A stretch of 63,421 bases of DNA, the filler included, from Octopus bimaculoides (taxonomy: Eukaryota), in NCBI RefSeq assembly GCF_001194135.2. It is 7 parts of 6 records of this genome, joined end to end, with 100 filler letters (N's around TTAATTAATTAA, not from the genome) between each part and the next. Parts side by side here need not be neighbours in the genome. Positions count along the whole stretch, not along the records: positions 16,854 to 39,442 come from NC_068986.1; positions 39,543 to 50,622 come from NC_068983.1; positions 50,723 to 56,322 come from NC_068990.1; positions 56,423 to 58,658 come from NC_069000.1; positions 58,759 to 62,048 come from NC_068987.1; 2 more parts are not named here. One strand, 5' to 3'. Shown piece after piece: positions 1 to 63,421 of the stretch. Position 1 is the stretch's first letter. Each line of letters starts with the position of its first letter. The position numbers were made by a program, and so were the translations under genes. The notes beneath the pieces are model-generated. The model searched no databases. It was not told where the DNA came from and was given only the letters and a program-made list of their open reading frames with translations.

Positions 1-1314
1 ATATATATATATATATATATACGTGTGCGTGCGTGTATGTGAGTGTGCGCGCGTGTGTATGTGTGGTTGTGTGCACGTGTGTGTGTGTAGGGGTGTGTGT
101 ATGTGTGTGTGTAAGATAAGTGAAGAGAGAAAAAGGGACCAGAAAGTTAAATAAATAGAGAAAAAACAAGAGAAAGAACTGGTAAATGGAGAATCTGAGA
201 GATGGAGAAAATAGAAGGAATGGTCGGTCGGTCGGTTTATCGGTTGGTTGGGTTAGTTGACTGGTTGGCTGGCTATTTGGCTGGCTGGCTGGTTTGTTGG
301 GAAGAAGTGTTCCAGCTACTAGGACGATTGGCAACGAACGCAGAAAAAAGGTTGGTGGAAGTGATGATTGAAATGAGGACAGCCGGTTGAAACAAAATAG
401 AGGAGGAGCATGAAATAGAAGAAAAATAAATAAGATATAAAAAAAAAGGGAAAAAAACAAAACAAAACGAAAGAAACAAGAAAAGAAAGGATAAAAACGG
501 TGTGCGTCCTTGTTTGTGAATGTGTTTGTCTGTTAGTGCTGGGACACGTACACGCTCACACGCATACACGTTTTCTGCAATCTCGCACCGATCTGTCGAG
601 CGTCCGATAATAGATCGGGTCGGATTGCGTGTGAGTTACACCAATCCGTATGTCTAACATATGCTGGTGCCACACAACAAACAGATCAATCTATGAATCC
701 AATATCAGGGTTGGGGGGGGGGTATGTTTTTCTTCCCTTTTTATTATTTATTTATTTATTTATTTATTTTGACTTTCTTTATACAAGCATTTTATTATTT
801 TTTTGTTCTACACATTTCTCTAGGCCGGCTTGTTTTGCTTGTTGTGAGCATGCATCTGATTGCTTAGCTGAACAGAGAGATAAGACGAAAAGGAAAAAGA
901 AAAAGACCAGCAAATAATATGGTTGGCGCGCACGCACACACACACACACACACACNNNNNNNNNNNNNNNNNNNNNNNNNNNNNNNNNNNNNNNNNNNNN
1001 NNNNNNNNNNNNNNNNNNNNNNNNNNNNNNNNNNNNNNNNNNNNNNNNNNNNNNNNNNNNNNNNNNNNNNNNNNNNNNNNNNNNNNNNNNNNNNNNNNNN
1101 NNNNNNNNNNNNNNNNNNNNNNNNNNNNNNNNNNNNNNNNNNNNNNNNNNNNNNNNNNNNNNNNNNNNNNNNNNNNNNNNNNNNNNNNNNNNNNNNNNNN
1201 NNNNNNNNNNNNNNNNNNNNNNNNNNNNNNNNNNNNNNNNNNNNNNNNNNNNNNNNNNNNNNNNNNNNNNNNNNNNNNNNNNNNNNNNNNNNNNNNNNNN
1301 NNNNNNNNNNNNAT

Positions 1315-1345
<31 letters not shown>

Positions 1346-2460
1346 CACAAATACACACACGCACACACGCACACATGATATTTTAGTTTTTATACTTTGT
1401 TATTGTTCAGTTATGAATGAGCTAGTCTCTAACCAAGAAACAAGACTCCCACATTGAAATTTTGTCTGCAGTGACTGTAAATTTACATGCTTAACTCTAT
1501 ATGTTTATATTATTATATACATTTGGAGGGTTCTATTTATTGATGCAATGTGTTTAATTTGTAATTAAGGTACTATTTTTAACCTCAGGATCTAAACGTT
1601 AAACAAGTATTTCATAAACATCTTCACTTATTACAAACAGCAAAAGCTATCAAAGTTAAAATGTTAACCTATAACCAGTTCTTCCAAATCAACTGTCCAT
1701 TAATATTTTTCTATCTCATTGACTAGGTGAGACACTTTTAGAGACTGAATGTTAGCATGTTTTATACATTATATTTCTTTCTTCTTTCTCTTTTTTTTTT
1801 CTTTTTCGTTTTACCTTCTATATTTTCTTCAAAAATGTGTAGGCTTCCTCTCTTTTGACACAGATTAAAACAACAGATGTATAGCTGCTGCGGTTTAGCC
1901 CTAGGACAGGCTTCACATATAATCAAAGGGTTTAGTTAATATGTTTCTATTTAGTAAAATATTTTTATTTGACTGTTCATCGTACATCTTTTGTTGTATG
2001 AAATGTAGATATTTCCGTAAACACATATACTTTACACTTTCCACGTGGAGTAGAATAGTCATCTTCACAATAACAACGTATTAATATGTGATTGTTGTAA
2101 ATTGTGTAGGTGTGTCCGTAAAACAGTGAGCGCCTGTGTGTATATGTGTGTGTGTACTGTGTGTGTGTGTGTGTGTGCATATGCGTTGTGGGTGTGAGTA
2201 TGTATGAGTGCATATCTGTAGAGACGTTTAAATATGGATACGCATGCACATACATTCATGTAAAATGCGACTATTCTTCTAAAACGAATTTAAGAAAAAA
2301 AACTGAATATTGATCGAGTAGGTGACTGACTGTCTGCTGTGGATTAAGAGTCAAATTTCTGGTGTACTCCGGTCTGATCAGAACTTCCAGTTTTGGCTGT
2401 ATTGGTCTATTCAATAGACTGTTTGAATAACGCATAATTACTGTGCCTGTCAAGTCAAGA

Positions 2461-2550
<90 letters not shown>
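2461..2550. repeat. (CA)n microsatellite (one of many: also 4872-4970, 7323-7450, 11741-11809, 40326-40452, 47442-47520)
   Basis: Directly visible. Confidence 0.95.
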
Positions 2551-2553
<3 letters not shown>

Positions 2554-3017
2554 CACGCGCGCGCGCGCAGCAGTATAAGATATGGATTCAGAGTATTATG
2601 TGGCTGTCACAGTAAGCTCCTCGCACGGACTTGGATATCAGTTCACATATTAATCAACTAAGTAGTTCATTGTAAAGTTTCCAAAAGCTAAAAGTTCCCA
2701 AATCTCAGCAACAAATTTATTGTCTGAGTTGTATATGAAACATAATGTCAGGAGGTATTAGAGATGAATATATAAATATACAAATATTTAACCACCTGAC
2801 GTCCATAGTGTTACGGCTGTTTCACAACCTCCTTCATATTGTATTATTAATTTCAGGTTACAAGTAATTATGCGCACAAGTTTGAATGAAAGTTTTCTCA
2901 TTATTAAACTCATAATTCTTTACTCACAAATTAATGCAAATAAAGAAACCTAATTCATCAGATCCAAATAATATCGTAGTTATATCAATGGTTCAACTCT
3001 AAATCGGCATACAATTT

Positions 3018-3053
<36 letters not shown>

Positions 3054-3467
3054 AAGGGTTGAACAGACAGAACACAACAANNNNNNNNNNTGTGTGTGTG
3101 TGTGTGTGTGTGTGTGTGTCAAGGGTTGAACAGACAGAACACAACAAGGAGAAAATGTTAAACGAAGGCAGACCAAACGGGAAACTAGACGAAATTTACA
3201 AACGGGAGATAGAGACAAAGATACGATACACGGAATACTCACAGCTGAGTTTACCTTGTCAGTTAATGATCCAAAACACCATAATGGTTTCGCGCCATTA
3301 ATGTATGGAAAAATGTATTGGACAAAGTTACAATGATTTAGTTAATAAAAGTAAGCAACAGAGTAAACGTATACTTTTACTGACCAAATCAATGTAATTT
3401 TGCCCAATTCTGTGCTTCCATATATGTATATGCAGAGAATGAATATTTGTATATACAATTAAGATTA

Positions 3468-3844
3468 ATTCTTTTCTACTCTAGGCACAAGGCCCGAAAT
3501 TTTGGGGGCCAGTCGATTAGATCTACCCCAGTACGCAACTGGTACTTAATTTATAGACCTCGAAAGGAATGAAAGGTAAAGTCGACCTCGGAGGAAATTG
3601 AACTCAGAACGTAAAGACAGACGAAATACCTATTTCTTTACTGCCCACAAGGGGCTACACACAGAGGGGACAAACAAGGACAGACAAACGGATTAAGTCG
3701 ATTATATCGACCCCAGTGCGTAACTGGTACTTAAATTTATCGACCCCGAAAGGATGAAAGGCAAAGTCGACCTCGGCGGAATTTGAACTCAGAACGCAGT
3801 GGCAGACGAAATACCGCTAAGCATTTCATCCGACGTGCTAACGT
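3468..3844 (-). mobile_element. tRNA-derived SINE family B, dimeric form
   Basis: Two monomers (GAGTTCAAATTCCGCCGAGGTCGACTTTGCCTTTCATCC core) joined by an approximately 63-nt linker at 3631-3695. Confidence 0.85.
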
Positions 3845-4544
3845 CTCCTCGTGTTATGATTAGGATTAATTGAAGTATTGATATAGGCATGATGTTCTGG
3901 TGGTATTATGAGCTAAGTTTCTTTCGTAGCTTTAATTTAAGAATATAGAATTGCTTTGAATAATGGTGAGTACTCATATTAATGCAGACATATACGCATA
4001 CTTTGTTGGATAGTGAAATTAATACTACATGAAGAAAGTTGTGAAACAGCTGTAACCTTTTAGAAGTCACGTCGATAAAAAAAATCTATATAAACCGCGC
4101 CTATCACCTGATTTTAAGCTTATATATATATGTGTTCCCGCGCTTCTGTATTAACCTTTTTATTAGGTTAAGTATATATGTAAAACCTTGTGCATTTTTC
4201 TCTGTCTCTCTTATTTCGGTCAATCTTTTCGAATGCCTCTGTCTAAGTATATAGCTAGGTAGCTGAGATTATACGGGCTAAAATTTATAAGTTATAGAAT
4301 AACTTTGATAATAAAAGAAGATTTGAGAAACGTTTAGGCGAGAAAGGATAACATATGGAATGAATGAAAGCAAGACAAAGCAACCTGCGGGCAGTGAAGT
4401 ACGGAAGAGAGAGGTGAAGAGAGAAAGAGAGAGATGGAAAGAGAGAAAGAGTGTGGTAAAGAGAGAGAGGCATGCTTCGATTTTTCATTACTTGTGAAGA
4501 AGAATATGAGATGGAATGTTTGAAGAAATATAATTACTTACGTG

Positions 4545-4576
<32 letters not shown>

Positions 4577-4869
4577 TACATGCGTGCATACACCCTCACA
4601 CCATCCAAGCTGAAAACTGCACATAAAGCATCGTAAGATGGGCGATATATTTCATTATCTTAATCTTTTTGAAAATTCTGTAATTTGAATACATTGTTGA
4701 TTATCCTCAAACAACTTATTAATTTTAGAAAGCAGATATTAAAACTAGATGCAGGCTACATAAGAAGTCTATGGTAGCCCTTTATTTTCACAAAACTTAA
4801 ATGAATGTAATGAATATTGAATACTAGTAGCAGGATTGCAAAGTTATAAAAGCAACACGTCAGTATTAT

Positions 4870-4972
<103 letters not shown>

Positions 4973-5375
4973 TGTACATATACGTAAATACATACATTCG
5001 TTCCTGTGTATTTGTGTGTATGAGTGTATGTGCGCGCGCATAGATACATACATACATACAACAGGAAAATGCTTTGGGAGATTTATCATGGACTGGATAA
5101 AGGTGTTTACATTTGTATCAATGTATGCTACCCATTTCAATCGCTTAAGAGGACGATTCAGTCATGCTGAAATGAAACAGAAAATATAGTAAATTCATTT
5201 AAACTAATCTCCCATGATGTCATTTCTCGCAGTTCCCATATTTTCCTATCAAAGTCGCATGGTTTTGAAATCCCTGATTTTTTACTGGGCTTTTGTAGTT
5301 ATAGTAGCAGCATGAGCGGCTATTGATTATAATTGCAGCAGTGCTGACAATGTGTGTGTGTGTGTGTGTGTGCGT

Positions 5376-5406
<31 letters not shown>

Positions 5407-7322
5407 CGTGCGTGTGTGTGTGCTTGTCCATATGAGTGAACGCTGAAAGATAAGATGTGGCGGGATCCCGGATATCTAGAAAGTACACTGAGTGTATCGT
5501 TTGGTGGAAAGGTCAAACCCAACAATTTACATTTGACAAACTCATCTTAGAACCCCTGAACCAGTTATGTAATTCGAACTTAGTATCTTTCTACTATTAA
5601 ACCAATCCTAGTATTAATTCAGTGAAATGTAATTATGTATAATTATAAAATGTATAAAAAATACAAGCATATCTATTGCTCAAGTTACTAAAATACAAGT
5701 ATGCATGCATGCAGTAAGTTTATTGGCACAAGTTTTAAAACATCGCAGAGTATGTGGTATGCTTTTCTTTTCGGTTCTTCTCGTGTATAGGCACACACGC
5801 CAGCAACTTTTAGAAGGGGCAATATTGGACACAGTTGCTTAGCTGAATGAATTTATAAATTTTGGTGGCTAAACACAAACTATATAGGGTGACTATGGTC
5901 ACCATGTATTGTTACAAATCTTAAATGGATCTTATTGATGGCCAATCAGCAGCAGAGAAGCACATTTGTAAAAACAGTAAAAATAAAAAAACTGCTCGAC
6001 TCCTCTGGTCGCAATATATTATCACATTGCTTGAGTACCAGAATATGACACGTAGTCATGTATATTCACAAACAAACTATATATAAATACGAAATAATTT
6101 GAAAGCATTTTACTAGATTGCTTTTCGCTAAGGTATCTCTCTCTCTTCTGCACTCTCCTACACAGCACTAGTCGTTAATGTGCTTGCCTCTACGGCTATT
6201 TGAGTTATACATTGAACATACTGAATAGGTAACTGTTCATGTAAATATTCATTCACTAGGGGCCTAAGCACAACAATCCCGATGACTGGACCACAGCTAA
6301 TCTCTTGCCAATTATAATAAGAGTAGTGAAATTATAGATGATGAACATAATTATAAATGCGTTAGGGATGAATACCATACTAGTCATTTGGGTGTCATTA
6401 AAGACAGTTTTAGTGGTATTGCCATAATGTTATGGTGGGTGTTAGTAGAAGTTGTAATCTTCCTGGCAGAAAAGTTGATAAGGTAATGTTGGTTAAAATG
6501 TTCCTGGTACGGGCGGTAGTAACAATGTTTACAGTATTTCCTCGAATCTGGTTGGGATAGATGTAAGTGTGTGTGGAGGAAGTTGTACGGGCTCTGATGG
6601 CGATGCAAGATAACAGTCTGAAAGGCATATAGTTGCCTCTGCACAGGTCAATGCACGTAAATGTTCTTTGTACACGCAAATAGTCTGTCTCACGCAAATG
6701 ATACAGATGTACTAGATCAGATGAGAAGAAACTATCAGATGCGAAAGACGATCTGAGCCGAGTAGAAGAAAGAATTTGTAAATATTCATTTGCAGTCAAC
6801 ATAGGTATTCTGAGTAATAGTGTTAAGTGGTGGTCAGTGTGGGAAGAGACGATTTGTCTGAGCAAAATGACAGTCGCAGATTAATGGGAAGACTGACAGC
6901 CGTCGCTAAATGTCCAATTGTCTGCCTGACTACATGGCAGCCTGCCTGTCCGGCTGTCTTCATCGCATGGAGATGGATGGTGAGATGCGGAGATAGAAAA
7001 CTGGAAAAATTGTTATTGATTATTGTTAGATAAATAAAGAGACATACAAACATACCAGCTGATGAACATTCAGCCCGGTGCAGTGATAAATTAGGATATA
7101 GATTGAGGGATAGACAAACATGCAGACGATCGCAGATACATACAGAGGTGTAGCCAGTATTGAATTTTCAGTAATGTTTTTTTTTCTTCTTACATACAAG
7201 TATAGTTTGATACTTCCATAAACAGGCTACTGGACAAATTGACTGATTCCCAAGTACTGCGTATGCATACTAGTGAACATTCATGATAACAAGCAGATGA
7301 AGAAAGTCATAGCTACGCAAAT

Positions 7323-7404
<82 letters not shown>

Positions 7405-7450
7405 ACACATACACACACATACACACACACGCATTCACACACACACACAC

Positions 7451-7484
<34 letters not shown>

Positions 7485-8538
7485 GAAATACTTACCTGTA
7501 AATATACGGATCCTCGAATTATAAATCATGCCATAACATGGAACTATGTAACGTGTAATCTAGTTTCCTGTAATTTTCTTTTCTATATGTATGTTTGTGT
7601 GTTTATGTGTGAGCATGCGTTTGTCTGTGTGAGCGATGTATCTCTATCGTTCAGCGATGAGCAGTTGGTTATTCGATCAACTTAATTACTTGATACTGAA
7701 TTCAAATGTAAGTGGCAGTGCATTCTACATAAAAAGTTTGTCAACGTAATTCACAGACAGAATCAACACAATACAATATGCGAGACAATACTATAATCTA
7801 TCTGATGACCTTCTACAGAGTTTCGGTTTATTCAGTTTCTCCCAGATGCTATGAGCCGACCGGAGGCTACTAAAAACCATCCGTCCTCGTAACATATTAG
7901 TTCGGTAAAATANNNNNNNNNNNNNNNNNNNNNNNNNNNNNNNNNNNNNNNNNNNNNNNNNNNNNNNNNNNNNNNNNNNNNNNNNNNNNNNNNNNNNNNN
8001 NNNNNNNNNNNNNNNNNNNNNNNNNNNNNNNNNNNNNNNNNNNNNNNNNNNNNNNNNNNNNNNNNNNNNNNNNNNNNNNNNNNNNNNNNNNNNNNNNNNN
8101 NNNNNNNNNNNNNNNNNNNNNNNNNNNNNNNNNNNNNNNNNNNNNNNNNNNNNNNNNNNNNNNNNNNNNNNNNNNNNNNNNNNNNNNNNNNNNNNNNNNN
8201 NNNNNNNNNNNNNNNNNNNNNNNNNNNNNNNNNNNNNNNNNNNNNNNNNNNNNNNTATATATATATATATATATATATCAAAATGTGTGTGTGTGTGTGT
8301 TTATAAACTCATACATGCACAAATATATATACACTCAAACACAGAGGCGCATTCACACATTGTAAATTGCAATTTGTAATTGTAAATGGATGAAGAGAAC
8401 TGTATATACAGCAGCATAATAACAGTGTATACATAATAAGCAGTATATATAGTAGCATAAAGAAGTCAGAACGCTCGCGGAACCCACCTATAGAATACAG
8501 AGTGTAGGGGTGGTATCTATATATCTATCTATCTATAT

Positions 8539-8623
<85 letters not shown>

Positions 8624-8641
8624 TGCATATATCTATCTATA

Positions 8642-9848
8642 CAGGGGTTAGACAAAATAATGGAAACACCTAGCATCATAGTATAATAATTTTGAAATAT
8701 CTATAAAACCGTCAAAAGCTTGGTTATTTTTATGTTTTCTAATTTATTATTAGTGCAGCTTAATATGTTTTGCTAAAATTGTTAAAAGGGTAATTAAAAT
8801 TCATTAATATGACAGATCTATCGGACTTTCAAAGGGTTCAAATTGTTGGTGCTCTTATGGCAGGCGCTAGCGTAACGAAAACAACCGAAATGTTTGGTGT
8901 ATCAAGAAGTACTATCTCGAAAGTAATGACAGCTTTTGAGAAAGAGGGGACAACCTCATCGTCGAAACAAAACTCCGGAAGAAAACCAAAACTTTCAGAG
9001 AGGGACCGCCAGACTCTTACGCGAATTGTTAGAAAAGATCACAAAAGTACAGCTCCTAAAATTACTTCAGAACTCAATGACAACCTCGAGAACCCAGTTT
9101 CTACAAAAGACTGTTCGCCGGGAGCTGCACAAAGCCGGATTTCACGGAAGGGCTGCAATCAGAAGACCACTACTTTCAAAAACAAATGTTGCAAATCGTT
9201 TAGAGTGGAGTAAAAACTATAGAATTCGTCCCTAAAGCAGTGGAAGAATGATATTTTCTCGGACGAGTCATCCTTTAGCTTATTTCCGACCACCAGCCGA
9301 CTATATCTGTGGAGACAGCCAAAAGAAGCATTTGACCCAGACTGCCTTCTTCCAATTGTTAAACATACAGGAGAATCTGTGTTGATCTGGGTTGGGGCGG
9401 GGGTTATATCTTGGCATAATTAATAGTCAAGACTATTTAAGCATTTTATCTGATCAAATTCATCCTGTGGCTGCGGAATTGTTTCCGGAGGGAAACGCAA
9501 TCTTTCAGGATGATAATGCATCAATTCACACAGCTAAATTTGTTACTGAATAGCACGAGGAACATTCTAGTGAAGTTGAACATCTTATCTGGCCGCCACA
9601 GTCCCCAGATCTCAATATTATTGAACATTTATGGTGCATTTTAGAAAAACAAGTAAGGAGTCGATATCCTCCACCATCGTCACTACAAGATCTGAAGACT
9701 GTTTTAGCTGAAGAATGGACAAATATTGTACGAGTCCATACCTCGTAGAATTCAAGCTGTAATTACTGCCAAAGGCAGTCCTACCCCATATTAAAAAAAT
9801 AATTTGTTTGAAATTTTAAGTTGGTTCCATTATTTTGTCCATTCCCTG
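8642..9848 (+). mobile_element. Full-length decayed Tc1/mariner transposon, DD36E spacing (Incomer-like)
   Basis: TA TSDs at 8640-41 and 9849-50. 27-bp TIRs match at 23 of 27 positions (CAGGGGTTAGACAAAATAATGGAAACA vs CAGGGAATGGACAAAATAATGGAACCA). Length 1207 bp. Confidence 0.92.
8809..9794 (+). pseudogene. Tc1-family transposase pseudogene
   Basis: N-terminal HTH (MTDLSDFQRVQIVGA..GVSRSTISKV), SGRKPKLS, IFSDES (D at 9262), FQDDNA (D at 9512), WPPQSPDLNIIE (E at 9623). Several frameshifts and an in-frame TAG at 9551; ends TAKGSPTPY*. Confidence 0.9.
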
Positions 9849-10835
9849 TATATATGTATAAATGTGTCCATGTGTTTATATATATACGTGTATAAATACG
9901 TATAAACAAGCATGCGTAAATGCAGATATAACCTATTTACTTACATAGAGACATACATGCATGTACACAAGCATAAACATAGGTACATACTATAGAAACA
10001 CACACACGTGCATACATCATGCATACGTCTGTATAGGCTCCGCTGTGCTATCCAGGATATTATTTTCACGTCGAACGACGTCTCCTCACTTCCAGTTACT
10101 GAATTACATTTAGTGTAAGTCACGTCTCAGAGATACGTTCAGTCCTTTCGAAGTCATCCGTAATAAACATTGATTATGTCTCTCCAGACAGACAGTATCT
10201 GCTCTACATACGATTCTGTTTCCGTTTTCTTCTTCCTGACACCTGTCTCCTTACATATCTTTTATAACATCATTATTTTTGCCAACACAGCACCTTCGCC
10301 AATCAAACACAATTTTTATTTTCTATGTGAATTTGGTCGCTGGAAGAAAATTCCAACTAGACATTCATGGATAGGTGATTGTTTTTCTTCTCCATTTTTT
10401 TTTTACTCGAAATCATGTCAAGTTCAGCAATATTAGTCTTTAAATTTAGGGTATTGTGCCGATAACAAAGAAGTACAAATTGAAACAGTATAACAGTGAG
10501 AATTTAATGAAAATGAAAAAAAAAAATCATTAAATGTCTTCGAGATAATTGCTATGATACTAGGTGCCTACGTAGCAGAATTTCTTTCTGTCAGATAATC
10601 AGGGTTCAACAGTATGTTACTAATTTTATGAATAAGAAATTATATATTTGCACAAATTCACTTTCGCCCATCAATAGCCATTGAAGTAGCCATATCAATT
10701 TTGCAATGTCTACGTTATTAACATAGACATGATTATTGTCTTTATGAAATTCTCAGTGTAATTGTTGTTTTGGTAGTTTAATTGGTATAGTCTATTAAAT
10801 TTCAAAGCAGCATTCGATACGTCATACCAAAATAT

Positions 10836-11027
10836 TGATTTCAAACTTTGCCAATAGGCTAGCAATTTCGGGGGAATGGTAAGTAGGTTACATCGATCCT
10901 AGTGCTCTTGGGTTCTTATTTTTCGTCTCTGAAAGAATGAAAGGCAAAGTCAACCTCAGCGGAATTTGAACCCAAAATATGAAGCATTTCGCCCGGCGTG
11001 TTATCTATTATAGCAGCGCGCCGCCTT
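10836..11027 (-). mobile_element. SINE family B with 17-bp TSD
   Basis: ACGTCATACCAAAATAT at 10819-10835 and 11028-11044 flanks the element. Confidence 0.8.
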
Positions 11028-11738
11028 ACGTCATACCAAAATATCAATAAATAAATTTGTAATGTTTTTCCTTGCTATTTATGCATGGATTTTTGTTCTT
11101 ATATTCTTTTATATATTTCAGCCATGGAGCCGCTGCCATGCTGGGGCCTCCCATGAAAGTTTTAGCCGATCAAATCAAACCCATTAATTATACTAAGCCT
11201 CTTATATTTCTAACGGTGTCTTTTTACTGAATCGCTAAGTTATGGAAGGCAAAAATACTCACCGGTTTTCAAACGGTGAAAAACAAAAGCAAATCTTCAT
11301 GCATGCATGCATATGTGCGTATGAGTATGTATGTATATGTTCCTACATAGATATGTTCCTACATGCATACTCACATACAAAAGCGTACTCACACATAAAC
11401 GCTCATATATGCATAGACGACGGTCTTCCACACAATTTCTGCCTACTAAATTCATTTAGAAGCAACGTGAAGAATTTCTTAACATTTGTTAGGAAATGCT
11501 TCACGTTGCAAGTGTTAAATTCATTTTTTACCCATAATGTCCCGATATTGAGTACTAACATACAAGCGTAAACAACAATGACTAAAATGTACAGTGAATT
11601 TACTTGTACATAAATAATAAGAAATTTCGATCGTATGTGAACAATAAGAAATTTAGAGAAATTTTCTAATAATAGTAGTTTTCCAGTCATGTGACACTCG
11701 CTTTATGTGTACACACACTATCAAATGCCGCCCACGAC

Positions 11739-11811
<73 letters not shown>

Positions 11812-12192
11812 GCGTATATATAAGTGCAAAGTAAATTATATTACTTTATACAGTACAACCATTTGAGTAAAATTCTTTGGTCTTTCGTAATTGTGAATAT
11901 TCATATACTGAAGTTTCATTCAAAATGGTAATTAGCTACATTGACGTCTTGGAGTTGAAGAATAGTAGTTGTGGAGTTCATGGCTTTCCCAAAGGCATCA
12001 GCGGAGTGACTAAGATGAATGACTACAAAGGGTAATCAAATCTAGTTTGCAGGCTTTCTTCACAAGAAGAAAACCATCTTTGTAACACCATTCACCACAT
12101 TAATATGTATTACATACATACTTACCCATATATATATACACTTATGTTTGCATATGTGTTTATATGCTTAAAGACACATGCACACGCACTTC

Positions 12193-12298
<106 letters not shown>

Positions 12299-12849
12299 TA
12301 AACATATATACTTTATATGTTATCCCTCTTTATATATACCACTGTGTTCTCACACTGTCCTACAGACGACTATATATATATACATAGGACCAGATTCCGC
12401 ACTCATTCACACATTAACATTTGCATGCATACAAACAAAATTACATACATACACAGACACACCCTCACACACATACACTCACACACATATATAATCAATT
12501 GGAAGCATTATTAGTTGGTAAAGCGTGAACATTAATAATAACTGATCTAGAATCTAGCGCCAAAAACCCAGGTTATTAATGCTTCTACTCAACAAAGAGC
12601 TCGATTGCGATATCCTATTTACACGGGTACTCTCTTTGTTATTATTCGAATTATTCTCTTAAATCTCAAATGGTTAGAACTAAAATCTCTTGTGGTCTTG
12701 ATATATTGACCTCCTCTTCCACTTCACTCTACTGGACATTGCTCCCTTATGTCTCATCAAATTCTTTAGAAGTGGATTGGACACTGCAATTCACCACTTA
12801 GTATTGGTGCAATGGATTTTTCGCTGCGGATTGGGATATGCGATTTGTA

Positions 12850-14531
12850 AGGAAGTAGTAGCACAGTGGTGGTAGGAGCGATGTTGTCTTTATTCTTAAT
12901 GTCGAAGCTGAAGACAAGAGTGGCGGTGGTAGGGTTAGCGGTAATGTTACTGTCGGAGGAGTTTGCAACGAAAATGAGATTGTTATTCTTTTTGTTAATA
13001 GCGTGATGTTGGATATAGCGGTAATAGCATTATTGTTGTTATTGTTTTGGTTGTGAATAGTGTTAATACTTGATGTCGGTTGAGTTGGTGCTAATGCTTG
13101 TAATTGGTGTTGCTATTTGGAGATATCGAGTGTTGTTGGAAGTCGTGGCGAAATTATTGTTTTTGCCGATTTTAATTTTGGTGTCAGTGAAGGAGATGTT
13201 TGTACGGAGGAGATGTGGGTTTAAAGTTATTAATTGTAGTTGGTAATGTATCAGTTTATGTATTGGTCTAGATATTGGTAATGTAGGAAGTTTTCTGTTG
13301 GGATTTTACAGTGGGCAATGCAGTTTGCATATGTGAATGTTAGGCAGCCTGATCTTCGATCTTAAACAGCAATATCTAATGATATTAACCGTAATTGCAA
13401 TTTGGTTTTGCAGGTGATGCCTCGGTTTCGGTTATATATAGGCGCAGGAGTGGCTGTATGGTAAGTAGCTTGCTTACCAGCCACATGCTTCCGGGTTCAG
13501 TCTTACTGCGTGGCACCTTGGGCAAATGTCTTCTACTATAGCCTCGGCTAACCAAAGCCTTGTCTGTGTTTGTCACCCCACCCACTGCCACCATCGCTTG
13601 ACAACCAATGTTGGAGTGTGTACGTCCCAGCAACATAGCGGTTCGTCAAAATGGACCGATATAATAAGTACTAGGCTTACAAAGAATCAATCCTGGGGGG
13701 GGGGGAGATTTGTTCGACTAAAGACGGTGCTCCAGCATGGCCGCAGTCAAATTGATTGAAACAAATGAAAGAATAAAAGAATACAGGAATATGTGACAAA
13801 GTGAAGATGTGAAACTTTTCGTAGTTGTTGCAGGGTTGAAAATATTGTTAATATACGAGGTGTGCGTGTTCGTGTGTGTGTAATGTTAGTAACGATGTTA
13901 ATATTGGTATTGTATGGTAGTGTGGTGGTGATATCAGTGTTAGTGGAAGACATGCTGGCGGAAAATGTGAAAAAGCTGTTTCTGGAAATCACGGCGTTTT
14001 GATTCTAGATGAAATTGATGGCGATGAGGATGCTGTTGGTCTAAAAGATGTCGGAGACGGTGATAAATCAGGGAATGCCTAAAGACCTACTGCTGTTTAT
14101 TGTCAGGAAAGAATGTCATTATGAAGTAACAATGCTGTTGCTACCGCTACCAAGTGTCGGCTATGAATTTATTGTTGTTTTTGTTGCCGGCACTGACAAC
14201 GATCGTGGTGGTAATGAGAAGACACCTAACGTAAAACGAAGGAAGAGGAGGAGGAGGACGGTGAAAAAGGAGGGTGACGAGGAGGTTGAGGAGGAGGGTG
14301 TCAAGGTGAAGGGTGAGGAGAAGAGTGACAGGGAGAATTTGTGAGAAGAATGAGAAGCGGTGGGGAGAGGGGGAAACAATGGATTATTGGAAGTGTGCGG
14401 GGGTGGTGGGTGAAAAACAGTTGCATGAGCTGATGACAGTAATATTTTAAAGATTATTGCTAGTGCCTCTTGTGGTGATCTCACTGCTACGATGACCAAC
14501 ACCACGACCACTCTCACTGCTACCACCACCG

Positions 14532-14582
<51 letters not shown>

Positions 14583-14700
14583 TTAGTAGTAGTATCTCTG
14601 CTGATACCACCCCTGCTATTGATTCTGATGATGTTATTGGCTATGGTGATCGTTGCTGTTAGAACGTTGAATAATGTGCTTATACTGATGAAAAATGTAT
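12850..14700. repeat. Low-complexity G/T-rich degenerate trinucleotide region including (CTA)n at 14539-14582
   Basis: Directly visible; interrupted by a family A SINE. Confidence 0.7.
13441..13783 (+). mobile_element. tRNA-derived SINE family A, near full length
   Basis: Head TGGCTGTATGGTAAG..GGGTTCAGTC, body GCACCTTGGGCAA.TGTCTTCTACTATAGCC, 3' end GGTGCTCCAGCATGGCCGCAGTC..GAAACAA; repeated in the window. Confidence 0.85.
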
Positions 14701-15954
14701 TAAAGTTAGGAATAATTAAGCTGGTATTGATATTGTTTTTTATCTGAACACATTCATTTCCGATTATACAGACACATGACCAAAGACATTTCAGCCGTGA
14801 CCACCCTATTTTGTGTATTTGTAAATTTATTCTTTTGGCTAATATCATTCCTTTTTTAAAGGCAGTAGGCTTGTAACTTAAGCAGAATTTGGTTGCTGTT
14901 ACTAGTAGTTCGTGTGTCTACATACAGGCTTCCCCTCCATCTCTATGGCTTTCGTAAAGCCAGATATACTAGAGTCATGATCACCAATGTCACTCATTAG
15001 TAGCTTCTTATTCTCAAGGCATATGGTGAAAACAGCGTAGTTACCATTGAAATCACCGAAAATTTCGACCCTCTTTCACAAGTAATGTCATAGGAAAAGT
15101 AGCCACTCGTCTCTTGGGTCCGTGGTTTCCTCTCAGACCGTACCATTATGAGATGTCTTAATAGAATACACTGTAAGCCATATTCTATCAAGTCTGGTGG
15201 GTGTCAAGACTGAATTTCGTTCTCTACACTCTCCTGCATATCAATGATATACGTATCATCCACTCCAAATTATAACGCACTCTATTTCCCCGCCAAATAC
15301 TACAGGCAGGAGTTAGCCAAAAGAGTAGTCCTCAGACTCAAAACTGCTTGGAAAATATGCACTAGATTTTATCTGTCTCAATATTTCTGTTCGAAATTAT
15401 TTCAGGGATCTTGACTGAAATATTTCTAATGATATTTCATGACATATCAATCATGTCAAACTCTTGTTATGTTAGAATCTCATGGGCTAGCATTGTTCAT
15501 TTTTTTCTATTGTTGGTGTTGAAATTTTTTTCTACTTTATACCGAAATAAGTCTGATTGAGCAGATACATGAAAAGGTCGTCCGGCCCGTAACTATTTCC
15601 CGCTTTTTATAAAAATGGATTTCATTATTGAATGTTCTATTCTTCATAGATACCAGAATTTGCATTTGCCAAGATTTGGCTATCAATTGTGACGAGTCTC
15701 ACGAATAGCTCTTATTATTATATATATATATATTTTGTAGGTGTGCAAGTACTGTAGTTTGGTTATATAATTGTTTATCCTTGGGATGATTGCATTCCGG
15801 CCCTTTATCTTTGGAGTTAAAAAAGGAAAAGATAAAAAACAGCATCACGCAAATAAAACAAAATACTAATTAAATACTCGAGTCAACATGATCGAATATT
15901 TCTATTTTCGAAATTTCTGTTCATGTGCTTATATCATTATTATTATTGCTGTTA

Positions 15955-16375
15955 AGGCGGCGAGCCGATAGCCCTCCGGGCAAAACGCTTCGTGGTATTT
16001 CGTCTATCTCTACGTTCTGAGTTCAAATTCCACCGAGGTCAAAAAAATAAGTACCAGATGAGCATTGGGACAATGTAATCGACTTAGCTCCTCCCCTGAA
16101 AATGATGGTTTGAGTCAAAATTTGAAACCATTATTACTATGATTTTTTTCCCCTGCTCTTGTAAAAGCGGCTTGTCAGTAGAGTCGGACTAATTCTTAGT
16201 ACCATTTCTTCTGACTGCTTACGTCCTGAGATTCTGAGTTCAAATCCGGCTGAGGCCAACTTTGCCTTTTTGCCCTGTCAGAGTACATAAAGTACATATC
16301 AGTCAAGTACTGAAGTCGATGCATTCGACTATTTACCCACCCTCTAAAATTGATGGTCTTATACTAAAATTATTA
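15955..16375 (+). mobile_element. Two degenerate SINE family B copies in tandem
   Basis: Two CTGAGTTCAAAT B-box cores, at about 16017 and 16235. Confidence 0.65.
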
Positions 16376-16675
16376 CTATGTTGGTTTGTCTCAGGTTCAG
16401 ACTAATTCCTGGAAGGGTTTATGGGGATAGCGGGTTACTACCTGTAACCTTAGGTATCCACAAGTTTTCAGCAGACTTTCAAGTGCTTAGGACATTCCTG
16501 ATAATCCTTGCTGTCCGTAAGAGACAAATTTTCTGCAGGAGTTCTACTGGGCATTCGATTTCAATCTCCCTTAGCTATTTTTCTATATCTTGTGAATATC
16601 ATTTGTTTATATATTATTATTATCATTTTCATTAGAATTTTCTTTCAATTCCGTTTCCATTTCTCGTCGAGTGCC

Positions 16676-16677
<2 letters not shown>

Positions 16678-16753
<76 letters not shown>
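16678..16753. repeat. (ATT)n microsatellite
   Basis: Directly visible. Confidence 0.95.
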
Positions 16754-16853
16754 NNNNNNNNNNNNNNNNNNNNNNNNNNNNNNNNNNNNNNNNNNNNTTA
16801 ATTAATTAANNNNNNNNNNNNNNNNNNNNNNNNNNNNNNNNNNNNNNNNNNNN
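16754..16853. other. Artificial scaffold spacer N44-TTAATTAATTAA-N44 (linkers also at 39487, 50667, 56367, 58703, 62093)
   Basis: The same 100-bp construct occurs six times; the 12-mer gives stop codons in all six frames. Confidence 0.92.
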
Positions 16854-18429
16854 ATATATATATATATATATATAAATATATATATATATATTTCAATGAT
16901 GCTGATAGTGTTGTCTCATCAAACATATATTATTGATGGTATTGTCGCTGAAACTTTATTACAATTTTGTTAGGCTTTTTCTGCATCGATGCAAGTTGGA
17001 GGAATAGCACTAAAAGCAAAACAGTAATTTCAAGCATCTTTACCTCTTTAGCAATGATTTTAGGATCATAAGATGAGTGAATGTATTATTGAATGATTTC
17101 AGCAGTTTCGGTAATAGTAACTTTTAGTTTCGGCAGTAGGAAAGTTTCTCTTGATGGGATGGGTGTTGCAATTATGGTTTCGAGAGTTCAAATTCAGAAT
17201 GTTAATTAGGATACTCTGAAACACTGGTGAACATTCTTTTATTAAGTTTTTTAGCGATATTTTGTAAAATTTCTGCGGGTAAAGTTAGAAATGAATCAAG
17301 TGCCTCAAAAATTAAAGAAATGTGAAACCCCCCACCCAAAAACAAAAAAACAAAAACAAAAACAAAACATCCTCAATCAATCAGATTTTAAGTTGTTTTT
17401 GCTGTTCAGTTTTTGTCTTTACTCATTATCTTAGCAAGAAAGACTTTAAAGTATTTTGTCGATTCAATTCTTCTCGAATAAAACCGTAGAAGTCATTATT
17501 TGCATCCCTATGAGAAAGTTTTGCAATGCTGATAAAACAACATAGATAGTATTTTATCCATTATCTGAAGTATCCACATGGATTATTTTAACATTGTAAA
17601 TAGCTTATTTCACAGTGTCTACATATCATTGATTAACTACAATTCATGACCATTCTCTTCTTTATCATATTTCTGAAGCTTTTGATTTTTTTTTTTATTG
17701 GAGACCTACAAAATGAACTGATAATTGTTATCACTTTTTAATGACATCGCCAACATTTAAATTTTGGTGATATCATAAGAGGAAAAGGTTTCTGCAATAG
17801 GAGCTATTTCATTAAATTCAAACTATTACAGATCGATATAATTATTAATCACATTCGTAACAGCAGAATTTAAAATTTGAATATCATCCTCGAATGTGTC
17901 TTCAAACTCATTGACACGATTGATGCAAGAATCATTAATTTTCCTGTAAAGACTATCGCTAATGAAGCTATACGCAAAACACAATTGATTCTCGCAGTTC
18001 ATATATTATTAAATTTATCTTGCACCGTCATTTATGGTGGCAACCATATATTTTACCAAATCAGTTGAATTCACGAAGTTTAGTTTTCAAATTTCCAGCA
18101 ATATTTCATCAGGAAAATTTTCATAAATTATGATCATCTCCAAATTCCAGAGTTTACCGGGTGAGTTTACATTTACACCTAAATATCTGAGATTACACGA
18201 AAATGTATATTCATCTAAAGAAATATTGAGTATTTCAGAGTTGAGCTTGTATTTATTTCACAAAAAACATTTTTTCAAATCCTATGGGAGATAAACCCTT
18301 TGCAACAAGAACTATTCTTTGGTAAAATCAAACCATTACATTTAATTGCTTACGAAATAAAAATACTTAACTATTGCATTCATAGGAAATCCATCAAAAG
18401 TAGGAAGCTCGGATGAAAAGCTCATAGGC

Positions 18430-19254
18430 AAGTTGCCATAGCACTCTCTATTGATGGTGTGGCCATTTTGGAGATAATCAACAAACACAATGCCTTCTGC
18501 ATCCTCCAAAACTGAAACCATCATCTTCCCTATAGCTGAAACGATTTTAGCCTTCTTTGGAGCAGGCAAGGAGGGGAGGTTTCCACTGAATGATTTGTTA
18601 CTGGCACAAAATAATGAAGTCAGTATTTATCTTGGGTTAGGTAACGTTTAAGGAAACCAGCTGGATCTGCCTGAAAAAATGTTAGCTTTTCCAGTGATGT
18701 GATCTACCTGGCGCACTTTTGATCCAGTGTCAGATGTGGCACCCACTCAGCAGAAACCTGCCGCCAAGTCAAGTTCATTGTGCAGAATATTCTCATCTCT
18801 CATGGGATGTACTTGTAGCATTGGCTATTTGATTTATAATCAATCACCTGTCATCCGTCTGCATGTATACACGATCAATGTTTTCCTCAGTAGTGACAGA
18901 GGCAGGACTTCCAGACGGTGGATCATCTTCAAGACTCTTCCTTCCCCTCCTAAATTTAGTTGCTCAATTTTACACTGTTGATAAAGCTGAGGTGTCGTCC
19001 CTAATGTATCAACAATGTCAGCATGAATGTTGCTGGGGCTAAATCCTCTTTGTGCAGGTACTTGATGTCAAAATCAAGAGAAATCGCTACTAGTTGATTT
19101 TGAAGTTGTCTTTGAACAGTCAGATATCAGTTATCTGAAAAGAAACAATGCAGTCATTAATAAGAAGAAATTAAACTAATCCATACAAAATTACACAGCT
19201 CTAACGTCGCTCCTTCATAGTCAGTCTATAAGCTTTTCAGCCCACTCTCGCATA
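18430..19254 (-). mobile_element. Mariner transposon remnant (5' end, HTH and start of catalytic domain)
   Basis: Fragmented translation: IKYLHK.., VSAEWVPHL.., PAPKKAKIVSAIGKMMVSVLEDAEGIVFVDYLQNGHTINRECYGNL. Mariner-like end (GAGAGTGGGCTGAAAAGCTT on minus strand) near 19230-19250. Confidence 0.8.
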
Positions 19255-19338
19255 GCTTCATAGAAAAGATACATACTCTATTGGTCAATTGTTTTAAAAT
19301 AAGATTCGTTTATCTTTTTGAATTTCCGGGAAATTATA

Positions 19339-19420
19339 CGTATGTATGTATGTATGTATGTATGTATGTATGTATGTATGTATGTATGTATGTATGTATG
19401 TATGTATGTATGCATGTATG
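19339..19420. repeat. (TATG)n microsatellite (also near 33135-33190, 39955-40020, 46565-46660)
   Basis: Directly visible. Confidence 0.95.
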
Positions 19421-19571
19421 TATGCACGTGTGTGTGTGCGTGCGTGTGTAATAAGTATATATGTGTGTATGCATTTATGTATATATTTACGTTCCTACAT
19501 ATATGCATAATTTGTGTGTGGATAAGCTGGACGTTATACAAATCCATTTTTTCCTTTGATCATATGCTCAC

Positions 19572-19623
<52 letters not shown>

Positions 19624-19733
19624 NNNNNNNNNNTATATATATATATATATACATACACACATATGTTAAATAAAATGAGACAACAAAACCAAGGCTGTGT
19701 GGAATTTAGAGGACATTTATAAAGAGAAAGGTA

Positions 19734-19781
19734 GTCTTACAGCTGTTTCTGGGATATTTGGAATATCCCTTCATCAGAGAA
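19734..19781 (-). ncRNA. Minimal type I hammerhead ribozyme motif (left arm)
   Basis: Minus strand: tct-CTGATGA-a-gggatat-tccaa-atatccc-a-GAAAC-agct-GTA-agac. Stem II 7 bp, palindromic AGCT loop III, GUA triplet, stem I 3 bp. Confidence 0.75.
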
Positions 19782-19861
19782 GATATGAGCGAGTTAACTA
19801 GAGGGAAATAGTAGAATTCAATATAAGTTACTATTTCCCTCTAAGTTAACTCTCTCATATC

Positions 19862-19909
19862 GTCTCTGATGAAGGGATATCCCTAATATCTCAGAAACAA
19901 CTGTAAGAA
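19862..19909 (+). ncRNA. Minimal type I hammerhead ribozyme motif (right arm)
   Basis: gtct-CTGATGA-a-gggatat-cccta-atatctc-a-GAAAC-aact-GTA-agaa. Stem II has one G-U pair and loop III is no longer palindromic. Confidence 0.7.
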
Positions 19910-20209
19910 TACCTTTCTCTTTATAAATGTCCTATAAATTTCACACAGCGTTGGTTTTGTTGTGTCACCTTATTCAAAATATACATGCTCACATAACACC
20001 CCCATTACACTCCTCACTCGTATTATTATCGAACCAAGACTCTAACTACGGTCCTCCTGTAGCACTTACATAGCCTTACCTGCCATCTTGGGTCTTCTGG
20101 ATACCAATACCTCTCATGTAAGCATATATGTATGTATAAACACACACACACACATACATATATATACATATATATATATAACACAGTAAAGTTGTAAGAT
20201 ACCGCACGA

Positions 20210-20254
<45 letters not shown>

Positions 20255-20550
20255 NNNNNNNNNNNNNNNNNNNNNNNNNNNNNNNNNNNNNNNNNNNNNN
20301 NNNNNNNNNNNNNNNNNNNNNNNNNNNNNNNNNNNNNNNNNNNNNNNNNNNNNNNNNNNNNNNNNNNNNNNNNNNNNNNNNNNNNNNNNNNNNNNNNNNN
20401 NNNNNNNNNNNNNNNNNNNNNNNNNNNNNNNNNNNNNNNNNNNNNNNNNNNNNNNNNNNNNNNNNNNNNNNNNNNNNNNNNNNNNNNNNNNNNNNNNNNN
20501 NNNNNNNNNNNNNNNNNNNNNNNNNNNNNNNNNNNNNNNNNNNNNNNNNN

Positions 20551-20591
<41 letters not shown>

Positions 20592-20592
20592 T

Positions 20593-20750
20593 ACGACAGC
20601 CTTCTTTCAGTTTCCGTCTACCAAATCCACCCTCAAGGCTTTGGTCGGCCCGAGGCTATAGTAGAAGACACTAGCCCAAGGTGCCACTCAGTGACACTGA
20701 ACCCGGAACCATGTGGTTGGGAAGCTAGTTTCTTACCACACAGCCATGCC
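20593..20750 (-). mobile_element. SINE family A, 5' half
   Basis: Reverse complement of the family A head and body up to the internal (TG)n. Confidence 0.8.
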
Positions 20751-20765
20751 TTCACCTATGTACAC

Positions 20766-20823
<58 letters not shown>

Positions 20824-22060
20824 CACATGATATACACAAGACCATATATACATGCATAAATATATGAATATGTCATGCCATCCGTTTTTCACTCCATGGT
20901 GAAATTGTAGGAGTCCCGTCATAACAGATGACGTATTTCTTGACACTTTTAGATTTGGCAAGGTCCAGTCTTTTCCGGATCTAAGCAGAATAGATTTGTA
21001 TAAGGAGGGAAAGCGAAAGAGAGAAAAAGTAAGAGAATGAGAGAAATCAACCTCGGTACAGAATTGGTAATGTATCGGTGAAAGACAAAGATGGCGCTCG
21101 ACAGCATTTGAACTCAGAGAATAGGGAACCGGAACTCTTAACTGCAAAGCAATCTATCCTATGCTCTCTATCTCTCTCTATTTATCTATCTGTCGAGTGG
21201 TTGGTTGTGTGAATTCTTTTACATTATTGCATGGGTATATGGTTATACTGTAGAAGATGTGCGTTGTATTATTTTGTTGGGTGATTATTGTATGAAATAT
21301 GTTTGGCTTGTTATACAGAACCTGCACCATGCATACTGCTGAATTTATAGTGTCTTGCTCAGGGTATATGAATTTGTCTAGAAGCATTATTTTTTGGACT
21401 ATGCGTAAAGTTGCTATGATTTTTACATTTATGTTCATATTCCAATGCTTCAGTTGTTATTGGTCCTGTTTTTAACATTTGTAACCCTCATCATGTTTTT
21501 TCCCTTATTTCAAGATCCTTGTATTTCAATAGTTTCTCAACATCCTTCCGGGTTATTGTCGTCGTCGTTGTTGTTATTAATATTATTATTATTATTGAAA
21601 TATTTTTATAGGTAAGAGGTATATATTGACGAACGGAGAATATGCCATTAATGATATATTCTATATTATTTTCTCTTTTCTATATTGGCATTCCTCCTTA
21701 AATTTCGCGTTCATTTTTTGTTTATCTTATTTCAATACACATACAGATACAAACGCATGCACACACAGAGTAATACATTTACACATACGCTTACACACAA
21801 GTACATGTACATAATAAGACACATACATATAAAAATACATATATATAAAATCCGAATACAAGATCCATCGAATGAAAATCTTAGAAATGTATATAAATGT
21901 GTAAAATGGATAGCTGCATACAGCTATACAACATCATAAGGACTATTAATATATAAAGGAAGACGAAAAATGAATATTCATGGAATGTGTGTATGTTAGT
22001 AGGTACGTATGTATGTGTATGCATGCTTGCATGTACGTGTGTATATATTTTCGAATGCAT

Positions 22061-22105
<45 letters not shown>

Positions 22106-22336
22106 NNNNNNNNNNNNNNNNNNNNNNNNNNNNNNNNNNNNNNNNNNNNNNNNNNNNNNNNNNNNNNNNNNNNNNNNNNNNNNNNNNNNNNNNNNNNNNN
22201 NNNNNNNNNNNNNNNNNNNNNNNNNNNNNNNNNNNNNNNNNNNNNNNNNNNNNNNNNNNNNNNNNNNNNNNNNNNNNNNNNNNNNNNNNNNNNNNNNNNN
22301 NNNNNNNNNNNNNNNNNNNNNNNNNNNNNNNNNNNN

Positions 22337-22367
<31 letters not shown>

Positions 22368-23852
22368 GTGTGTGCATGTGTGAATGTGCGTGTACAGATA
22401 TGCATGCATAGACATAGGTAACAGAAAAACTACAGCACAAAAATAATATATTTAGAGATGGTGAAATGAACTCTACCCCACCAAAAACAAAAAGAAGCAA
22501 GAGAAAGACTATATACATGTGTGTGTGCATAACTAGTCTTCCCTCCTCCATTTATGTATATCTATATCTGTGAATATATACATATACGCGTATGTATATA
22601 TATGTGTATATTTGTATGTACATGTACCATGCACACACACATACGTATGAGTACGTGTGTGTATGTATGTATATTAGAAGGGAAGGAAGATAAGAAGTGG
22701 GTGAAAATTAGGATTAGGACCAGAAAGAGGGAAAAAATGGTGAAGGGTAGATGGCAAAAAATGGGGACAAGATCCAAAGTACAAAACAGGAAATGAATCT
22801 CAATAAGCAGATATGTGAATATGAAAGTGAAAGAGTTAATATGGACGCAACTTACATATATGTATGTGTGCGTGTGTGTGTGTTTGTGTGAAGGTGTGTG
22901 TGTGTGAGTGGGTGTAGGTGTGTGAGTGTGTGTGGGCGTGTGTGTGTGTATGTGTGTGAGTGGTGTGGGCGCGCGTGTGTGTGTGTGTAGGCGTGTGTGA
23001 GTATGCATGTGCATATTAGACATATGTATTGCATATNNNNNNNNNNNNNNNNNNNNNNNNNNNNNNNNNNNNNNNNNNNNNNNNNNNNNNNNNNNNNNNN
23101 NNNNNNNNNNNNNNNNNNNNNNNNNNNNNNNNNNNNNNNNNNNNNNNNNNNNNNNNNNNNNNNNNNNNNNNNNNNNNNNNNNNNNNNNNNNNNNNNNNNN
23201 NNNNNNNNNNNNNNNNNNNNNNNNNNNNNNNNNNNNNNNNNNNNNNNNNNNNNNNNNNNNNNNNNNNNNNNNNNNNNNNNNNNNNNNNNNNNNNNNNNNN
23301 NNNNNNNNNNNNNNNNNNNNNNNNNNNNNNNNNNNNNNNNNNNNNNNNNNNNNNNNNNNNNNNNNNNNNNNNATATATATTTATTTATATATATATGTAT
23401 ATATATATATATATATGTATATATATAAATGGATATATACATGTGTGCGTGTGTGTCACTGTGTATGTGTGCGTATGCATATATACATAGGTATAAGGAA
23501 ATGAACAGAGAATAGTAAAAATTTCACCTCATCAAATACAACAAAATTTACAAATTAACAAATATAAAATTATACCTCGTCATTGCTCAAGTACCTCTCT
23601 CTCTCACACTTACACGCACTCTCCCGCGCTGTCTCTCACTCTCTCCCACTCTCACTGTTTCCTAATATCCTTCTACTGACCGATCAGTAAACCTTTCTTG
23701 TAACAACAGTAGCAATAACAACAGTATTAGAATATATTTTCTTTGTCTTGTATGTAGGTGAGTGTCTATTTGTGGTTTAATTTTTGTATTTTATTTTTTA
23801 TTTTTCTCATTCTTTTCTCCTCCTACTGATTTTACTTCTCCCTTCTTCCTCA

Positions 23853-23859
<7 letters not shown>

Positions 23860-23887
<28 letters not shown>

Positions 23888-24073
23888 CTTCTTCTTCTTC
23901 TTCCCCCATCACTCTGTTCTTTTTGTCGTAACCGTTTCCTTTTTAGAATCTTTGAGGAAACCATAAAACTGAAGAGAAGGAACTTGCTCTTAGTTGAGCA
24001 ACAGAGGCAAAGTAAGGGCCGGGTGTGAGAAAAAACAAACAAATAAAACAACAACAACAACAACAGCAACAGC

Positions 24074-24163
<90 letters not shown>

Positions 24164-24830
24164 AAGAATAGCAAACAACACCAAAACAAAAATAACAAAG
24201 AAACGACAATGCAACAACAACAGTAATAACATAGACAACAATAGCAATAACCAAACATCTGCGACGACGACAATAGCAGCACAAAAACAAAAAAACAAAC
24301 AAAAAAAACAAACAAAAAACAAAACAAACAATTTCAGTAATAAGAAAAGCTAACATCAATATTATCATAAAATAACAATAATAACGGGAACAACGTTTTA
24401 ACGTCAACAATAACGGCAGCAACAATAACAACAACATTTGTAAAACTGGAAGCAAGAACATACAGGGAAGTTTTATTTTTTACGAATGAAACAGATGATA
24501 AGATATATTTTATTGGTCGTAGACGATGATGATGATGACGATGATGGTGGTGATGACGACGATGGTGATGATGATGAAGATGTTGTTGATGGTGGCAATG
24601 ATGTTGTTGGTGGCGATGATACTGTTAATGAAGGTGGTGATGACTATGATGATGATGACGATGATGATGAAGGTTGTAGTGATCTTGATGGTTATGGTTA
24701 CGTTTGCTGCGGTGGTGATTGTGACGATTATGATGGCATTGATGATCAAGCTAAGGAGGAAGGAGAAGAGGAAGGGGAAGAGGTGGAGGAAGAGGAGGGG
24801 AAGAGGTAGGAGAAATAAAAGATGATGATG
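23860..24830. repeat. Compound trinucleotide tract (GTT/CTT, AAC/ACT, GAT/GGT, GAG)
   Basis: Directly visible. Confidence 0.9.
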
Positions 24831-25661
24831 GTGACGCTTTGTTGAATTTGCAAAAAAAAAAAAAGAAGAAAAAAGTCACCAAAGTCAACAAGGCAATCCG
24901 AGCCAACGCGGTAGATTTTACATGATCGTTCAATTTGTCAATTCACCCTCAAACGATACCTTAATACTCTGATAGAAAAACTCGTTATAATAATGTTATC
25001 TAGGGTACACCATTTCTGAAAATTGGCGAAATTTCTAGATCATTAAAGTGTTTGGTAAATTTCCTCGAGGTAGTTGTCGCAACTCACTTCACTCTGAGTT
25101 CGTATACCATCGAGGTTGACATTGCCCTTCATCCACTCAGGATGTTACAGATTGGAGAAACTGCTAGAGGATCTGACGATATGTCTTGTGGTATTTGTTC
25201 TCGCTCTTTGTGTTCTGGAAACATCTGCGACCTTAGAATTACCATCGGTGATTAGGAGAGGAAACTTGCATGCGTGAGAAACTGCCCGTCTTCCTAAAAA
25301 ATCTTACTCCAAGTCCGCACATGCATGTGCGGATGTATGAAACACACACACACACACACACAGACACACACACATACACAGAGGCACAAACATACACACA
25401 TACACACACACAGAGGCAGTCACACACACACATGCACCTCCCCCACACATTCACACACACGAATGATATTCAGTAGTGGGGAAACTATGGAAAGAGTTTG
25501 GATGCATTATACTTATTTTTTGTGCAATTGATTTAAACCTCTTCCATTCCCATTGAGTGTCTTTAGTGATGTCTACTCTGCTGCAAGCATTTGGATTAGG
25601 TCTCAAGTCTAAGGACATTATATGTTGAGGAAGGAAGTGATTGCCTTTGACTCTTTTACAG

Positions 25662-25736
25662 GAACTCCGGTGAGAAAGAGAGAAGTTAACCTCACGCGGA
25701 GACCCGGCCCGAATCCTTCCAACAGAGTGAATTCAA
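25662..25736 (+). other. Candidate 75-nt symmetric (phase 1-1) exon
   Basis: CTCTTTTACAG acceptor and AA/GTAAAG donor; one open frame, TPVRKREVNLTRRPGPNPSNRVNS. No homolog recognised. Confidence 0.25.
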
Positions 25737-25774
25737 GTAAAGGTGCCCGAAGTGTCAGATGGTGGTGTTAAACA

Positions 25775-26020
25775 GGGTGTTGTGTTAAGTCTTTCACCCC
25801 AGTAGGTCATGGCGGGATTTGAACTCAGAACGCAAAATTCCCTGAGCGATGTACTGCAAAGCGTCCGGTCCGATATTCTTACTGTCCCGTTAATCCACCG
25901 CTTTGGATTAATTATTACTTTTTTTATTGAACCCAAAAGGACGAAAGATTAAGTTGAACTCGGCTGGATCTGAATTCAGAACGCAGAGCCGTAATAAATG
26001 TTGTGAAGCTACCCGACCCT
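25775..26020 (-). mobile_element. Degenerate SINE family B fragments
   Basis: GGATTTGAACTCAGAACG and GGATCTGAATTCAGAACG cores. Confidence 0.5.
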
Positions 26021-27882
26021 GTAATGACGGCCAATTCGCAGGATTTCCATGAGTTGTAGTTTCTTCGATCAATTTCAGCCCGTCTCAGGGACTCAGCAAA
26101 AAAGTCATAGATGATGCTTTTCCTCTTCCATCGAAACCCTAAAAACAAAACAAAACGAAGCTCAATATGAATGATTTTTGTATGAATTTATATATGAAAG
26201 AATATATTTTGCTATTCTTGAAGTTTTTAAGTTGTACAGGAGACGATGCCAAATTATGTGACAGGGTATTTGGCCCCTCCCAATCAATAAATAAATATAT
26301 ATATAAAATCTAAAAATCTAAAATAAATGAAATAATATAAAAATTAGAAACGAAATACATAAACAAAATAACATAAAAATTTTAAATAGAATAAATGAAT
26401 AACAAGTTAGAACCATTGGGACATTTTGTTTTCTAGACTTTTAGCTATCTTAATCCGTATGATATAACAGCCTGGGACATGATTTACGATTCGATTTATT
26501 TTTAATACCCAAGAAGAAAACCTCAGCAAAGTAGCAATAAATAAATAAATAAATAAAAATTAAAAAATTAAAATAGATAAAAATAAATATCGAATTTTTC
26601 ATTTGACTAACTCTGTTTTACATTAATTTTCTTTCAGAGAGAAAATAAATCTAAATAAGTAAAAGTAAAAAACTAAGGCAGAAAAATAACATATGCATAT
26701 TATTAATTATCTTTTTTGTCCATGTTTGTGCTTTTGCAAAAATATATATTTACCGCTAATACTTGGGCGGTATCGCTGTATGTTGGAGCTTATTTCGATT
26801 TTGAAAGTGTTGAACTATTAAGAAGCAATTTTATCCTGGCGAGGATACAAAAGTAACGCAATAACTTGTATGAGCTAGCTTAACCAACAAGAAATAGTTG
26901 CCAGATTTCTCTCTAATCATACTTTACCCAATCGTGATGAAAAAGGAAGGGCATGTTAATTAGAGAAATTCAGATGCCATTGCGTAAAAACAGCTAAGCT
27001 CAGTTTGGAAGACCTCTGATAAAAAGTCTGCTTGAAATGAGATGTTTGATAGCGGATGGTAAATAGCAGCAGCAATAACAACAAAAACAACAGCAGCAAC
27101 ATCAACCCAGCAGCCGCCTGTCTGTTATGAATATTTTTAGTTTAATCATCTGGAGGTATGTATGGGCTTGGTAGCTTCAAGATATCGAATCACACCTTAA
27201 TTGCCCTAATTATTCCTGAATCAATCTTGTCGAGATACTAGTGTGTCCCTCTGCTAACCTGTGGATCAGTGTATTTCGTCATCGACGTTGTAGCGGCTCC
27301 TCGCATAAATATTTAATTCTCAACAAACCACTTCAATTAGCTATGAATGAGAGTCATACAAAGGAACTGCTAACTTTGTTGCTGTTGTTTCGCTCCAGGC
27401 TTTCTTTAGTTGATAAGATCAATGATCAAAGGCGTCCAGCCATGACTGGCGCATCTCCTTTTATTTACGTAAATCACTTAAAGAACTAAGTTAACCAATG
27501 TGTCTTTTCTTCATTAAGATACTATAGTATGCAGTGAAGGAATTTCGGTTGCTATTTCAAGCGGGTCGTGTGAACGCGTAGAAGTCTCCTTCGTTGCCCC
27601 TCCGTTTGCCTTTATAGGTCGTGAGTGAATTATATAATTGCCGATAATTTCGTCTGCTTTTGGTGTTTAATATATTTTTTTCATAAATCCGGATCGGAAG
27701 AAAACAATAAAAAGCAATGCCAGTATATTTTTCTAGAAGATGGATAATTCCATCATTTGCTATCAACAAAGCTAATTAAAATAAGTAAACTAATTCTATC
27801 ATAAATGGCTATATATTCCATAGACATTTGTATTCTAGACGTATTTGTTAGGCAGAATAAGTGAAAGATATTGTATGAGTGT

Positions 27883-27916
27883 GCAGGCGTGGCTGTGTGG
27901 TAAGAAGTTTGTTTCC
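27883..27916 (+). mobile_element. SINE family A head stub, cut at the start of the LINE-like sequence
   Basis: GCAGGCGTGGCTGTGTGGTAAGAAGTTTGTTTCC, then unrelated sequence. Confidence 0.6.
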
Positions 27917-28653
27917 TGTAAACCAGAGTGGACGTGAGATTGATGCGCTCCGGTCATTGAAAGGAAAAAAGAACAAAAACAGAGAAGGTCGGCGAGGTAG
28001 GTGATTTTGTTTTATCTGAGCTGGGCGTAATTTGTTATATTGTAATTTTTGTTAATAAATTTCGTACAGCTCTGGGACAATTTCGCCTGCTCTCGGTGGC
28101 TGCTGTTTTTGTATATTGCAAATTCTTTGGATTCGCCCGAATGAGTGGAATCTGATACAGTTGCTGTTGCAGTTACCGTTGGCTGTAACCTGTATTCGTG
28201 TTTGGATTTATTGGATTTATTTTACCAATTACCGGAAAAAGAGATTCTCGCCAAGGACCCTATCCACAGCGGCCGGGAGTACCTGTTGTCCAGGAAATTG
28301 GATTTTTGCTGTGTTTTTTTCTCCGTCTACCATTCCTGATTTTTCTTTCTTTTTGAACTGTTTATTTATTTTCTGGATTTCTTTGTCTTATTTTTTTTTT
28401 ACTGTTCTGTTAACTGTTTGTGTATCTTTTTACTTTTGAACTTTTTTCTTTGACCTTTCTTTGAACTTTTAAGACTTATTTCTTTTTGCACATGGCAAAA
28501 ATAAACAGTGCCGCTGCTTTGGAGTGGGAGGTGGTCCCACCCAAACATTGGATTAAAGATCTTGAGAAGAGGACGGTGGTACTACGGACCTATTCCAGGT
28601 CGCGAGATGCCATCGCCCTCTTCGACAAGAATGTGATAGAGGAAGAGTTAGCA
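27917..28653 (+). mobile_element. Tx1/L1-like LINE 5' UTR and ORF1 start (copy 1, runs into gap)
   Basis: T-rich UTR, then MAKINSAAALEWEVVPPKHWIKDLEKRTVVLRTYSRSRDAIALFDKNVIEEELA, which aligns with the ORF1 of copy 2. Confidence 0.5.
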
Positions 28654-28784
28654 NNNNNNNNNNNNNNNNNNNNNNNNNNNNNNNNNNNNNNNNNNNNNNN
28701 NNNNNNNNNNNNNNNNNNNNNNNNNNNNNNNNNNNNNNNNNNNNNNNNNNNNNNNNNNNNNNNNNNNNNNNNNNNNNNNNNNNN

Positions 28785-30580
28785 TCCTTATTGAATTGTA
28801 TTTATTTTTACTACTCTCCGGTATACCGGGAAAAAGGAACTGTTTGATATATTTCTGTGGCCATTGTGGCATTGCTTTTTTGAAATTTTGAGTAAAAATT
28901 CGAATTGTTTTAAGTCGTTTTAGATTTTTTTTGTGCCCCACACCTAGCGGGTTGGAACTGTTATCCTCTATTAGAAGAAAATTTATTATAGGCTTCCACC
29001 TTAAGTGGAAGAAATATCTTCTATTGAACATTTTCTGTAAACTTTGAAAAGCCGTTGTAGGCTTTATTTTTGTATTGAATTAAATTCGACCGAATATGTC
29101 GGTCGAAATTATTAAAGAAAAATGCACTCTCGAAGAGAGTGGTGTTAATGTTGGCGGAGGTGCCAACATTAACACTGTAAATAAATTTTCGGTAGTTGCC
29201 GCGGTGGCAACTGAAACTATTGATATTCCAGTTGAAAAACTGAGGGAATACTTCGAAAGAATAAAGGAGGAGGATGGTGATATTAAGATATTACCCACCT
29301 CCAGTGCAATAGAGACATAAAGAAAAACTACTATATGTAAATCCTACTGTCCCGAGAACAAGCAATTCAAACATTTCGAAAGGGAGATAATAGAAAAACG
29401 CCTGGCCCCTATGTGGAAGGACATTGCATATATCACAAGGGGAAAGGTATATGCGACAATCGAAGTCAGGTTCGCAACCGAGAAGGCCCATGTGTCTCTG
29501 CAAGCCTCTTGAAAACAAAGGAGGTGGTGCTTCTACCATTGGGAGGCGCACTTCCCGTGTAAAGGTGACAGAAGTGCCACCAGAAATAGACCCAAGAGAA
29601 GTGATGGCTGCCCTGTTGTTCAACAGGACAGAAAAAATAAAATTCTTACAGATAACATGCTCTGCTCCCCAGAACTGGCTGGGACAGCATTTCAGCCATA
29701 ATTCAGGGTGCACAGGAAAACATAGAAATGCTTCCAGAGAGGGTGCTCGTGGGTGAGAATGTGGCCCTTCGAATACAGGTGGAGGGAAAGAAACTCTCCT
29801 GTTATGAGTGTGGAAAGGAGGGCCACATTCGTTTGGACTGCGAAGAAAAGAAAAAGAGAACAAAAAAAGAAAAAAGTGACAATCTTGCACAAACACAAGG
29901 CCCTACATCTGTGAAAAACAACCCCAAGACCACACACACACCAGTCTCCACAAAGACAAACATTCCCACCCCTCTGTTGCGGTGCCGTCCCTCAAACAAA
30001 CCAACGAAAAGATCCAGCCCCTGCACATACAAGACCCTACAAAATTAATATTGCCCCCACCTGAAACCTGAGGCACCTGTTGTTGGTGAAAAGAACACAA
30101 CTCCCTTAGACAACACCATGGAGGTGGCTGAGGGTGAGTTCTCGACAGTTCGGAAACGGACACATGCACCTTCCCCCCACAGGAAAACGCCCCACGCCAC
30201 CACATATTACCAAAAAATAACACGCCCCATCGCCCCAGGAAAAAGAAGAGACGATACCATTTTGGTAGAATATAATACCAAAGATCATTACATGGACGAG
30301 GTGATTACGAAACACCACACGGCAAAGTTGTACCCTCAACATAGGAGTATGAACAAGAGGTGTTCCTGGATAAGGAAAACCCTATTCAAGCAACTGAAGG
30401 ATAGGCATCCAAAGGCCATTAGGAGGATTTCGGACCTACCCAGTTACTTGAAGAAGGAGGAGAAGGAAGGGGCTGCCTCACGTGTTGTGAGGTCAACCCC
30501 AGCATCACCAGATAAGGGTAAGTAGAACCCTTGCTTTTTTCCCATTGCTACACTTGGATGTTTGAATGTGCATAGTTAAG
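28785..30580 (+). mobile_element. Tx1/L1-like LINE: frameshifted ORF1 with CCHC knuckle, ORF2 essentially absent
   Basis: ORF pieces from 29096 to 30525; zinc knuckle CYECGKEGHIRLDC at 29800-29841; GCLNVHS* at 30556-30579 resembles an APE endonuclease N-terminus. Confidence 0.7.
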
Positions 30581-31055
30581 TATGTTATATTAATAACATT
30601 TTTAGTATAGAGCTGCTTCTGTTGCATAACACGAATTTTATTCTACTTATGCGGCGCCTTTGGCAACAAGTGTGTAGTTTGTACAAGATCTCTATATACT
30701 TCAGACTAGCTGATTCGATTTCGTTTCGAAAGTGGCATGAGTATGCATTTGTATGCATCACTCTCGTGGTCACTTCCGGGGCGATTTTGTTTCGCCTAGT
30801 TCTGAAGTAAAATGTGCTATTTAACACAATACGTCTGACTTTTCAATTGCACACATACATTATGTTATATTGATAAAACATATGGTTAAGACGTAGCGAC
30901 TCAGAAAAAAGAAATACGTTAGTCTTTAGCGATAAAAACGAAACAAAACAAAATAAGTTAATAGTCCAACAAAGATAATACAAGACGAAAGTGCGTAAAC
31001 ACATGAAATTACCTGCTAGTTTAACTATTCTTAAGGCAAGCCTCAGAAAAAGTAT

Positions 31056-31270
31056 GGCGGTGAGCTGGCAGAATCGTTAGCACGCCGAGCGAAATGCTTA
31101 GTGGTGTTTCGTCTGTCTTTACGTTCTGAGTTCAAATTCCGCCGAGGTCGACTTTGCCTTCCATCCTTTCGGGGTCGATAAATTAAGTACCAATCAAGCA
31201 CTGGGGGCGATCTAATCGACTGGCCCCTCCCCCAAAATTTCGGGCCTTGTTCTTAGAGTAGAAAAGAAAA
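31056..31270 (+). mobile_element. SINE family B, full-length monomer with 12-bp TSD
   Basis: AAGCCTCAGAAA at 31038-31049 and 31276-31287. Confidence 0.88.
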
Positions 31271-31534
31271 AATAAAAGCCTCAGAAATAGTCAACATGAC
31301 ACGGTTTTATGAAATGGCTAGGCATTTTGAATTGCTGTATAATCAGTCTGACGAATTTTCTCACAATTTTCGCATGGAACTTCGCTAGATCATATAACAT
31401 CACACTGATACTATGCTAACAATGCTGGAATAGAAGGCAAACTAAACAATGTCGGATTAAAATTCACGAAGTAAAGAAACCTAACAATAAACACCGTTTA
31501 TAATTTCTGCTAATAAAACTTCAGATAAATAAAA

Positions 31535-31740
31535 TACTGGTTTCAAATTTTGGCACACGACTAGAAGTTTCGGGGGAGGGGAGTAAGTCGTTGAGACATA
31601 TCCAAGTACTCAACTGATACTTATTTTATCGGCAATAAAATGATGGAATTTGTACTCACTACGTAAAGATGGTCGAAATGCTGCCAAGCATTTTGTGTGT
31701 CATTACGTTCTGAGTTTATGCTTCTGCTCGCCGCCTCACA
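31535..31740 (-). mobile_element. SINE family B, degenerate
   Basis: Reverse complement of the head (GCTCGCCGCC) and tail (GGTTTCAAATTTTGGCAC). Confidence 0.55.
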
Positions 31741-31958
31741 TAAGTAAAATATTAAGACAAAAAAGAACAGCTGATAAGCGCAAACATGATTACATCGTTG
31801 TGAAATTTGCTTCACAATCACGAAAATGTGCGTTCGATTCTATTGAAATCGGTATACAGAACGAAAGAATAAACCATATCTATACACAGACGCGCGCGCA
31901 CACACACTAAAAAAATATATATATACATATGTATGTATATGTATATATACATGTATGT

Positions 31959-31993
<35 letters not shown>

Positions 31994-32449
31994 NNNNNNN
32001 NNNNNNNNNNNNNNNNNNNNNNNNNNNNNNNNNNNNNNNNNNNNNNNNNNNNNNNNNNNNNNNNNNNNNNNNNNNNNNNNNNNNNNNNNNNNNNNNNNNN
32101 NNNNNNNNNNNNNNNNNNNNNNNNNNNNNNNNNNNNNNNNNNNNNNNNNNNNNNNNNNNNNNNNNNNNNNNNNNNNNNNNNNNNNNNNNNNNNNNNNNNN
32201 NNNNNNNNNNNNNNNNNNNNNNNNNNNNNNNNNNNNNNNNNNNNNNNNNNNNNNNNNNNNNNNNNNNNNNNNNNNNNNNNNNNNNNNNNNNNNNNNNNNN
32301 NNNNNNNNNNNNNNNNNNNNNNNNNNNNNNNNNNNNNNNNNNNNNNNNNNNNNNNNNNNNNNNNNNNNGATGAACGACTGAACGAAAACGATCGGGTATT
32401 GGACACGGGCTGTAGATACATCCAGATATTTGACAAGAAAAAATTAATA

Positions 32450-32504
<55 letters not shown>

Positions 32505-32941
32505 TTCATTAGAAATTTGTCACTTTCGGGCAAGAAAATAAAAATATATGTATATATATATATATATGAATTTAGAAAGAATTCTCTTATTCGCCAAAAT
32601 TATTCTAAATGTTCCCCTGGGTATGACGTCAGTTGAAGAGAGAAATAACTATCTGTCAAACGCTACATTAATATTTGCATTGAAACTCTTTCTCTCTCCT
32701 ACTCTCTCCCTCTCTCTACACACTCCCTCTATTTCTCAGGCTTTGTTTTTGTCTCTCTCTGTCTTTTCTTCCTCTCTCTATATTCCCCTCTCCGTTGCTC
32801 ACTCTGTCCATTTTTTCCTCCACACCACTGACGAACAATGTAATTAGGAGTACTTGTGAGTTAGTTCAACGTCATTTTGGGAATGAGGGATAGCAAGGTA
32901 GTGTAACAGAGATAGAGAAAAAGATTAATACAGAGAGAGAG

Positions 32942-32991
<50 letters not shown>

Positions 32992-33161
32992 GAATGAGAC
33001 AGAGAGTGTGCATTTGCTATTAGTTGCAACGGTCGATTCCAGTGGTGGCCAGCAGCAGTAAACGCAATTATTATTTGCAGACTGATTTCAATAATAAACA
33101 TATAAACAAAGCATACAAACATATATCCATGCATACATACATACATACATACATACATACA

Positions 33162-33194
<33 letters not shown>

Positions 33195-33273
33195 GCATAC
33201 ATATATATGTATACATACGTGCATTCATAAATATATATATACATACATACATATATATANNNNNNNNNNNNNN

Positions 33274-33316
<43 letters not shown>

Positions 33317-33554
33317 GTATTATATGTATGTATGTGTGAGAATCTGCATGTGTGTGCATGTATGTGTGTGTGTGTGTGTGTGTTTTGCTAAATAATTATT
33401 AGCAGGGACATCTCAAGAGAACAAAGGAATATAACGAATAGCGAGGGATCTCCACTCTATATGAAGATTTCGTTCAACCGTGGCCGTTCAATTGTAGCTG
33501 TTTGACCTTGCCCCCCCTTCATTCCGCCTCACCATCCTCCCTTTAAACCCAACC

Positions 33555-33589
33555 ACAGCTACTACCACGACGACCACCACGAACCCCCG

Positions 33590-33642
<53 letters not shown>

Positions 33643-34200
33643 GCCATAGCAGCTACCTTATGTACGACAACTCTTCCACCACTCCCACTAATAACACCCC
33701 TCCCAGCACCACCACCACCACCACCACCACCGATACCATCGTTATTACTAATCCACAGTTAACATCATTATCTCACCCATCACTATCACTATTCGTACGA
33801 CCAGCGCCAGCACAATCAGTTTCAGCAGCAACACCGTCAACGCCTTCACCACCACCACCACCACCACCACCACCATTATGTTTCTCTTCTTTTCTCTACT
33901 TCTCCCTGTTCCTCCTGCCCCTCCTCTTCATCATCATCATCCCAAGCATAACTTCATCACTTCCAGCCCACACCTGCGCCACAAGCACCATCACCACCAC
34001 CGTCACTATCACACTATCGTCACCACGAGCACCACCATCCTCCAGCATTATCTCTTCTGCCTTCTCAAAATCAACTGCCACCGCCACAATCACGCTATGA
34101 CGACGACGAGACCACAACGACGACGACCACCACTACCACTACCGCACCATCACTGTCACTGCCACTCTATTTCTACCCTACACCTTCATCTCCAGCTTTA
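33555..34200. repeat. Compound (ACT)n/(ACC)n low-complexity tract
   Basis: Directly visible. Confidence 0.85.
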
Positions 34201-34719
34201 CTAACAAACATATTACTATGTGGAAGTAGTTAGTTGCCACTTGGATATTTTCAAAATACCAACGAAAAATATTTTAGAAGTAAAACAAAACCAAAAGAAT
34301 AAACAAATACAGCAGGAAATTATTCAAAATATATTGTAACAAGAGAATAGCGGAAATTAATGAGGGGATGTATTGGTTTATAAACAACCAATCACTCATT
34401 ATTAGTACCTTTTGACTGCACACAAACCCCAGTATGTTAGTGTGTAAGTCCCAGGCCAGGCTGATCAAGTAGTTTGAAGACTGAAGGATTTCTGTCCGCC
34501 ATTGACACAATGTTAGGCAGGTCTAAGGGTACATTGTCGAATTAGATCATTGTCGTTTTGTATCAAGATATGTATAATTTCAGGGAGATTTGGTTGTTAT
34601 TTCTTGCAGTTAAATTGACCAATTGAAGGCTATCAAGATTTTAGCAAAGCTCTATATCAAGTATGAAAAATACATCCAGGTCTACTCTTACCTGGAGTAG
34701 CAGTACCTGCAAAAGTCCT

Positions 34720-35085
34720 AGCTATGGGTTAAATAACATGTAACCACCAGAGTCTAAGTACGTTGAGATTATGGGATGCAGCATGGCGGATGAGAAATAT
34801 TTCGGAAAACGAACTTATTGAATCAATAATGAATATCACTAGATGCTGAGCGGAGACAACAAAATGTCAGCGGACAGGATCAACCAGACCAGTTAGCGAA
34901 TTATTGCCATCATCTGTAGTCATGATATGAGCAAATGAGATAAATCAACTAACAAATGGCCAGCGTGACTAAAAGTGTGACAAGCCAGATGTTCATACTA
35001 CATCACTCTATGAGGACACCTGGCGAGGAAGAGTTGCATTGGTCCGGGTTAGTCGTCCGACAGGATGATGGTGGTATTGAGCAGC
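34720..35085 (+). pseudogene. RTE-like LINE 3' end, highly degenerate
   Basis: Fragments WR..ISENEL, RPVSELL and EDTWRGRVALVRVSRPTG*, followed by a TGATGGTGG tail. Confidence 0.45.
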
Positions 35086-35889
35086 CCAAAGAGCAACATG
35101 TTCCAGCTGTGACCGTAATATATTTTTGCATAACAAAGATTAAACTGTTCATTGTGTCTTTTTTCTAAGCTAGTAAAGTTTGATTTGAGGGAAATAGTTA
35201 ATATGTCCAGTGACTATATAAGGCACTGTTTCCAACCACTTTTTACCTATGGACCCTTTGATTCATGTTTTACTCAGAGGGACACTCTTAGCCATTCGAT
35301 GTTTAAAAAATCCTATTATATTTTTATAATTACATATTATTAGGAATTGCATAACAATAATTATTAAAATATTTTGTATATTGTAGAAGTATATACAATT
35401 TATTGCGGATATTTTTTTTTACAACTAAATTTTATATGAACCCCGTTTGAGAACTATTGATATAGAGGCCACTCTAATTAATTATTAAGCCCTATGCTGC
35501 GTAGTTCAAGGAGTGAAACGTTTCTAACTGTATTCATCACTGTTTTCTATATAACTTATAGTATGTAGTCGTGTTAGTAATTATTTCAGCCTTTTGCAGA
35601 AGGCCAGCAAATTTAAAGAGAGTGGGACAGTCGAACTCGAGGAGGCTGTGTATTTCCATGTTTTGCAAGTATATTTATTACTGTTTCTGTCTCTATCGTC
35701 ACTCGACGCAAAGTTCACCCATCTATTCGTCCCATCTTTGTCGATTCTATAATTCTGGTTCATACTTCACCAAGTCATGATTCCTTTTCCACTGTATTAT
35801 TGCCAGCCAAGTGAGCCTTGATATTTCTTTTATGATGTTACCTTGACTGGCTCATCCCCATTTAATTTTCATTATTTATACTTCAACAA

Positions 35890-36520
35890 GGCAGCAAGCT
35901 GGCAGAAACGTTAGCACGCCGGTCAAAATGCTTAGCGATATTTTGTCTGTCTTTACGTTCTAAGTTCAAATTCCGCCGAGGTCGACTTCGCTTTTCATTC
36001 TTTCGGGGTCGCTAAATTAAGAACCAGTTAAGTACTGGCGGTGATCTAATCGACTGGGCCCCTCCCCCAAAATTCCTGGCCTTGTGCCTAGATTAGAAAA
36101 GGTTATTTGTACTTCAACAAAGGTAGTGAGCTGATAGAATCGTTTGCATGAAGCACAAAATGTTTAGCGGTATTTCTTCTGATTTGCATGTGCTGAGATC
36201 AGCTTTGCCTTTCATCCTTTCCGGGTCAATAAAATAAAGTACTAGTCAAGTAGTGAGGTCGATGTAGTTGACTAACCCCTCTCACGGATTTCAGGTCTTC
36301 AGTGCCTGTATTAGAAACAATTATTTGTGCGTTAAGTGCTTTGCAGTATTTTTTCCACACATTATGTTCTAAGCTTATGTTCTAAGCTTAAGCCGGAGCC
36401 AACTCTGTTTTTTCAATCCTTCCAGAGGTTGAGAAAATAAAGTACCAGTCTAGTGCTGGGGCCGATGATATCGACAAATCCAGTTCCTTCAAAATAGATG
36501 GCATTCTACCCAAATTGAAG
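35890..36520 (+). mobile_element. Three head-to-tail SINE family B copies
   Basis: Copy 1 (35890-36102) is flanked by TTATTT(A/G)TACTTCAACAA. Older copies at about 36122-36320 and 36330-36520. Confidence 0.8.
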
Positions 36521-38578
36521 CTGTTATTTTTACATCGATATACGATACTTTATTTATGTCTTAAACCTATTCATTTTTACGAAATCATACCAAGTGGGCC
36601 CCATGATTCGTCCTAATGCTTTATTTTCAGATAATCTAAGATGATTGCTTATAATTTGATGGCTATGCTATGGTTCACTCACATATATTAAAACACTTCT
36701 TATGTCCCATACAATTCAATTTTCGTATGAATTGTTAATCTATAAGATTTCTGCACGTTTGAAAATATTTTCATTGCTTGATCTGTTTTCTTAAATCTAT
36801 AGTCGGATTTAGTTTCTAAAGATCCGTCACTTTCTATAAAAGTTCTAGGATATTTACACTTATTTATCCTTTCTGGTGTGTACCAATTTAATGATGCACT
36901 CTAACCGTATGTTCAGTTGTCGTAATTTGGTTTTCATTGTGATTTATCATTAATCCCACACCTTTGGCTATTTCATCAAGCTTCTATATTATTCTTTGTA
37001 TTTTTGATGCTCCTTTACTGAGGAAAACAATGAATCAATGTCATTAGCATAATCCTAATTCACAAGATACTTTTCATAATCCCACACAACTCTTTTATCA
37101 CCGCTTGTTTTCTTTACGACATAGTTTTATAAGAAAAAGCAAATATGAAACGGAGTATAGCTCATGTCCCTGCAACCCCCCCCCCCATCTAACTTCAGAT
37201 TAATTTTGGAGCTGACTGTCTAAACTTGGCGTTTATTTCTCGATGTATTGTACTTATTTATTAAAATGTTTTTGGTTTCATAGAAACGTAGAATCTTATG
37301 TACACCACCAAAGACCTTTTCAGAGCCTACAAAAGGCCATTATAAAAGGCTCTCTGAATTTCACTGTTATTCATTAGAATTATATTTTGTTCTGTCTCTT
37401 TACTTTCACAGTGTATGCGTGGTTACAATTTCTGTTGATCGGCTGAGCAAAACATGGAAGTGTCAGTGGAAGCGAAGTGACATCGATAAATTAACAACGA
37501 TGTGATAGCATTACTAAAGCGAAAACTTCTGTATGCCTCTTCTGAATAGAGTTCAACCGTTCAAACCTGTGAACTTGAGATCACGTGATAGTGGTTTAAT
37601 CACTCAAGTATGCAGCTAACGAATCCTCCACGGATATATTATGCCAGTAATTAAAACTACAAATATATATTGACATATTATTTTTTGTTATAAATTTGGT
37701 TAGTTGTTCCACACAGGTAAAATCACTGATTCGCTGCACTTATGACGGCAAGAGTAACAAGTGAGTGTTGGTAACGCGATATAGAACAATTATCTCAAGG
37801 GACTTCATCCTCGAAGTACCGGTTTTTCATCCGATATTATAAACTCCGTTGATACATGTTGGCAGAAGGCACAAATCGCCCCACTCCCACACACCTTTCA
37901 TTAAGGCGAAATACAAAAATACAGGATGGTTGTGACTTCGAAATTTCGCTCATCAGATAAAGAAAAATTAAGAGAATATTAATGATAGTGCAAGGAGTTT
38001 TAAACGCATTTCTCTTCAGTCAAAATTTCACGCAATGTTAATAATTTTTCGCATTTATATATTTCTTTTCATTTTCCAATAACTGTATTTCCGTCTAATA
38101 AACTATTTAAACTCCTGCACTGAGTCCTTTATTTTTCTGGAAACGGCATCTGTTGACTGGATTTACTTTTAAAAAAATGCTAACTTAATCTATCTATCAA
38201 TCTAACTATATTTCTATATGCAAACACACACATATGTATACACACCACACACATACATACACACACACATACACACACACACACACTTACACACACACAC
38301 ATACACACAAACACACAAAACCCACGTACACAGACACAGAAACATATGTACACAATTTTATTCGATGGCCTTCCGCACAAACCCTGTCTACTGAATATCA
38401 CTCTCAAGCTATTGGTCAATCTGAAGTTATAATACACGGCATATACATCCAGTGGAGCACGCTTTGAGATCGAACACGGAACCACATCGGTGTGTAGCGC
38501 AATCAATCATAGTTATGCCAGTCAATTTTGTAAGATTGCGTGTACATGACAGTGTGGGAGTATCTCTCTTTCTCTCTT

Positions 38579-38623
<45 letters not shown>

Positions 38624-38761
38624 NNNNNNNNNNNNNNNNNNNNNNNNNNNNNNNNNNNNNNNNNNNNNNNNNNNNNNNNNNNNNNNNNNNNNNNNNNNNN
38701 NNNNNNNNNNNNNNNNNNNNNNNNNNNNNNNNNNNNNNNNNNNNNNNNNNNNNNNNNNNNN

Positions 38762-38794
<33 letters not shown>

Positions 38795-39160
38795 TATATA
38801 TACTCTTTTATTCTTTTGTTTGTTTCAGTAATTTGCGACCATGTTGGAGCATCGCCTTGAGGTATTTTAGTCGAACCAATAGACCCCAGGACTTGTGTTT
38901 TAAGCTTGATACTTATTCATTCAGTCTCTTTTGATGAACGTAAAGACATCGAGTGGTGATGGGGGGACAAACACAGACACACAGACATACACACATAGAT
39001 ATATGCATACATATACAACGAGCTTCTTTCAGTTTCCGTATACCAAATCTACTCACGAGGCTATAGTAGAAGTCTCTTGGCCAGGGTGTCACGCAGTGAG
39101 ACTAAATCCGGAACCATGTGATTGGGAAGCAAGCTTCTTGCCACAGAGCCACGCTTGCAC
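38795..39160 (-). mobile_element. SINE family A, near full length
   Basis: Reverse-complement match to the other family A copies. Confidence 0.8.
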
Positions 39161-39243
39161 CTATATGTATATTTATATGTATGTATGTATATATGTATGT
39201 ATGTAGGTATGTATGTATGTATGTGTGTATGTATGTATGTATG

Positions 39244-39304
<61 letters not shown>

Positions 39305-40324
39305 ATATATGTATATATATATGTATATATATATGTATATATATATGTATATATATATGTATATATATGTATATGTATGTATATATATATATGTATATAT
39401 ATATATGTATATGTATATGTATATATATATATGTATATATATNNNNNNNNNNNNNNNNNNNNNNNNNNNNNNNNNNNNNNNNNNNNTTAATTAATTAANN
39501 NNNNNNNNNNNNNNNNNNNNNNNNNNNNNNNNNNNNNNNNNNATATATACATGTATATTATATGCACATAAATTTAGGTAATATATATTTGTATATGTGT
39601 ACTCATACACAAACACACACGAACGTACAGTACAAAGAATGGGGCTGTTGACATATTTATTGTTAAATGTTAATATCGATTATGATATTTTTAAGTTGGC
39701 GTAGCTTTCTTCTAACTATGCGCATGTGTACACACACACACACACATACACACACTCTACTGACATAATAGGATTCAAAACATTAGTGGGATTCTGAAGC
39801 AAATTTACATCATATTGTTTTGGCTTTTGTTTTTCATTAGTTCGTTACTTTGGTGTCGGAAGTCTTCAAACGCAATGAAAGACAAGTTTATATCTTTCAT
39901 CGTAAGTCCATGGATTTTCGCGTGCATGCAGTGTATGTATGAACGATCGTATGTGTGCTCATGTATGTATGTATGTATGTATGTATGTATGTATGTACGT
40001 ATGTATGTATGTATGTATGCATGTATTTACCCAAGCCTACACACATATCCAATTTCCCGCCCACGCTAGCTCCTAATACTTTGTCAGTAGTAATTTCGAT
40101 ACCATCTGTTGATATAGTGGTAGTGGAATATCGTGTTGTGGGCTTCGGATGGTTAGAACTAGAGTGGTGGTGTGAATACTTCTGACATAACAGAGATTTG
40201 CATCCGGTATCTCAATCTAGTTCGAATAATCTATTGAAGTTAGTGAAGTAAATTTATTTGCCAGATAGCATTTGCTAATTCATTCGATTGTATTTAAAAT
40301 GTCTGGTGTCTTGGAAACGCTTTG

Positions 40325-40368
<44 letters not shown>

Positions 40369-40391
40369 GCACGCACGCACGCAAGCACACG

Positions 40392-40456
<65 letters not shown>

Positions 40457-40642
40457 TTTCGTTAAAGCGATTACGAAGGCGATACCGTTGACATATGTCT
40501 TACTCGTTAATATCGATCATAATGTTTTAAAGCTGATGTATCTTTCTTCTACTTACCATATGTAGCGAAAGTTGTGGCATTCCTCTTATGTATTTGAAAG
40601 TAGATTTCGAAAAATGTAATAAATATGATATATAACACACAT

Positions 40643-41172
40643 GTGGAGGCGCAATGGCCCAATGGTTAGGGCAGTGGACTCGCGGTCATAGGATCGCGGT
40701 TTCGATTCCCAGACCGGGCGTTGTGAAAGCTCCACGAGGCTCCGGCAGGGGATGGTAGCGAACCCTGCTGTACTCTTTCACCACAACTTTCTCTCACTCT
40801 TACTTCCTGTTTTTGTTGTTCCTGTAATTCAAAGGGTCAGCCTTGTCACCCTGTGTCACGCTGAATATCCCCGAGAACTACGTTAAGGGTACACGTGTCT
40901 GTNNNNNNNNNNCTCCGGCAGGGGATGGTAGCGAACCCTGCTGTACTCTTTCACCACAACTTTCTCTCACTCTTACTTCCTGTTTTTGTTGTTCCTGTAA
41001 TTCAAAGGGTCAGCCTTGTCACCCTGTGTCACGCTGAATATCCCCGAGAACTACGTTAAGGGTACACGTGTCTGTGGAGTGCTCAGCCACTTGCACGTTA
41101 ATTTCACGCGCAGGCTGTTCCGTTGATCGGATCAACTGGAACTGTCGACGTCGTAAGCGACGGAGTGCCAAC
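40643..41172 (+). mobile_element. tRNA(Arg-like)-headed SINE family C with 16-bp TSD
   Basis: GTGGAGGCGCAATGGCCC..GGTTTCGATTCCC head; TSD ATATGATATATAACAC at 40623-40638 and 41187-41202. Internal about 170-bp duplication across a 10-N gap. Confidence 0.88.
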
Positions 41173-41499
41173 AGCAAAACACATACATATGATATATAAC
41201 ACGCGCGCGCGCACATCACTGTATCGACCGGAGTAGTGGATATTGGTTTTACACGGCTGATAACAACGCGCTTCCTCGCATTGTTCTAGTCTTCGATGAT
41301 GCTACCTTGCTGGCTAAGCGAGCAGGCTAACATTCCCCCTAAACGAAACGACAGTCCGTGGAAGGTTTATACTATTTTCGGCTGGAAGGGTTGGAGCAGC
41401 GTGAAATGAAGAACACAACACACCACGATCTTGCGATCGTGAGAGACACTCTCTGACCACTCGGCCACACACCTTCACACATACACACACACACACACA

Positions 41500-41825
41500 T
41501 GACTCAGTAGTTAAAGCGTCGAGCGTACAATCATGAGGCAGTGAGTTCGATTCCCGGACCGGGCTGTGTGTTGTGCTCTTGAGTAAGACATTATATTTCA
41601 CGTTGCTTCAGTTCTCAGATGAAGAAATGAATTTCGACGTCACTGATGCCAGGCTGTATTGGCGTTTCCGTTTCCCTTGGATAACATCAGTGACGTGGAG
41701 AAGGGAGACTAGTATGCATGGGCGACTTCTGGTTTCTATAAACAACCTTACCCGGACTTGTGCCCCGGAGAGGAACTTTCTAGGTGCAATCCCATTGTCA
41801 TTGATGACCGAAGGGTATCTTTACC
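41500..41825 (+). mobile_element. tRNA-derived SINE family D with CORE-like central domain
   Basis: GAGTTCGATTCCC B-box, then CTTGAGTAAGACATTATATTTCACGTTGCTTCAGTT..AGAAATG. A degenerate inverted copy lies at about 41320-41470. Confidence 0.75.
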
Positions 41826-41830
41826 TTTAT

Positions 41831-41863
<33 letters not shown>

Positions 41864-42341
41864 CACACACACATACACATATATATATAAATGAAACATT
41901 CAAACACAGACTTGAAGTTAGATGTCACTACTGTTCATATCATCTGTGGATAAATTCAAAATTTGATGATATCACCAGTAGTGGCATGGGTGGATTGCAG
42001 TTATAATAGCTTTAAACAGCTATGAATTATAAATTTGCACGAAGCGTAATGATGCTTAATAAGCATCTACCTGCTAGAAATAGGAGATAAGTCTTAAATT
42101 AATCCACCGTAGTGCACCAATATGAAATACATGCTGAATTTTCAGAATTTTCTTTATACTAGGCCACTGGTTTTAAATTGGTGTTAATTGAATTAATATC
42201 TATTTTATCACCCTTATTATTTAAATTATATATATATACATATATATATATTTGCCAACAGAATGTGGATTTCGCAAAAGGGATGATTTTACTGTTGTTT
42301 TAGCCCCAAGAAATATCGTTTCTAGCTGGCTATACGACACA

Positions 42342-42411
<70 letters not shown>

Positions 42412-43801
42412 ATCATAAAAGAAAACTTAATTGTCTGCTGTACTAGGACACATCATAGGAGAGGAAGCATTTGAGCTACAAAAGAATAGGAAGCAAGGCA
42501 CCTTAAATTAGTTCATTGGTCAGCTATTTTTCAGGAAAAGAACAGCACTAAGGTATCATCTCTTCGGATTATAAAAATTTCAGTGCATGTCATCAGGCAG
42601 TTGCTGGTAGTTGAAGCATCAGTAAAGCACTAAGCAAAATGTCTCGCGGTATCGCATGAGTTTCAATATGTTATGCTTTCATATAGCTCTGAGACCAACC
42701 TGATATTTGAATATTATATCAGCACAACTTTGCTATCAGGTTTTCGTTGTGTTACTGCGCAGCCCTCCAAACTGTATGACTAAGGTTTGATCGCTGATTG
42801 ATGTAGGAGAGTTTCTGGAACTACTGTCTATTCTGTCAGGAAAAAATACTCAAATATTGAGTGAAAAATTAGTCATGCAACATCATCATGAGAAAATTTA
42901 TGGACCATCGTAAAATTCTCCGCCTCATCTCTCTCGCTCTTTCTCTCTGTTTCACTCACTCTGTACACGCACGCACACACACACACACACACATATATAT
43001 NNNNNNNNNNNNNNNNNNNNNNNNNNNNNNNNNNNNNNNNNNNNNNNNNNNNNNNNNNNNNNNNNNNNNNNNNNNNNNNNNNNNNNNNNNNNNNNNNNNN
43101 NNNNNNNNNNNNNNNNNNNNNNNNNNNNNNNNNNNNNNNNNNNNNNNNNNNNNNNNNNNNNNNNNNNNNNNNNNNNNNNNNNNNNNNNNNNNNNNNNNNN
43201 NNNNNNNNNNNNNNNNNNNNNNNNNNNNNNNNNNNNNNNNNNNNNNNNNNNNNNNNNNNNNNNNNNNNNNNNNNNNNNNNNNNNNNNNNNNNNNNNNNNN
43301 NNNNNNNNNNNNNNNNNNNNNNNNNNNNNNNNNNNNNNNNNNNNNNNNNNNNNNNNNNNNNNNNNNNNNNNNNNNNNNNNNNNNNNNNNNNNNNNNNNNN
43401 NNNNNNNNNNNNNNNNNNNNNNNNNNNNNNNNNNNNNNNNNNNNNNNNNNNNNNNNNNNNNNNNNNNNNNNNNNNNNNNNNNNNNNNNNNNNNNNNNNNN
43501 NNNNNNNNNNNNNNNNNNNNNNNNNNNNNNNNNNNNNNNNNNNNNNNNNNNNNNNNNNNNNNNNNNNNNNNNNNNNNNNNNNNNNNNNNNNNNNNNNNNN
43601 NNNNNNNNNNNNNNNNNNNNNNNNNNNNNNNNNNNNNNNNNNNNNNNNNNNNNNNNNNNNNNNNNNNNNNNNNNNNNNNNNNNNNNNNNNNNNNNNNNNN
43701 NNNNNNNNNNNNNNNNNNNNNNNNNNNNNNNNNNNNNNNNNNNNNNNNNNNNNNNNNNNNNNNNNNNNNNNNNNNATACGCATATGTTAAATGAATTCTT
43801 T

Positions 43802-43893
43802 TATTTCCGACATATGTTTCGAAGATTACAAATGGTTCCTTCCAAATGAATAAGTGATGTTGATAAAGATGTAATCTTCTCTTCAGGGAAATA
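43802..43893 (-). ncRNA. Type I hammerhead ribozyme, canonical core (left arm of palindrome)
   Basis: Minus strand reads tatttcc-CTGAAGA-gaagattaca-[39 nt loop]-tgtaatcttc-GAAAC-atat-GTC-ggaaata. Stem I is 7 bp perfect, stem II is 10 bp perfect, stem III is 2 bp closed by the palindromic tetraloop ATAT, and the cleavage triplet is GUC. All core nucleotides are intact. Confidence 0.9.
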
Positions 43894-43966
43894 CATAGGA
43901 ACCAGCTTAACCGTAAGACATTTTAACATTCGGTTAAAATGTCTTACGGTTAAGCTGGTTCCTATG

Positions 43967-44058
43967 TATTTCCTTGAAGAGAAGATTACATCTTTATCAA
44001 CATCACTTATTCCTTTGGAAGGAACCATTTGTAATCTTCGAAACATATGTCGGAAATA
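43967..44058 (+). ncRNA. Type I hammerhead ribozyme with C3U substitution (right arm of palindrome)
   Basis: tatttcc-TTGAAGA-gaagattaca-[39 nt]-tgtaatcttc-GAAAC-atat-GTC-ggaaata. Same as the left-arm copy except C3 to T at 43974 and one change in the stem II loop. Confidence 0.8.
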
Positions 44059-44429
44059 AAAGAATTCGTTTAGCATATGCGTATTACTCCATTTATATAT
44101 ATATATTATAGACTTGAATATTATAAAGTCATACTTTAACAATCTTATAATTCCATCACGACAATGGTTGTCTAATTGTCTAATATTTATATATATTCAT
44201 ACGTATGTATAGAGGTATTCATGTATGTATACACATACATACATACATACATACATACATACATACATACTCACGTACACGCATACATATATATATATAC
44301 ATACATACTTACACATACACACACACATACACACACACCTATTGCAAGATTATCTAATGCTTGGTGGTTGCTTTTTATCAGCGTTATTTGACGGGCAGTT
44401 TTCTTCTTCAAACGCCTGACAGAATCGTA

Positions 44430-44800
44430 AAACCTAGCAAAGCCGTCCATTCTGATGGAATTAGGACCAAAGTCCTAATGTTGTCGACTATTTTGGCATA
44501 GTGAAAGCATTAGCCACCTTTATTCAGAACCTTAACGAACTGATTCATAATGCCAAACTTTCTATGGAGTAGAAGTAGGATGATTTTTCCGGTTGTACAA
44601 AAGGCCCTTCAACCACACTAAAAATCCCTGGAACTAATATTCGTTGCGGCCATTCTTTGATCACCAAGTGTTTTCCATTGTCTCTGCTATTCCGCATACA
44701 TAAACAGCATGGATATTTGGTGTATTCACTTTGTTTTCACAGGAGAAAGTTGACCATCTTAAAGTCCACGCGTTTCACCCGCAGATGATTAGAACGTTTG
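44430..44800 (-). pseudogene. Chapaev/Transib-related DNA transposase remnant
   Basis: VDFKMVNFLL*KQSEYTKYPCCLC..KEWPQR..LVPG..P.V.PEK, then a frameshift to IILLLLHRKFGIMNQFVKVLNKGG. Resembles the DLKM..GYTKYPCFLC / LPPLHIKLGLMKQFVKAL motifs; family assignment is from memory. Confidence 0.55.
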
Positions 44801-47439
44801 GGTATCTTGAAATCTAGATGTCATGATATAAAATGGATTCCATTTTAGGATTCAGTAATATCAGTTTTTTAAACCTTCAAATTGGGTAAAAACGCCCTGA
44901 CAACAAAATGCATGTTGGGTTGCGTAATTTATAAATATCATCAGAAAACTGAGTTGTTTCTCTCAAAAGGGATAACGGGTGGTGTAAGCGTTTCTCTGTG
45001 CGTATGTGTGTATGCGTTAGGTACACGTGTATTTTTATAGAAATACAAATCGTTTGCATTTGAAGTGTATATCTTGTTTTGTATATAAGTACATGTTGTT
45101 TGCATTTAAAGTGTATGGATACAATTTGTTTTGTATAATAAATATATTTTGTTTACATTTAAAGCATATATTTATAAATATATTTCGATTGCACCTTAAA
45201 TGTATAACTATAATTGTAATTACATTATATCTTTAATAAATTCGAAATGAAATAACAGCTTTACATTATTAGATAGTAAAACAAACTAATGTTTTCAAAT
45301 ACAATTATTATATATATTTACAGATTTCGAACACAAGCGAAACATATGGAAAAAAGCATTGCAGATATAAATCCTCAAATCCAAATTAGTTTCTCGTTAA
45401 AAAAAAAAAGAACCATTGTTTTTAGTTTAAACATTGCAGACTCAAAATCTTTGATGTTCAAAGTTTGTTTTTAAGGTATCGTATAAATGTCAGGGGATGT
45501 TTAAAAATCCAATATCTTTTGTTATTTTCACATTTTAAGATTTGCTTGCAATCTTGAATGTCACACTTGGTGTGATGTTATAAACCACGAGGCGTAGGTG
45601 GTTTAGTTGTCTGAACAGCCCCAGGACAAGAGAAAGAAGGCGAAGTCAACTTCCTAAAGAGATGTAATTATAAACCGCATGAAATTTATTGTGGTCGCTA
45701 TCATTAATTGCTATTAAACTGCTTTTCATGTTAGAATTTGATTTTCAGTCTGATGCACTACTTATTATGCTGCAAGGGAGTCTTTACGAATCGCTTGACC
45801 AATAGGAATAGCACTCTACAGTCTTCAGTTAAGAACGATATATTGGACAGTAGAGCCCTAGATACGCAAAAATCGCGAGTTTCAAGGCTGGAATACCTTT
45901 TAATAAAAGGTTTGATTGATCAGAGCTGACCTAGAGATAAACAACAATTGCATATATTTTAGAACCAATGACAGATACACGCGTCTAATATTTTATTTAT
46001 GAATTTCTTCAGCGAAAGTAATGATACTTGTTAGCTCACTTTATAGAAATTATTCTTCAGAACTCTAATTGCTATCAATAAAAACAGTTTTCGTTTAATA
46101 TACCTGAAACTAGACGCACGCGAAATCTGTTGCGTGTACTTCGTGCACTTGAACAGGAACGGCAGAAATGTAACGACAAAACTATCGAAATAAGTTAAGT
46201 ATGAATAATTTGGCGCTGAAGGAGTGAAATAAATGAAGCAACTTCTATGTGTTCAGTCATTTACTAGCAAAGGGTATATTTTGTATATTGTGTTGTTGCA
46301 TTTCTGAGTGGCGTTGTTCAAATCATTCACTGAGAAGAAAAATGTTAGTTTTGCACAAATAGACACACTTTTATAGGTGTTCGATATTCAATGCTTCGCT
46401 TAGTTTCAATGAACTTGTTCTATTTATGGAGCGCACAAGCCGATTAATTTCATTAAAATCAATGTTATCTCTAGCCCAAAATAAATTACGTGTTTAACCT
46501 CATAAGAACATATGTAGGCACTTCACATTTCAAACGAATCATATAAGTAAATATGTCTATGTAGGTATGTATGTATGTATGTATGTGTGTGTGTATGTAT
46601 GCGTATGTATGTATGCGTATGTATGTATGCGTATGTATGTATACATGTATGTATGTATGTCCGTGTGTGAATGTGCGTGTGATCGAAGCCTATACTTTAT
46701 ATTTATATATGTATGTATGTGTATATGTATGTGTATGTGTATATCTATATGTATATGTGTGTGTGTGTGTGCGTGTATGCGTGTGTGAGCATGTGTGTGC
46801 GTGTGTGTGGATATAAAAAAAAGGCCCAACATTATCATTGAAGACTTTCCTACGATTCAAGTGTACAATAAATATTGATTAGGTTCTTTTTGAACAGACA
46901 CGATATCTTATGATTCAGAGCAGGTGAAATATGTTATTATGAGCCTCGAGGCTTTCTCAAGAGTATCAGATGAGTAAATAAAGTTAAATGGTTTCAAATG
47001 CGTATCGAAGATATATTGTGGTCTCAACGACCTGATCTATCGCCTAGCACACGCCATGATCATGATCGTTAGTAGACTGTAATAATCAGAAAAACATCGG
47101 ACAAAATGTTGAGTGATAATTAGTTAAAAATCTTTACGTTCTGAGATTAAGTCAGAGATCAACAAAAATGAAGAGCTAGTCAGATACACGTTGTGTGGTT
47201 AATAATTTTACGTTACAACCACTTGAGTCTAGGTTTAATTCCGCAGCGTATCATTTCTGGTTGATATGTTCCACAATAAACTCAAGTAAAATAATTTCTT
47301 GTGTATATGACAGAAAGTGTGTGGAAACCCTTCGAATATATGTAATTCCTACATACATGCATACATACATGCATGCATACATACATACAAATATTCATTC
47401 ATACATACATACATACATATACATATATATAAATATATT

Positions 47440-47521
<82 letters not shown>

Positions 47522-47756
47522 TGTGTGTTTGCTTGTGTTTTTTTTCTTCAAGGAGCTGTTTTCTGACAAAGTAACAAAGCTATATCGTTGGAATTTGGAC
47601 ATCAAAAATGGAAATGTACTGCATACTTTAACTGTTCTATCTACAGACTATTCGTAAAGTATTAGTTGGTCACTTTCTTTGACTGGAAATCCTAGCTTTT
47701 TGAGCATACCATATTGAAACAATCAAATAAACATCTTGTAACAACCAAATAAATGA

Positions 47757-48085
47757 TAAAGATCCCCCTTTGGTCATGAATGACCATGGGATTGCTCCTA
47801 GAACGTTTCCTTCCGAGAAACAAGTCCGGACAAGATTGTTTATGGAAGATCAGCAGTCACCCATACATACTAGTTTCCCTTTATCCATATCACCCATGTT
47901 AGCCAAGAGAAAGGCTAACAGCTTGGCACCAGTGACGTCGCAACTCATTTCTACAACTGAACGAACTGGAGCAACGTGAAATAAAGTGTCTTGCTCAAGA
48001 ACACGACACAAAGCCTGGTCCAGGAATTGAATTCACTACCTCGTGATCGTGAGCCTGATGCTCTAACCACTGAGCCATGCACCTA
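47757..48085 (-). mobile_element. SINE family D, near full length
   Basis: Reverse complement matches 41500-41825 (CTTGAGCAAGACACTTTATTTCACGTTGCTCCAGTT; GGTCATTCATGACCAAAGGGGGATCTTT tail). Confidence 0.8.
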
Positions 48086-49695
48086 ACAAAATACAGCAAT
48101 AATTATTCGTAAAACTCTGAATTTATAATCAAGGTAGGGAACCTACAAATATCGAGACAGTTGTTCTTCAACCGTTTCATCATTTCCACTGATTCTTAGA
48201 AGAAATGTTCCATTGTTCGCAATTGTCGTGCAGCTGACTTTATCACTGTCCCAAAGTGCTATAGAAGCATTGGAAAACTTTGGCTAAGGCAGAAGGATAG
48301 GCTCAAAGCTAATCTGAAAGGGATAAATATTCTCTAAGAAACTTATGAGAAAACTTTATTGAATTTCAACGAGTGGATTTTGAAGTGGACTCTCTGAGTC
48401 ATCTTAAAAACTAAGATCAAAGACAGTTTCGAACTTCCGTCCTGGTAAGCCATCGGCGGACTGCAATGCGTTTAAGTTAATCTTAACTTTATATAGTCTC
48501 TGTGAGTTAAAATTTTACTTAGGTGTGTAGGTTTGAGTGGAGTGGTATTTAGGTTGTAGGGTGGTTTGTAGAAGAGAGGTATTTTAGAGAAATTTTTATT
48601 GATTAAATTTGGAGTTGTGTTGTTGTTTAGAATTTATTTATGTATGTAGAAGTTTGTAAGCAGGTGTGAATGCTTAGGCACGTTCATCTTAGATCATTGG
48701 ATTGATTTTTAGGGAGTTCACAAAAAGGATGTGGGTAGGTCTAGAATATGCCAGTAGTTTTAGTTATATTTGCTTTTATTGGATTTAATCCTTTGCTTTG
48801 AAAATGCAAAGGTCAAAGGTTCAAAGTTTAGTCTCGTATTAAAACCTCAGTAATAGGTGTTAGCCTTTTTTTTTGGAGGGGGGGGGGAACGGAATATTTT
48901 AAAGATTCACAAAAGAATGTAAGAAGGTGGTATTTTTGGCTGCTCTGTTTCTTTACTTATTGTTATTTAGGGTATTTCCTTTGTATTTGGAAGGTGGGGG
49001 ATATTAGCCTGGCATTTTATGGTGTTGTTAGTATAGAAATTTGTTTATCTTGTACTTTGATGTTCACAAGAGGATGTGGGTAAGTGTTAAGGTTGTTGGT
49101 CTATATGTTCCTCTCTAGGGGTTCATTGTTCTATCAGCAATTTGATTAATGTGTAGAAATTCTAACCTTTGTGTTTTATGAAGGTAGAATTTGAGGATTA
49201 TAAACATTTCTTCAGCTCAATTTCAAACATGGATATTTTATGATATATCATTTTAGGCCTGTGAATATATACGAAAGTGAAGCATTATAAAAAGTGTGTA
49301 TATACACGAATAAAAATGGGAATGAAATTTAATTTGAAAAATTGATTTAAAAATTTAAAGAAGTGATAAATATAGGAAAGCCTCTTCCAACTTGCTTGCA
49401 CGTAAATATATATTTATATGTGTGTATTTATGTTTGTGGATTTATATTAGAAAATCTGTTGTGAGGATTTTGCTTGGAAATAGGGAAATTTTTTAGATAA
49501 TTTCTATATTAATTGTTTTGTGTAAAACTGTAAAAATGTTTTTTTTATGCATACTATGGGGATAATTTATGGAGTAGGCGGAAGGAGAGAAGATGGTGAA
49601 GTATTTGCATGTTAAACCGTTAGAAAACAATTATTGGTTTCAAATGTTTTACTGTCTTTAAGATTTTATGCCTGCAGCGGTGGGAAATAATCACT

Positions 49696-49728
<33 letters not shown>

Positions 49729-49829
49729 GTATATCACCTTTCGTAATATCATTAATTTCTAGACGTGTCTTTGCTGTTGAACTCAAAGGATCAAAGAATT
49801 CATTTGGACTATATATTATTTTGTTTATT

Positions 49830-50540
49830 ATAGGTTGGAAAACTGCACTGTTATATCGTAGACTCGATATAATATCATTAGTACATGATCCATTTTAGTC
49901 GATTGGAGGGCCAATCTAGTTACGTGAAATGATTTTTGTTTAGCAGAATAGAAATAGATTTTAAAATTAGGCTTTATATTTTTCACTGCTCCGTGATCCT
50001 TTAGCAAAGTTTCATTTTCATAAGATACTTTTAGGTCCAGTCCAATGTTCTTTCATTTCTTCTTTTTATTTACGCAATCTCATCTGTTGAGGCAACTTGT
50101 TTCTTAGCTGTTTTGTTAGTTTAGTTTTGTTACGCAATCCGTCTATCTCGTGGAATCAAGTTCTTGCGGGAACAGACGTGTTTATATGCTTTGCTTTTGA
50201 CAGATCTTAACGTTGAGGTTGTTAATATGCTGCGACAGGTTTGTTTTGAGGATTTCAGTTTCGATGTGGAGTGAGCAATATTTGATATTATCTGTGTGTC
50301 ATTTGATGTTAAATGTATGTGCTGCCCTCTTCAAACCATATACAGATAATTGTATAACGTTGTGATCGGAAGCAGGTGTTGGGATTACCTGAACATTGTG
50401 AATGAAGTCTGTACTGGCAGTAAAGATTAGGTCAAGTATGTTATTTCCCCTAGTTGGACAGGAAACATGAGAAAGTTTTTAGTGGTATCGAGGAGAGCGT
50501 TCATATCACTCTTGCTTTAGTTGTTCAGTTCCAGGTTGGT
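49830..50540 (-). pseudogene. CR1/L2/Jockey-group LINE ORF2 remnant (end of APE endonuclease plus linker)
   Basis: SHVSCPTRGNNILDLIFTASTDFIHNVQVIPTPASDHNVI at about 50345-50470; downstream a degenerate AVKNIK..IGP segment. Confidence 0.75.
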
Positions 50541-50558
50541 TATAGCCATCAGGCTAGC

Positions 50559-50622
<64 letters not shown>

Positions 50623-51214
50623 NNNNNNNNNNNNNNNNNNNNNNNNNNNNNNNNNNNNNNNNNNNNTTAATTAATTAANNNNNNNNNNNNNNNNNNNNNN
50701 NNNNNNNNNNNNNNNNNNNNNNTTTTTTTTTGGGGGGGGGGAGGTATGTGTGCGTGTGTGTATTTGTTGTCTTTTGTTTTTGTTTTTGTTTTTGTTTTTT
50801 TGCTTCTTGCCTCATTTTTCTTTTGAACTGGCATGGACATTTCTTTGAAGAATGTGAAGACGGAAGCTGGAAAGCAGAGCGTTATCCAATCGATGTTGAA
50901 TGTAGAAGATTCTTAGAAGTGTTATGAGGTAATGGTTGTTGCCGTTAGGCCTAACACTAAGCTGCAGTGGAGAAGGCAAACCACTGGATTTGGCTTGAAA
51001 GAGATGGTAAACAATAGCTAAAAGAGTATTGAGTGAAGTCTAGTAGCTAGTTGATTTAGCAAGTGGGGTAAGCGGTGCGCACTAATGTCATCGAGAGGGA
51101 AGCCTTGAAACGGCGTACATCCCCTCCTGATGACAACATAAGCCTGATACTGTCAGATATTCAGAACTTTCAACTGGTAACCCTTTTATTTGCAAGTTGT
51201 TTGCAAATAATGTT

Positions 51215-51510
51215 CACAGGTGTGGCTGTATGGTAAGAAGACTGCTTCCCAATCACATAGTTCCGGGATCAGTCCCATTGCGCGGCACCTTAAGCAAATG
51301 TCTTCTACTATAAGCCTTGGGCCGACCAAAGCCTTATGAGTGGATTTGGTAGACAGAGACTGAAAGAAGCACGTCGTATGTGTGTGTGTGCCCACGTGTG
51401 TGTGTCCGCGTGTCTGTGTGTAGATAGTCATGTGTATGTATAGATACTTATGTGTGTGTGTGTGTATCTTTGTTCCCCCATCATCGCTTGACAACAGATG
51501 TTGGTATGTT
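51215..51510 (+). mobile_element. SINE family A, 5' two-thirds (ends at gap)
   Basis: Match to the family A head, body and internal (GT)n. Confidence 0.8.
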
Positions 51511-51815
51511 NNNNNNNNNNNNNNNNNNNNNNNNNNNNNNNNNNNNNNNNNNNNNNNNNNNNNNNNNNNNNNNNNNNNNNNNNNNNNNNNNNNNNNNNNN
51601 NNNNNNNNNNNNNNNNNNNNNNNNNNNNNNNNNNNNNNNNNNNNNNNNNNNNNNNNNNNNNNNNNNNNNNNNNNNNNNNNNNNNNNNNNNNNNNNNNNNN
51701 NNNNNNNNNNNNNNNNNNNNNNNNNNNNNNNNNNNNNNNNNNNNNNNNNNNNNNNNNNNNNNNNNNNNNNNNNNNNNNNNNNNNNNNNNNNNNNNNNNNN
51801 NNNNNNNNNNNNNNN

Positions 51816-51967
51816 CTAAACGGAAAAGTTTTCCGACATCGTCCTCGAACTCAAGAGTATTTGAAAGAAAGGATCCGTGAAAAAATCAATGCAAAACCAC
51901 CTGAGATGACACGGAGAGTCATGGAGAACTTCCGGGAACGACTACACCAGTGTATTGCCAACAACGG

Positions 51968-51970
<3 letters not shown>
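51816..51970 (+). pseudogene. Tc1/mariner-superfamily transposase C-terminal fragment
   Basis: LNGKVFRHRPRTQEYLKERIREKINAKPPEMTRRVMENFRERLHQCIANNGR matches the typical C-terminal helices of DDD transposases. Starts at a gap. Confidence 0.7.
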
Positions 51971-52014
<44 letters not shown>

Positions 52015-52029
52015 TGTGTGTCTGACTCA

Positions 52030-52215
52030 ATACTGCTTGACAACCGGTGTATTTACGTCCCCGTAAGCTGGCAGTTCGACAAAAGGGCCCGATATAAAAA
52101 GTATTAGGCTTTTTTTTTTAAATGTAAGTACTGGGTACGATTCATTCGACAAACAATTCTTCCAGGCGGTGCTCCAGCATAACCGCAGTCCAATTACTGA
52201 AAGAAGTAAAAAGAA
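52030..52215 (+). mobile_element. SINE family A, 3' part
   Basis: CTTGACAACCGGTGT..TTTACGTCCCCGTAA..GGCGGTGCTCCAGCAT. Confidence 0.7.
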
Positions 52216-52367
52216 AAAAAAGAAAAAAAGAAAAAAAGAAAAAATATATGTTGAGTTTATTAAACCACATTGACTTGCACAAAATACCAGTTCAATTTTT
52301 TAGTAGATATTTAACATTAATTCTAGAATAAACATGAAATTCAATTTCGCAATTAAAGAGTCAACTA

Positions 52368-53216
52368 CTGTAACCCCTCGCCATATCGGGGTCCACTTAT
52401 CGCAGTTTGCCTATCGTGGTTCACCTATCGCGGTTTATTATTTAAGCTTACGTAAGGCGACGAGCTGGCAGAAACGTTAGCACGCTGGGCGAAATGCTTA
52501 TCGATATTTTATCCGTCATTACGTTCCGAGTTCAATTTTCGCCGAGGTCGACTTTACCTTTCATCCTTTCGAAGCCGATAAATTAAGTACCACTGAAACA
52601 GTGGGGGTTGGTGTAATCGACTTGTCTCCTCTCCCAAAAATTGCAGGCCTTGTACCTATAGTAGAACGGATTGTCGTGGTTCACCTATCGCGGTTTATTA
52701 ACTAAACTTACGTAAGGCGGTGAGCTGGCAGAATCGTTAGCACGCCGGGCGAAATGCTTATCGATACTTCGTCTGTCTTTACGTTCTGAGTTCAAATTCC
52801 GCCAAAGTCGACAATGCCTTTCATCCTATCGGGGTCGATAAATTAAGTACCAGTTACGCACTGGAATTGATGTAATCGAATTAATCCCTTTGTCTATCCT
52901 TGTTTGTCCCCTCTATGCTTAACCCCTTGTGGGCAATAAAGAAATAAGAAACGTTAGCATGCCGGGCGAAATGCTTCGCACTATTTTGTCTGCCGTTACA
53001 TTCTGAGTTCAAATTCCGCCGAGGTCGACTGTGCCTTTCATCCTTTCGGGGTCGATAAATTAAGTACCAGTTGCGTGCTGGGTCGATCTAATCGATTTGC
53101 CTCATCCCCAAAAAATAATTTTAAAATATACAGTACAGTATTGTTTCTACTTCGCGGATTTTCATCTATCGCGGGGATTTTGGAACGTAACACACGCGAT
53201 AGTCGAGGGATTACTG
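52368..53216. mobile_element. Tigger/pogo-type MITE interrupted by stacked SINEs
   Basis: TA at 52366-67 and 53217-18. Imperfect TIRs CTGTAACCCCTCGCCATATCG / reverse complement CAGTAATCCCTCGACTATCGCG. About 180 bp of core remains after removing SINEs. Confidence 0.65.
52453..53110 (+). mobile_element. SINE family B monomer plus dimer stacked inside the MITE
   Basis: Monomer 52453-52670; dimer about 52715-53110 with linker 52882-52946. Confidence 0.85.
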
Positions 53217-53477
53217 TAGATTCATAATTGTTTTGTTTTTGTTAGTTTTGTTGTTGTTGTCGTCGTCGTCGTCGTTTTGTTCCTCTTTTTCTTTTTTCTT
53301 TCTTCTCACCATCACAGTCCTGTAGAGCAGTTAAGAAACGCTTTTTCCTCCCCTTACACTCAGCATTGTTATGCATTGCTAAGAGTTAAGTCCCTTCAAG
53401 AGAGCCATAGTGACAAGCTCCCCAATCTACCCAATCTACCTAATCTATTTAAACAGTGAGCATTTATAAATGCTCAC

Positions 53478-53820
53478 CGACTTTGCCTTTCATCCTTTCG
53501 GGGTCGATTAAATAAGTACCAGTTACGCACTGGGGTCGATATAATTGACTTAATTTCTTTGTCTGTCTTTGTTTGTCCCCTCTGTGTGTAGCCCCTTGTG
53601 GGCAGTGAAGAAATAAGAAACGTTAGCACACCGGGCGAAATGCTTCGCACTATTTTGTCTGCCGTTACATTCTGAGTTCAAATTCCGCCGAGGTCGACTG
53701 TGCCTTTCATCCTTTCGGGGTCGATAAATTAAGTACCAGTTGCGTACTGGGTCGATCTAATCGATTTGCCTCCTCCAAAAAAACTTCGAGCCTTGTGCCT
53801 AGAGTAGAATAGAATATATT
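53478..53820 (+). mobile_element. SINE family B dimer, 5'-truncated
   Basis: Partial monomer, linker 53551-53615, second monomer with GCCTTGTGCCTAGAGTAGAA tail. Confidence 0.85.
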
Positions 53821-53849
53821 ATTTGTGGTTTCAAGTAAACAAAAAGGAC

Positions 53850-54244
53850 TATTCTCTTTTACTCTTTTACTTGTTTCAGTCTTTTGACTGTGGCCATGCT
53901 GGAGCACCGCCTTTAGTCGAGCAAATCGACCCCAGGACTTATTCTTTTGTAAGTCTAGTACTTATTCTATCGGTCTCTTTTTGCCGAGCCGCTAAGTTAC
54001 GGGACGTAAACACACCAGCATCGTTTGTCAAGCGATTTTGGGGAGACAAACACAGACACGCAAACATATACACACACATACATATATATATAAACATATA
54101 TACGACGGGCTTCTTTCAGTTTCCGTCTACCAAATCCACTCTTCTATAGTAGAAGACACTTGCCCAAGATGCCACGCAGTGGGACTGAACCCGGAACCAT
54201 GTGGTTGGTAAGCAAGCTACTTACCACACAGCCACTCCTGCGCC
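53850..54244 (-). mobile_element. SINE family A, near full length and well preserved
   Basis: Clear reverse complement of the family A consensus. Confidence 0.85.
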
Positions 54245-54848
54245 TATTAACAAAAAATAATATTTTCGGTTTTTATCATGTAATACCCATATCCAACTGT
54301 AAATGTTGAACTCTGGTTAATAATTTCCTCTAAGCAATAAATGCAAATATCAAACAGCTAAACGGGAAGAGACGAGGAGGTAAAGTATAAGGGAAACAAC
54401 TTTGATTCTCATGAGTTATCTCACCATATCTTAGTTTTTTGAGATGCCAGGAAAGGGAGGTCGAGTTTAAACACTTGATAGATACGATATATCGTAAAAC
54501 AAGCAGTGAGCCTTGTACAAACATTAGAAGAAGCAACACAGTAACACATTTGGCAAAATTCTGGTTTAACCATCCCATGTAACTCCTCATAACTTCTTTT
54601 ATTTTTGTAAATTTCAAAAAAGTTTTGCCAATTTGTGTTCTACGCACGGAAATTCATAAGATTATGCAAAACAAAATTTTTTCTTAATTTTATGAACCCC
54701 CACTTCCTTCCATAATCCTAAAATTTCCACTGTTTGCAAATTTTTATTTTTTATTTTATTTATTTATTATTATTATTTTTTTTTTTTTTTCATTCAAAGT
54801 TTAAAATAGGGACAGTCCGAATCTTCATGCCTAATCTACAAATATGTA

Positions 54849-55230
54849 TGTTGGCACTCCTTCGCTTACGACGTCAAGGGTTCCAGTTGATCCGAACAAC
54901 GGAACAGCCTGCTCGTGAAATTAACGTGCAAGTGGCTGAGCACTCCACAGACACGTGTACCCTTAACGTAGTTCTCGAGGATATTCAGCGTGACACAGTG
55001 TGACAAGGCTGACCCTTTGAAATACAGGCACAACAAAAACAGGAAGAAAGAGTGAGAGAAAGTTGTGGTGGAAGAGTACAGCAGGGTTTGCCACCATCCC
55101 CTGCCGGAGCCTCGTGGAGCTTTAGGTGTTTTCGCTCAATAAACACTCACAACGCCCTGTTTGGGAATCGAAACCGCGATCCTATGACTGCGAGTCTGCT
55201 GCCCTAACCACTGGGCCATTGCGCCTCCAC
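54849..55230 (-). mobile_element. SINE family C, full length with 10-bp TSD
   Basis: TCTACAAATA at 54835-54844 and 55231-55240. Confidence 0.9.
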
Positions 55231-55428
55231 TCTACAAATAAATGTAAATGGCATTGTACACATACAAGAAACATAAGAAGAAATGCCAACGGGGCCAATT
55301 AATTAAAGGCAGCATATATAACAAATTGAAATTGACTCCAGTATATTACTGTTACTCATTTTACAGTTCACAGAATGATGACAACTTGAGTTGACTTAGG
55401 CTGGACTTCGACTTACTACTACTACTAC

Positions 55429-55459
<31 letters not shown>

Positions 55460-56050
55460 CACACATTATAGCACAGGGAATAAATACATTATGAATATGG
55501 TACCGTTGGCTGAAGGCTGCAGGCAGCAAGCCTGCTACTCATGTATGACTCCAGGAGTTCCAACAAAACTTGATAAAAGAAAAATAGTAATAATAAATTC
55601 GTAACAGTTGCATACATGAAGAGAACATGTTGGGGGTCTCCGAAACTGTGACTCTTCAGCCAACTAACTACAAGAGAGAGAGAGAGAGAGGGGGGAGAAG
55701 GAGAGAGAGAGAAAGAGAGAGAGAGAGAGAAGGAGAGAGAGAGAGAGAGAGAGAAGGAGAGAGAGACACAGAGAGAGAGACACACAGAGAGAGAGACACA
55801 GAGAGAGACAGAGAGAGAGACAGAGAGCCATATGCATTGTTTATCGATTTCTAATTAAATAAAGCCGTTATTTAAATGTAGCCAACTTGAAAGTGATAGG
55901 TAGTTCCAATATGGTAGAAGGGGGATAACAAAAACATACCCTGTTGCTTTCCAGCCGTAATATCATGGCCATCACTAAGACGAAGAGCTGTCCTAATACC
56001 ATCCAATGTGCATTCTCAAACAGCTTTTGCTGTCTCTGTAGTTGTAACCA

Positions 56051-56322
56051 GTGGAGGCGCAATAGCCCAGTGGTTAGGGCAGCAGACTCGCGGTCATAGG
56101 ATCGCAGTTTTGATTCCCAGACCGGGCGTTGTGAGTGTTTATTGAGCGAAAACACCTAAAGCTCCAAGAGGCTCCGGCAGGGGATGGTAGCGAACCCTGC
56201 TGTACTCTTTCACCACAACTTTCTCTCACTCTTACTTCCTTTTTCTGTTGTGCCTGTAATTCAAAAGGTCAGCCTTGTCACATTGTGTCACGCTGAATAT
56301 CCCCGAGAACTACGTTAAGGGT
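56051..56322 (+). mobile_element. SINE family C, truncated by gap
   Basis: High identity to the other family C copies. Confidence 0.88.
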
Positions 56323-56422
56323 NNNNNNNNNNNNNNNNNNNNNNNNNNNNNNNNNNNNNNNNNNNNTTAATTAATTAANNNNNNNNNNNNNNNNNNNNNN
56401 NNNNNNNNNNNNNNNNNNNNNN

Positions 56423-56457
<35 letters not shown>

Positions 56458-56775
56458 TGCTCCCTGTCCCAATTAGACGTACTCCTTCACCTTATTTTAA
56501 TCGTTTGCTACAGAAATGTCCCCTTGTGCTACGTTTATGGACAGCATGCCTATATATAATAAACGTGTGTGTGTGTTTGATATATAAATGTATGCATACA
56601 CACACATAAACACGTAAATGTTTATACGTGTGTTATATCTGTGAGAGTTGATTATATGAACGTACGTAGAAATTTATTGTCTTTTATTAAAGCAATGTCA
56701 TTTGGTGTGTTTATTTTAAGAGGAAAATACTATAAGGAAACACTCTCGCTCATAAATAAGTGTATAAGTTTGTAA

Positions 56776-56840
<65 letters not shown>

Positions 56841-56848
56841 CGTATATG

Positions 56849-56886
<38 letters not shown>

Positions 56887-56890
56887 TACG

Positions 56891-56940
<50 letters not shown>

Positions 56941-56958
56941 TATATGTATATGTTTGTG

Positions 56959-56993
<35 letters not shown>

Positions 56994-57534
56994 ATATACA
57001 TATATGTATGTATATATAGACATGCATGTGTACGTATACACGCATGTGTGTGTATGTATATCCAAGAGGGTAAATAAAATGTTAAAAAATTTTTGGTAAT
57101 TTTCCAAACATGGGTGGCCTGTTGTTATTGCTGTTATTGTTGTTGTTCTTTTTTGTTATTGTTAGTGTAGTTGTGGATGTTGCTATTGTAGCTATAATTC
57201 CCTTTGTGCTTGAAGTTTTTATTATTGTAGTAGCAGTAGCAGCAGTAGTAGAGGTTATTGCTGTAGTTGGTGTTGTAGTGTCTAAACTAATAATCCAGTT
57301 TTGTTATTTTAAATTTTCAATTGTTGTTGTTTAGTCTTTCTTTACCCCTCAGTTCTTTAAGTCAAAGTTAATTAGTGTCGGTGGTGGTGGTCGTGGAAGG
57401 AGGTGCTGGCGACGGTTGTGGTGCTGGTGTTCTGAGGATGGGTCGGGAGTGATGGTGGTGGTGATGGTGTTGGTGTTGGTAAGGGGTGGGTGACGACGGC
57501 GGTGGAACAGCATGGACTAAAATATTGAAGTGAA

Positions 57535-58263
57535 GTGGATAGAGAGAGAGAGAGAGAAGTACAGAGAGAAGGAGAGAGAGAGAGAGAGAAGGAGCGAGGG
57601 AGAAGGAGATAGGGAAGGAGAAAGAGAGAAGGAGAGAGAGAGAGGAAGATTGATTTATCAGTAAGAAGATGGAGGTTGGCGGCGTGGTTTGTTTGGGAGA
57701 GAGAGAGAGGGAGAGAGAGAGAGAGGGAGAAAATGGCAGGGAGAGTGGGAAAGATATAGTGATGGAAAAGAAATGAAAGAGGGGGAAAGAAAGAGAAAGA
57801 GAGAGAGAGTCTGTGTGTGAGAGAGTGAGAGAGAGAAAAGAAAGATAGAAAGATTGTGAAGGAGAGGGTGGGGGTGAGATAGAGAGTGGCAGTGATTGTA
57901 TGATATAGAGAGAAGAAGCAAGATGGAAAGAGAGGGAGAGGGAGAGATAACGAGAGAGGAGAGGGAGACAGAGGGAGAGGAATTATGAGAAAGAAAGAAA
58001 AGAGATATAGAGAGGGTAAAGACAGAAAGGTAGTGGTAGAGAGAGAGAGAGAGAGACGAAGAGAGCAATAGAGATAGAGAAAAAAAGACAGAGTGAGAGA
58101 AAGAGGGAAGGTGAGAAGATGAATGAGAATGAAGAAGAGAAGGAGGAGAAATTAGAAGAGAAAGAAAGAGAGGTTATGATAGAAGAAAAGGGAAGAAGAA
58201 CGTGGAATGGGAGCGTGTGTATGAGAGAGAGAGAGGGGGGGGAAATATGTGCGAAAGAGTGAC

Positions 58264-58315
<52 letters not shown>

Positions 58316-58320
58316 AAGAA
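57535..58320. repeat. Long polypurine (GA)n-derived tract
   Basis: Directly visible. Confidence 0.9.
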
Positions 58321-58758
58321 TAGACTGAAAAACAACGAAAAATGGAAGCAAACAATACAAAAACAAAAAATCAACAAAAAATTAAGACCTAAAAATGAAG
58401 ACGAAGACGAAAGCATATTAAAATGACATTTTTTTAGTGGAAAATATGACAAGGGAATAGCAATGAGGTTATTTTCGCTTCTCCATGTCGTCTGCTGGTG
58501 TGGGTGAGCAGACGAGGGGAGGGGATTGGATGGTAGTGATATACAATTGTTTGTGTTTGTGGTCCTTGAAGGAACAGTAGGTTGTATTGGTTCGGGTGGG
58601 ATAAAGGAGAGAAGATGTGTAAGAAAAGGGGCGATGCTTGAGGGTGTTTGAAGTATGGNNNNNNNNNNNNNNNNNNNNNNNNNNNNNNNNNNNNNNNNNN
58701 NNTTAATTAATTAANNNNNNNNNNNNNNNNNNNNNNNNNNNNNNNNNNNNNNNNNNNN

Positions 58759-58814
<56 letters not shown>

Positions 58815-58815
58815 T

Positions 58816-58870
<55 letters not shown>

Positions 58871-58940
58871 AATATTAATAATGATGATGATGATAATGAT
58901 AATAACAACAACAACAACAACAACAACAACAATAATAATA
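58759..58940. repeat. Compound (TAA)n-(TGA)n-(AAC)n microsatellite
   Basis: Directly visible. Confidence 0.95.
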
Positions 58941-59439
58941 ATAGAGAGAACCTTGTAGCAGACCCTTCCTTTCCCATTTCGTTTCTGACAATGGACTAGA
59001 AACTGTCCTCTGACACTTAATGGCTTGGTCATGGGAGCGATAAAGCACCCAGCACTGGCTGTTGTGTAGTTGCTGTTGTTGTTGATGAATACAAAATGAC
59101 AGGATCAAATATGACACCCAGATACTCGTTACGAGATCAGAATATTGGCCTATGGTCAATGTTGTTGTTACTGCTGCTGCTGCTGCTGTTGTTGTTGTTG
59201 TTGTTGTCGATGCTTCCTCTTTGTTCTTTTCTCTTGTTGATATTGTTATGGTGGTGGCGGCGGCGGTGGAGGTGGTGATAGCCGTGGGTTTTTGTTATTC
59301 TAAAGCATTAAATAAAAAAATAAAAATGTCATATCTTGTGATATTCTATGCGAATTTTCTCTTGTGATAAGACCTTTTACCATAATGACATGTATATGAA
59401 CTAGCTGTCACACACACATATATATATGTGTATATATAT

Positions 59440-59513
<74 letters not shown>

Positions 59514-60144
59514 ATAATTATATATATGTGTATGTATGTATGTATAGATATATGCATATATATGTATACCCATAAATATATATATTCATACATGATCACA
59601 CACACACATGCATAATGCATATTTGTACACATTTATATCTGCGCCTATACCTCTGCATGTGCATGTGTGCATGCATGCGCATGTGTATGTGTCCTTGTAT
59701 ATTCCTACAAACATGTCAATTTATTGATTTCATTCCATCAGTTAAATATTGAACCCTTCCCAGCGTTTTCTCTCTCTCCTTCTCTCTCTCTCTCTCTCTC
59801 TCTCCATCTATCTATCTATCTGTCTTAATTTTTCTTTTGCACATTCTTTCTGTTTTTCCTTTCTCTTCTTCCATCTTATTGTTCCTGTTGCCGTTGTTGC
59901 TGTCGTGAGCTATCATGAGCTGCTGCACAATTAAAATTCTTGAGCTCTAGTTCCCTCCAGATGTTCTGAAGAACAGGATCTTGAGCAAGACATGAGCAGG
60001 GTGGCCAGTCTCATCCTGAAAAGGACGAATCAGAAGCAATCTCTGAAAAAGACAAACAGACATGGCAAATATGTATGCCACGTCTGTCATACACTGTCAC
60101 CTGATCATTGTACCTTGCTCCTGTGTACATCTGACCAGATTCTT

Positions 60145-60282
60145 CTATTCCTTTGCTTGTTGCAGTCATTTGACTGTAGCCATGCTGGAGCACTGCCTGC
60201 TAGTCAAACAAATCGACCCCAGGACTTATTCTTTGTAAGCTTATTACTTATTTGATCGGTCTTTTTTTCCAAGCCGCTAAGT
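60145..60282 (-). mobile_element. SINE family A, 3' part abutting the Tigger fragment
   Basis: CAGTCATTTGACTGTAGCCATGCTGGAGCA..CGACCCCAGGACTTATTCTTTG. Confidence 0.75.
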
Positions 60283-60876
60283 GAGGGTGGCCAGGAGCAT
60301 TATCTAAGATAAGTAAGACCTTAAAAGGAATCCCCTTCTCCTTATAGTACTTCTCTGTTGCTGGGATAAAATGATTGAAGAACCAATCTTCAAAAACAAC
60401 AACAGTAACCCATGTTTTTGAATTAGCCAAGGGAGAGATACCTTGGGTATGTTCTTCAGAGCACGGGGATTGTGTGCATGATACACAAGCAATGGCTTTA
60501 ACTGAAAATCTCCTGCACAATTACCTCCCAGCATAATGGTCACACATTCTTTTGAAACCTTGTAGCCTGGAATAGTTTTCTCCTCCTTGGAGATGAATGA
60601 ACGGTCTGGCAATTTTTTCCAATACAATCCAGTTTCATCTATGTTTTAAATCTGTTTGGAAAGAAACCCGTTTTCTTCCATGATTTTCTTTAATGCATTA
60701 TGAAATTCTGCCACTGCTTGTTCGTCAGCTGATGCACTTTCACCTTGCTTCTTAATGGAGTGATAACTTCTTCGCTCCTTAAATAGCATGAACCATCCTT
60801 GACTTGCCTTGAACTCTACATCTTTCTCATCTGAATATTTTTTCTTCAGGTCCTCAAACAAAGACAAAGCTTTCAT
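60283..60876 (-). pseudogene. pogo/Tigger transposase fragment (CENP-B-type HTH plus DDE_1 domain)
   Basis: FKASQGWFMLFKER..GESASAD..QI*NIDETGLYWKKLPDRSFISKEEK..GGNCAGDFQLKPLLVY..WVT..FEDWF..LLILDNAPGHP, with a stop and a frameshift. Confidence 0.88.
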
Positions 60877-61083
60877 TTAAATATATATAAGCATGTCTAG
60901 ATATGCATCTATATCCATGAGAAGACATACATAAAGCAAAACATACAAATCTGCACATATACATACAAACAAAAATAGCCTGTTGTTGATGTTGAAATTC
61001 CAATGAAGGAGCCTTGGATCTTGGTTAGAAATTGATTCTATCTCTATTGGCAAGAAATCACGAAATAAAACTGAACAATGACA

Positions 61084-61120
<37 letters not shown>

Positions 61121-61404
61121 ATAATAAGGATTCAGATAAAATTGGGTACTTAAAAAAATATGCACCAGGTAGGGTTGTATAAACCTGTGGTTCCAGCTTA
61201 TGGTTGGTAAGTATCAAATAGGATATTACGGTTGTGAATATAGAGAAAACCAACCCTACGGGTATTTAGTGCCTGGGGGCTGGTCCAAAGCATACGTTAT
61301 GTTGATTGTACATTGTTGGTATACTCCAGAGTGCTTGGCGTGTCGTAAATCCTTATGGTGTATTATAATCAAATGAATAATAACAGACGGTGAATAATTG
61401 TCAG

Positions 61405-61457
61405 CTCATTCCAGCCGTTTCTTACTTCATTGCAAAAAACTGTAATCATCAGATGAA
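61405..61457 (-). ncRNA. Degenerate hammerhead-like motif (probably inactive)
   Basis: Minus strand: ttcat-CTGATGA-ttac-[16 nt]-gtaa-GAAAC-ggct-GGA-atgag. Stems I and II pair, but the GUH triplet is GGA. Confidence 0.4.
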
Positions 61458-61724
61458 ACGTAATTTCAAAAACAAAAGCATATCTCAAGAATACAGCAGG
61501 GACGTGGCTGAAGTCTGTCGAGGCGTATCATGAAATGGAAGAATGACCAACAAAACTGGCCATTGTGGGCATTAAGGGGTAGAGTTAGGTTAAAAATTTA
61601 CCTTGTGAGAGGGTGTAATGTGAAATTTATCGTGATGGAATAGGAATCAGCTAGACTGGTTCTTTCTGAGGCTAGAGATGAGGTGTGTTCTTGGGATAGC
61701 CTTTTCTTTTTAAAATTGTGTCGT

Positions 61725-62048
61725 ATTTACATTATTTACATTTGACAGATATTTGTCCTCATCTTGTTTGTTGTTAACACAACGTTTCGGCTGATATACC
61801 CTCCGGCCTTCATCAGGTGTCTTGGAGAAATTTCGAACCTGGGTTTTCATTCCTAAGGTATTTTTTGATGTTATTATTATTATTATTATTCAGGTCACTG
61901 CCTGAAATTGAACTTGGAATCTTGGGGTTAGTAGCCCGCACTCTTAACCACTGCACCATATGCCTGTGGGCATATGGCATGGGCTACTAACACCAAGATT
62001 GTAAGTTTGATTCCAGGCAGTGACCTGAATAATAATAATAGTAATAAT
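61725..62048. mobile_element. Head-to-head tRNA-like SINE pair with (TAA)n and downstream hammerhead
   Basis: Inverted repeat about 61880-61964 / 61969-62048 around TGTG. Each arm reads ggcatatgg(tgcagtggttaagagtgc)gggctactaac.ccaagatt..aagtt..att.caggcagtgacctg(aat)n with A-box and B-box-like motifs. The left arm continues into the hammerhead; the right arm runs into a gap. Confidence 0.7.
61776..61821 (-). ncRNA. Minimal hammerhead ribozyme motif with loop-less stem III
   Basis: Minus strand: gacac-CTGATGA-a-ggccg-gagggtatat-cagcc-GAAAC-GTT-gtgtt. Stem I is 5 bp (one G-U), stem II is 4 of 5 bp, and stem III is reduced to self-complementary ACGU. Confidence 0.65.
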
Positions 62049-63370
62049 NNNNNNNNNNNNNNNNNNNNNNNNNNNNNNNNNNNNNNNNNNNNTTAATTAA
62101 TTAANNNNNNNNNNNNNNNNNNNNNNNNNNNNNNNNNNNNNNNNNNNNTATATATATAAATATACACACACATACACACACACATATATATATATACTTA
62201 TACACATGTATGCATACACAAACGATACACACTGAGAGGTGTAGACATATACATGCACACATACATCATTACGTACGAATATATATTAAAACGGTGCCTT
62301 AAGTATTTAACTAATAGTGCATACATACATGCATTTTACGAGCATGGTCCCTTGCATCTATCCATCTATACACACACACAGCCCCCCCCCCACGATAAGA
62401 TATTTACGTAAGTGACTATTACATTATTACTAATGCTCAGTCTCTAAAGGTGGCAATTGCTTTCATTAGCTTACAGATGTTTCCGCGGCTAAAAGTATCA
62501 CTCACCTAACACTTCCCTCTGAAGCATAAGTATATTACAGTTTCGCAAGTTATTAATATGGCTCTGCATAAGAGAAGTTGTTATACATACAGGCATTTCT
62601 GTATGGTAAGAAGGTGAAAAAAGGTTGCAGATATGGGGGAGGCTAAAAGCCCCAGTGAAGTATATGAACATTTATAAGAGGCTTGTTGCCTCATATAAAG
62701 AGGAAGAATGTTTGTGTTAATTTGTTTTATAAATCTGACCGACTTGTATTGAAAAAAGTTTTAGAGAGGTTATCAGTCGGCGGGCGCAGATGCCTCTCCC
62801 ATTTTCATTCTGTCTTGTGCATTCATCTTCATTCATTAATATATATATATATATACACGAACACACACTACACACACATATATATACGACTATTGAAAAG
62901 GTGGCAAGACGCAATGAAAATTTTGGAAAAATAAATAAGTAAATGAGTGGAAACCGAGTCGGTGAGTGTGTTAAATAATAAGGCATTAAAACAGAATGAC
63001 TTTCCCCGAACAATAACACACACACACAGACACACAGACACACACAGAGACACACACACACACAGACACACACACACAGACACACACACACACATATATA
63101 TATGAAGGATTTCATGTATGCGTGAGTGTTATGAACGCAAACGTACAGATACAGAGAGCTGCACACATGCACATGTGTACTTGAGGGTATACAGATAGAC
63201 GGCTGGGGTAGAGAGGAGACAGACACGTGGGCGCGAATCAATGACTGCTTATGAGGAGATGCACCTGTTTGGACTTTATTGCTAGACATTTATAAACAGA
63301 AACACACGCGTAAACACACACACACATGAACACATGTACGCACGCACACACTCACACGAGAAGTCACAGA

Positions 63371-63421
<51 letters not shown>

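What the first reader, a model, noticed from the sequence alone, without database searches (positions are those of the whole stretch)
19669..19974. Second, unrelated palindromic element with outward-pointing minimal hammerheads
Seen: arms of about 145 bp share no obvious sequence with the 43.8-kb element but have the same layout. Each arm carries CUGAUGA-A-GGGAUAU..AUAUCYC-A-GAAAC-A(G/A)CU-GUA. The two arms together reconstruct a 4-bp stem I (GUCU/AGAC) and a palindromic AGCU loop III. The unpaired A on each side of stem II is non-canonical. Inference: an older, more diverged family using the same strategy.
Basis: partly seen in the sequence, partly recalled or inferred. Interest (0 to 1): 0.8.

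Follow-up and report, generated by a model that had tools for sequence, protein, structure and literature searches.

The report
Inverted Penelope-like retroelement ends with hammerheads
The palindrome is two shortened copies of one common repeat end joined back to back, one with an extra 137-base tail and each with a minimal hammerhead ribozyme motif, and it is most likely the ordinary, already described footprint of a Penelope-like retrotransposon insertion.

Summary
The palindrome and both hammerhead motifs are real (arms 138 of 153 identical; 4 descriptor hits in the window against 0.11 expected). It is not a self-contained palindromic element. Contigs and reads laid on it show a multi-copy family. 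The family runs on upstream past the centre, so the 'loop' is just the longer left copy and the junction looks particular to this copy. It also runs on past the right arm for about 137 nt. The family has two 3' ends, about 19979 and 20116, each followed by (CA)n or (TA)n. The true unit is 19664 to about 20116: a 5'-truncated copy with a tail, plus an inverted 5'-truncated copy without one. This is the published insertion pattern of Penelope-like elements (PLEs). Family majority letters restore stem I GUCU/AGAC, stem II and the palindromic AGCU loop. The 'non-canonical' A on each side of stem II is allowed in the 2014 min-HHR descriptor, and that paper already reports opposite-strand pairs 100-700 bp apart. 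No RT/GIY-YIG gene could be linked, so PLE membership is inferred. Cleavage was not shown. Verdict: a new member of a known kind, low interest; the long tail is the one mildly unusual feature.

The parts
19664..19827 (-). Left, inverted, 5'-truncated copy of the family 3' end (164 nt, no tail). It includes the apparent loop 19814-19827.
   Evidence: Arm alignment. The loose-end consensus before 19844/19846 in other copies matches this arm read through the loop at 27 of 28 letters.
19734..19781 (-). Left minimal type I hammerhead motif: core 19777-19771, 8-bp stem II, palindromic ACAGCUGU, predicted cut between 19738 and 19737, stem I 3 bp plus a U-C mismatch
   Evidence: Cofolding two copies pairs ACAGCUGU between molecules and keeps stem II, -33.1 kcal/mol.
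19827..19829 (.). Head-to-head junction of the two truncated copies, likely specific to this insertion
   Evidence: Other copies run on past 19827 into upstream family sequence (19, 31 and 6 contigs in X2, X14, X15). Bin 19829-19839 has the lowest depth of the stretch in all three contig runs.
19829..19979 (+). Right, direct, 5'-truncated copy up to the first family 3' end
   Evidence: loose ends behind 19963/19974 read the family end and then (CA)n or (TA)n.
19862..19909 (+). Right minimal type I hammerhead motif: core 19866-19872, extra A 19873, stem II 19874-19892, extra A 19893, GAAA 19894-19897, predicted cut after 19905. It departs from the family majority at 19891, 19900 and 19909.
19980..20116 (+). 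One-sided extension ('tail') of about 137 nt up to the second family 3' end; its first 50 nt are 71% A+C
   Evidence: Contigs of other copies (37-43 differences each) span 19844-20110, 19844-20089, 19845-20070 and 19866-20110. Loose ends behind 20107 run through CCTCTC into (TA)n or (CA)n in 20, 30 and 3 contigs. Composition.
19869..20114 (+). Possible decayed reading frame starting at the AUG inside the hammerhead core, with three TAA stops. Coding status unresolved.
   Evidence: One Logan-derived protein (P0003, 55% identical over 67 residues) continues 68 residues past this point. No Pfam or RT link.
19570..19663 (.). Left flank: (TA)n/(CA)n microsatellite with a 10-N gap, likely the target
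   Evidence: Sequence
20117..20255 (.). Right flank: mostly TA/CA low-complexity sequence; no target-site duplication can be resolved
   Evidence: Sequence

Best explanation
This is most likely the footprint of one insertion by a Penelope-like retroelement (PLE): two 5'-truncated copies of the family's hammerhead-bearing 3' end joined head to head between TA/CA microsatellites, only the right one carrying a 137-nt tail. Shown: a multi-copy family, two fixed 3' ends followed by microsatellite, a tail on one side, upstream continuation of the family past the centre, and a hammerhead with family-majority stems and a palindromic loop III. Inferred from the Poseidon PAc biochemistry and PLE anatomy: a PLE RT/GIY-YIG protein nicked both strands of an AT-rich target and started reverse transcription internally at two sites on the RNA (about 20116 and about 19979). 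Both cDNAs stopped 35-50 nt upstream of the hammerhead and were joined. The hammerheads are passengers of the copied end. In the parent element they would cut as dimers through ACAGCUGU, possibly with protein help. At this locus only one is in sense on either strand, and a read-through RNA is predicted to bury it in a 150-bp hairpin, so the locus is likely inert as a ribozyme.
For: Family: 1,928 contigs laid in X2 (organism A), 2,530 in X14 (organism D), 330 in X15 (organism B) and 140 RNA reads in X24. Two ends, tail and centre as listed under parts. Single-contig strand-switch joints at other positions, such as 19844/20003 and 19897/20057 in X14. None of the 40 variant rows shown falls on a core position. 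The ribozyme anatomy matches the PLE min-HHR consensus: stem II 7-8 bp, stem I 4-5 bp, extra nucleotide after A9, palindromic loop III, opposite-strand pairs 100-700 bp apart (PMC4209133). An inverted 5'-truncated copy, a one-sided tail and microsatellite targets are described for PLEs (PMC8557442). The tail is the stretch between two internal RT start sites (PMC11167929). The read-through hairpin is -202.9 kcal/mol with the core paired.
Against: No RT or GIY-YIG sequence was linked to the family (all blank for this). The tail is about 137 nt, not the 30-40 nt described. No target-site duplication is visible. 85 variant rows, 32 joints, 518 loose ends and 4,860 pieces were not shown, so core conservation and the uniqueness of the junction rest on the rows shown. 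Short-read contigs may also break at fold-back centres. The monomer does not fold into the active form and is no more stable than shuffles (z -1.03). No RNA ends pile up at the cut site in the 140 reads laid (table 6).
Confidence: 0.85

Rival explanations
1. The palindrome is itself a mobile unit, a fold-back retrozyme-like element cut out of transcripts by its two outward-pointing hammerheads and re-inserted as a whole.
For: Two such palindromes of different families lie in one 63-kb window, with arms of similar length and the same 12-mer at their left ends. Contigs crossing this exact junction could not be counted from the rows shown.
Against: The two ribozymes are on opposite strands, so no single RNA holds both in sense (sequence). 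In other copies the family continues upstream of the centre (100 contigs in X2 and 123 in X14 at 19844/19846; 19 and 31 at 19827). The right side has a tail that the left lacks. Described non-LTR retrozymes are head-to-tail tandems.
Confidence: 0.05
2. One PLE-type end was inserted first, and the inverted arm arose later at the DNA level (replication template switch or repair), independent of retrotransposition.
For: The arms are unevenly diverged: of 15 arm mismatches, 10 are rows where the family majority equals the left-arm letter.
Against: The left arm ends exactly at a family 3' end used by many other copies, and it holds 14 nt of upstream family sequence that the right copy lacks, so it cannot be a copy of the right arm.
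Confidence: 0.06
3. It is a DNA-transposon MITE or foldback element, and the hammerhead motif is a coincidence.
For: Long inverted arms, small size and a TA-rich target; Tc1/mariner and pogo-like remnants are present in the window.
Against: The ends are asymmetric (137-nt tail). The motif is about 36-fold above simulated background. Family majority letters restore stem I, stem II and the palindromic loop. The family continues past the centre.
Confidence: 0.02

Closest known systems
Minimal type I hammerheads (min-HHR) in the pseudo-LTRs of metazoan Penelope-like elements (Cervera and de la Pena 2014, PMC4209133)
   Same: CUGANGA-H core, G-C opening of a 7-8 bp stem II, 4-bp stem I, palindromic loop III, predicted dimer. 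The paper reports pairs 100-700 bp apart on opposite strands. Its descriptor allows an extra N10 and an extra N11. One D. willistoni row of its Fig. S3 has stem I GUCUG/CAGAC and an AGCU loop.
   Different: Here the 3' extra A (AGAAA) is present in both arms; 1 of the 56 GAAA entries in Fig. S3 reads AGAAA, and its row cannot be assigned from the text. No RT ORF is linked here.
Inverted, 5'-truncated PLE insertions with a one-sided tail (Craig et al. 2021, PMC8557442, Fig. 2 legend; Penelope of D. virilis, PMC2377424)
   Same: An inverted truncated copy abuts the 5' end, the tail is at one end only, the target is microsatellite and no duplication can be resolved.
   Different: Both copies are cut down to under 300 nt, with no ORF body. 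The tail is about 137 nt instead of 30-40 nt. The clade is unassigned: Naiads lack canonical hammerheads, while Neptune and Hydra have both hammerheads and repeat targeting.
Poseidon element PAc of Anolis carolinensis (Frangieh et al. 2024, PMC11167929)
   Same: A hammerhead upstream of two internal termini that delimit the tail; AT-rich target; an AC-rich stretch near a terminus; an AUG at the hammerhead.
   Different: The spacing is longer here. The AUG lies inside the core, not at the start of stem II. Nothing was tested biochemically here.
Non-LTR retrozymes of animals (PMC7229834; bioRxiv 10.64898/2026.07.22.740005)
   Same: Short, non-coding, type I hammerhead, PLE-related.
   Different: Retrozymes are head-to-tail tandems; the 2020 paper ties them to classical type I hammerheads and treats minimal ones as the PLE type. 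This locus is head-to-head, with a minimal hammerhead and a PLE-type tail.

Membership tests
PLE-type minimal hammerhead (min-HHR) | Core CUGANGA...GAAAN..NUH in type I order with stems I and II | tested here: met
   family majority restores the stems
PLE-type minimal hammerhead (min-HHR) | Short palindromic helix III/loop 3 allowing a dimer | tested here: met
   ACAGCUGU in the left arm and in 94-95% of family depth; intermolecular duplex in the cofold (prediction only)
PLE-type minimal hammerhead (min-HHR) | Compensatory covariation in stems I and II across copies | not testable with these tools
   No genome is held, and the lay gives per-position counts, not phased copies
PLE-type minimal hammerhead (min-HHR) | Self-cleavage at NUH | tested here: inconclusive
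   No end pile-up among 140 RNA reads from a standard paired cDNA library; no bench assay
Penelope-like element (EN+) | RT plus GIY-YIG ORF in full-length copies | tested here: inconclusive
   None is seen at this truncated locus. Searches with its read-through frames and with P0003 found no RT. Full-length copies could not be fetched.
Penelope-like element (EN+) | 5' truncation with an adjacent inverted truncated copy | tested here: met
   The family continues upstream of both 5' ends
Penelope-like element (EN+) | Two 3' termini, tail present at one end only | tested here: met
   Ends near 19979 and 20116 in three contig runs; the length is about 137 nt, longer than the 30-40 nt described
Penelope-like element (EN+) | Insertion into AT-rich or microsatellite targets | tested here: met
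   Loose ends at both termini run into (CA)n or (TA)n; flanks
Non-LTR retrozyme | Head-to-tail tandem units, each with a type I hammerhead | tested here: not met
   Head-to-head pair at this locus, and no further copy in the window apart from one weak 38-nt match; tandems elsewhere in the genome were not tested
MITE / TIR DNA transposon | Symmetric terminal inverted repeats with a target-site duplication | tested here: not met
   One end extends 137 nt beyond the inverted repeat; no duplication can be resolved

The most novel reading that the evidence does not exclude
An ORF-less miniature PLE parasite whose two reverse-transcription starts lie about 137 nt apart (four times the usual tail), carrying a hammerhead that is active with an A-A mismatch at the base of stem II, and which routinely leaves 150-bp fold-backs across the genome that supply long double-stranded RNA for editing or RNAi.
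Probability: 0.15. Interest if true: 0.5.

Novelty: new member of a known kind. Interest (0 to 1): 0.2.

Why it matters
Mostly it does not: this ribozyme type and this insertion layout were described in 2014-2024. Its use is practical. Such fold-backs look like MITEs or microRNA hairpins (Rfam returns only miRNA-type hits below threshold) and are likely to be mis-annotated. They record both cDNA ends of a single insertion, so a genome-wide set could test the two-start model of PLE reverse transcription in a family with an unusually long tail.

Tried and rejected
No whole genome is held, so no copy alignment or covariation test was possible. Rfam gave no hammerhead family among the 150 of 158 rows shown for the window or the 17 rows for the element. 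Motif scans: viral contigs 0, prokaryote genomes 0. The metagenome scan gave 15 matches; none showed similarity to the element beyond the pattern itself by blastn, and I treated all as chance. Protein searches with two read-through frames and with P0003 found no RT link. P0004 is a repeat-driven false hit. The variant positions shown have no third-codon-position excess in any frame (11/9/8); this is a weak test, as most are private changes of this copy. The last tail residues in a second frame reminded me of Neptune-type N-termini; that is recall only and was not confirmed. A 16-nt near-repeat that first looked like a target-site duplication (left flank against 19980-19995) was dropped, because the right copy lies inside the family tail. 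Joints 19791-19795 to 19852-19857 are mirror positions within the laid stretch and were not counted as separate inversions. No RNA holder was listed by the index. Earlier-findings look-ups gave nothing on this sequence or genome; the 8 of 225 listed concern other genomes. Lunse et al. (dimer cleavage of PLE hammerheads) is not held, so whether it already lists this core variant is unchecked. An earlier count said no RNA read is 95% alike or more; the table shows 1 of 140 at 99% or more.

Full report
Observation. The window is microsatellite-rich, gap-rich DNA that looks like an animal genome; no whole genome is held. The arms align over 19661-19813 and 19829-19982 with 138 of 153 identities and one 1-nt gap; the 43.8-kb element has 147 of 151. 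A relaxed type I hammerhead descriptor, which I wrote after seeing the motif, finds 4 hits in the window: the four arms of the two elements. In 100 Markov simulations it found a mean of 0.11 and at most 2. Rfam gives only sub-threshold miRNA- and snoRNA-type hits. The two elements share no sequence apart from a 12-mer at their left ends. Both matches are exact, but the count is not above chance at one mismatch (2 seen, 1.84 expected).

It is a family. Twenty of 24 listed runs hold part of the stretch, from four coded organisms. I laid 4 of the 24 on 19785-20110 at 80% likeness: 1,928 contigs in X2 (organism A), 2,530 in X14 (organism D), 330 in X15 (organism B, guessed RNA) and 140 raw RNA reads in X24 (organism A, about 6% of the run read). 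Copy number was not measured. The family majority repairs the right arm's ribozyme: 19891 C (92% and 94% of depth in X2 and X14), 19900 G giving AGCU (94% and 95%; 109 of 110 RNA reads) and 19909 C giving AGAC (98% and 96%). None of the 40 variant rows shown lies on a core position; 85 rows were not shown. One RNA loose end (24 reads, full agreement, probably one locus) has U in place of A at both extra positions around a GGG/CCC-opened stem. That fits a tolerated mismatch at the stem base, but it may simply be a decayed copy.

Centre: alignments of other copies break near 19844-19846, where this copy has a 1-nt insertion. Their loose letters (25+75 contigs in X2, 37+86 in X14, 16 in X15, 11 RNA reads) match the left arm read on through 19814-19827 (27 of 28 letters for the X2 consensus). 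At 19827 a further 19, 31 and 6 contigs run on into upstream family sequence. So the 'loop' is the 14 nt by which the left copy is longer, and both copies are 5'-truncated pieces of something longer. Right side: contigs of other copies (37-43 differences) span 19844-20110 and similar ranges. Loose ends mark two termini, near 19979 and near 20116, each followed by (CA)n or (TA)n. The left arm stops at the first terminus (19664) and the right copy at the second. The unit is therefore 19664 to about 20116, with a tail of about 137 nt on one side. Limits: most joints, loose ends and pieces were not displayed, no listed piece spans the whole stretch, and short-read contigs may break at fold-back centres, so the junction's uniqueness is likely rather than proven.

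Mechanism. This anatomy is the one described for Penelope-like elements. Craig et al. 2021 (PMC8557442; passages; supplement searched) describe an inverted 5'-truncated copy next to the 5' end, a 30-40 bp tail often at one end only, and microsatellite targets that hide duplications. Frangieh et al. 2024 (PMC11167929; passages and the whole main-text section) show that the PAc protein cuts and extends both strands at AT-rich sites. It starts reverse transcription internally at two sites that delimit the tail; the hammerhead is protein-assisted and dispensable for insertion in vitro, and no RNA-seq ends were found at its cut site. I infer the same here: two cDNAs started at the two termini, stopped 35-50 nt upstream of the hammerhead and were joined head to head. 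The natural left-arm hammerhead does not fold into the active form alone (z -1.03), while two copies are predicted to pair through ACAGCUGU with stem II intact (-33.1 kcal/mol). At this locus only one ribozyme is in sense per strand, and a read-through RNA is predicted to fold into a hairpin of -202.9 kcal/mol with the core paired, so excision by the pair is not plausible. The RNA reads lie on both strands, 1 of 140 is 99% alike or more, 94% run on into unlike sequence, and no ends pile up. This fits passenger transcription of many copies and shows no cleavage.

The missing link. A frame from the AUG inside the core runs 82 codons with three TAA stops. One stop is absent from the left arm, and about 62% of X2 depth has another letter at the first base of the second stop. 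The only real homologue is a singleton Logan protein, P0003, 55% identical over 67 residues and continuing 68 residues past the tail, so some copy extends beyond the second terminus. It has no Pfam hit, no longer homologue and no Atlas hit of 0.9 or more. PLE membership in the strict sense (RT plus GIY-YIG) is therefore not shown; 'works like a PLE insertion' is well supported.

Comparison with print. Cervera and de la Pena 2014 (PMC4209133; parts 1-2 of 4 of the main text and the whole supplement PDF as text) define these minimal hammerheads: long stem II, short stem I, an extra nucleotide after A9 and a palindromic loop III. They note dual motifs 100-700 bp apart on opposite strands. Their descriptor allows an extra N10 and an extra N11, and 1 of 56 alignment entries reads AGAAA. 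Perreault et al. 2011 (PMC3088659; passages) report a natural U-U mismatch at 10.1-11.1. Retrozymes are head-to-tail (PMC7229834, passages; bioRxiv 10.64898/2026.07.22.740005, parts 1-2 of 5, supplements closed). Inverted repeats in D. virilis Penelope are in PMC2377424 (passages). The dimer work of Lunse et al. I saw only as cited in PMC6765202 (passages); it may list this variant. Searches turned up no paper on this particular family or on self-propagating PLE palindromes, judged from the listings; Repbase/Dfam and most subscription journals were not searchable.

Verdict. A real hammerhead-bearing repeat end in a known insertion layout; a new member of a known kind; interest 0.2. The long tail and the A-A stem base are the only mildly unusual points.

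Noticed in passing
window 43777-44083: The 43.8-kb palindrome has arms 147 of 151 identical, a 7-bp stem I, a 10-bp stem II with a long loop, an AUAU loop III, and C3 in the left arm against U3 in the right. The left arm cofolds into a complete dimeric hammerhead. The AT-rich stretch 44084-44190 may be its one-sided tail; not tested.
   Followed up: partly
window 19660-19671 and 43781-43792: Both unrelated elements end on the left in the same exact 12-mer; in this family the first part is the 3' terminus. This may reflect a shared start or cut preference.
   Followed up: partly
window 8794-9232: Frameshifted Tc1-type transposase remnant (HTH and HTH_Tnp_Tc3_2, E 8.6e-13).
   Followed up: partly
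window 18345-18626 (minus): Mariner-type transposase fragment (Transposase_1, E 3e-08).
   Followed up: partly
window 60251-60645 (minus): Frameshifted pogo/Tigger-like DDE_1 transposase fragment.
   Followed up: partly
window 29394-30525: Broken gag-like reading frames with a zinc knuckle (zf-CCHC, E 6e-04, just under the cut-off), probably a retroelement ORF1 remnant.
   Followed up: partly
window 63265-63302: Weak 38-nt match (79%, E 0.007) to the arm downstream of the hammerhead; possibly an old fragment of a related family.
   Followed up: no
window 20575-20760, 39050-39130, 51330-51420, 54130: Several pieces of what looks like one SINE-like repeat recur next to microsatellites, seen as similar text in the translations; not aligned.
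   Followed up: no

Follow-up and report, generated by a model that had tools for sequence, protein, structure and literature searches.

Three palindromic or fold-back repeats with minimal hammerhead ribozyme motifs, E1, E2 and E3, occur in a 63,421-nt stretch of Octopus bimaculoides DNA (hereafter the window), and they raise the question of how a layout with ribozymes facing outward comes into being. Head-to-head inverted copies are complete in E1 and E3 and visible in part in E2. The three sequences are unrelated, except for a terminal motif common to E1 and E3 (16/18 identical); each family is represented by one copy in the window, where no direct (head-to-tail) repeat of any of their arms is found, and the arms measure only 150-245 nt each.

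E1 is a palindromic insertion (about 19664-19978). Its two arms stand head to head and share 88% identity, and the spacer between them, ~15 nt, is part of one arm. Its left arm bears a minimal type I hammerhead on the minus strand (19733-19781, core starting at 19777) with loop III AGCT, a 3-bp stem I, an 8-bp stem II with one additional A on either side and a predicted cut between 19738 and 19737. The right hammerhead is on the plus strand (19862-19909, core starting at 19866, loop III AACT), with a predicted cut between 19905 and 19906. In both arms the cut site is 75 nt from the outer end, and the ends are symmetric, no one-arm tail being seen. A candidate target-site duplication of 17 bp flanks E1 on the plus strand (left copy 19647-19663, 15/17 identical to the right copy 19979-19995); it is weak, low-complexity and microsatellite-like, differs from duplications of TA or 8-9 bp, and its right copy may alternatively be the start of a one-arm tail. 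E3 is a palindromic insertion (43776-44084) with arms 97% identical and a 5-nt spacer; its left edge adjoins an assembly gap (43001-43775) and is not necessarily the true end. The left hammerhead (minus strand, 43802-43893, core starting at 43886) has loop III ATAT, a 7-bp stem I, a stem II of 10 bp capped by a 39-nt loop and a predicted cut between 43809 and 43808, at least 33 nt from the outer end as the left edge is at the gap. The right one (plus strand, 43967-44058) has C3 changed to U at 43974 and is likely impaired. The visible extent of E2 is 61724-62048, its right arm running into a gap (62049-62148). Its hammerhead-bearing tail (61724-61870, minus strand) belongs to a very abundant family, whose main outer end is position 61724: 497 and 533 contigs with unrelated flanks stop there in the DNA runs X1 and X13, respectively; the flanks are AT-rich and the outer end is fixed. 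The minimal hammerhead of this tail (61776-61821, minus strand, core starting at 61816) has a bulged A, a G10.1-C11.1 pair, no loop III and a 5-bp stem I, and the predicted cut, between 61781 and 61780, is 57 nt from the outer end. At base 61805, the majority base of the family lengthens stem II.

A descriptor (CUGANGA, stem II of at least 3 bp, GAAAC, a loop of 0, 2 or 4 nt, GUH, and stem I of at least 3 bp) reports four intact minimal type I cores in the window, at minus 19777 (loop AGCT), plus 19866 (AACT), minus 43886 (ATAT) and minus 61816 (no loop), and 0 matches in each of 150 local dinucleotide shuffles; the altered right arm of E3 is a fifth copy of the motif. The hammerhead motifs are real: the core CUGANGA...GAAA and NUH are present together with stems I and II. 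Moreover, they carry traits published for PLE (Penelope-like element) minimal hammerheads, namely a loop III that is palindromic or absent, the exception being the E1 right arm, mutated to AACT, and, to an extent that differs between the elements, a bulged base after CUGANGA. E2 possesses both the unpaired base after position 9 and the G10.1-C11.1 pair, E1 has the extra A on both sides of stem II, and E3 has G10.1-C11.1 without the bulge. E1 and E3 deviate from the typical minimal motif and have low or no model scores: a covariance model derived from 55 unrelated minimal hammerheads assigns E2 an E-value of 8e-8. The E1 left arm, which has an additional A ahead of G12 and a stem I of 3 bp, obtains only 0.62, and the model misses the E1 right arm and E3, where stem II is long. 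A further match of the model (18082-18119, E=0.003) was rejected, being devoid of stem II. Rfam at gathering scores returns no hammerhead and no tRNA in the window, and its matches are chance miRNA similarities to microsatellites and hairpins. When single arms are folded, no z-score is significant and the hammerhead fold is mostly not recovered, and the catalytic dimer is not chosen as the best predicted same-sense duplex; covariation in the alignment A1 is partly built in, its rows having been selected for pairing. The geometry described in an earlier note on this DNA is thus retained in part. The left-arm hammerhead is indeed on the minus strand in all three elements, a 1-in-8 chance, so that the window alone does not establish an orientation rule. 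The plus-strand hammerhead of the right arm is intact in E1 and mutated in E3, the proposed 30-70 nt between cleavage site and outer end fits E2, may fit E3 and falls short for E1, the loops ATAT, AGCT or none describe the left arms and not the right arm of E1, and the inverted dimer stands for E1 and E3, while in E2 only one ribozyme is visible.

The orientation can be assessed on a wider set of minimal hammerheads from metagenome contigs, collected with one narrow pattern among the matches listed, many of them from few families; exact E1, E2 or E3 family motifs have no match in metagenome, viral or prokaryote genome contigs. At least 106 loci were listed, of which one was dropped by label, leaving 105, and 19 as structurally weak, leaving 86. 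Among the matches listed, an outward inverted partner is found for 43 of these 86 unrelated hammerheads and an inward one for a single locus (6 and 1, respectively, among the 19 weak loci), and the claim that the outward layout is a rule rather than chance is borne out to this extent. The imbalance is also seen when the listed matches are required to have 500 bp or more on the relevant side (32/47 outward vs 1/57 inward) and when they are counted by sequence family (17/27 vs 1/29). Outward dimers are the commonest state of the minimal hammerheads listed when counted by sequence and not by motif, the exact motif being present on both arms in only 6 opposite-strand pairs among them. The core-to-centre distance ranges from 14 to 218 nt among the matches listed and differs between copies of one family (31-142 nt and 35-118 nt in two of the families), with fixed outer ends. 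A shared extension of ~30 nt is present on exactly one arm in 16 of 20 listed dimers (~0.006 by arithmetic if arms were independent at 50%); of the other four, 2 have it on both arms and 2 lack it. Among the listed dimers, 8 of 16 lie between direct repeats of 12-17 bp, vs 2 of 240 mismatched controls. Since fold-back points vary, the tail is mostly one-armed and half of the dimers have duplications, the dimer is likely made anew at each insertion, as far as the matches listed go. The one-arm tail of these listed dimers offers a constraint, open to testing, for models of two-strand priming by PLEs. At one locus, L079, the hammerhead lies ~100 nt behind the end of an ORF that has no significant Pfam or NCBIfam match; its nearest Atlas clusters report HTH_animal, plus GIY-YIG in 13-14% of members.

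These features lead us to propose that the outward-facing palindromes are likely short insertions made by PLE proteins, in which two 5'-truncated copies of an element 3' end were joined head to head at insertion. The PLE endonuclease would nick both target strands ~10-17 bp apart and each nick would prime reverse transcription near the RNA 3' end, so that both target junctions would be element 3' ends; the two cDNAs would then stop early and be joined at their 5' ends. A hammerhead located 30-75 nt inside the 3' end would in this way face outward on both arms, without selection for the layout. Cleavage, if any, may occur in same-sense dimers of tandem master copies or in trans. The window elements fit the ranges of the comparison set, with core-to-centre distances of 44, 44 and ~150 nt (the last for E2), the 17-bp candidate duplication of E1 and the fixed outer end of E2. 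The published biochemistry goes in the same direction: an anole PLE protein cuts and extends both strands in vitro, has two start points of reverse transcription, which mark the limits of the tail, and can do without hammerhead cleavage (PMC11167929). Neither a reverse transcriptase nor a GIY-YIG remnant is found in the 63-kb window, so that E1-E3 have no linked autonomous partner there. The suggestion of a Penelope-type integration product is supported by the comparison-set geometry and by PLE anatomy in print. The same anatomy leaves the claim of an undescribed system unsupported: head-to-head inverted pLTRs, pLTR hammerheads and activity restricted to same-sense dimers are published (PMC4209133, PMC8557442, PMC3846280, PMC6765202), as are opposite-strand hammerhead pairs 100-700 bp apart (PMC4209133) and PLEs that have a tail on one side and, at the 5' end, an inverted copy that is 5'-truncated (PMC8557442), and the head-to-head arrangement is the most frequent one in PMC3846280. 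The architecture is what is expected of a PLE and defines no new system.

E2 differs from E1 and E3 in what lies inward of its tail. An (AAT)n linker (61871-61890, minus strand) joins the tail to a left tRNA-like head (61893-61965, minus strand, position 1 being 61965), the A box of which starts at 61958 (tRNA position 8) and the B-box core of which covers 61913-61908 (positions 53-58). With the A/B-box consensus of PMC8969392, in which SINEs have boxes 30-35 nt apart near the 5' end, E2 is the sole match in the window (33-nt spacing; 1/20000 shuffles). The box positions fit tRNA numbering, although neither ARAGORN in default mode nor Rfam calls the head a tRNA, and relaxed ARAGORN settings are uninformative for it. 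The fold-back centre (61966-61967) comprises the 2 nt between position 1 of both heads, and the right arm (61968-62048, plus strand) continues with a head, which has a net 15-nt deletion through its A box, and (AAT)n up to the gap. The visible inverted repeat (61871-62047) excludes the hammerhead, as the right arm meets the gap before reaching it; we infer a second ribozyme in that arm. A centre where two tRNA-like Pol III heads meet by their 5' ends suggests a Penelope-mobilised SINE, and E2 would then be a non-autonomous template of full length, with a tRNA-like head and a PLE-type tail, and not a truncated one. Specifically, and tentatively, E2 may be a high-copy tRNA-headed SINE moved by Penelope proteins instead of a LINE: Pol III would start at the palindrome centre and produce a sense-only RNA of 240 nt, the end of which would be a captured PLE tail with its minimal hammerhead, and PLE RT/EN would insert this RNA as full-length back-to-back dimers. 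If so, divergent transcription of the dimers would yield same-sense RNAs that could pair with each other and undergo cleavage in trans, the many scattered self-folding hairpins would feed the octopus dsRNA and A-to-I editing load and could be a measurable source of edited dsRNA, and the SINE-partner rule would extend to a third retroelement class. No Penelope-dependent tRNA SINE was found in the literature searched, Repbase, Dfam and most subscription papers being outside that search.

That E2 is instead a chance composite, with an ordinary tRNA-SINE pair beside or inside a PLE remnant, has a real claim on the data even if we lean against it. The (AAT)n run is like a SINE tail, the right-arm hammerhead is hidden by the gap, and no contig is shown to bridge head and tail: the family data are assembled contigs whose cover reaches the tail and not the linker, head or centre, and their depth neither equals copy number nor shows RNA ends. 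Against a composite, the centre of the fold-back lies no more than 2 nt from position 1 of either head, the 242-nt sense unit is devoid of a T4 Pol III stop, and long contigs track the tail up to the linker.

For the palindromes as a whole, it is possible, if rather unlikely, that the elements have the same PLE origin and that self-priming by fold-back on an antisense template gives rise to the inversion, as has been proposed for bdelloid Penelope elements. Junction palindromes are interpreted in this manner in PMC3846280, and small hairpins are found at some comparison junctions. However, among the matches listed, the spacer of several junctions belongs to the longer arm, and one side of the target duplications adjoins a short 3' end and the opposite side a long one, as expected if both nicks prime; moreover, the anole protein extends both strands in vitro.

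Fixed-unit MITE or foldback elements of PLE-end origin, which a DNA transposase would now copy as a unit together with a passenger hammerhead, are an improbable source. Arms that are 88-97% identical, the terminal motif shared by E1 and E3, the symmetric, tail-less ends of E1 and the presence of Tc1-like and Tigger-like remnants in the window would suit them. Conversely, the E1 candidate duplication is neither TA nor 8 bp, the centre varies from copy to copy in the unrelated families with the same motif among the matches listed, and strand-switch joints of single-copy depth occur at three different places inside the E2 tail.

The earlier note also proposed consequences at the RNA level. A reading that goes further, and that we consider very improbable, makes the outward dimer a selected regulatory device that silences the ribozyme, provides long dsRNA for ADAR or Dicer and restricts cleavage to trans. 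Read-through RNA of E1 and E3 is predicted to form very stable hairpins (-203 to -251 kcal/mol, 87-98% paired), in agreement with the proposed sequestration; from either side the antisense arm would be transcribed first, folding into a long hairpin that hides the ribozyme, and dimer copies would thus likely be dead ends. E2 would be an exception to the accompanying statement that a transcript from either direction holds its antisense, since a putative internal Pol III promoter would start at the centre and copy the sense arm only. Potential perfect dsRNA is also plentiful in octopus, and heavy editing affects lizard Penelope (PMC5625713). However, the proposed insertion mechanism already yields the geometry, and the right arms of E1 and E3 bear damaging changes. 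In the E2 family, CpG positions in or beside the catalytic core differ in ~8-18% of summed contig depth and nearby non-CpG sites in ~2-3% (DNA runs), a variation that looks like neutral decay. Because catalytic CpG positions decay freely in this family, hairpin sequestration is likely a by-product, and no evidence for processing or selection was found to sustain ADAR or Dicer action or silencing of cleavage. None of the listed runs with these sequences is on record as RNA; in two runs guessed as RNA, A>G and T>C are not consistently above the DNA runs, a comparison that has no bearing on editing because contigs drop rare variants. Finally, palindromes created by the assembler at contig edges are scarcely credible: E3 begins at a gap, E2 ends in one and E1 lies 30 nt from one, yet the arms differ by 3-12%, mostly transitions plus indels, and the same layout is found inside unrelated contigs with target duplications.

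Under PLE insertion, the closest known systems are the endonuclease-bearing PLEs with inverted pseudo-LTRs, Penelope/Poseidon, Neptune and Nematis (PMC8557442, PMC3846280), which share the hammerhead near the 3' end, the head-to-head inverted 5'-truncated copy, AT-rich or microsatellite targets and a short target duplication, for which E1 has a candidate; unlike them, the window elements have no ORF and short arms, and no one-sided tail is seen in E1. The metazoan PLE minimal type I hammerheads of PMC4209133 share CUGANGA, the bulged base (as in E2), the palindromic or absent loop III and the predicted need for a dimer, but not the extra A before G12 and 4-nt loop III of E1 nor the long, large-looped stem II of E3; that paper calls most motifs single, whereas half of the 86 loci among our listed matches have an inverted partner by sequence. 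Non-LTR retrozymes (bioRxiv 10.64898/2026.07.22.740005; PMC7761336) are likewise non-coding, with a type I hammerhead and proposed PLE dependence, but they are head-to-tail tandems giving circular RNA and the window elements are single inverted dimers; identity with them was rejected, the window having no head-to-tail units. The schistosome SINE-like Sm-alpha and Sj-alpha elements, as described in the review PMC6765202, combine a Pol III-type promoter with a hammerhead, as E2 may do; they are direct tandems that lose the promoter on cleavage, in contrast with E2, with its PLE-type minimal motif near the 3' end and its heads back to back. Palindromic Harbinger repeats and MITEs (PMC8969392, PMC5625713) are short, palindromic and potential ADAR substrates like the window elements, but have transposase termini and a fixed unit, E1-E3 being known from one copy per family. 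Other long inverted arms in the window are mostly N runs and microsatellites, and the inverted pair 54959-55231 / 56050-56322 consists of two SINE-like copies without a hammerhead.

The animal DNA of the window is rich in repeats of octopus-like appearance, with many microsatellites and gaps. Self-BLAST reports three palindromes, E1 (19661-19982), E3 (43776-44084), and E2 (61724-62048), which enclose all four hammerhead-descriptor matches of the window, while 150 local dinucleotide shuffles returned none. E1 carries two, on the minus strand at 19777 and on the plus strand at 19866, the latter having lost its palindromic loop; E3 and E2 each carry one on the minus strand (43886 and 61816). The E3 plus arm contains an equivalent motif with a C3-to-U change at 43974, and the E2 inverted repeat is visible over 61871-62047 only, a gap interrupting its right arm before the hammerhead. 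The earlier note had outlined, correctly in the main, inverted dimers with hammerheads facing away from the fold-back centre, minus on the left arm and plus on the right: E1 and E3 are two complete dimers, both arms conforming in E1 and the plus arm being damaged in E3, while for E2, whose right-arm hammerhead is not visible, we infer the dimer. Cleavage had been placed about 30-70 nt from the outer end; the predicted cuts lie 75 nt from it on both arms of E1, 57 nt in E2, and at least 33 nt in E3. A covariance model of 55 unrelated minimal hammerheads returns E2 strongly (E=8e-8) and E1-left weakly (E=0.62) and does not recover E3; E1 and E3 are therefore variants of uncertain activity. Otherwise unrelated in sequence, E1 and E3 share a motif (16/18) at the outer left end of each (19657-19674 and 43778-43795). 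On the E3 minus arm, 8 nt just 5' of stem I perfectly complement part of loop II (43833-43840/43897-43904), a complementarity found in 35 of 5000 shuffles and mirrored on the plus arm, which might form a pseudoknot contact or an inhibitory fold.

Three cases are too few to demonstrate an outward rule from the window alone. Metagenome contigs, scanned with a generic minimal-hammerhead pattern, supplied a comparison set of at least 106 loci. From the 106 listed, one was removed by label and 19 for weak structure; the 86 that remain fall into 45 sequence families and have no sequence in common with E1-E3 except a trinucleotide run. Among the matches listed, the outward arrangement (inverted partner upstream) is far commoner than the inward one (partner downstream), with 43 against 1 of the 86 loci; 43 have no partner and three a direct copy, direct tandems being possibly under-assembled in these contigs. 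Where 500 bp is available on the relevant side, the matches listed give 32/47 outward versus 1/57 inward (Fisher p=3e-14), or 17/27 versus 1/29 by family. Only 6 opposite-strand pairs among them show the exact pattern in each arm; searching by motif alone therefore undercounts dimers. Four loci (L011, L020, L036, and L072) have at least three arms mixing direct and inverted copies, like complex insertions of Penelope-like elements (PLEs).

The comparison families also bear insertion marks. Core-to-centre distances are 31, 32, 36, 43, 58, 62, 64, 82, and 142 nt in one family and 35, 74, 102, 112, and 118 nt in another, the outer ends being fixed in both despite the variable centres. In four families (score cut-off 40), a common extension of ~30 nt is present on exactly one arm in 16 of 20 dimers, on both in 2, and on neither in 2. 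Direct repeats of 12-17 bp flank 8 of the 16 one-arm-extension dimers, one copy adjoining the short end and its partner the long end; among mismatched controls, 2 of 240 attain 12 bp. Variable centres, one-arm extensions, and flanking repeats are the marks of PLE insertions produced singly. The one-arm tails (e.g. L005, L035, L003, and L009) have a similar ATGCACGG-type core 65-100 nt beyond the cleavage site, a candidate reverse transcription-initiation or protein-binding motif. At locus L079, the hammerhead lies ~100 nt after an ORF on the same strand, whose nearest Atlas clusters (score 0.96-0.97) carry HTH_animal and partly GIY-YIG, Pfam and NCBIfam scans giving no significant match; by its motifs, we take this ORF to be a PLE reverse transcriptase/endonuclease C-terminus.

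The earlier suggestion of a Penelope-type integration product is thus likely, the centres, extensions, and 12-17 bp repeats of the comparison set fitting it. Both target nicks would prime reverse transcription close to the RNA 3' end, often at differing starts, and joining of the resulting cDNAs, both truncated, by their 5' ends would leave element 3' ends, and hence hammerheads, pointing outward. Geometry, motifs, and insertion marks in the comparison set are demonstrated; the priming and joining steps we infer. An anole PLE protein cuts and extends both strands, reverse transcription starting from two sites that bound the tail; hammerhead cleavage is dispensable for it in vitro, and RNA-seq showed no ends at the cut (PMC11167929). 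For the inversion step, the chief alternative is self-priming on an antisense template, proposed in PMC3846280, which describes head-to-head as the most frequent form. The dimer system, of which the earlier note knew no description in cephalopods, has a layout that is already in print as PLE anatomy: minimal hammerheads were defined in PLE pseudo-LTRs, with inactive monomers, weakly active dimers, and opposite-strand pairs 100-700 bp apart (PMC4209133), and an inverted 5'-truncated copy adjoins the PLE 5' end, with a 30-40 bp tail often on one end (PMC8557442; related literature: PMC8969392, PMC6765202, PMC7761336, PMC5625713, PMC8967140, PMC6962438, PMC8490949, and a 2026 retrozyme preprint). 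Penelope families are present in O. vulgaris, hammerheads and palindromes being unmentioned in the main text of that report (PMC13282606), and a description of the E1-E3 families in cephalopods was not found among the papers searched. The finding is real, but amounts to known PLE anatomy in new families. Their membership of PLE insertions is likely, if unproven, since E1 has no tail and the window no PLE ORF remnant; E1 has a candidate target duplication of 17 bp (15/17 identical, low complexity).

Whole elements are predicted to fold at -203 to -251 kcal/mol, and pairing takes in 87-98% of the bases of E1 and E3. The antisense arm is transcribed first from either side, so the ribozyme would be hidden in any read-through RNA, in line with the hairpin sequestration that the earlier note predicted. 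Nothing points to selection for this layout. Two right arms (E1 and E3) carry damaging changes. By summed contig depth, a rough measure, E2 CpG positions 61783, 61784, 61788, and 61789 (G16.2, C15.2, G12, and C11.1) differ in ~8-18% in DNA runs X1 and X13, and 61791 and 61806 in ~2-3%.

The E2 tail is a very abundant family, as indicated by contig numbers and a common end: two DNA runs, each of a different organism, contribute 20,823 and 24,434 contigs that align to E2, nearly all on 61714-61867, and 497 and 533 of them share the main outer end at 61724 with unrelated AT-rich flanks. The base prevailing at 61805 (99% and 97%) makes stem II longer, giving the family a better-formed motif than that of the window copy. 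Three strand-switch joints of single-locus depth occur at differing places of the tail. From its centre outward along the minus strand, E2 begins with an A box (tRNA position 8) followed by a B-box core (positions 53-58), the two spaced by 33 nt. No second A/B match occurs in the window, and 1 of 20,000 shuffles produces one; the pattern was composed after viewing E2 and misses other decayed SINE heads. The first bases of the two heads, 61965 and 61968, are separated by 2 nt, the B box shows complementary CpG decay in both arms, and a T4 run is absent from the 242-nt sense unit. The boxes, the centre at both head starts, and the T4-less unit suggest a PLE-tailed Pol III SINE, copied full-length on both arms, an assignment by sequence features that is quite possible, if short of probable. 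However, ARAGORN and Rfam make no call on the head, the right arm has lost its A box to a deletion and enters the gap before a second hammerhead comes into view, and the head-tail linkage is seen in the window copy only, the contig tables covering the tail and not the linker, head, or centre. Among the matches listed, the comparison dimers show no A/B-box head at the centre; the 105 loci contain a single A/B match, 718 nt upstream. Schistosome SINE-like elements (PMC6765202) offer a Pol III and hammerhead precedent as direct tandems, whereas the E2 heads are back to back. Within the E2 tail, a second B-box-like stretch (61830-61841, minus) lies upstream of the hammerhead.

Elsewhere in the window, an old inverted pair (2787-2996/3870-4079, 69% identical) has GAAAC-AGCT/AGCC-GTA outward on both arms, CTGATGA at minus 2961, ~130 nt upstream, and SINE-like copies between the arms; it is possibly a fourth, decayed element with an unconvincing stem II. 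Broken DNA-transposon remnants lie at 60307-60645 (minus; DDE_1, pogo/Tigger-like) and 8794-9210 (plus; HTH domains, Tc1-like). A perfect direct duplication of 163 nt across a 10-N gap (40740-41075), with a similar case at 3053-3147, is likely an assembly overlap artefact. Lastly, two SINE-like copies without hammerheads (54959-55231/56050-56322), 94% identical, inverted, and 818 nt apart, are a potential dsRNA source.

What the first reader, a model, noticed from the sequence alone, without database searches (positions are those of the whole stretch)
43777..44084. Near-perfect 308-bp palindrome encoding a canonical hammerhead ribozyme in each arm
Seen: 151-bp arms with 4 mismatches and a 5-nt loop. 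The minus strand of the left arm folds into a complete type I hammerhead (7-bp stem I, CUGAAGA, 10-bp stem II, GAAA, 2-bp stem III with palindromic ATAT loop, GUC). The right arm gives the same ribozyme on the plus strand with C3U, which is one of the four mismatches. Established: minimal type I hammerheads with a palindromic loop III occur in Penelope-like element terminal repeats, retrozymes and newt satellite 2, and cleave best as dimers; C3 pairs with G8 in the active fold. Inference: this is a young, non-coding, ribozyme-bearing retroelement. The minus-strand copy may still self-cleave between 43809 and 43808, while the plus copy is probably weakened.
Basis: partly seen in the sequence, partly recalled or inferred. 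Interest (0 to 1): 0.92.

Follow-up and report, generated by a model that had tools for sequence, protein, structure and literature searches.

The report
Inverted pair of retroelement hammerhead fragments
Two head-to-head copies of a short non-coding retroelement end, each carrying a Penelope-type hammerhead ribozyme motif, sit at the edge of an assembly gap in an unidentified AT-rich eukaryotic genome; the motif is real, but this is an ordinary kind of repeat remnant and part of the palindrome could be an assembly artefact.

Summary
Arms 43776-43927 and 43933-44084 (152 nt each) differ by 4 substitutions and no indels, around a 5-nt spacer. Each arm carries a complete type I hammerhead: helix I 7 bp, helix II 10 bp with a 39-nt loop, helix III 2 bp with an AUAU loop, and GUC. 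The minus copy has an intact core. The plus copy has C3U. A descriptor scan found no motif of comparable stringency in 80 Mb of random sequence.

The arm length is therefore set by the contig edge, and an assembly fold-back cannot be excluded.

The motif is not canonical in the sense used in the field. It has no typical helix sizes and no loop1-loop2 contact, and no Rfam hammerhead model scores it. It fits the atypical variants described in Penelope-like elements (PLEs). The divergent head-to-head arrangement beside a (TA)n tract also matches published PLE insertion structure.

The 11-kb piece holds no reverse transcriptase or endonuclease ORF, no tandem partner and no other copy. A transcript across both arms would fold as a 152-bp hairpin.

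Verdict: decayed fragments of a known kind, of low interest.

The parts
43001..43775 (.). 775-N scaffold gap directly abutting the left arm. This is context, not part of the element. The contig to its left ends in (CA)n(TA)n.
43776..43927 (-). Left arm: the >=152-nt 3'-terminal fragment of the element, reading on the minus strand. Its outer end is cut by the gap.
43802..43893 (-). Type I hammerhead motif with an intact core. Helix I 43893-43887 / 43808-43802; CUGAAGA 43886-43880; helix II 43879-43870 / 43830-43821; loop 2 43869-43831; GAA 43820-43818; helix III ACAUAUGU 43817-43810; C17 43809.
43928..43932 (.). 5-nt spacer ATTCG at the centre of symmetry, where the two 5' truncation points meet.
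43933..44084 (+). Right arm: the same fragment on the plus strand, continuous with the downstream DNA.
43967..44058 (+). Hammerhead motif with C3U (T at 43974). Helix I 43967-43973 / 44052-44058; UUGAAGA 43974-43980; helix II 43981-43990 / 44030-44039; loop 2 43991-44029, which contains a perfect 6-bp sub-hairpin; GAA 44040-44042; helix III 44043-44050; C17 44051.
44085..44106 (.). Right flank TACTCCATT followed by (TA)6.5 (44094-44106). This AT-rich microsatellite may be the insertion target. It could not be compared with the left side because of the gap.
   Evidence: the target preference is taken

Best explanation
The locus holds two severely 5'-truncated copies of the terminal >=152 bp of a non-coding, hammerhead-bearing retroelement of the Penelope-like element (PLE) / non-LTR retrozyme lineage. 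The copies are joined head-to-head, with their 5' ends at the centre and their hammerheads transcribed divergently, next to an AT-rich microsatellite. Shown: the palindrome, the complete ribozyme motif in each arm, the absence of coding capacity, and the absence of a tandem partner. Inferred: the structure arose in one retrotransposition event. Either the PLE enzyme primed on both strands of the target, or the nascent cDNA snapped back on itself. The near-equal truncation points, within 5 nt of each other, favour the snap-back. The arms have since decayed neutrally. At its source element the hammerhead would process multimeric or pLTR-containing transcripts as a dimer through the palindromic helix III. 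At this locus it is a dead-on-arrival remnant. The only plausible activity here is formation of a long hairpin RNA if the locus is transcribed through.
For: The core and helices are complete, including G10.1-C11.1 and the palindromic 15.2-16.2/loop 3. Both features are listed as hallmarks of PLE hammerheads in PMC4209133. Chance expectation is negligible. The long helix II and weak helix III match the PLE variants described for Schistosoma, Drosophila, rotifers, shrimps and mosquitoes. The same paper reports pairs of such motifs 100-700 bp apart on opposite strands; here the cleavage sites are 242 bp apart. PMC8557442 states that PLE insertions are highly 5'-truncated, often carry an inverted 5'-truncated copy immediately adjacent, favour microsatellites, and cause problems for short-read assemblies. 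PMC11167929 shows that a purified PLE protein cleaves and extends both target strands, prefers AT-rich DNA, and starts reverse transcription a short way downstream of the hammerhead. The divergence pattern is 3 transitions, 1 transversion and no indels. C3U is in one arm, and a loss of the loop-2 hairpin pair plus a CpG-to-CpA change are in the other, so each arm carries its own derived change. The dimer cofold forms the 8-bp helix III.
Against: No second family member could be found anywhere. None lies within the 11-kb piece. Rfam hammerhead models do not score the motif. The left boundary and any target-site duplication are lost in the gap. The palindrome sits exactly at a contig edge in an assembly that shows another gap-edge artefact.
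Confidence: 0.62

Rival explanations
1. Assembly artefact. The genome has a single hammerhead-bearing copy (the right arm). The left arm would be a fold-back at a contig end, for example the other haplotype or another family copy joined in reverse orientation by the assembler or gap closer. The hammerhead would still be real, but the palindrome would not.
For: The left arm begins at the very first base after a 775-N gap. Another gap in the same piece (40903-40912) is flanked by 163 bp that are identical on both sides, which is an unmerged overlap. The 2.6% divergence is within the heterozygosity typical of many invertebrates (my own knowledge). PMC8557442 notes that such insertions disturb short-read assemblies.
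Against: A purely computational fold-back gives identical arms, whereas these differ at 4 sites, with derived states on both. Real inverted pairs of these motifs are documented. There are no N's and no low-complexity sequence at the centre.
Confidence: 0.2
2. The arms are copies of a short, non-autonomous, hammerhead-carrying element rather than fragments of an autonomous PLE. Candidates are a non-LTR retrozyme monomer or an Sm-alpha-like SINE. The equal arm lengths would then reflect full-length copying of a short RNA.
For: The truncation points of the two arms coincide within 5 nt. That is expected if both cDNAs ran to the 5' end of a short template. Retrozyme RNAs are 170-400 nt, low in G+C and non-coding. 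Retrozymes are proposed to be PLE derivatives.
Against: There is no tandem direct repeat at the locus, and tandem repeats define retrozymes. The helix sizes and the lack of loop-loop contacts differ from the canonical retrozyme ribozyme. No tRNA-like part was detected.
Confidence: 0.13
3. A palindromic DNA transposon (fold-back element or MITE), or a dedicated hairpin-RNA or miRNA gene, in which the hammerhead-like motif is coincidental.
For: The sequence is a near-perfect long hairpin. It gives generic sub-threshold hits to long miRNA-precursor models, for example MIR8562 at 108 bits against a gathering score of 211.
Against: A complete hammerhead with 7- and 10-bp helices lying inside a single arm is not expected by chance even genome-wide. 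The miRNA hits are far below threshold and are explained by any long hairpin. The termini cannot be examined because of the gap.
Confidence: 0.04

Closest known systems
Hammerhead variants in the pseudo-LTRs of Penelope-like elements (Cervera & De la Pena 2014, PMC4209133)
   Same: Type I topology with a full catalytic core and a G10.1-C11.1 pair. Helix II is longer than usual. There is no recognisable loop1-loop2 contact. Helix III is tiny and palindromic, which implies action as a dimer. The motifs occur as dispersed single copies or as opposite-strand pairs 100-700 bp apart. The host DNA is non-coding and AT-rich.
   Different: Helix II is longer still (10 bp) and capped by a 39-nt loop with its own sub-hairpin. 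Helix I is 7 bp rather than 4-5. There is no extra nucleotide between A9 and 10.1. No associated RT/GIY-YIG ORF or pLTR was found within reach.
PLE insertion architecture: an inverted 5'-truncated copy adjacent to the unit (Craig et al. 2021, PMC8557442; PAc biochemistry, PMC11167929)
   Same: Head-to-head inverted orientation, strong 5' truncation, an adjacent microsatellite or AT-rich target, no poly(A) tail, and an assembly break next to the structure.
   Different: Both copies here are tiny and almost equally truncated, giving a near-perfect hairpin with no full-length unit attached. The tail and target-site duplication cannot be checked.
Metazoan non-LTR retrozymes and amphibian satellite 2 (Cervera & de la Pena 2020, PMC7229834)
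   Same: Type I hammerhead with a 2-bp helix III capped by a tetraloop, low G+C, non-coding, and a dimer-dependent design.
   Different: Retrozymes are direct tandem arrays of 170-400-bp units with canonical helix sizes (I = 6 bp, II = 4 bp) and conserved tertiary contacts. Here there are two inverted copies, no array, and atypical helices.

Membership tests
Hammerhead ribozyme, type I | Conserved core C3 U4 G5 A6 N7 G8 A9 / G12 A13 A14 / A15.1-U16.1 / H17 | tested here: met
   The minus-strand copy has every core position (CUGAAGA, GAA, A..U, C17). The plus-strand copy fails at C3 (U at 43974), giving a U3-G8 combination that is not the U3-A8 covariant described.
Hammerhead ribozyme, type I | Three helices around the core, with helix I open | tested here: met
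   Helices of 7, 10 and 2 bp, all Watson-Crick. The unconstrained minimum-free-energy fold of 101 nt recovers helices I and II in both copies. The fold energy is not unusual against shuffles (z about -0.5 to -0.7).
Hammerhead ribozyme, type I | Recognised by curated covariance models (Rfam hammerhead families) | tested here: not met
   No hammerhead family is listed at E<=1 on the 11-kb piece or at E<=10 on 325 nt. The likely cause is the 39-nt loop 2 and the long helix II. I could not test a loop-deleted version.
Hammerhead ribozyme, type I | Helix I - helix II tertiary contacts (loop 1 / loop 2) needed for fast cleavage at physiological Mg2+ | tested here: inconclusive
   No internal loop 1 or closing stem is predicted beyond the 7-bp helix I. 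Helix sizes differ from the 6/4-bp canonical form. A contact involving the large loop 2 cannot be excluded by sequence alone.
Hammerhead ribozyme, type I | Self-cleavage after H17 | not testable with these tools
   This needs in vitro transcription of a monomer and of a direct dimer.
Hammerhead ribozyme, type I | Covariation in the helices across homologues | not testable with these tools
   Only the two arms exist. No relative was found in the piece, or in metagenome, viral or prokaryote collections. None of the four differences lies in a helix.
Penelope-like element (PLE) | ORF with a telomerase-like RT plus a GIY-YIG endonuclease | tested here: not met
   No open frame longer than 128 codons in the piece. 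The ten longest non-repetitive frames to the right have no RT or EN Pfam match. The locus can therefore be at most a fragment, not an element.
Penelope-like element (PLE) | Hammerhead within the terminal repeat, close to the 3' end of the insertion unit | tested here: inconclusive
   C17 lies at least 33 nt from the outer end of the arm. The true end is unknown because the mirror arm is cut by the gap.
Penelope-like element (PLE) | Complex insertion: 5' truncation with an adjacent inverted 5'-truncated copy | tested here: met
   Divergent head-to-head arms with a 5-nt junction, as described.
Penelope-like element (PLE) | AT-rich or microsatellite target and an optional 30-40-bp tail | tested here: inconclusive
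   (TA)6.5 lies 10 nt beyond the right arm, and (CA)n(TA)n lies at the far side of the gap. The tail and target-site duplication cannot be defined without the left junction or other copies.
Non-LTR retrozyme | Direct tandem repeats of 170-400 bp, each with a type I hammerhead (at least two consecutive units) | tested here: not met
   Tandem Repeats Finder and blastn find no direct copy. The only second copy is inverted.
Non-LTR retrozyme | Canonical helix sizes with loop1-loop2 interaction | tested here: not met
   Helix I is 7 bp without loop 1; helix II is 10 bp with a 39-nt loop, against the definition given.

The most novel reading that the evidence does not exclude
The arms are not random truncation products. 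They would be complete copies of a very short (about 155-190 nt) hammerhead-carrying RNA that PLE machinery integrates as a snap-back or two-strand-primed hairpin dimer. That would make it a distinct class of palindromic mini-retrozyme whose genomic copies act as hairpin-RNA (siRNA) sources. Its ribozyme, with a 10-bp helix II and a structured 39-nt loop 2, would be a new hammerhead subclass missed by Rfam models.
Probability: 0.08. Interest if true: 0.45.

Novelty: new member of a known kind. Interest (0 to 1): 0.2.

Why it matters
The locus adds one more example to a very large, already described population. Atypical type I hammerheads number in the thousands per genome in many animals and are tied to Penelope-like elements and retrozymes. 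It has two small points of use. First, it shows that curated covariance models miss hammerheads with long helix II insertions, so descriptor-based scans are still needed. Second, the near-symmetric hairpin fits the recent finding that a PLE enzyme primes on both target strands, so it could serve as a natural insertion footprint if confirmed by long reads. It does not open a new question.

Tried and rejected
1. Rfam cmscan at permissive thresholds on the whole piece and on 325 nt gave no hammerhead family. The only hits were generic hairpin or microsatellite miRNA matches far below gathering scores. I rejected a miRNA reading.

2. A blastn search for further copies in the piece found none apart from the two arms.

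3. Exact-pattern scans of public collections were unproductive. The 3' half of the ribozyme gave nothing in metagenome, viral and prokaryote genome collections. The 5' half gave two hits (L001, L002), which on inspection are chance 21-mers inside bacterial coding sequence.

4. Organism identification failed. The longest frame of a SINE-like repeat had no protein relatives. The ORF that spans the palindrome is not on record in any assembly. That ORF (43801-44142, minus strand, 113 aa) is a by-product of the palindrome.

5. Supplementary files of the two key hammerhead papers were searched for the helix III and core strings, and nothing was held or found.

6. I tested whether the palindrome is the core of a much larger inverted duplication across the gap. 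There is no inverted similarity between 40913-43000 and 44085-47200.

7. A check for RT/EN remnants found none.

8. A tRNA-derived SINE head was not detected by ARAGORN.

Full report
**What is in the sequence**

The region 43776-44084 is an inverted repeat. It has two 152-nt arms (43776-43927 and 43933-44084), 97% complementary, around the 5-nt spacer ATTCG. The arms differ by four substitutions and no indels:
- 43886/43974, C vs T
- 43847/44013, A vs C
- 43792/44068, A vs G
- 43787/44073, A vs G

Position 43776 is the first base after a 775-N scaffold gap, 43001-43775. The right arm 'ends' at 44084 only because its mirror image runs into the gap. The palindrome is therefore at least 309 bp, and its outer boundaries are unknown.

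It is not the core of a multi-kb inverted duplication. The contig left of the gap has no inverted similarity to the DNA right of the palindrome.

**The hammerhead motif**

I wrote a type I descriptor requiring:
- helix I
- CUGANGA
- helix II
- GAA
- A15.1...U16.1 with at least 2 bp
- H17
- the 3' strand of helix I

I ran it on both strands of 39543-50622. It finds one strict hit, on the minus strand at 43893..43802 with C17 at 43809. It finds the mirror site 43967..44058 on the plus strand only when C3U is allowed.

Helix I is 7 bp (UAUUUCC/GGAAAUA). Helix II is 10 bp (GAAGAUUACA/UGUAAUCUUC) and starts with the usual G10.1-C11.1 pair. It is capped by a 39-nt loop. Helix III is A-U and C-G closed by AUAU, so ACAUAUGU is an 8-nt palindrome.

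Unconstrained folding of 101 nt recovers helices I and II in both copies. The energy itself is unremarkable against shuffles.

In 80 Mb of order-1 Markov sequence of the same composition, the descriptor gave 5 hits at its loosest setting and none at helix I >=6 with helix II >=6. Extrapolating by about 0.38 per extra base pair gives roughly 1e-7 expected in this piece and about 0.02 in a 3-Gb genome. The motif is not a chance match.

**Why 'canonical' is too strong**

The hammerhead papers define canonical metazoan type I ribozymes by a 6-bp helix I, a 4-bp helix II and loop1-loop2 contacts. Here helix I has no loop 1 and helix II is far longer.

No Rfam hammerhead model reports the site at E<=1 on the piece, or at E<=10 on 325 nt. 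The only Rfam hits are generic long-hairpin or microsatellite matches to miRNA families, all well below gathering scores.

The architecture fits the atypical variants that Cervera and De la Pena found in Penelope-like elements: a long helix II, no defined tertiary contact, and a small palindromic helix III. Those variants showed weak activity in vitro and only as dimers. Two monomers of the present sequence cofold into the double hammerhead with an 8-bp intermolecular helix III, at -41.6 kcal/mol against 2 x -15.7.

**Context**

The piece is 36% G+C with CpG o/e of 0.83. It is full of microsatellites and has no open frame above 128 codons. ARAGORN finds no tRNA, and the longest frames have no RT or endonuclease domain. 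This is non-coding eukaryotic, invertebrate-like DNA. I could not identify the organism.

There is no other copy of the arm in the piece and no direct tandem repeat. Exact-pattern scans of metagenome, viral and prokaryote collections found nothing real. The two metagenome hits are chance 21-mers in bacterial genes. Covariation and family-level conservation therefore could not be tested.

**Arrangement and likely origin**

The two ribozymes point away from the centre: minus strand on the left, plus strand on the right. The copies are thus joined 5' end to 5' end.

This matches published PLE insertion structure. Craig et al. describe strong 5' truncation, often with an inverted 5'-truncated copy immediately adjacent. 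They also report a bias for microsatellite targets and resulting trouble for short-read assemblies. Cervera and De la Pena report pairs of these motifs 100-700 bp apart on opposite strands; here the cleavage sites are 242 bp apart.

Biochemistry on the Anolis Poseidon element gives three relevant results:
- The protein cleaves and extends both target strands.
- It prefers AT-rich DNA.
- It starts reverse transcription a short distance downstream of the hammerhead.

This gives a plausible route to head-to-head fragments that each retain the ribozyme.

The right arm is followed by TACTCCATT(TA)6.5, and the contig on the far side of the gap ends in (CA)n(TA)n. Both observations are consistent with such a target.

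The truncation points coincide within 5 nt. That suggests either snap-back of the cDNA or full-length copying of a short template. This step is inference.

**State of the copies**

The plus copy has lost C3. The U3-G8 combination is not the U3-A8 covariant seen in schistosomes.

The minus copy has lost a base pair of the 6-bp sub-hairpin in loop 2, which is perfect in the plus copy. It also carries CpA where the plus copy has CpG.

Each arm therefore has its own derived change. The differences are 3 transitions, 1 transversion and no indels. This looks like neutral divergence of two real copies, or of two alleles, and not like selection or sequencing error.

There is no same-strand partner for dimer formation at this locus. 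A transcript crossing the centre would fold into a 152-bp hairpin of -238 to -251 kcal/mol rather than the ribozyme fold of -12 to -16 kcal/mol. Self-cleavage here is unlikely. At most, the locus could yield double-stranded RNA.

**Artefact risk**

The palindrome sits exactly at a contig edge. Another gap in the same piece (40903-40912) is flanked by 163 bp that are identical on both sides, an unmerged overlap. Gap edges in this scaffold are therefore unreliable.

A purely computational fold-back would give identical arms, which argues against the simplest artefact. A reverse-joined second haplotype, or another family copy, cannot be excluded.

I put about 0.2 on the palindrome being an artefact. 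In that case a single hammerhead-bearing fragment remains, and C3/U3 could be allelic.

**Verdict**

The hammerhead assignment is sound at the motif level. The family assignment to the PLE/retrozyme lineage rests on architecture and arrangement, not on homology. The locus is a decayed fragment pair of a known and very abundant kind. Novelty: new member of a known kind. Interest: low.

Noticed in passing
window 40740-41075: The 10-N gap at 40903-40912 is flanked by 163 bp that are identical on both sides (40740-40902 = 40913-41075). This is an unmerged contig overlap, i.e. an assembly artefact, not a biological tandem repeat.
   Followed up: yes
window 41498-41830 and 47749-48079: A ~335-bp interspersed repeat is present twice in inverted orientation at 78% identity. 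It looks SINE-like, but ARAGORN detects no tRNA part and its longest frame has no protein relatives.
   Followed up: partly
window 42975-43000 and 43001-43775: The contig left of the 775-N gap ends in (CA)n(TA)n. The assembly break may have been caused by the microsatellite, the inverted repeat, or both.
   Followed up: partly
window 39932-40026, 44198-44335, 46558-46809, 47350-47528: Microsatellites such as (TGTA)n, (ACAT)n and (TG)n produce many sub-threshold Rfam hits to miRNA families (mir-297, mir-3149, mir-466, mir-1277). These are low-complexity artefacts, not miRNA genes.
   Followed up: yes
window 43801-44142 (minus strand): A 113-codon ORF runs through the whole palindrome. It is a by-product of the stop-free hairpin sequence, and no gene with this product is on record in the assemblies index.
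   Followed up: yes
L001 4645-4665; L002 1500-1520: The only metagenome matches to the 5' half of the ribozyme are isolated 21-mers inside what look like bacterial coding sequences, with no flanking similarity. They are chance hits.
   Followed up: yes
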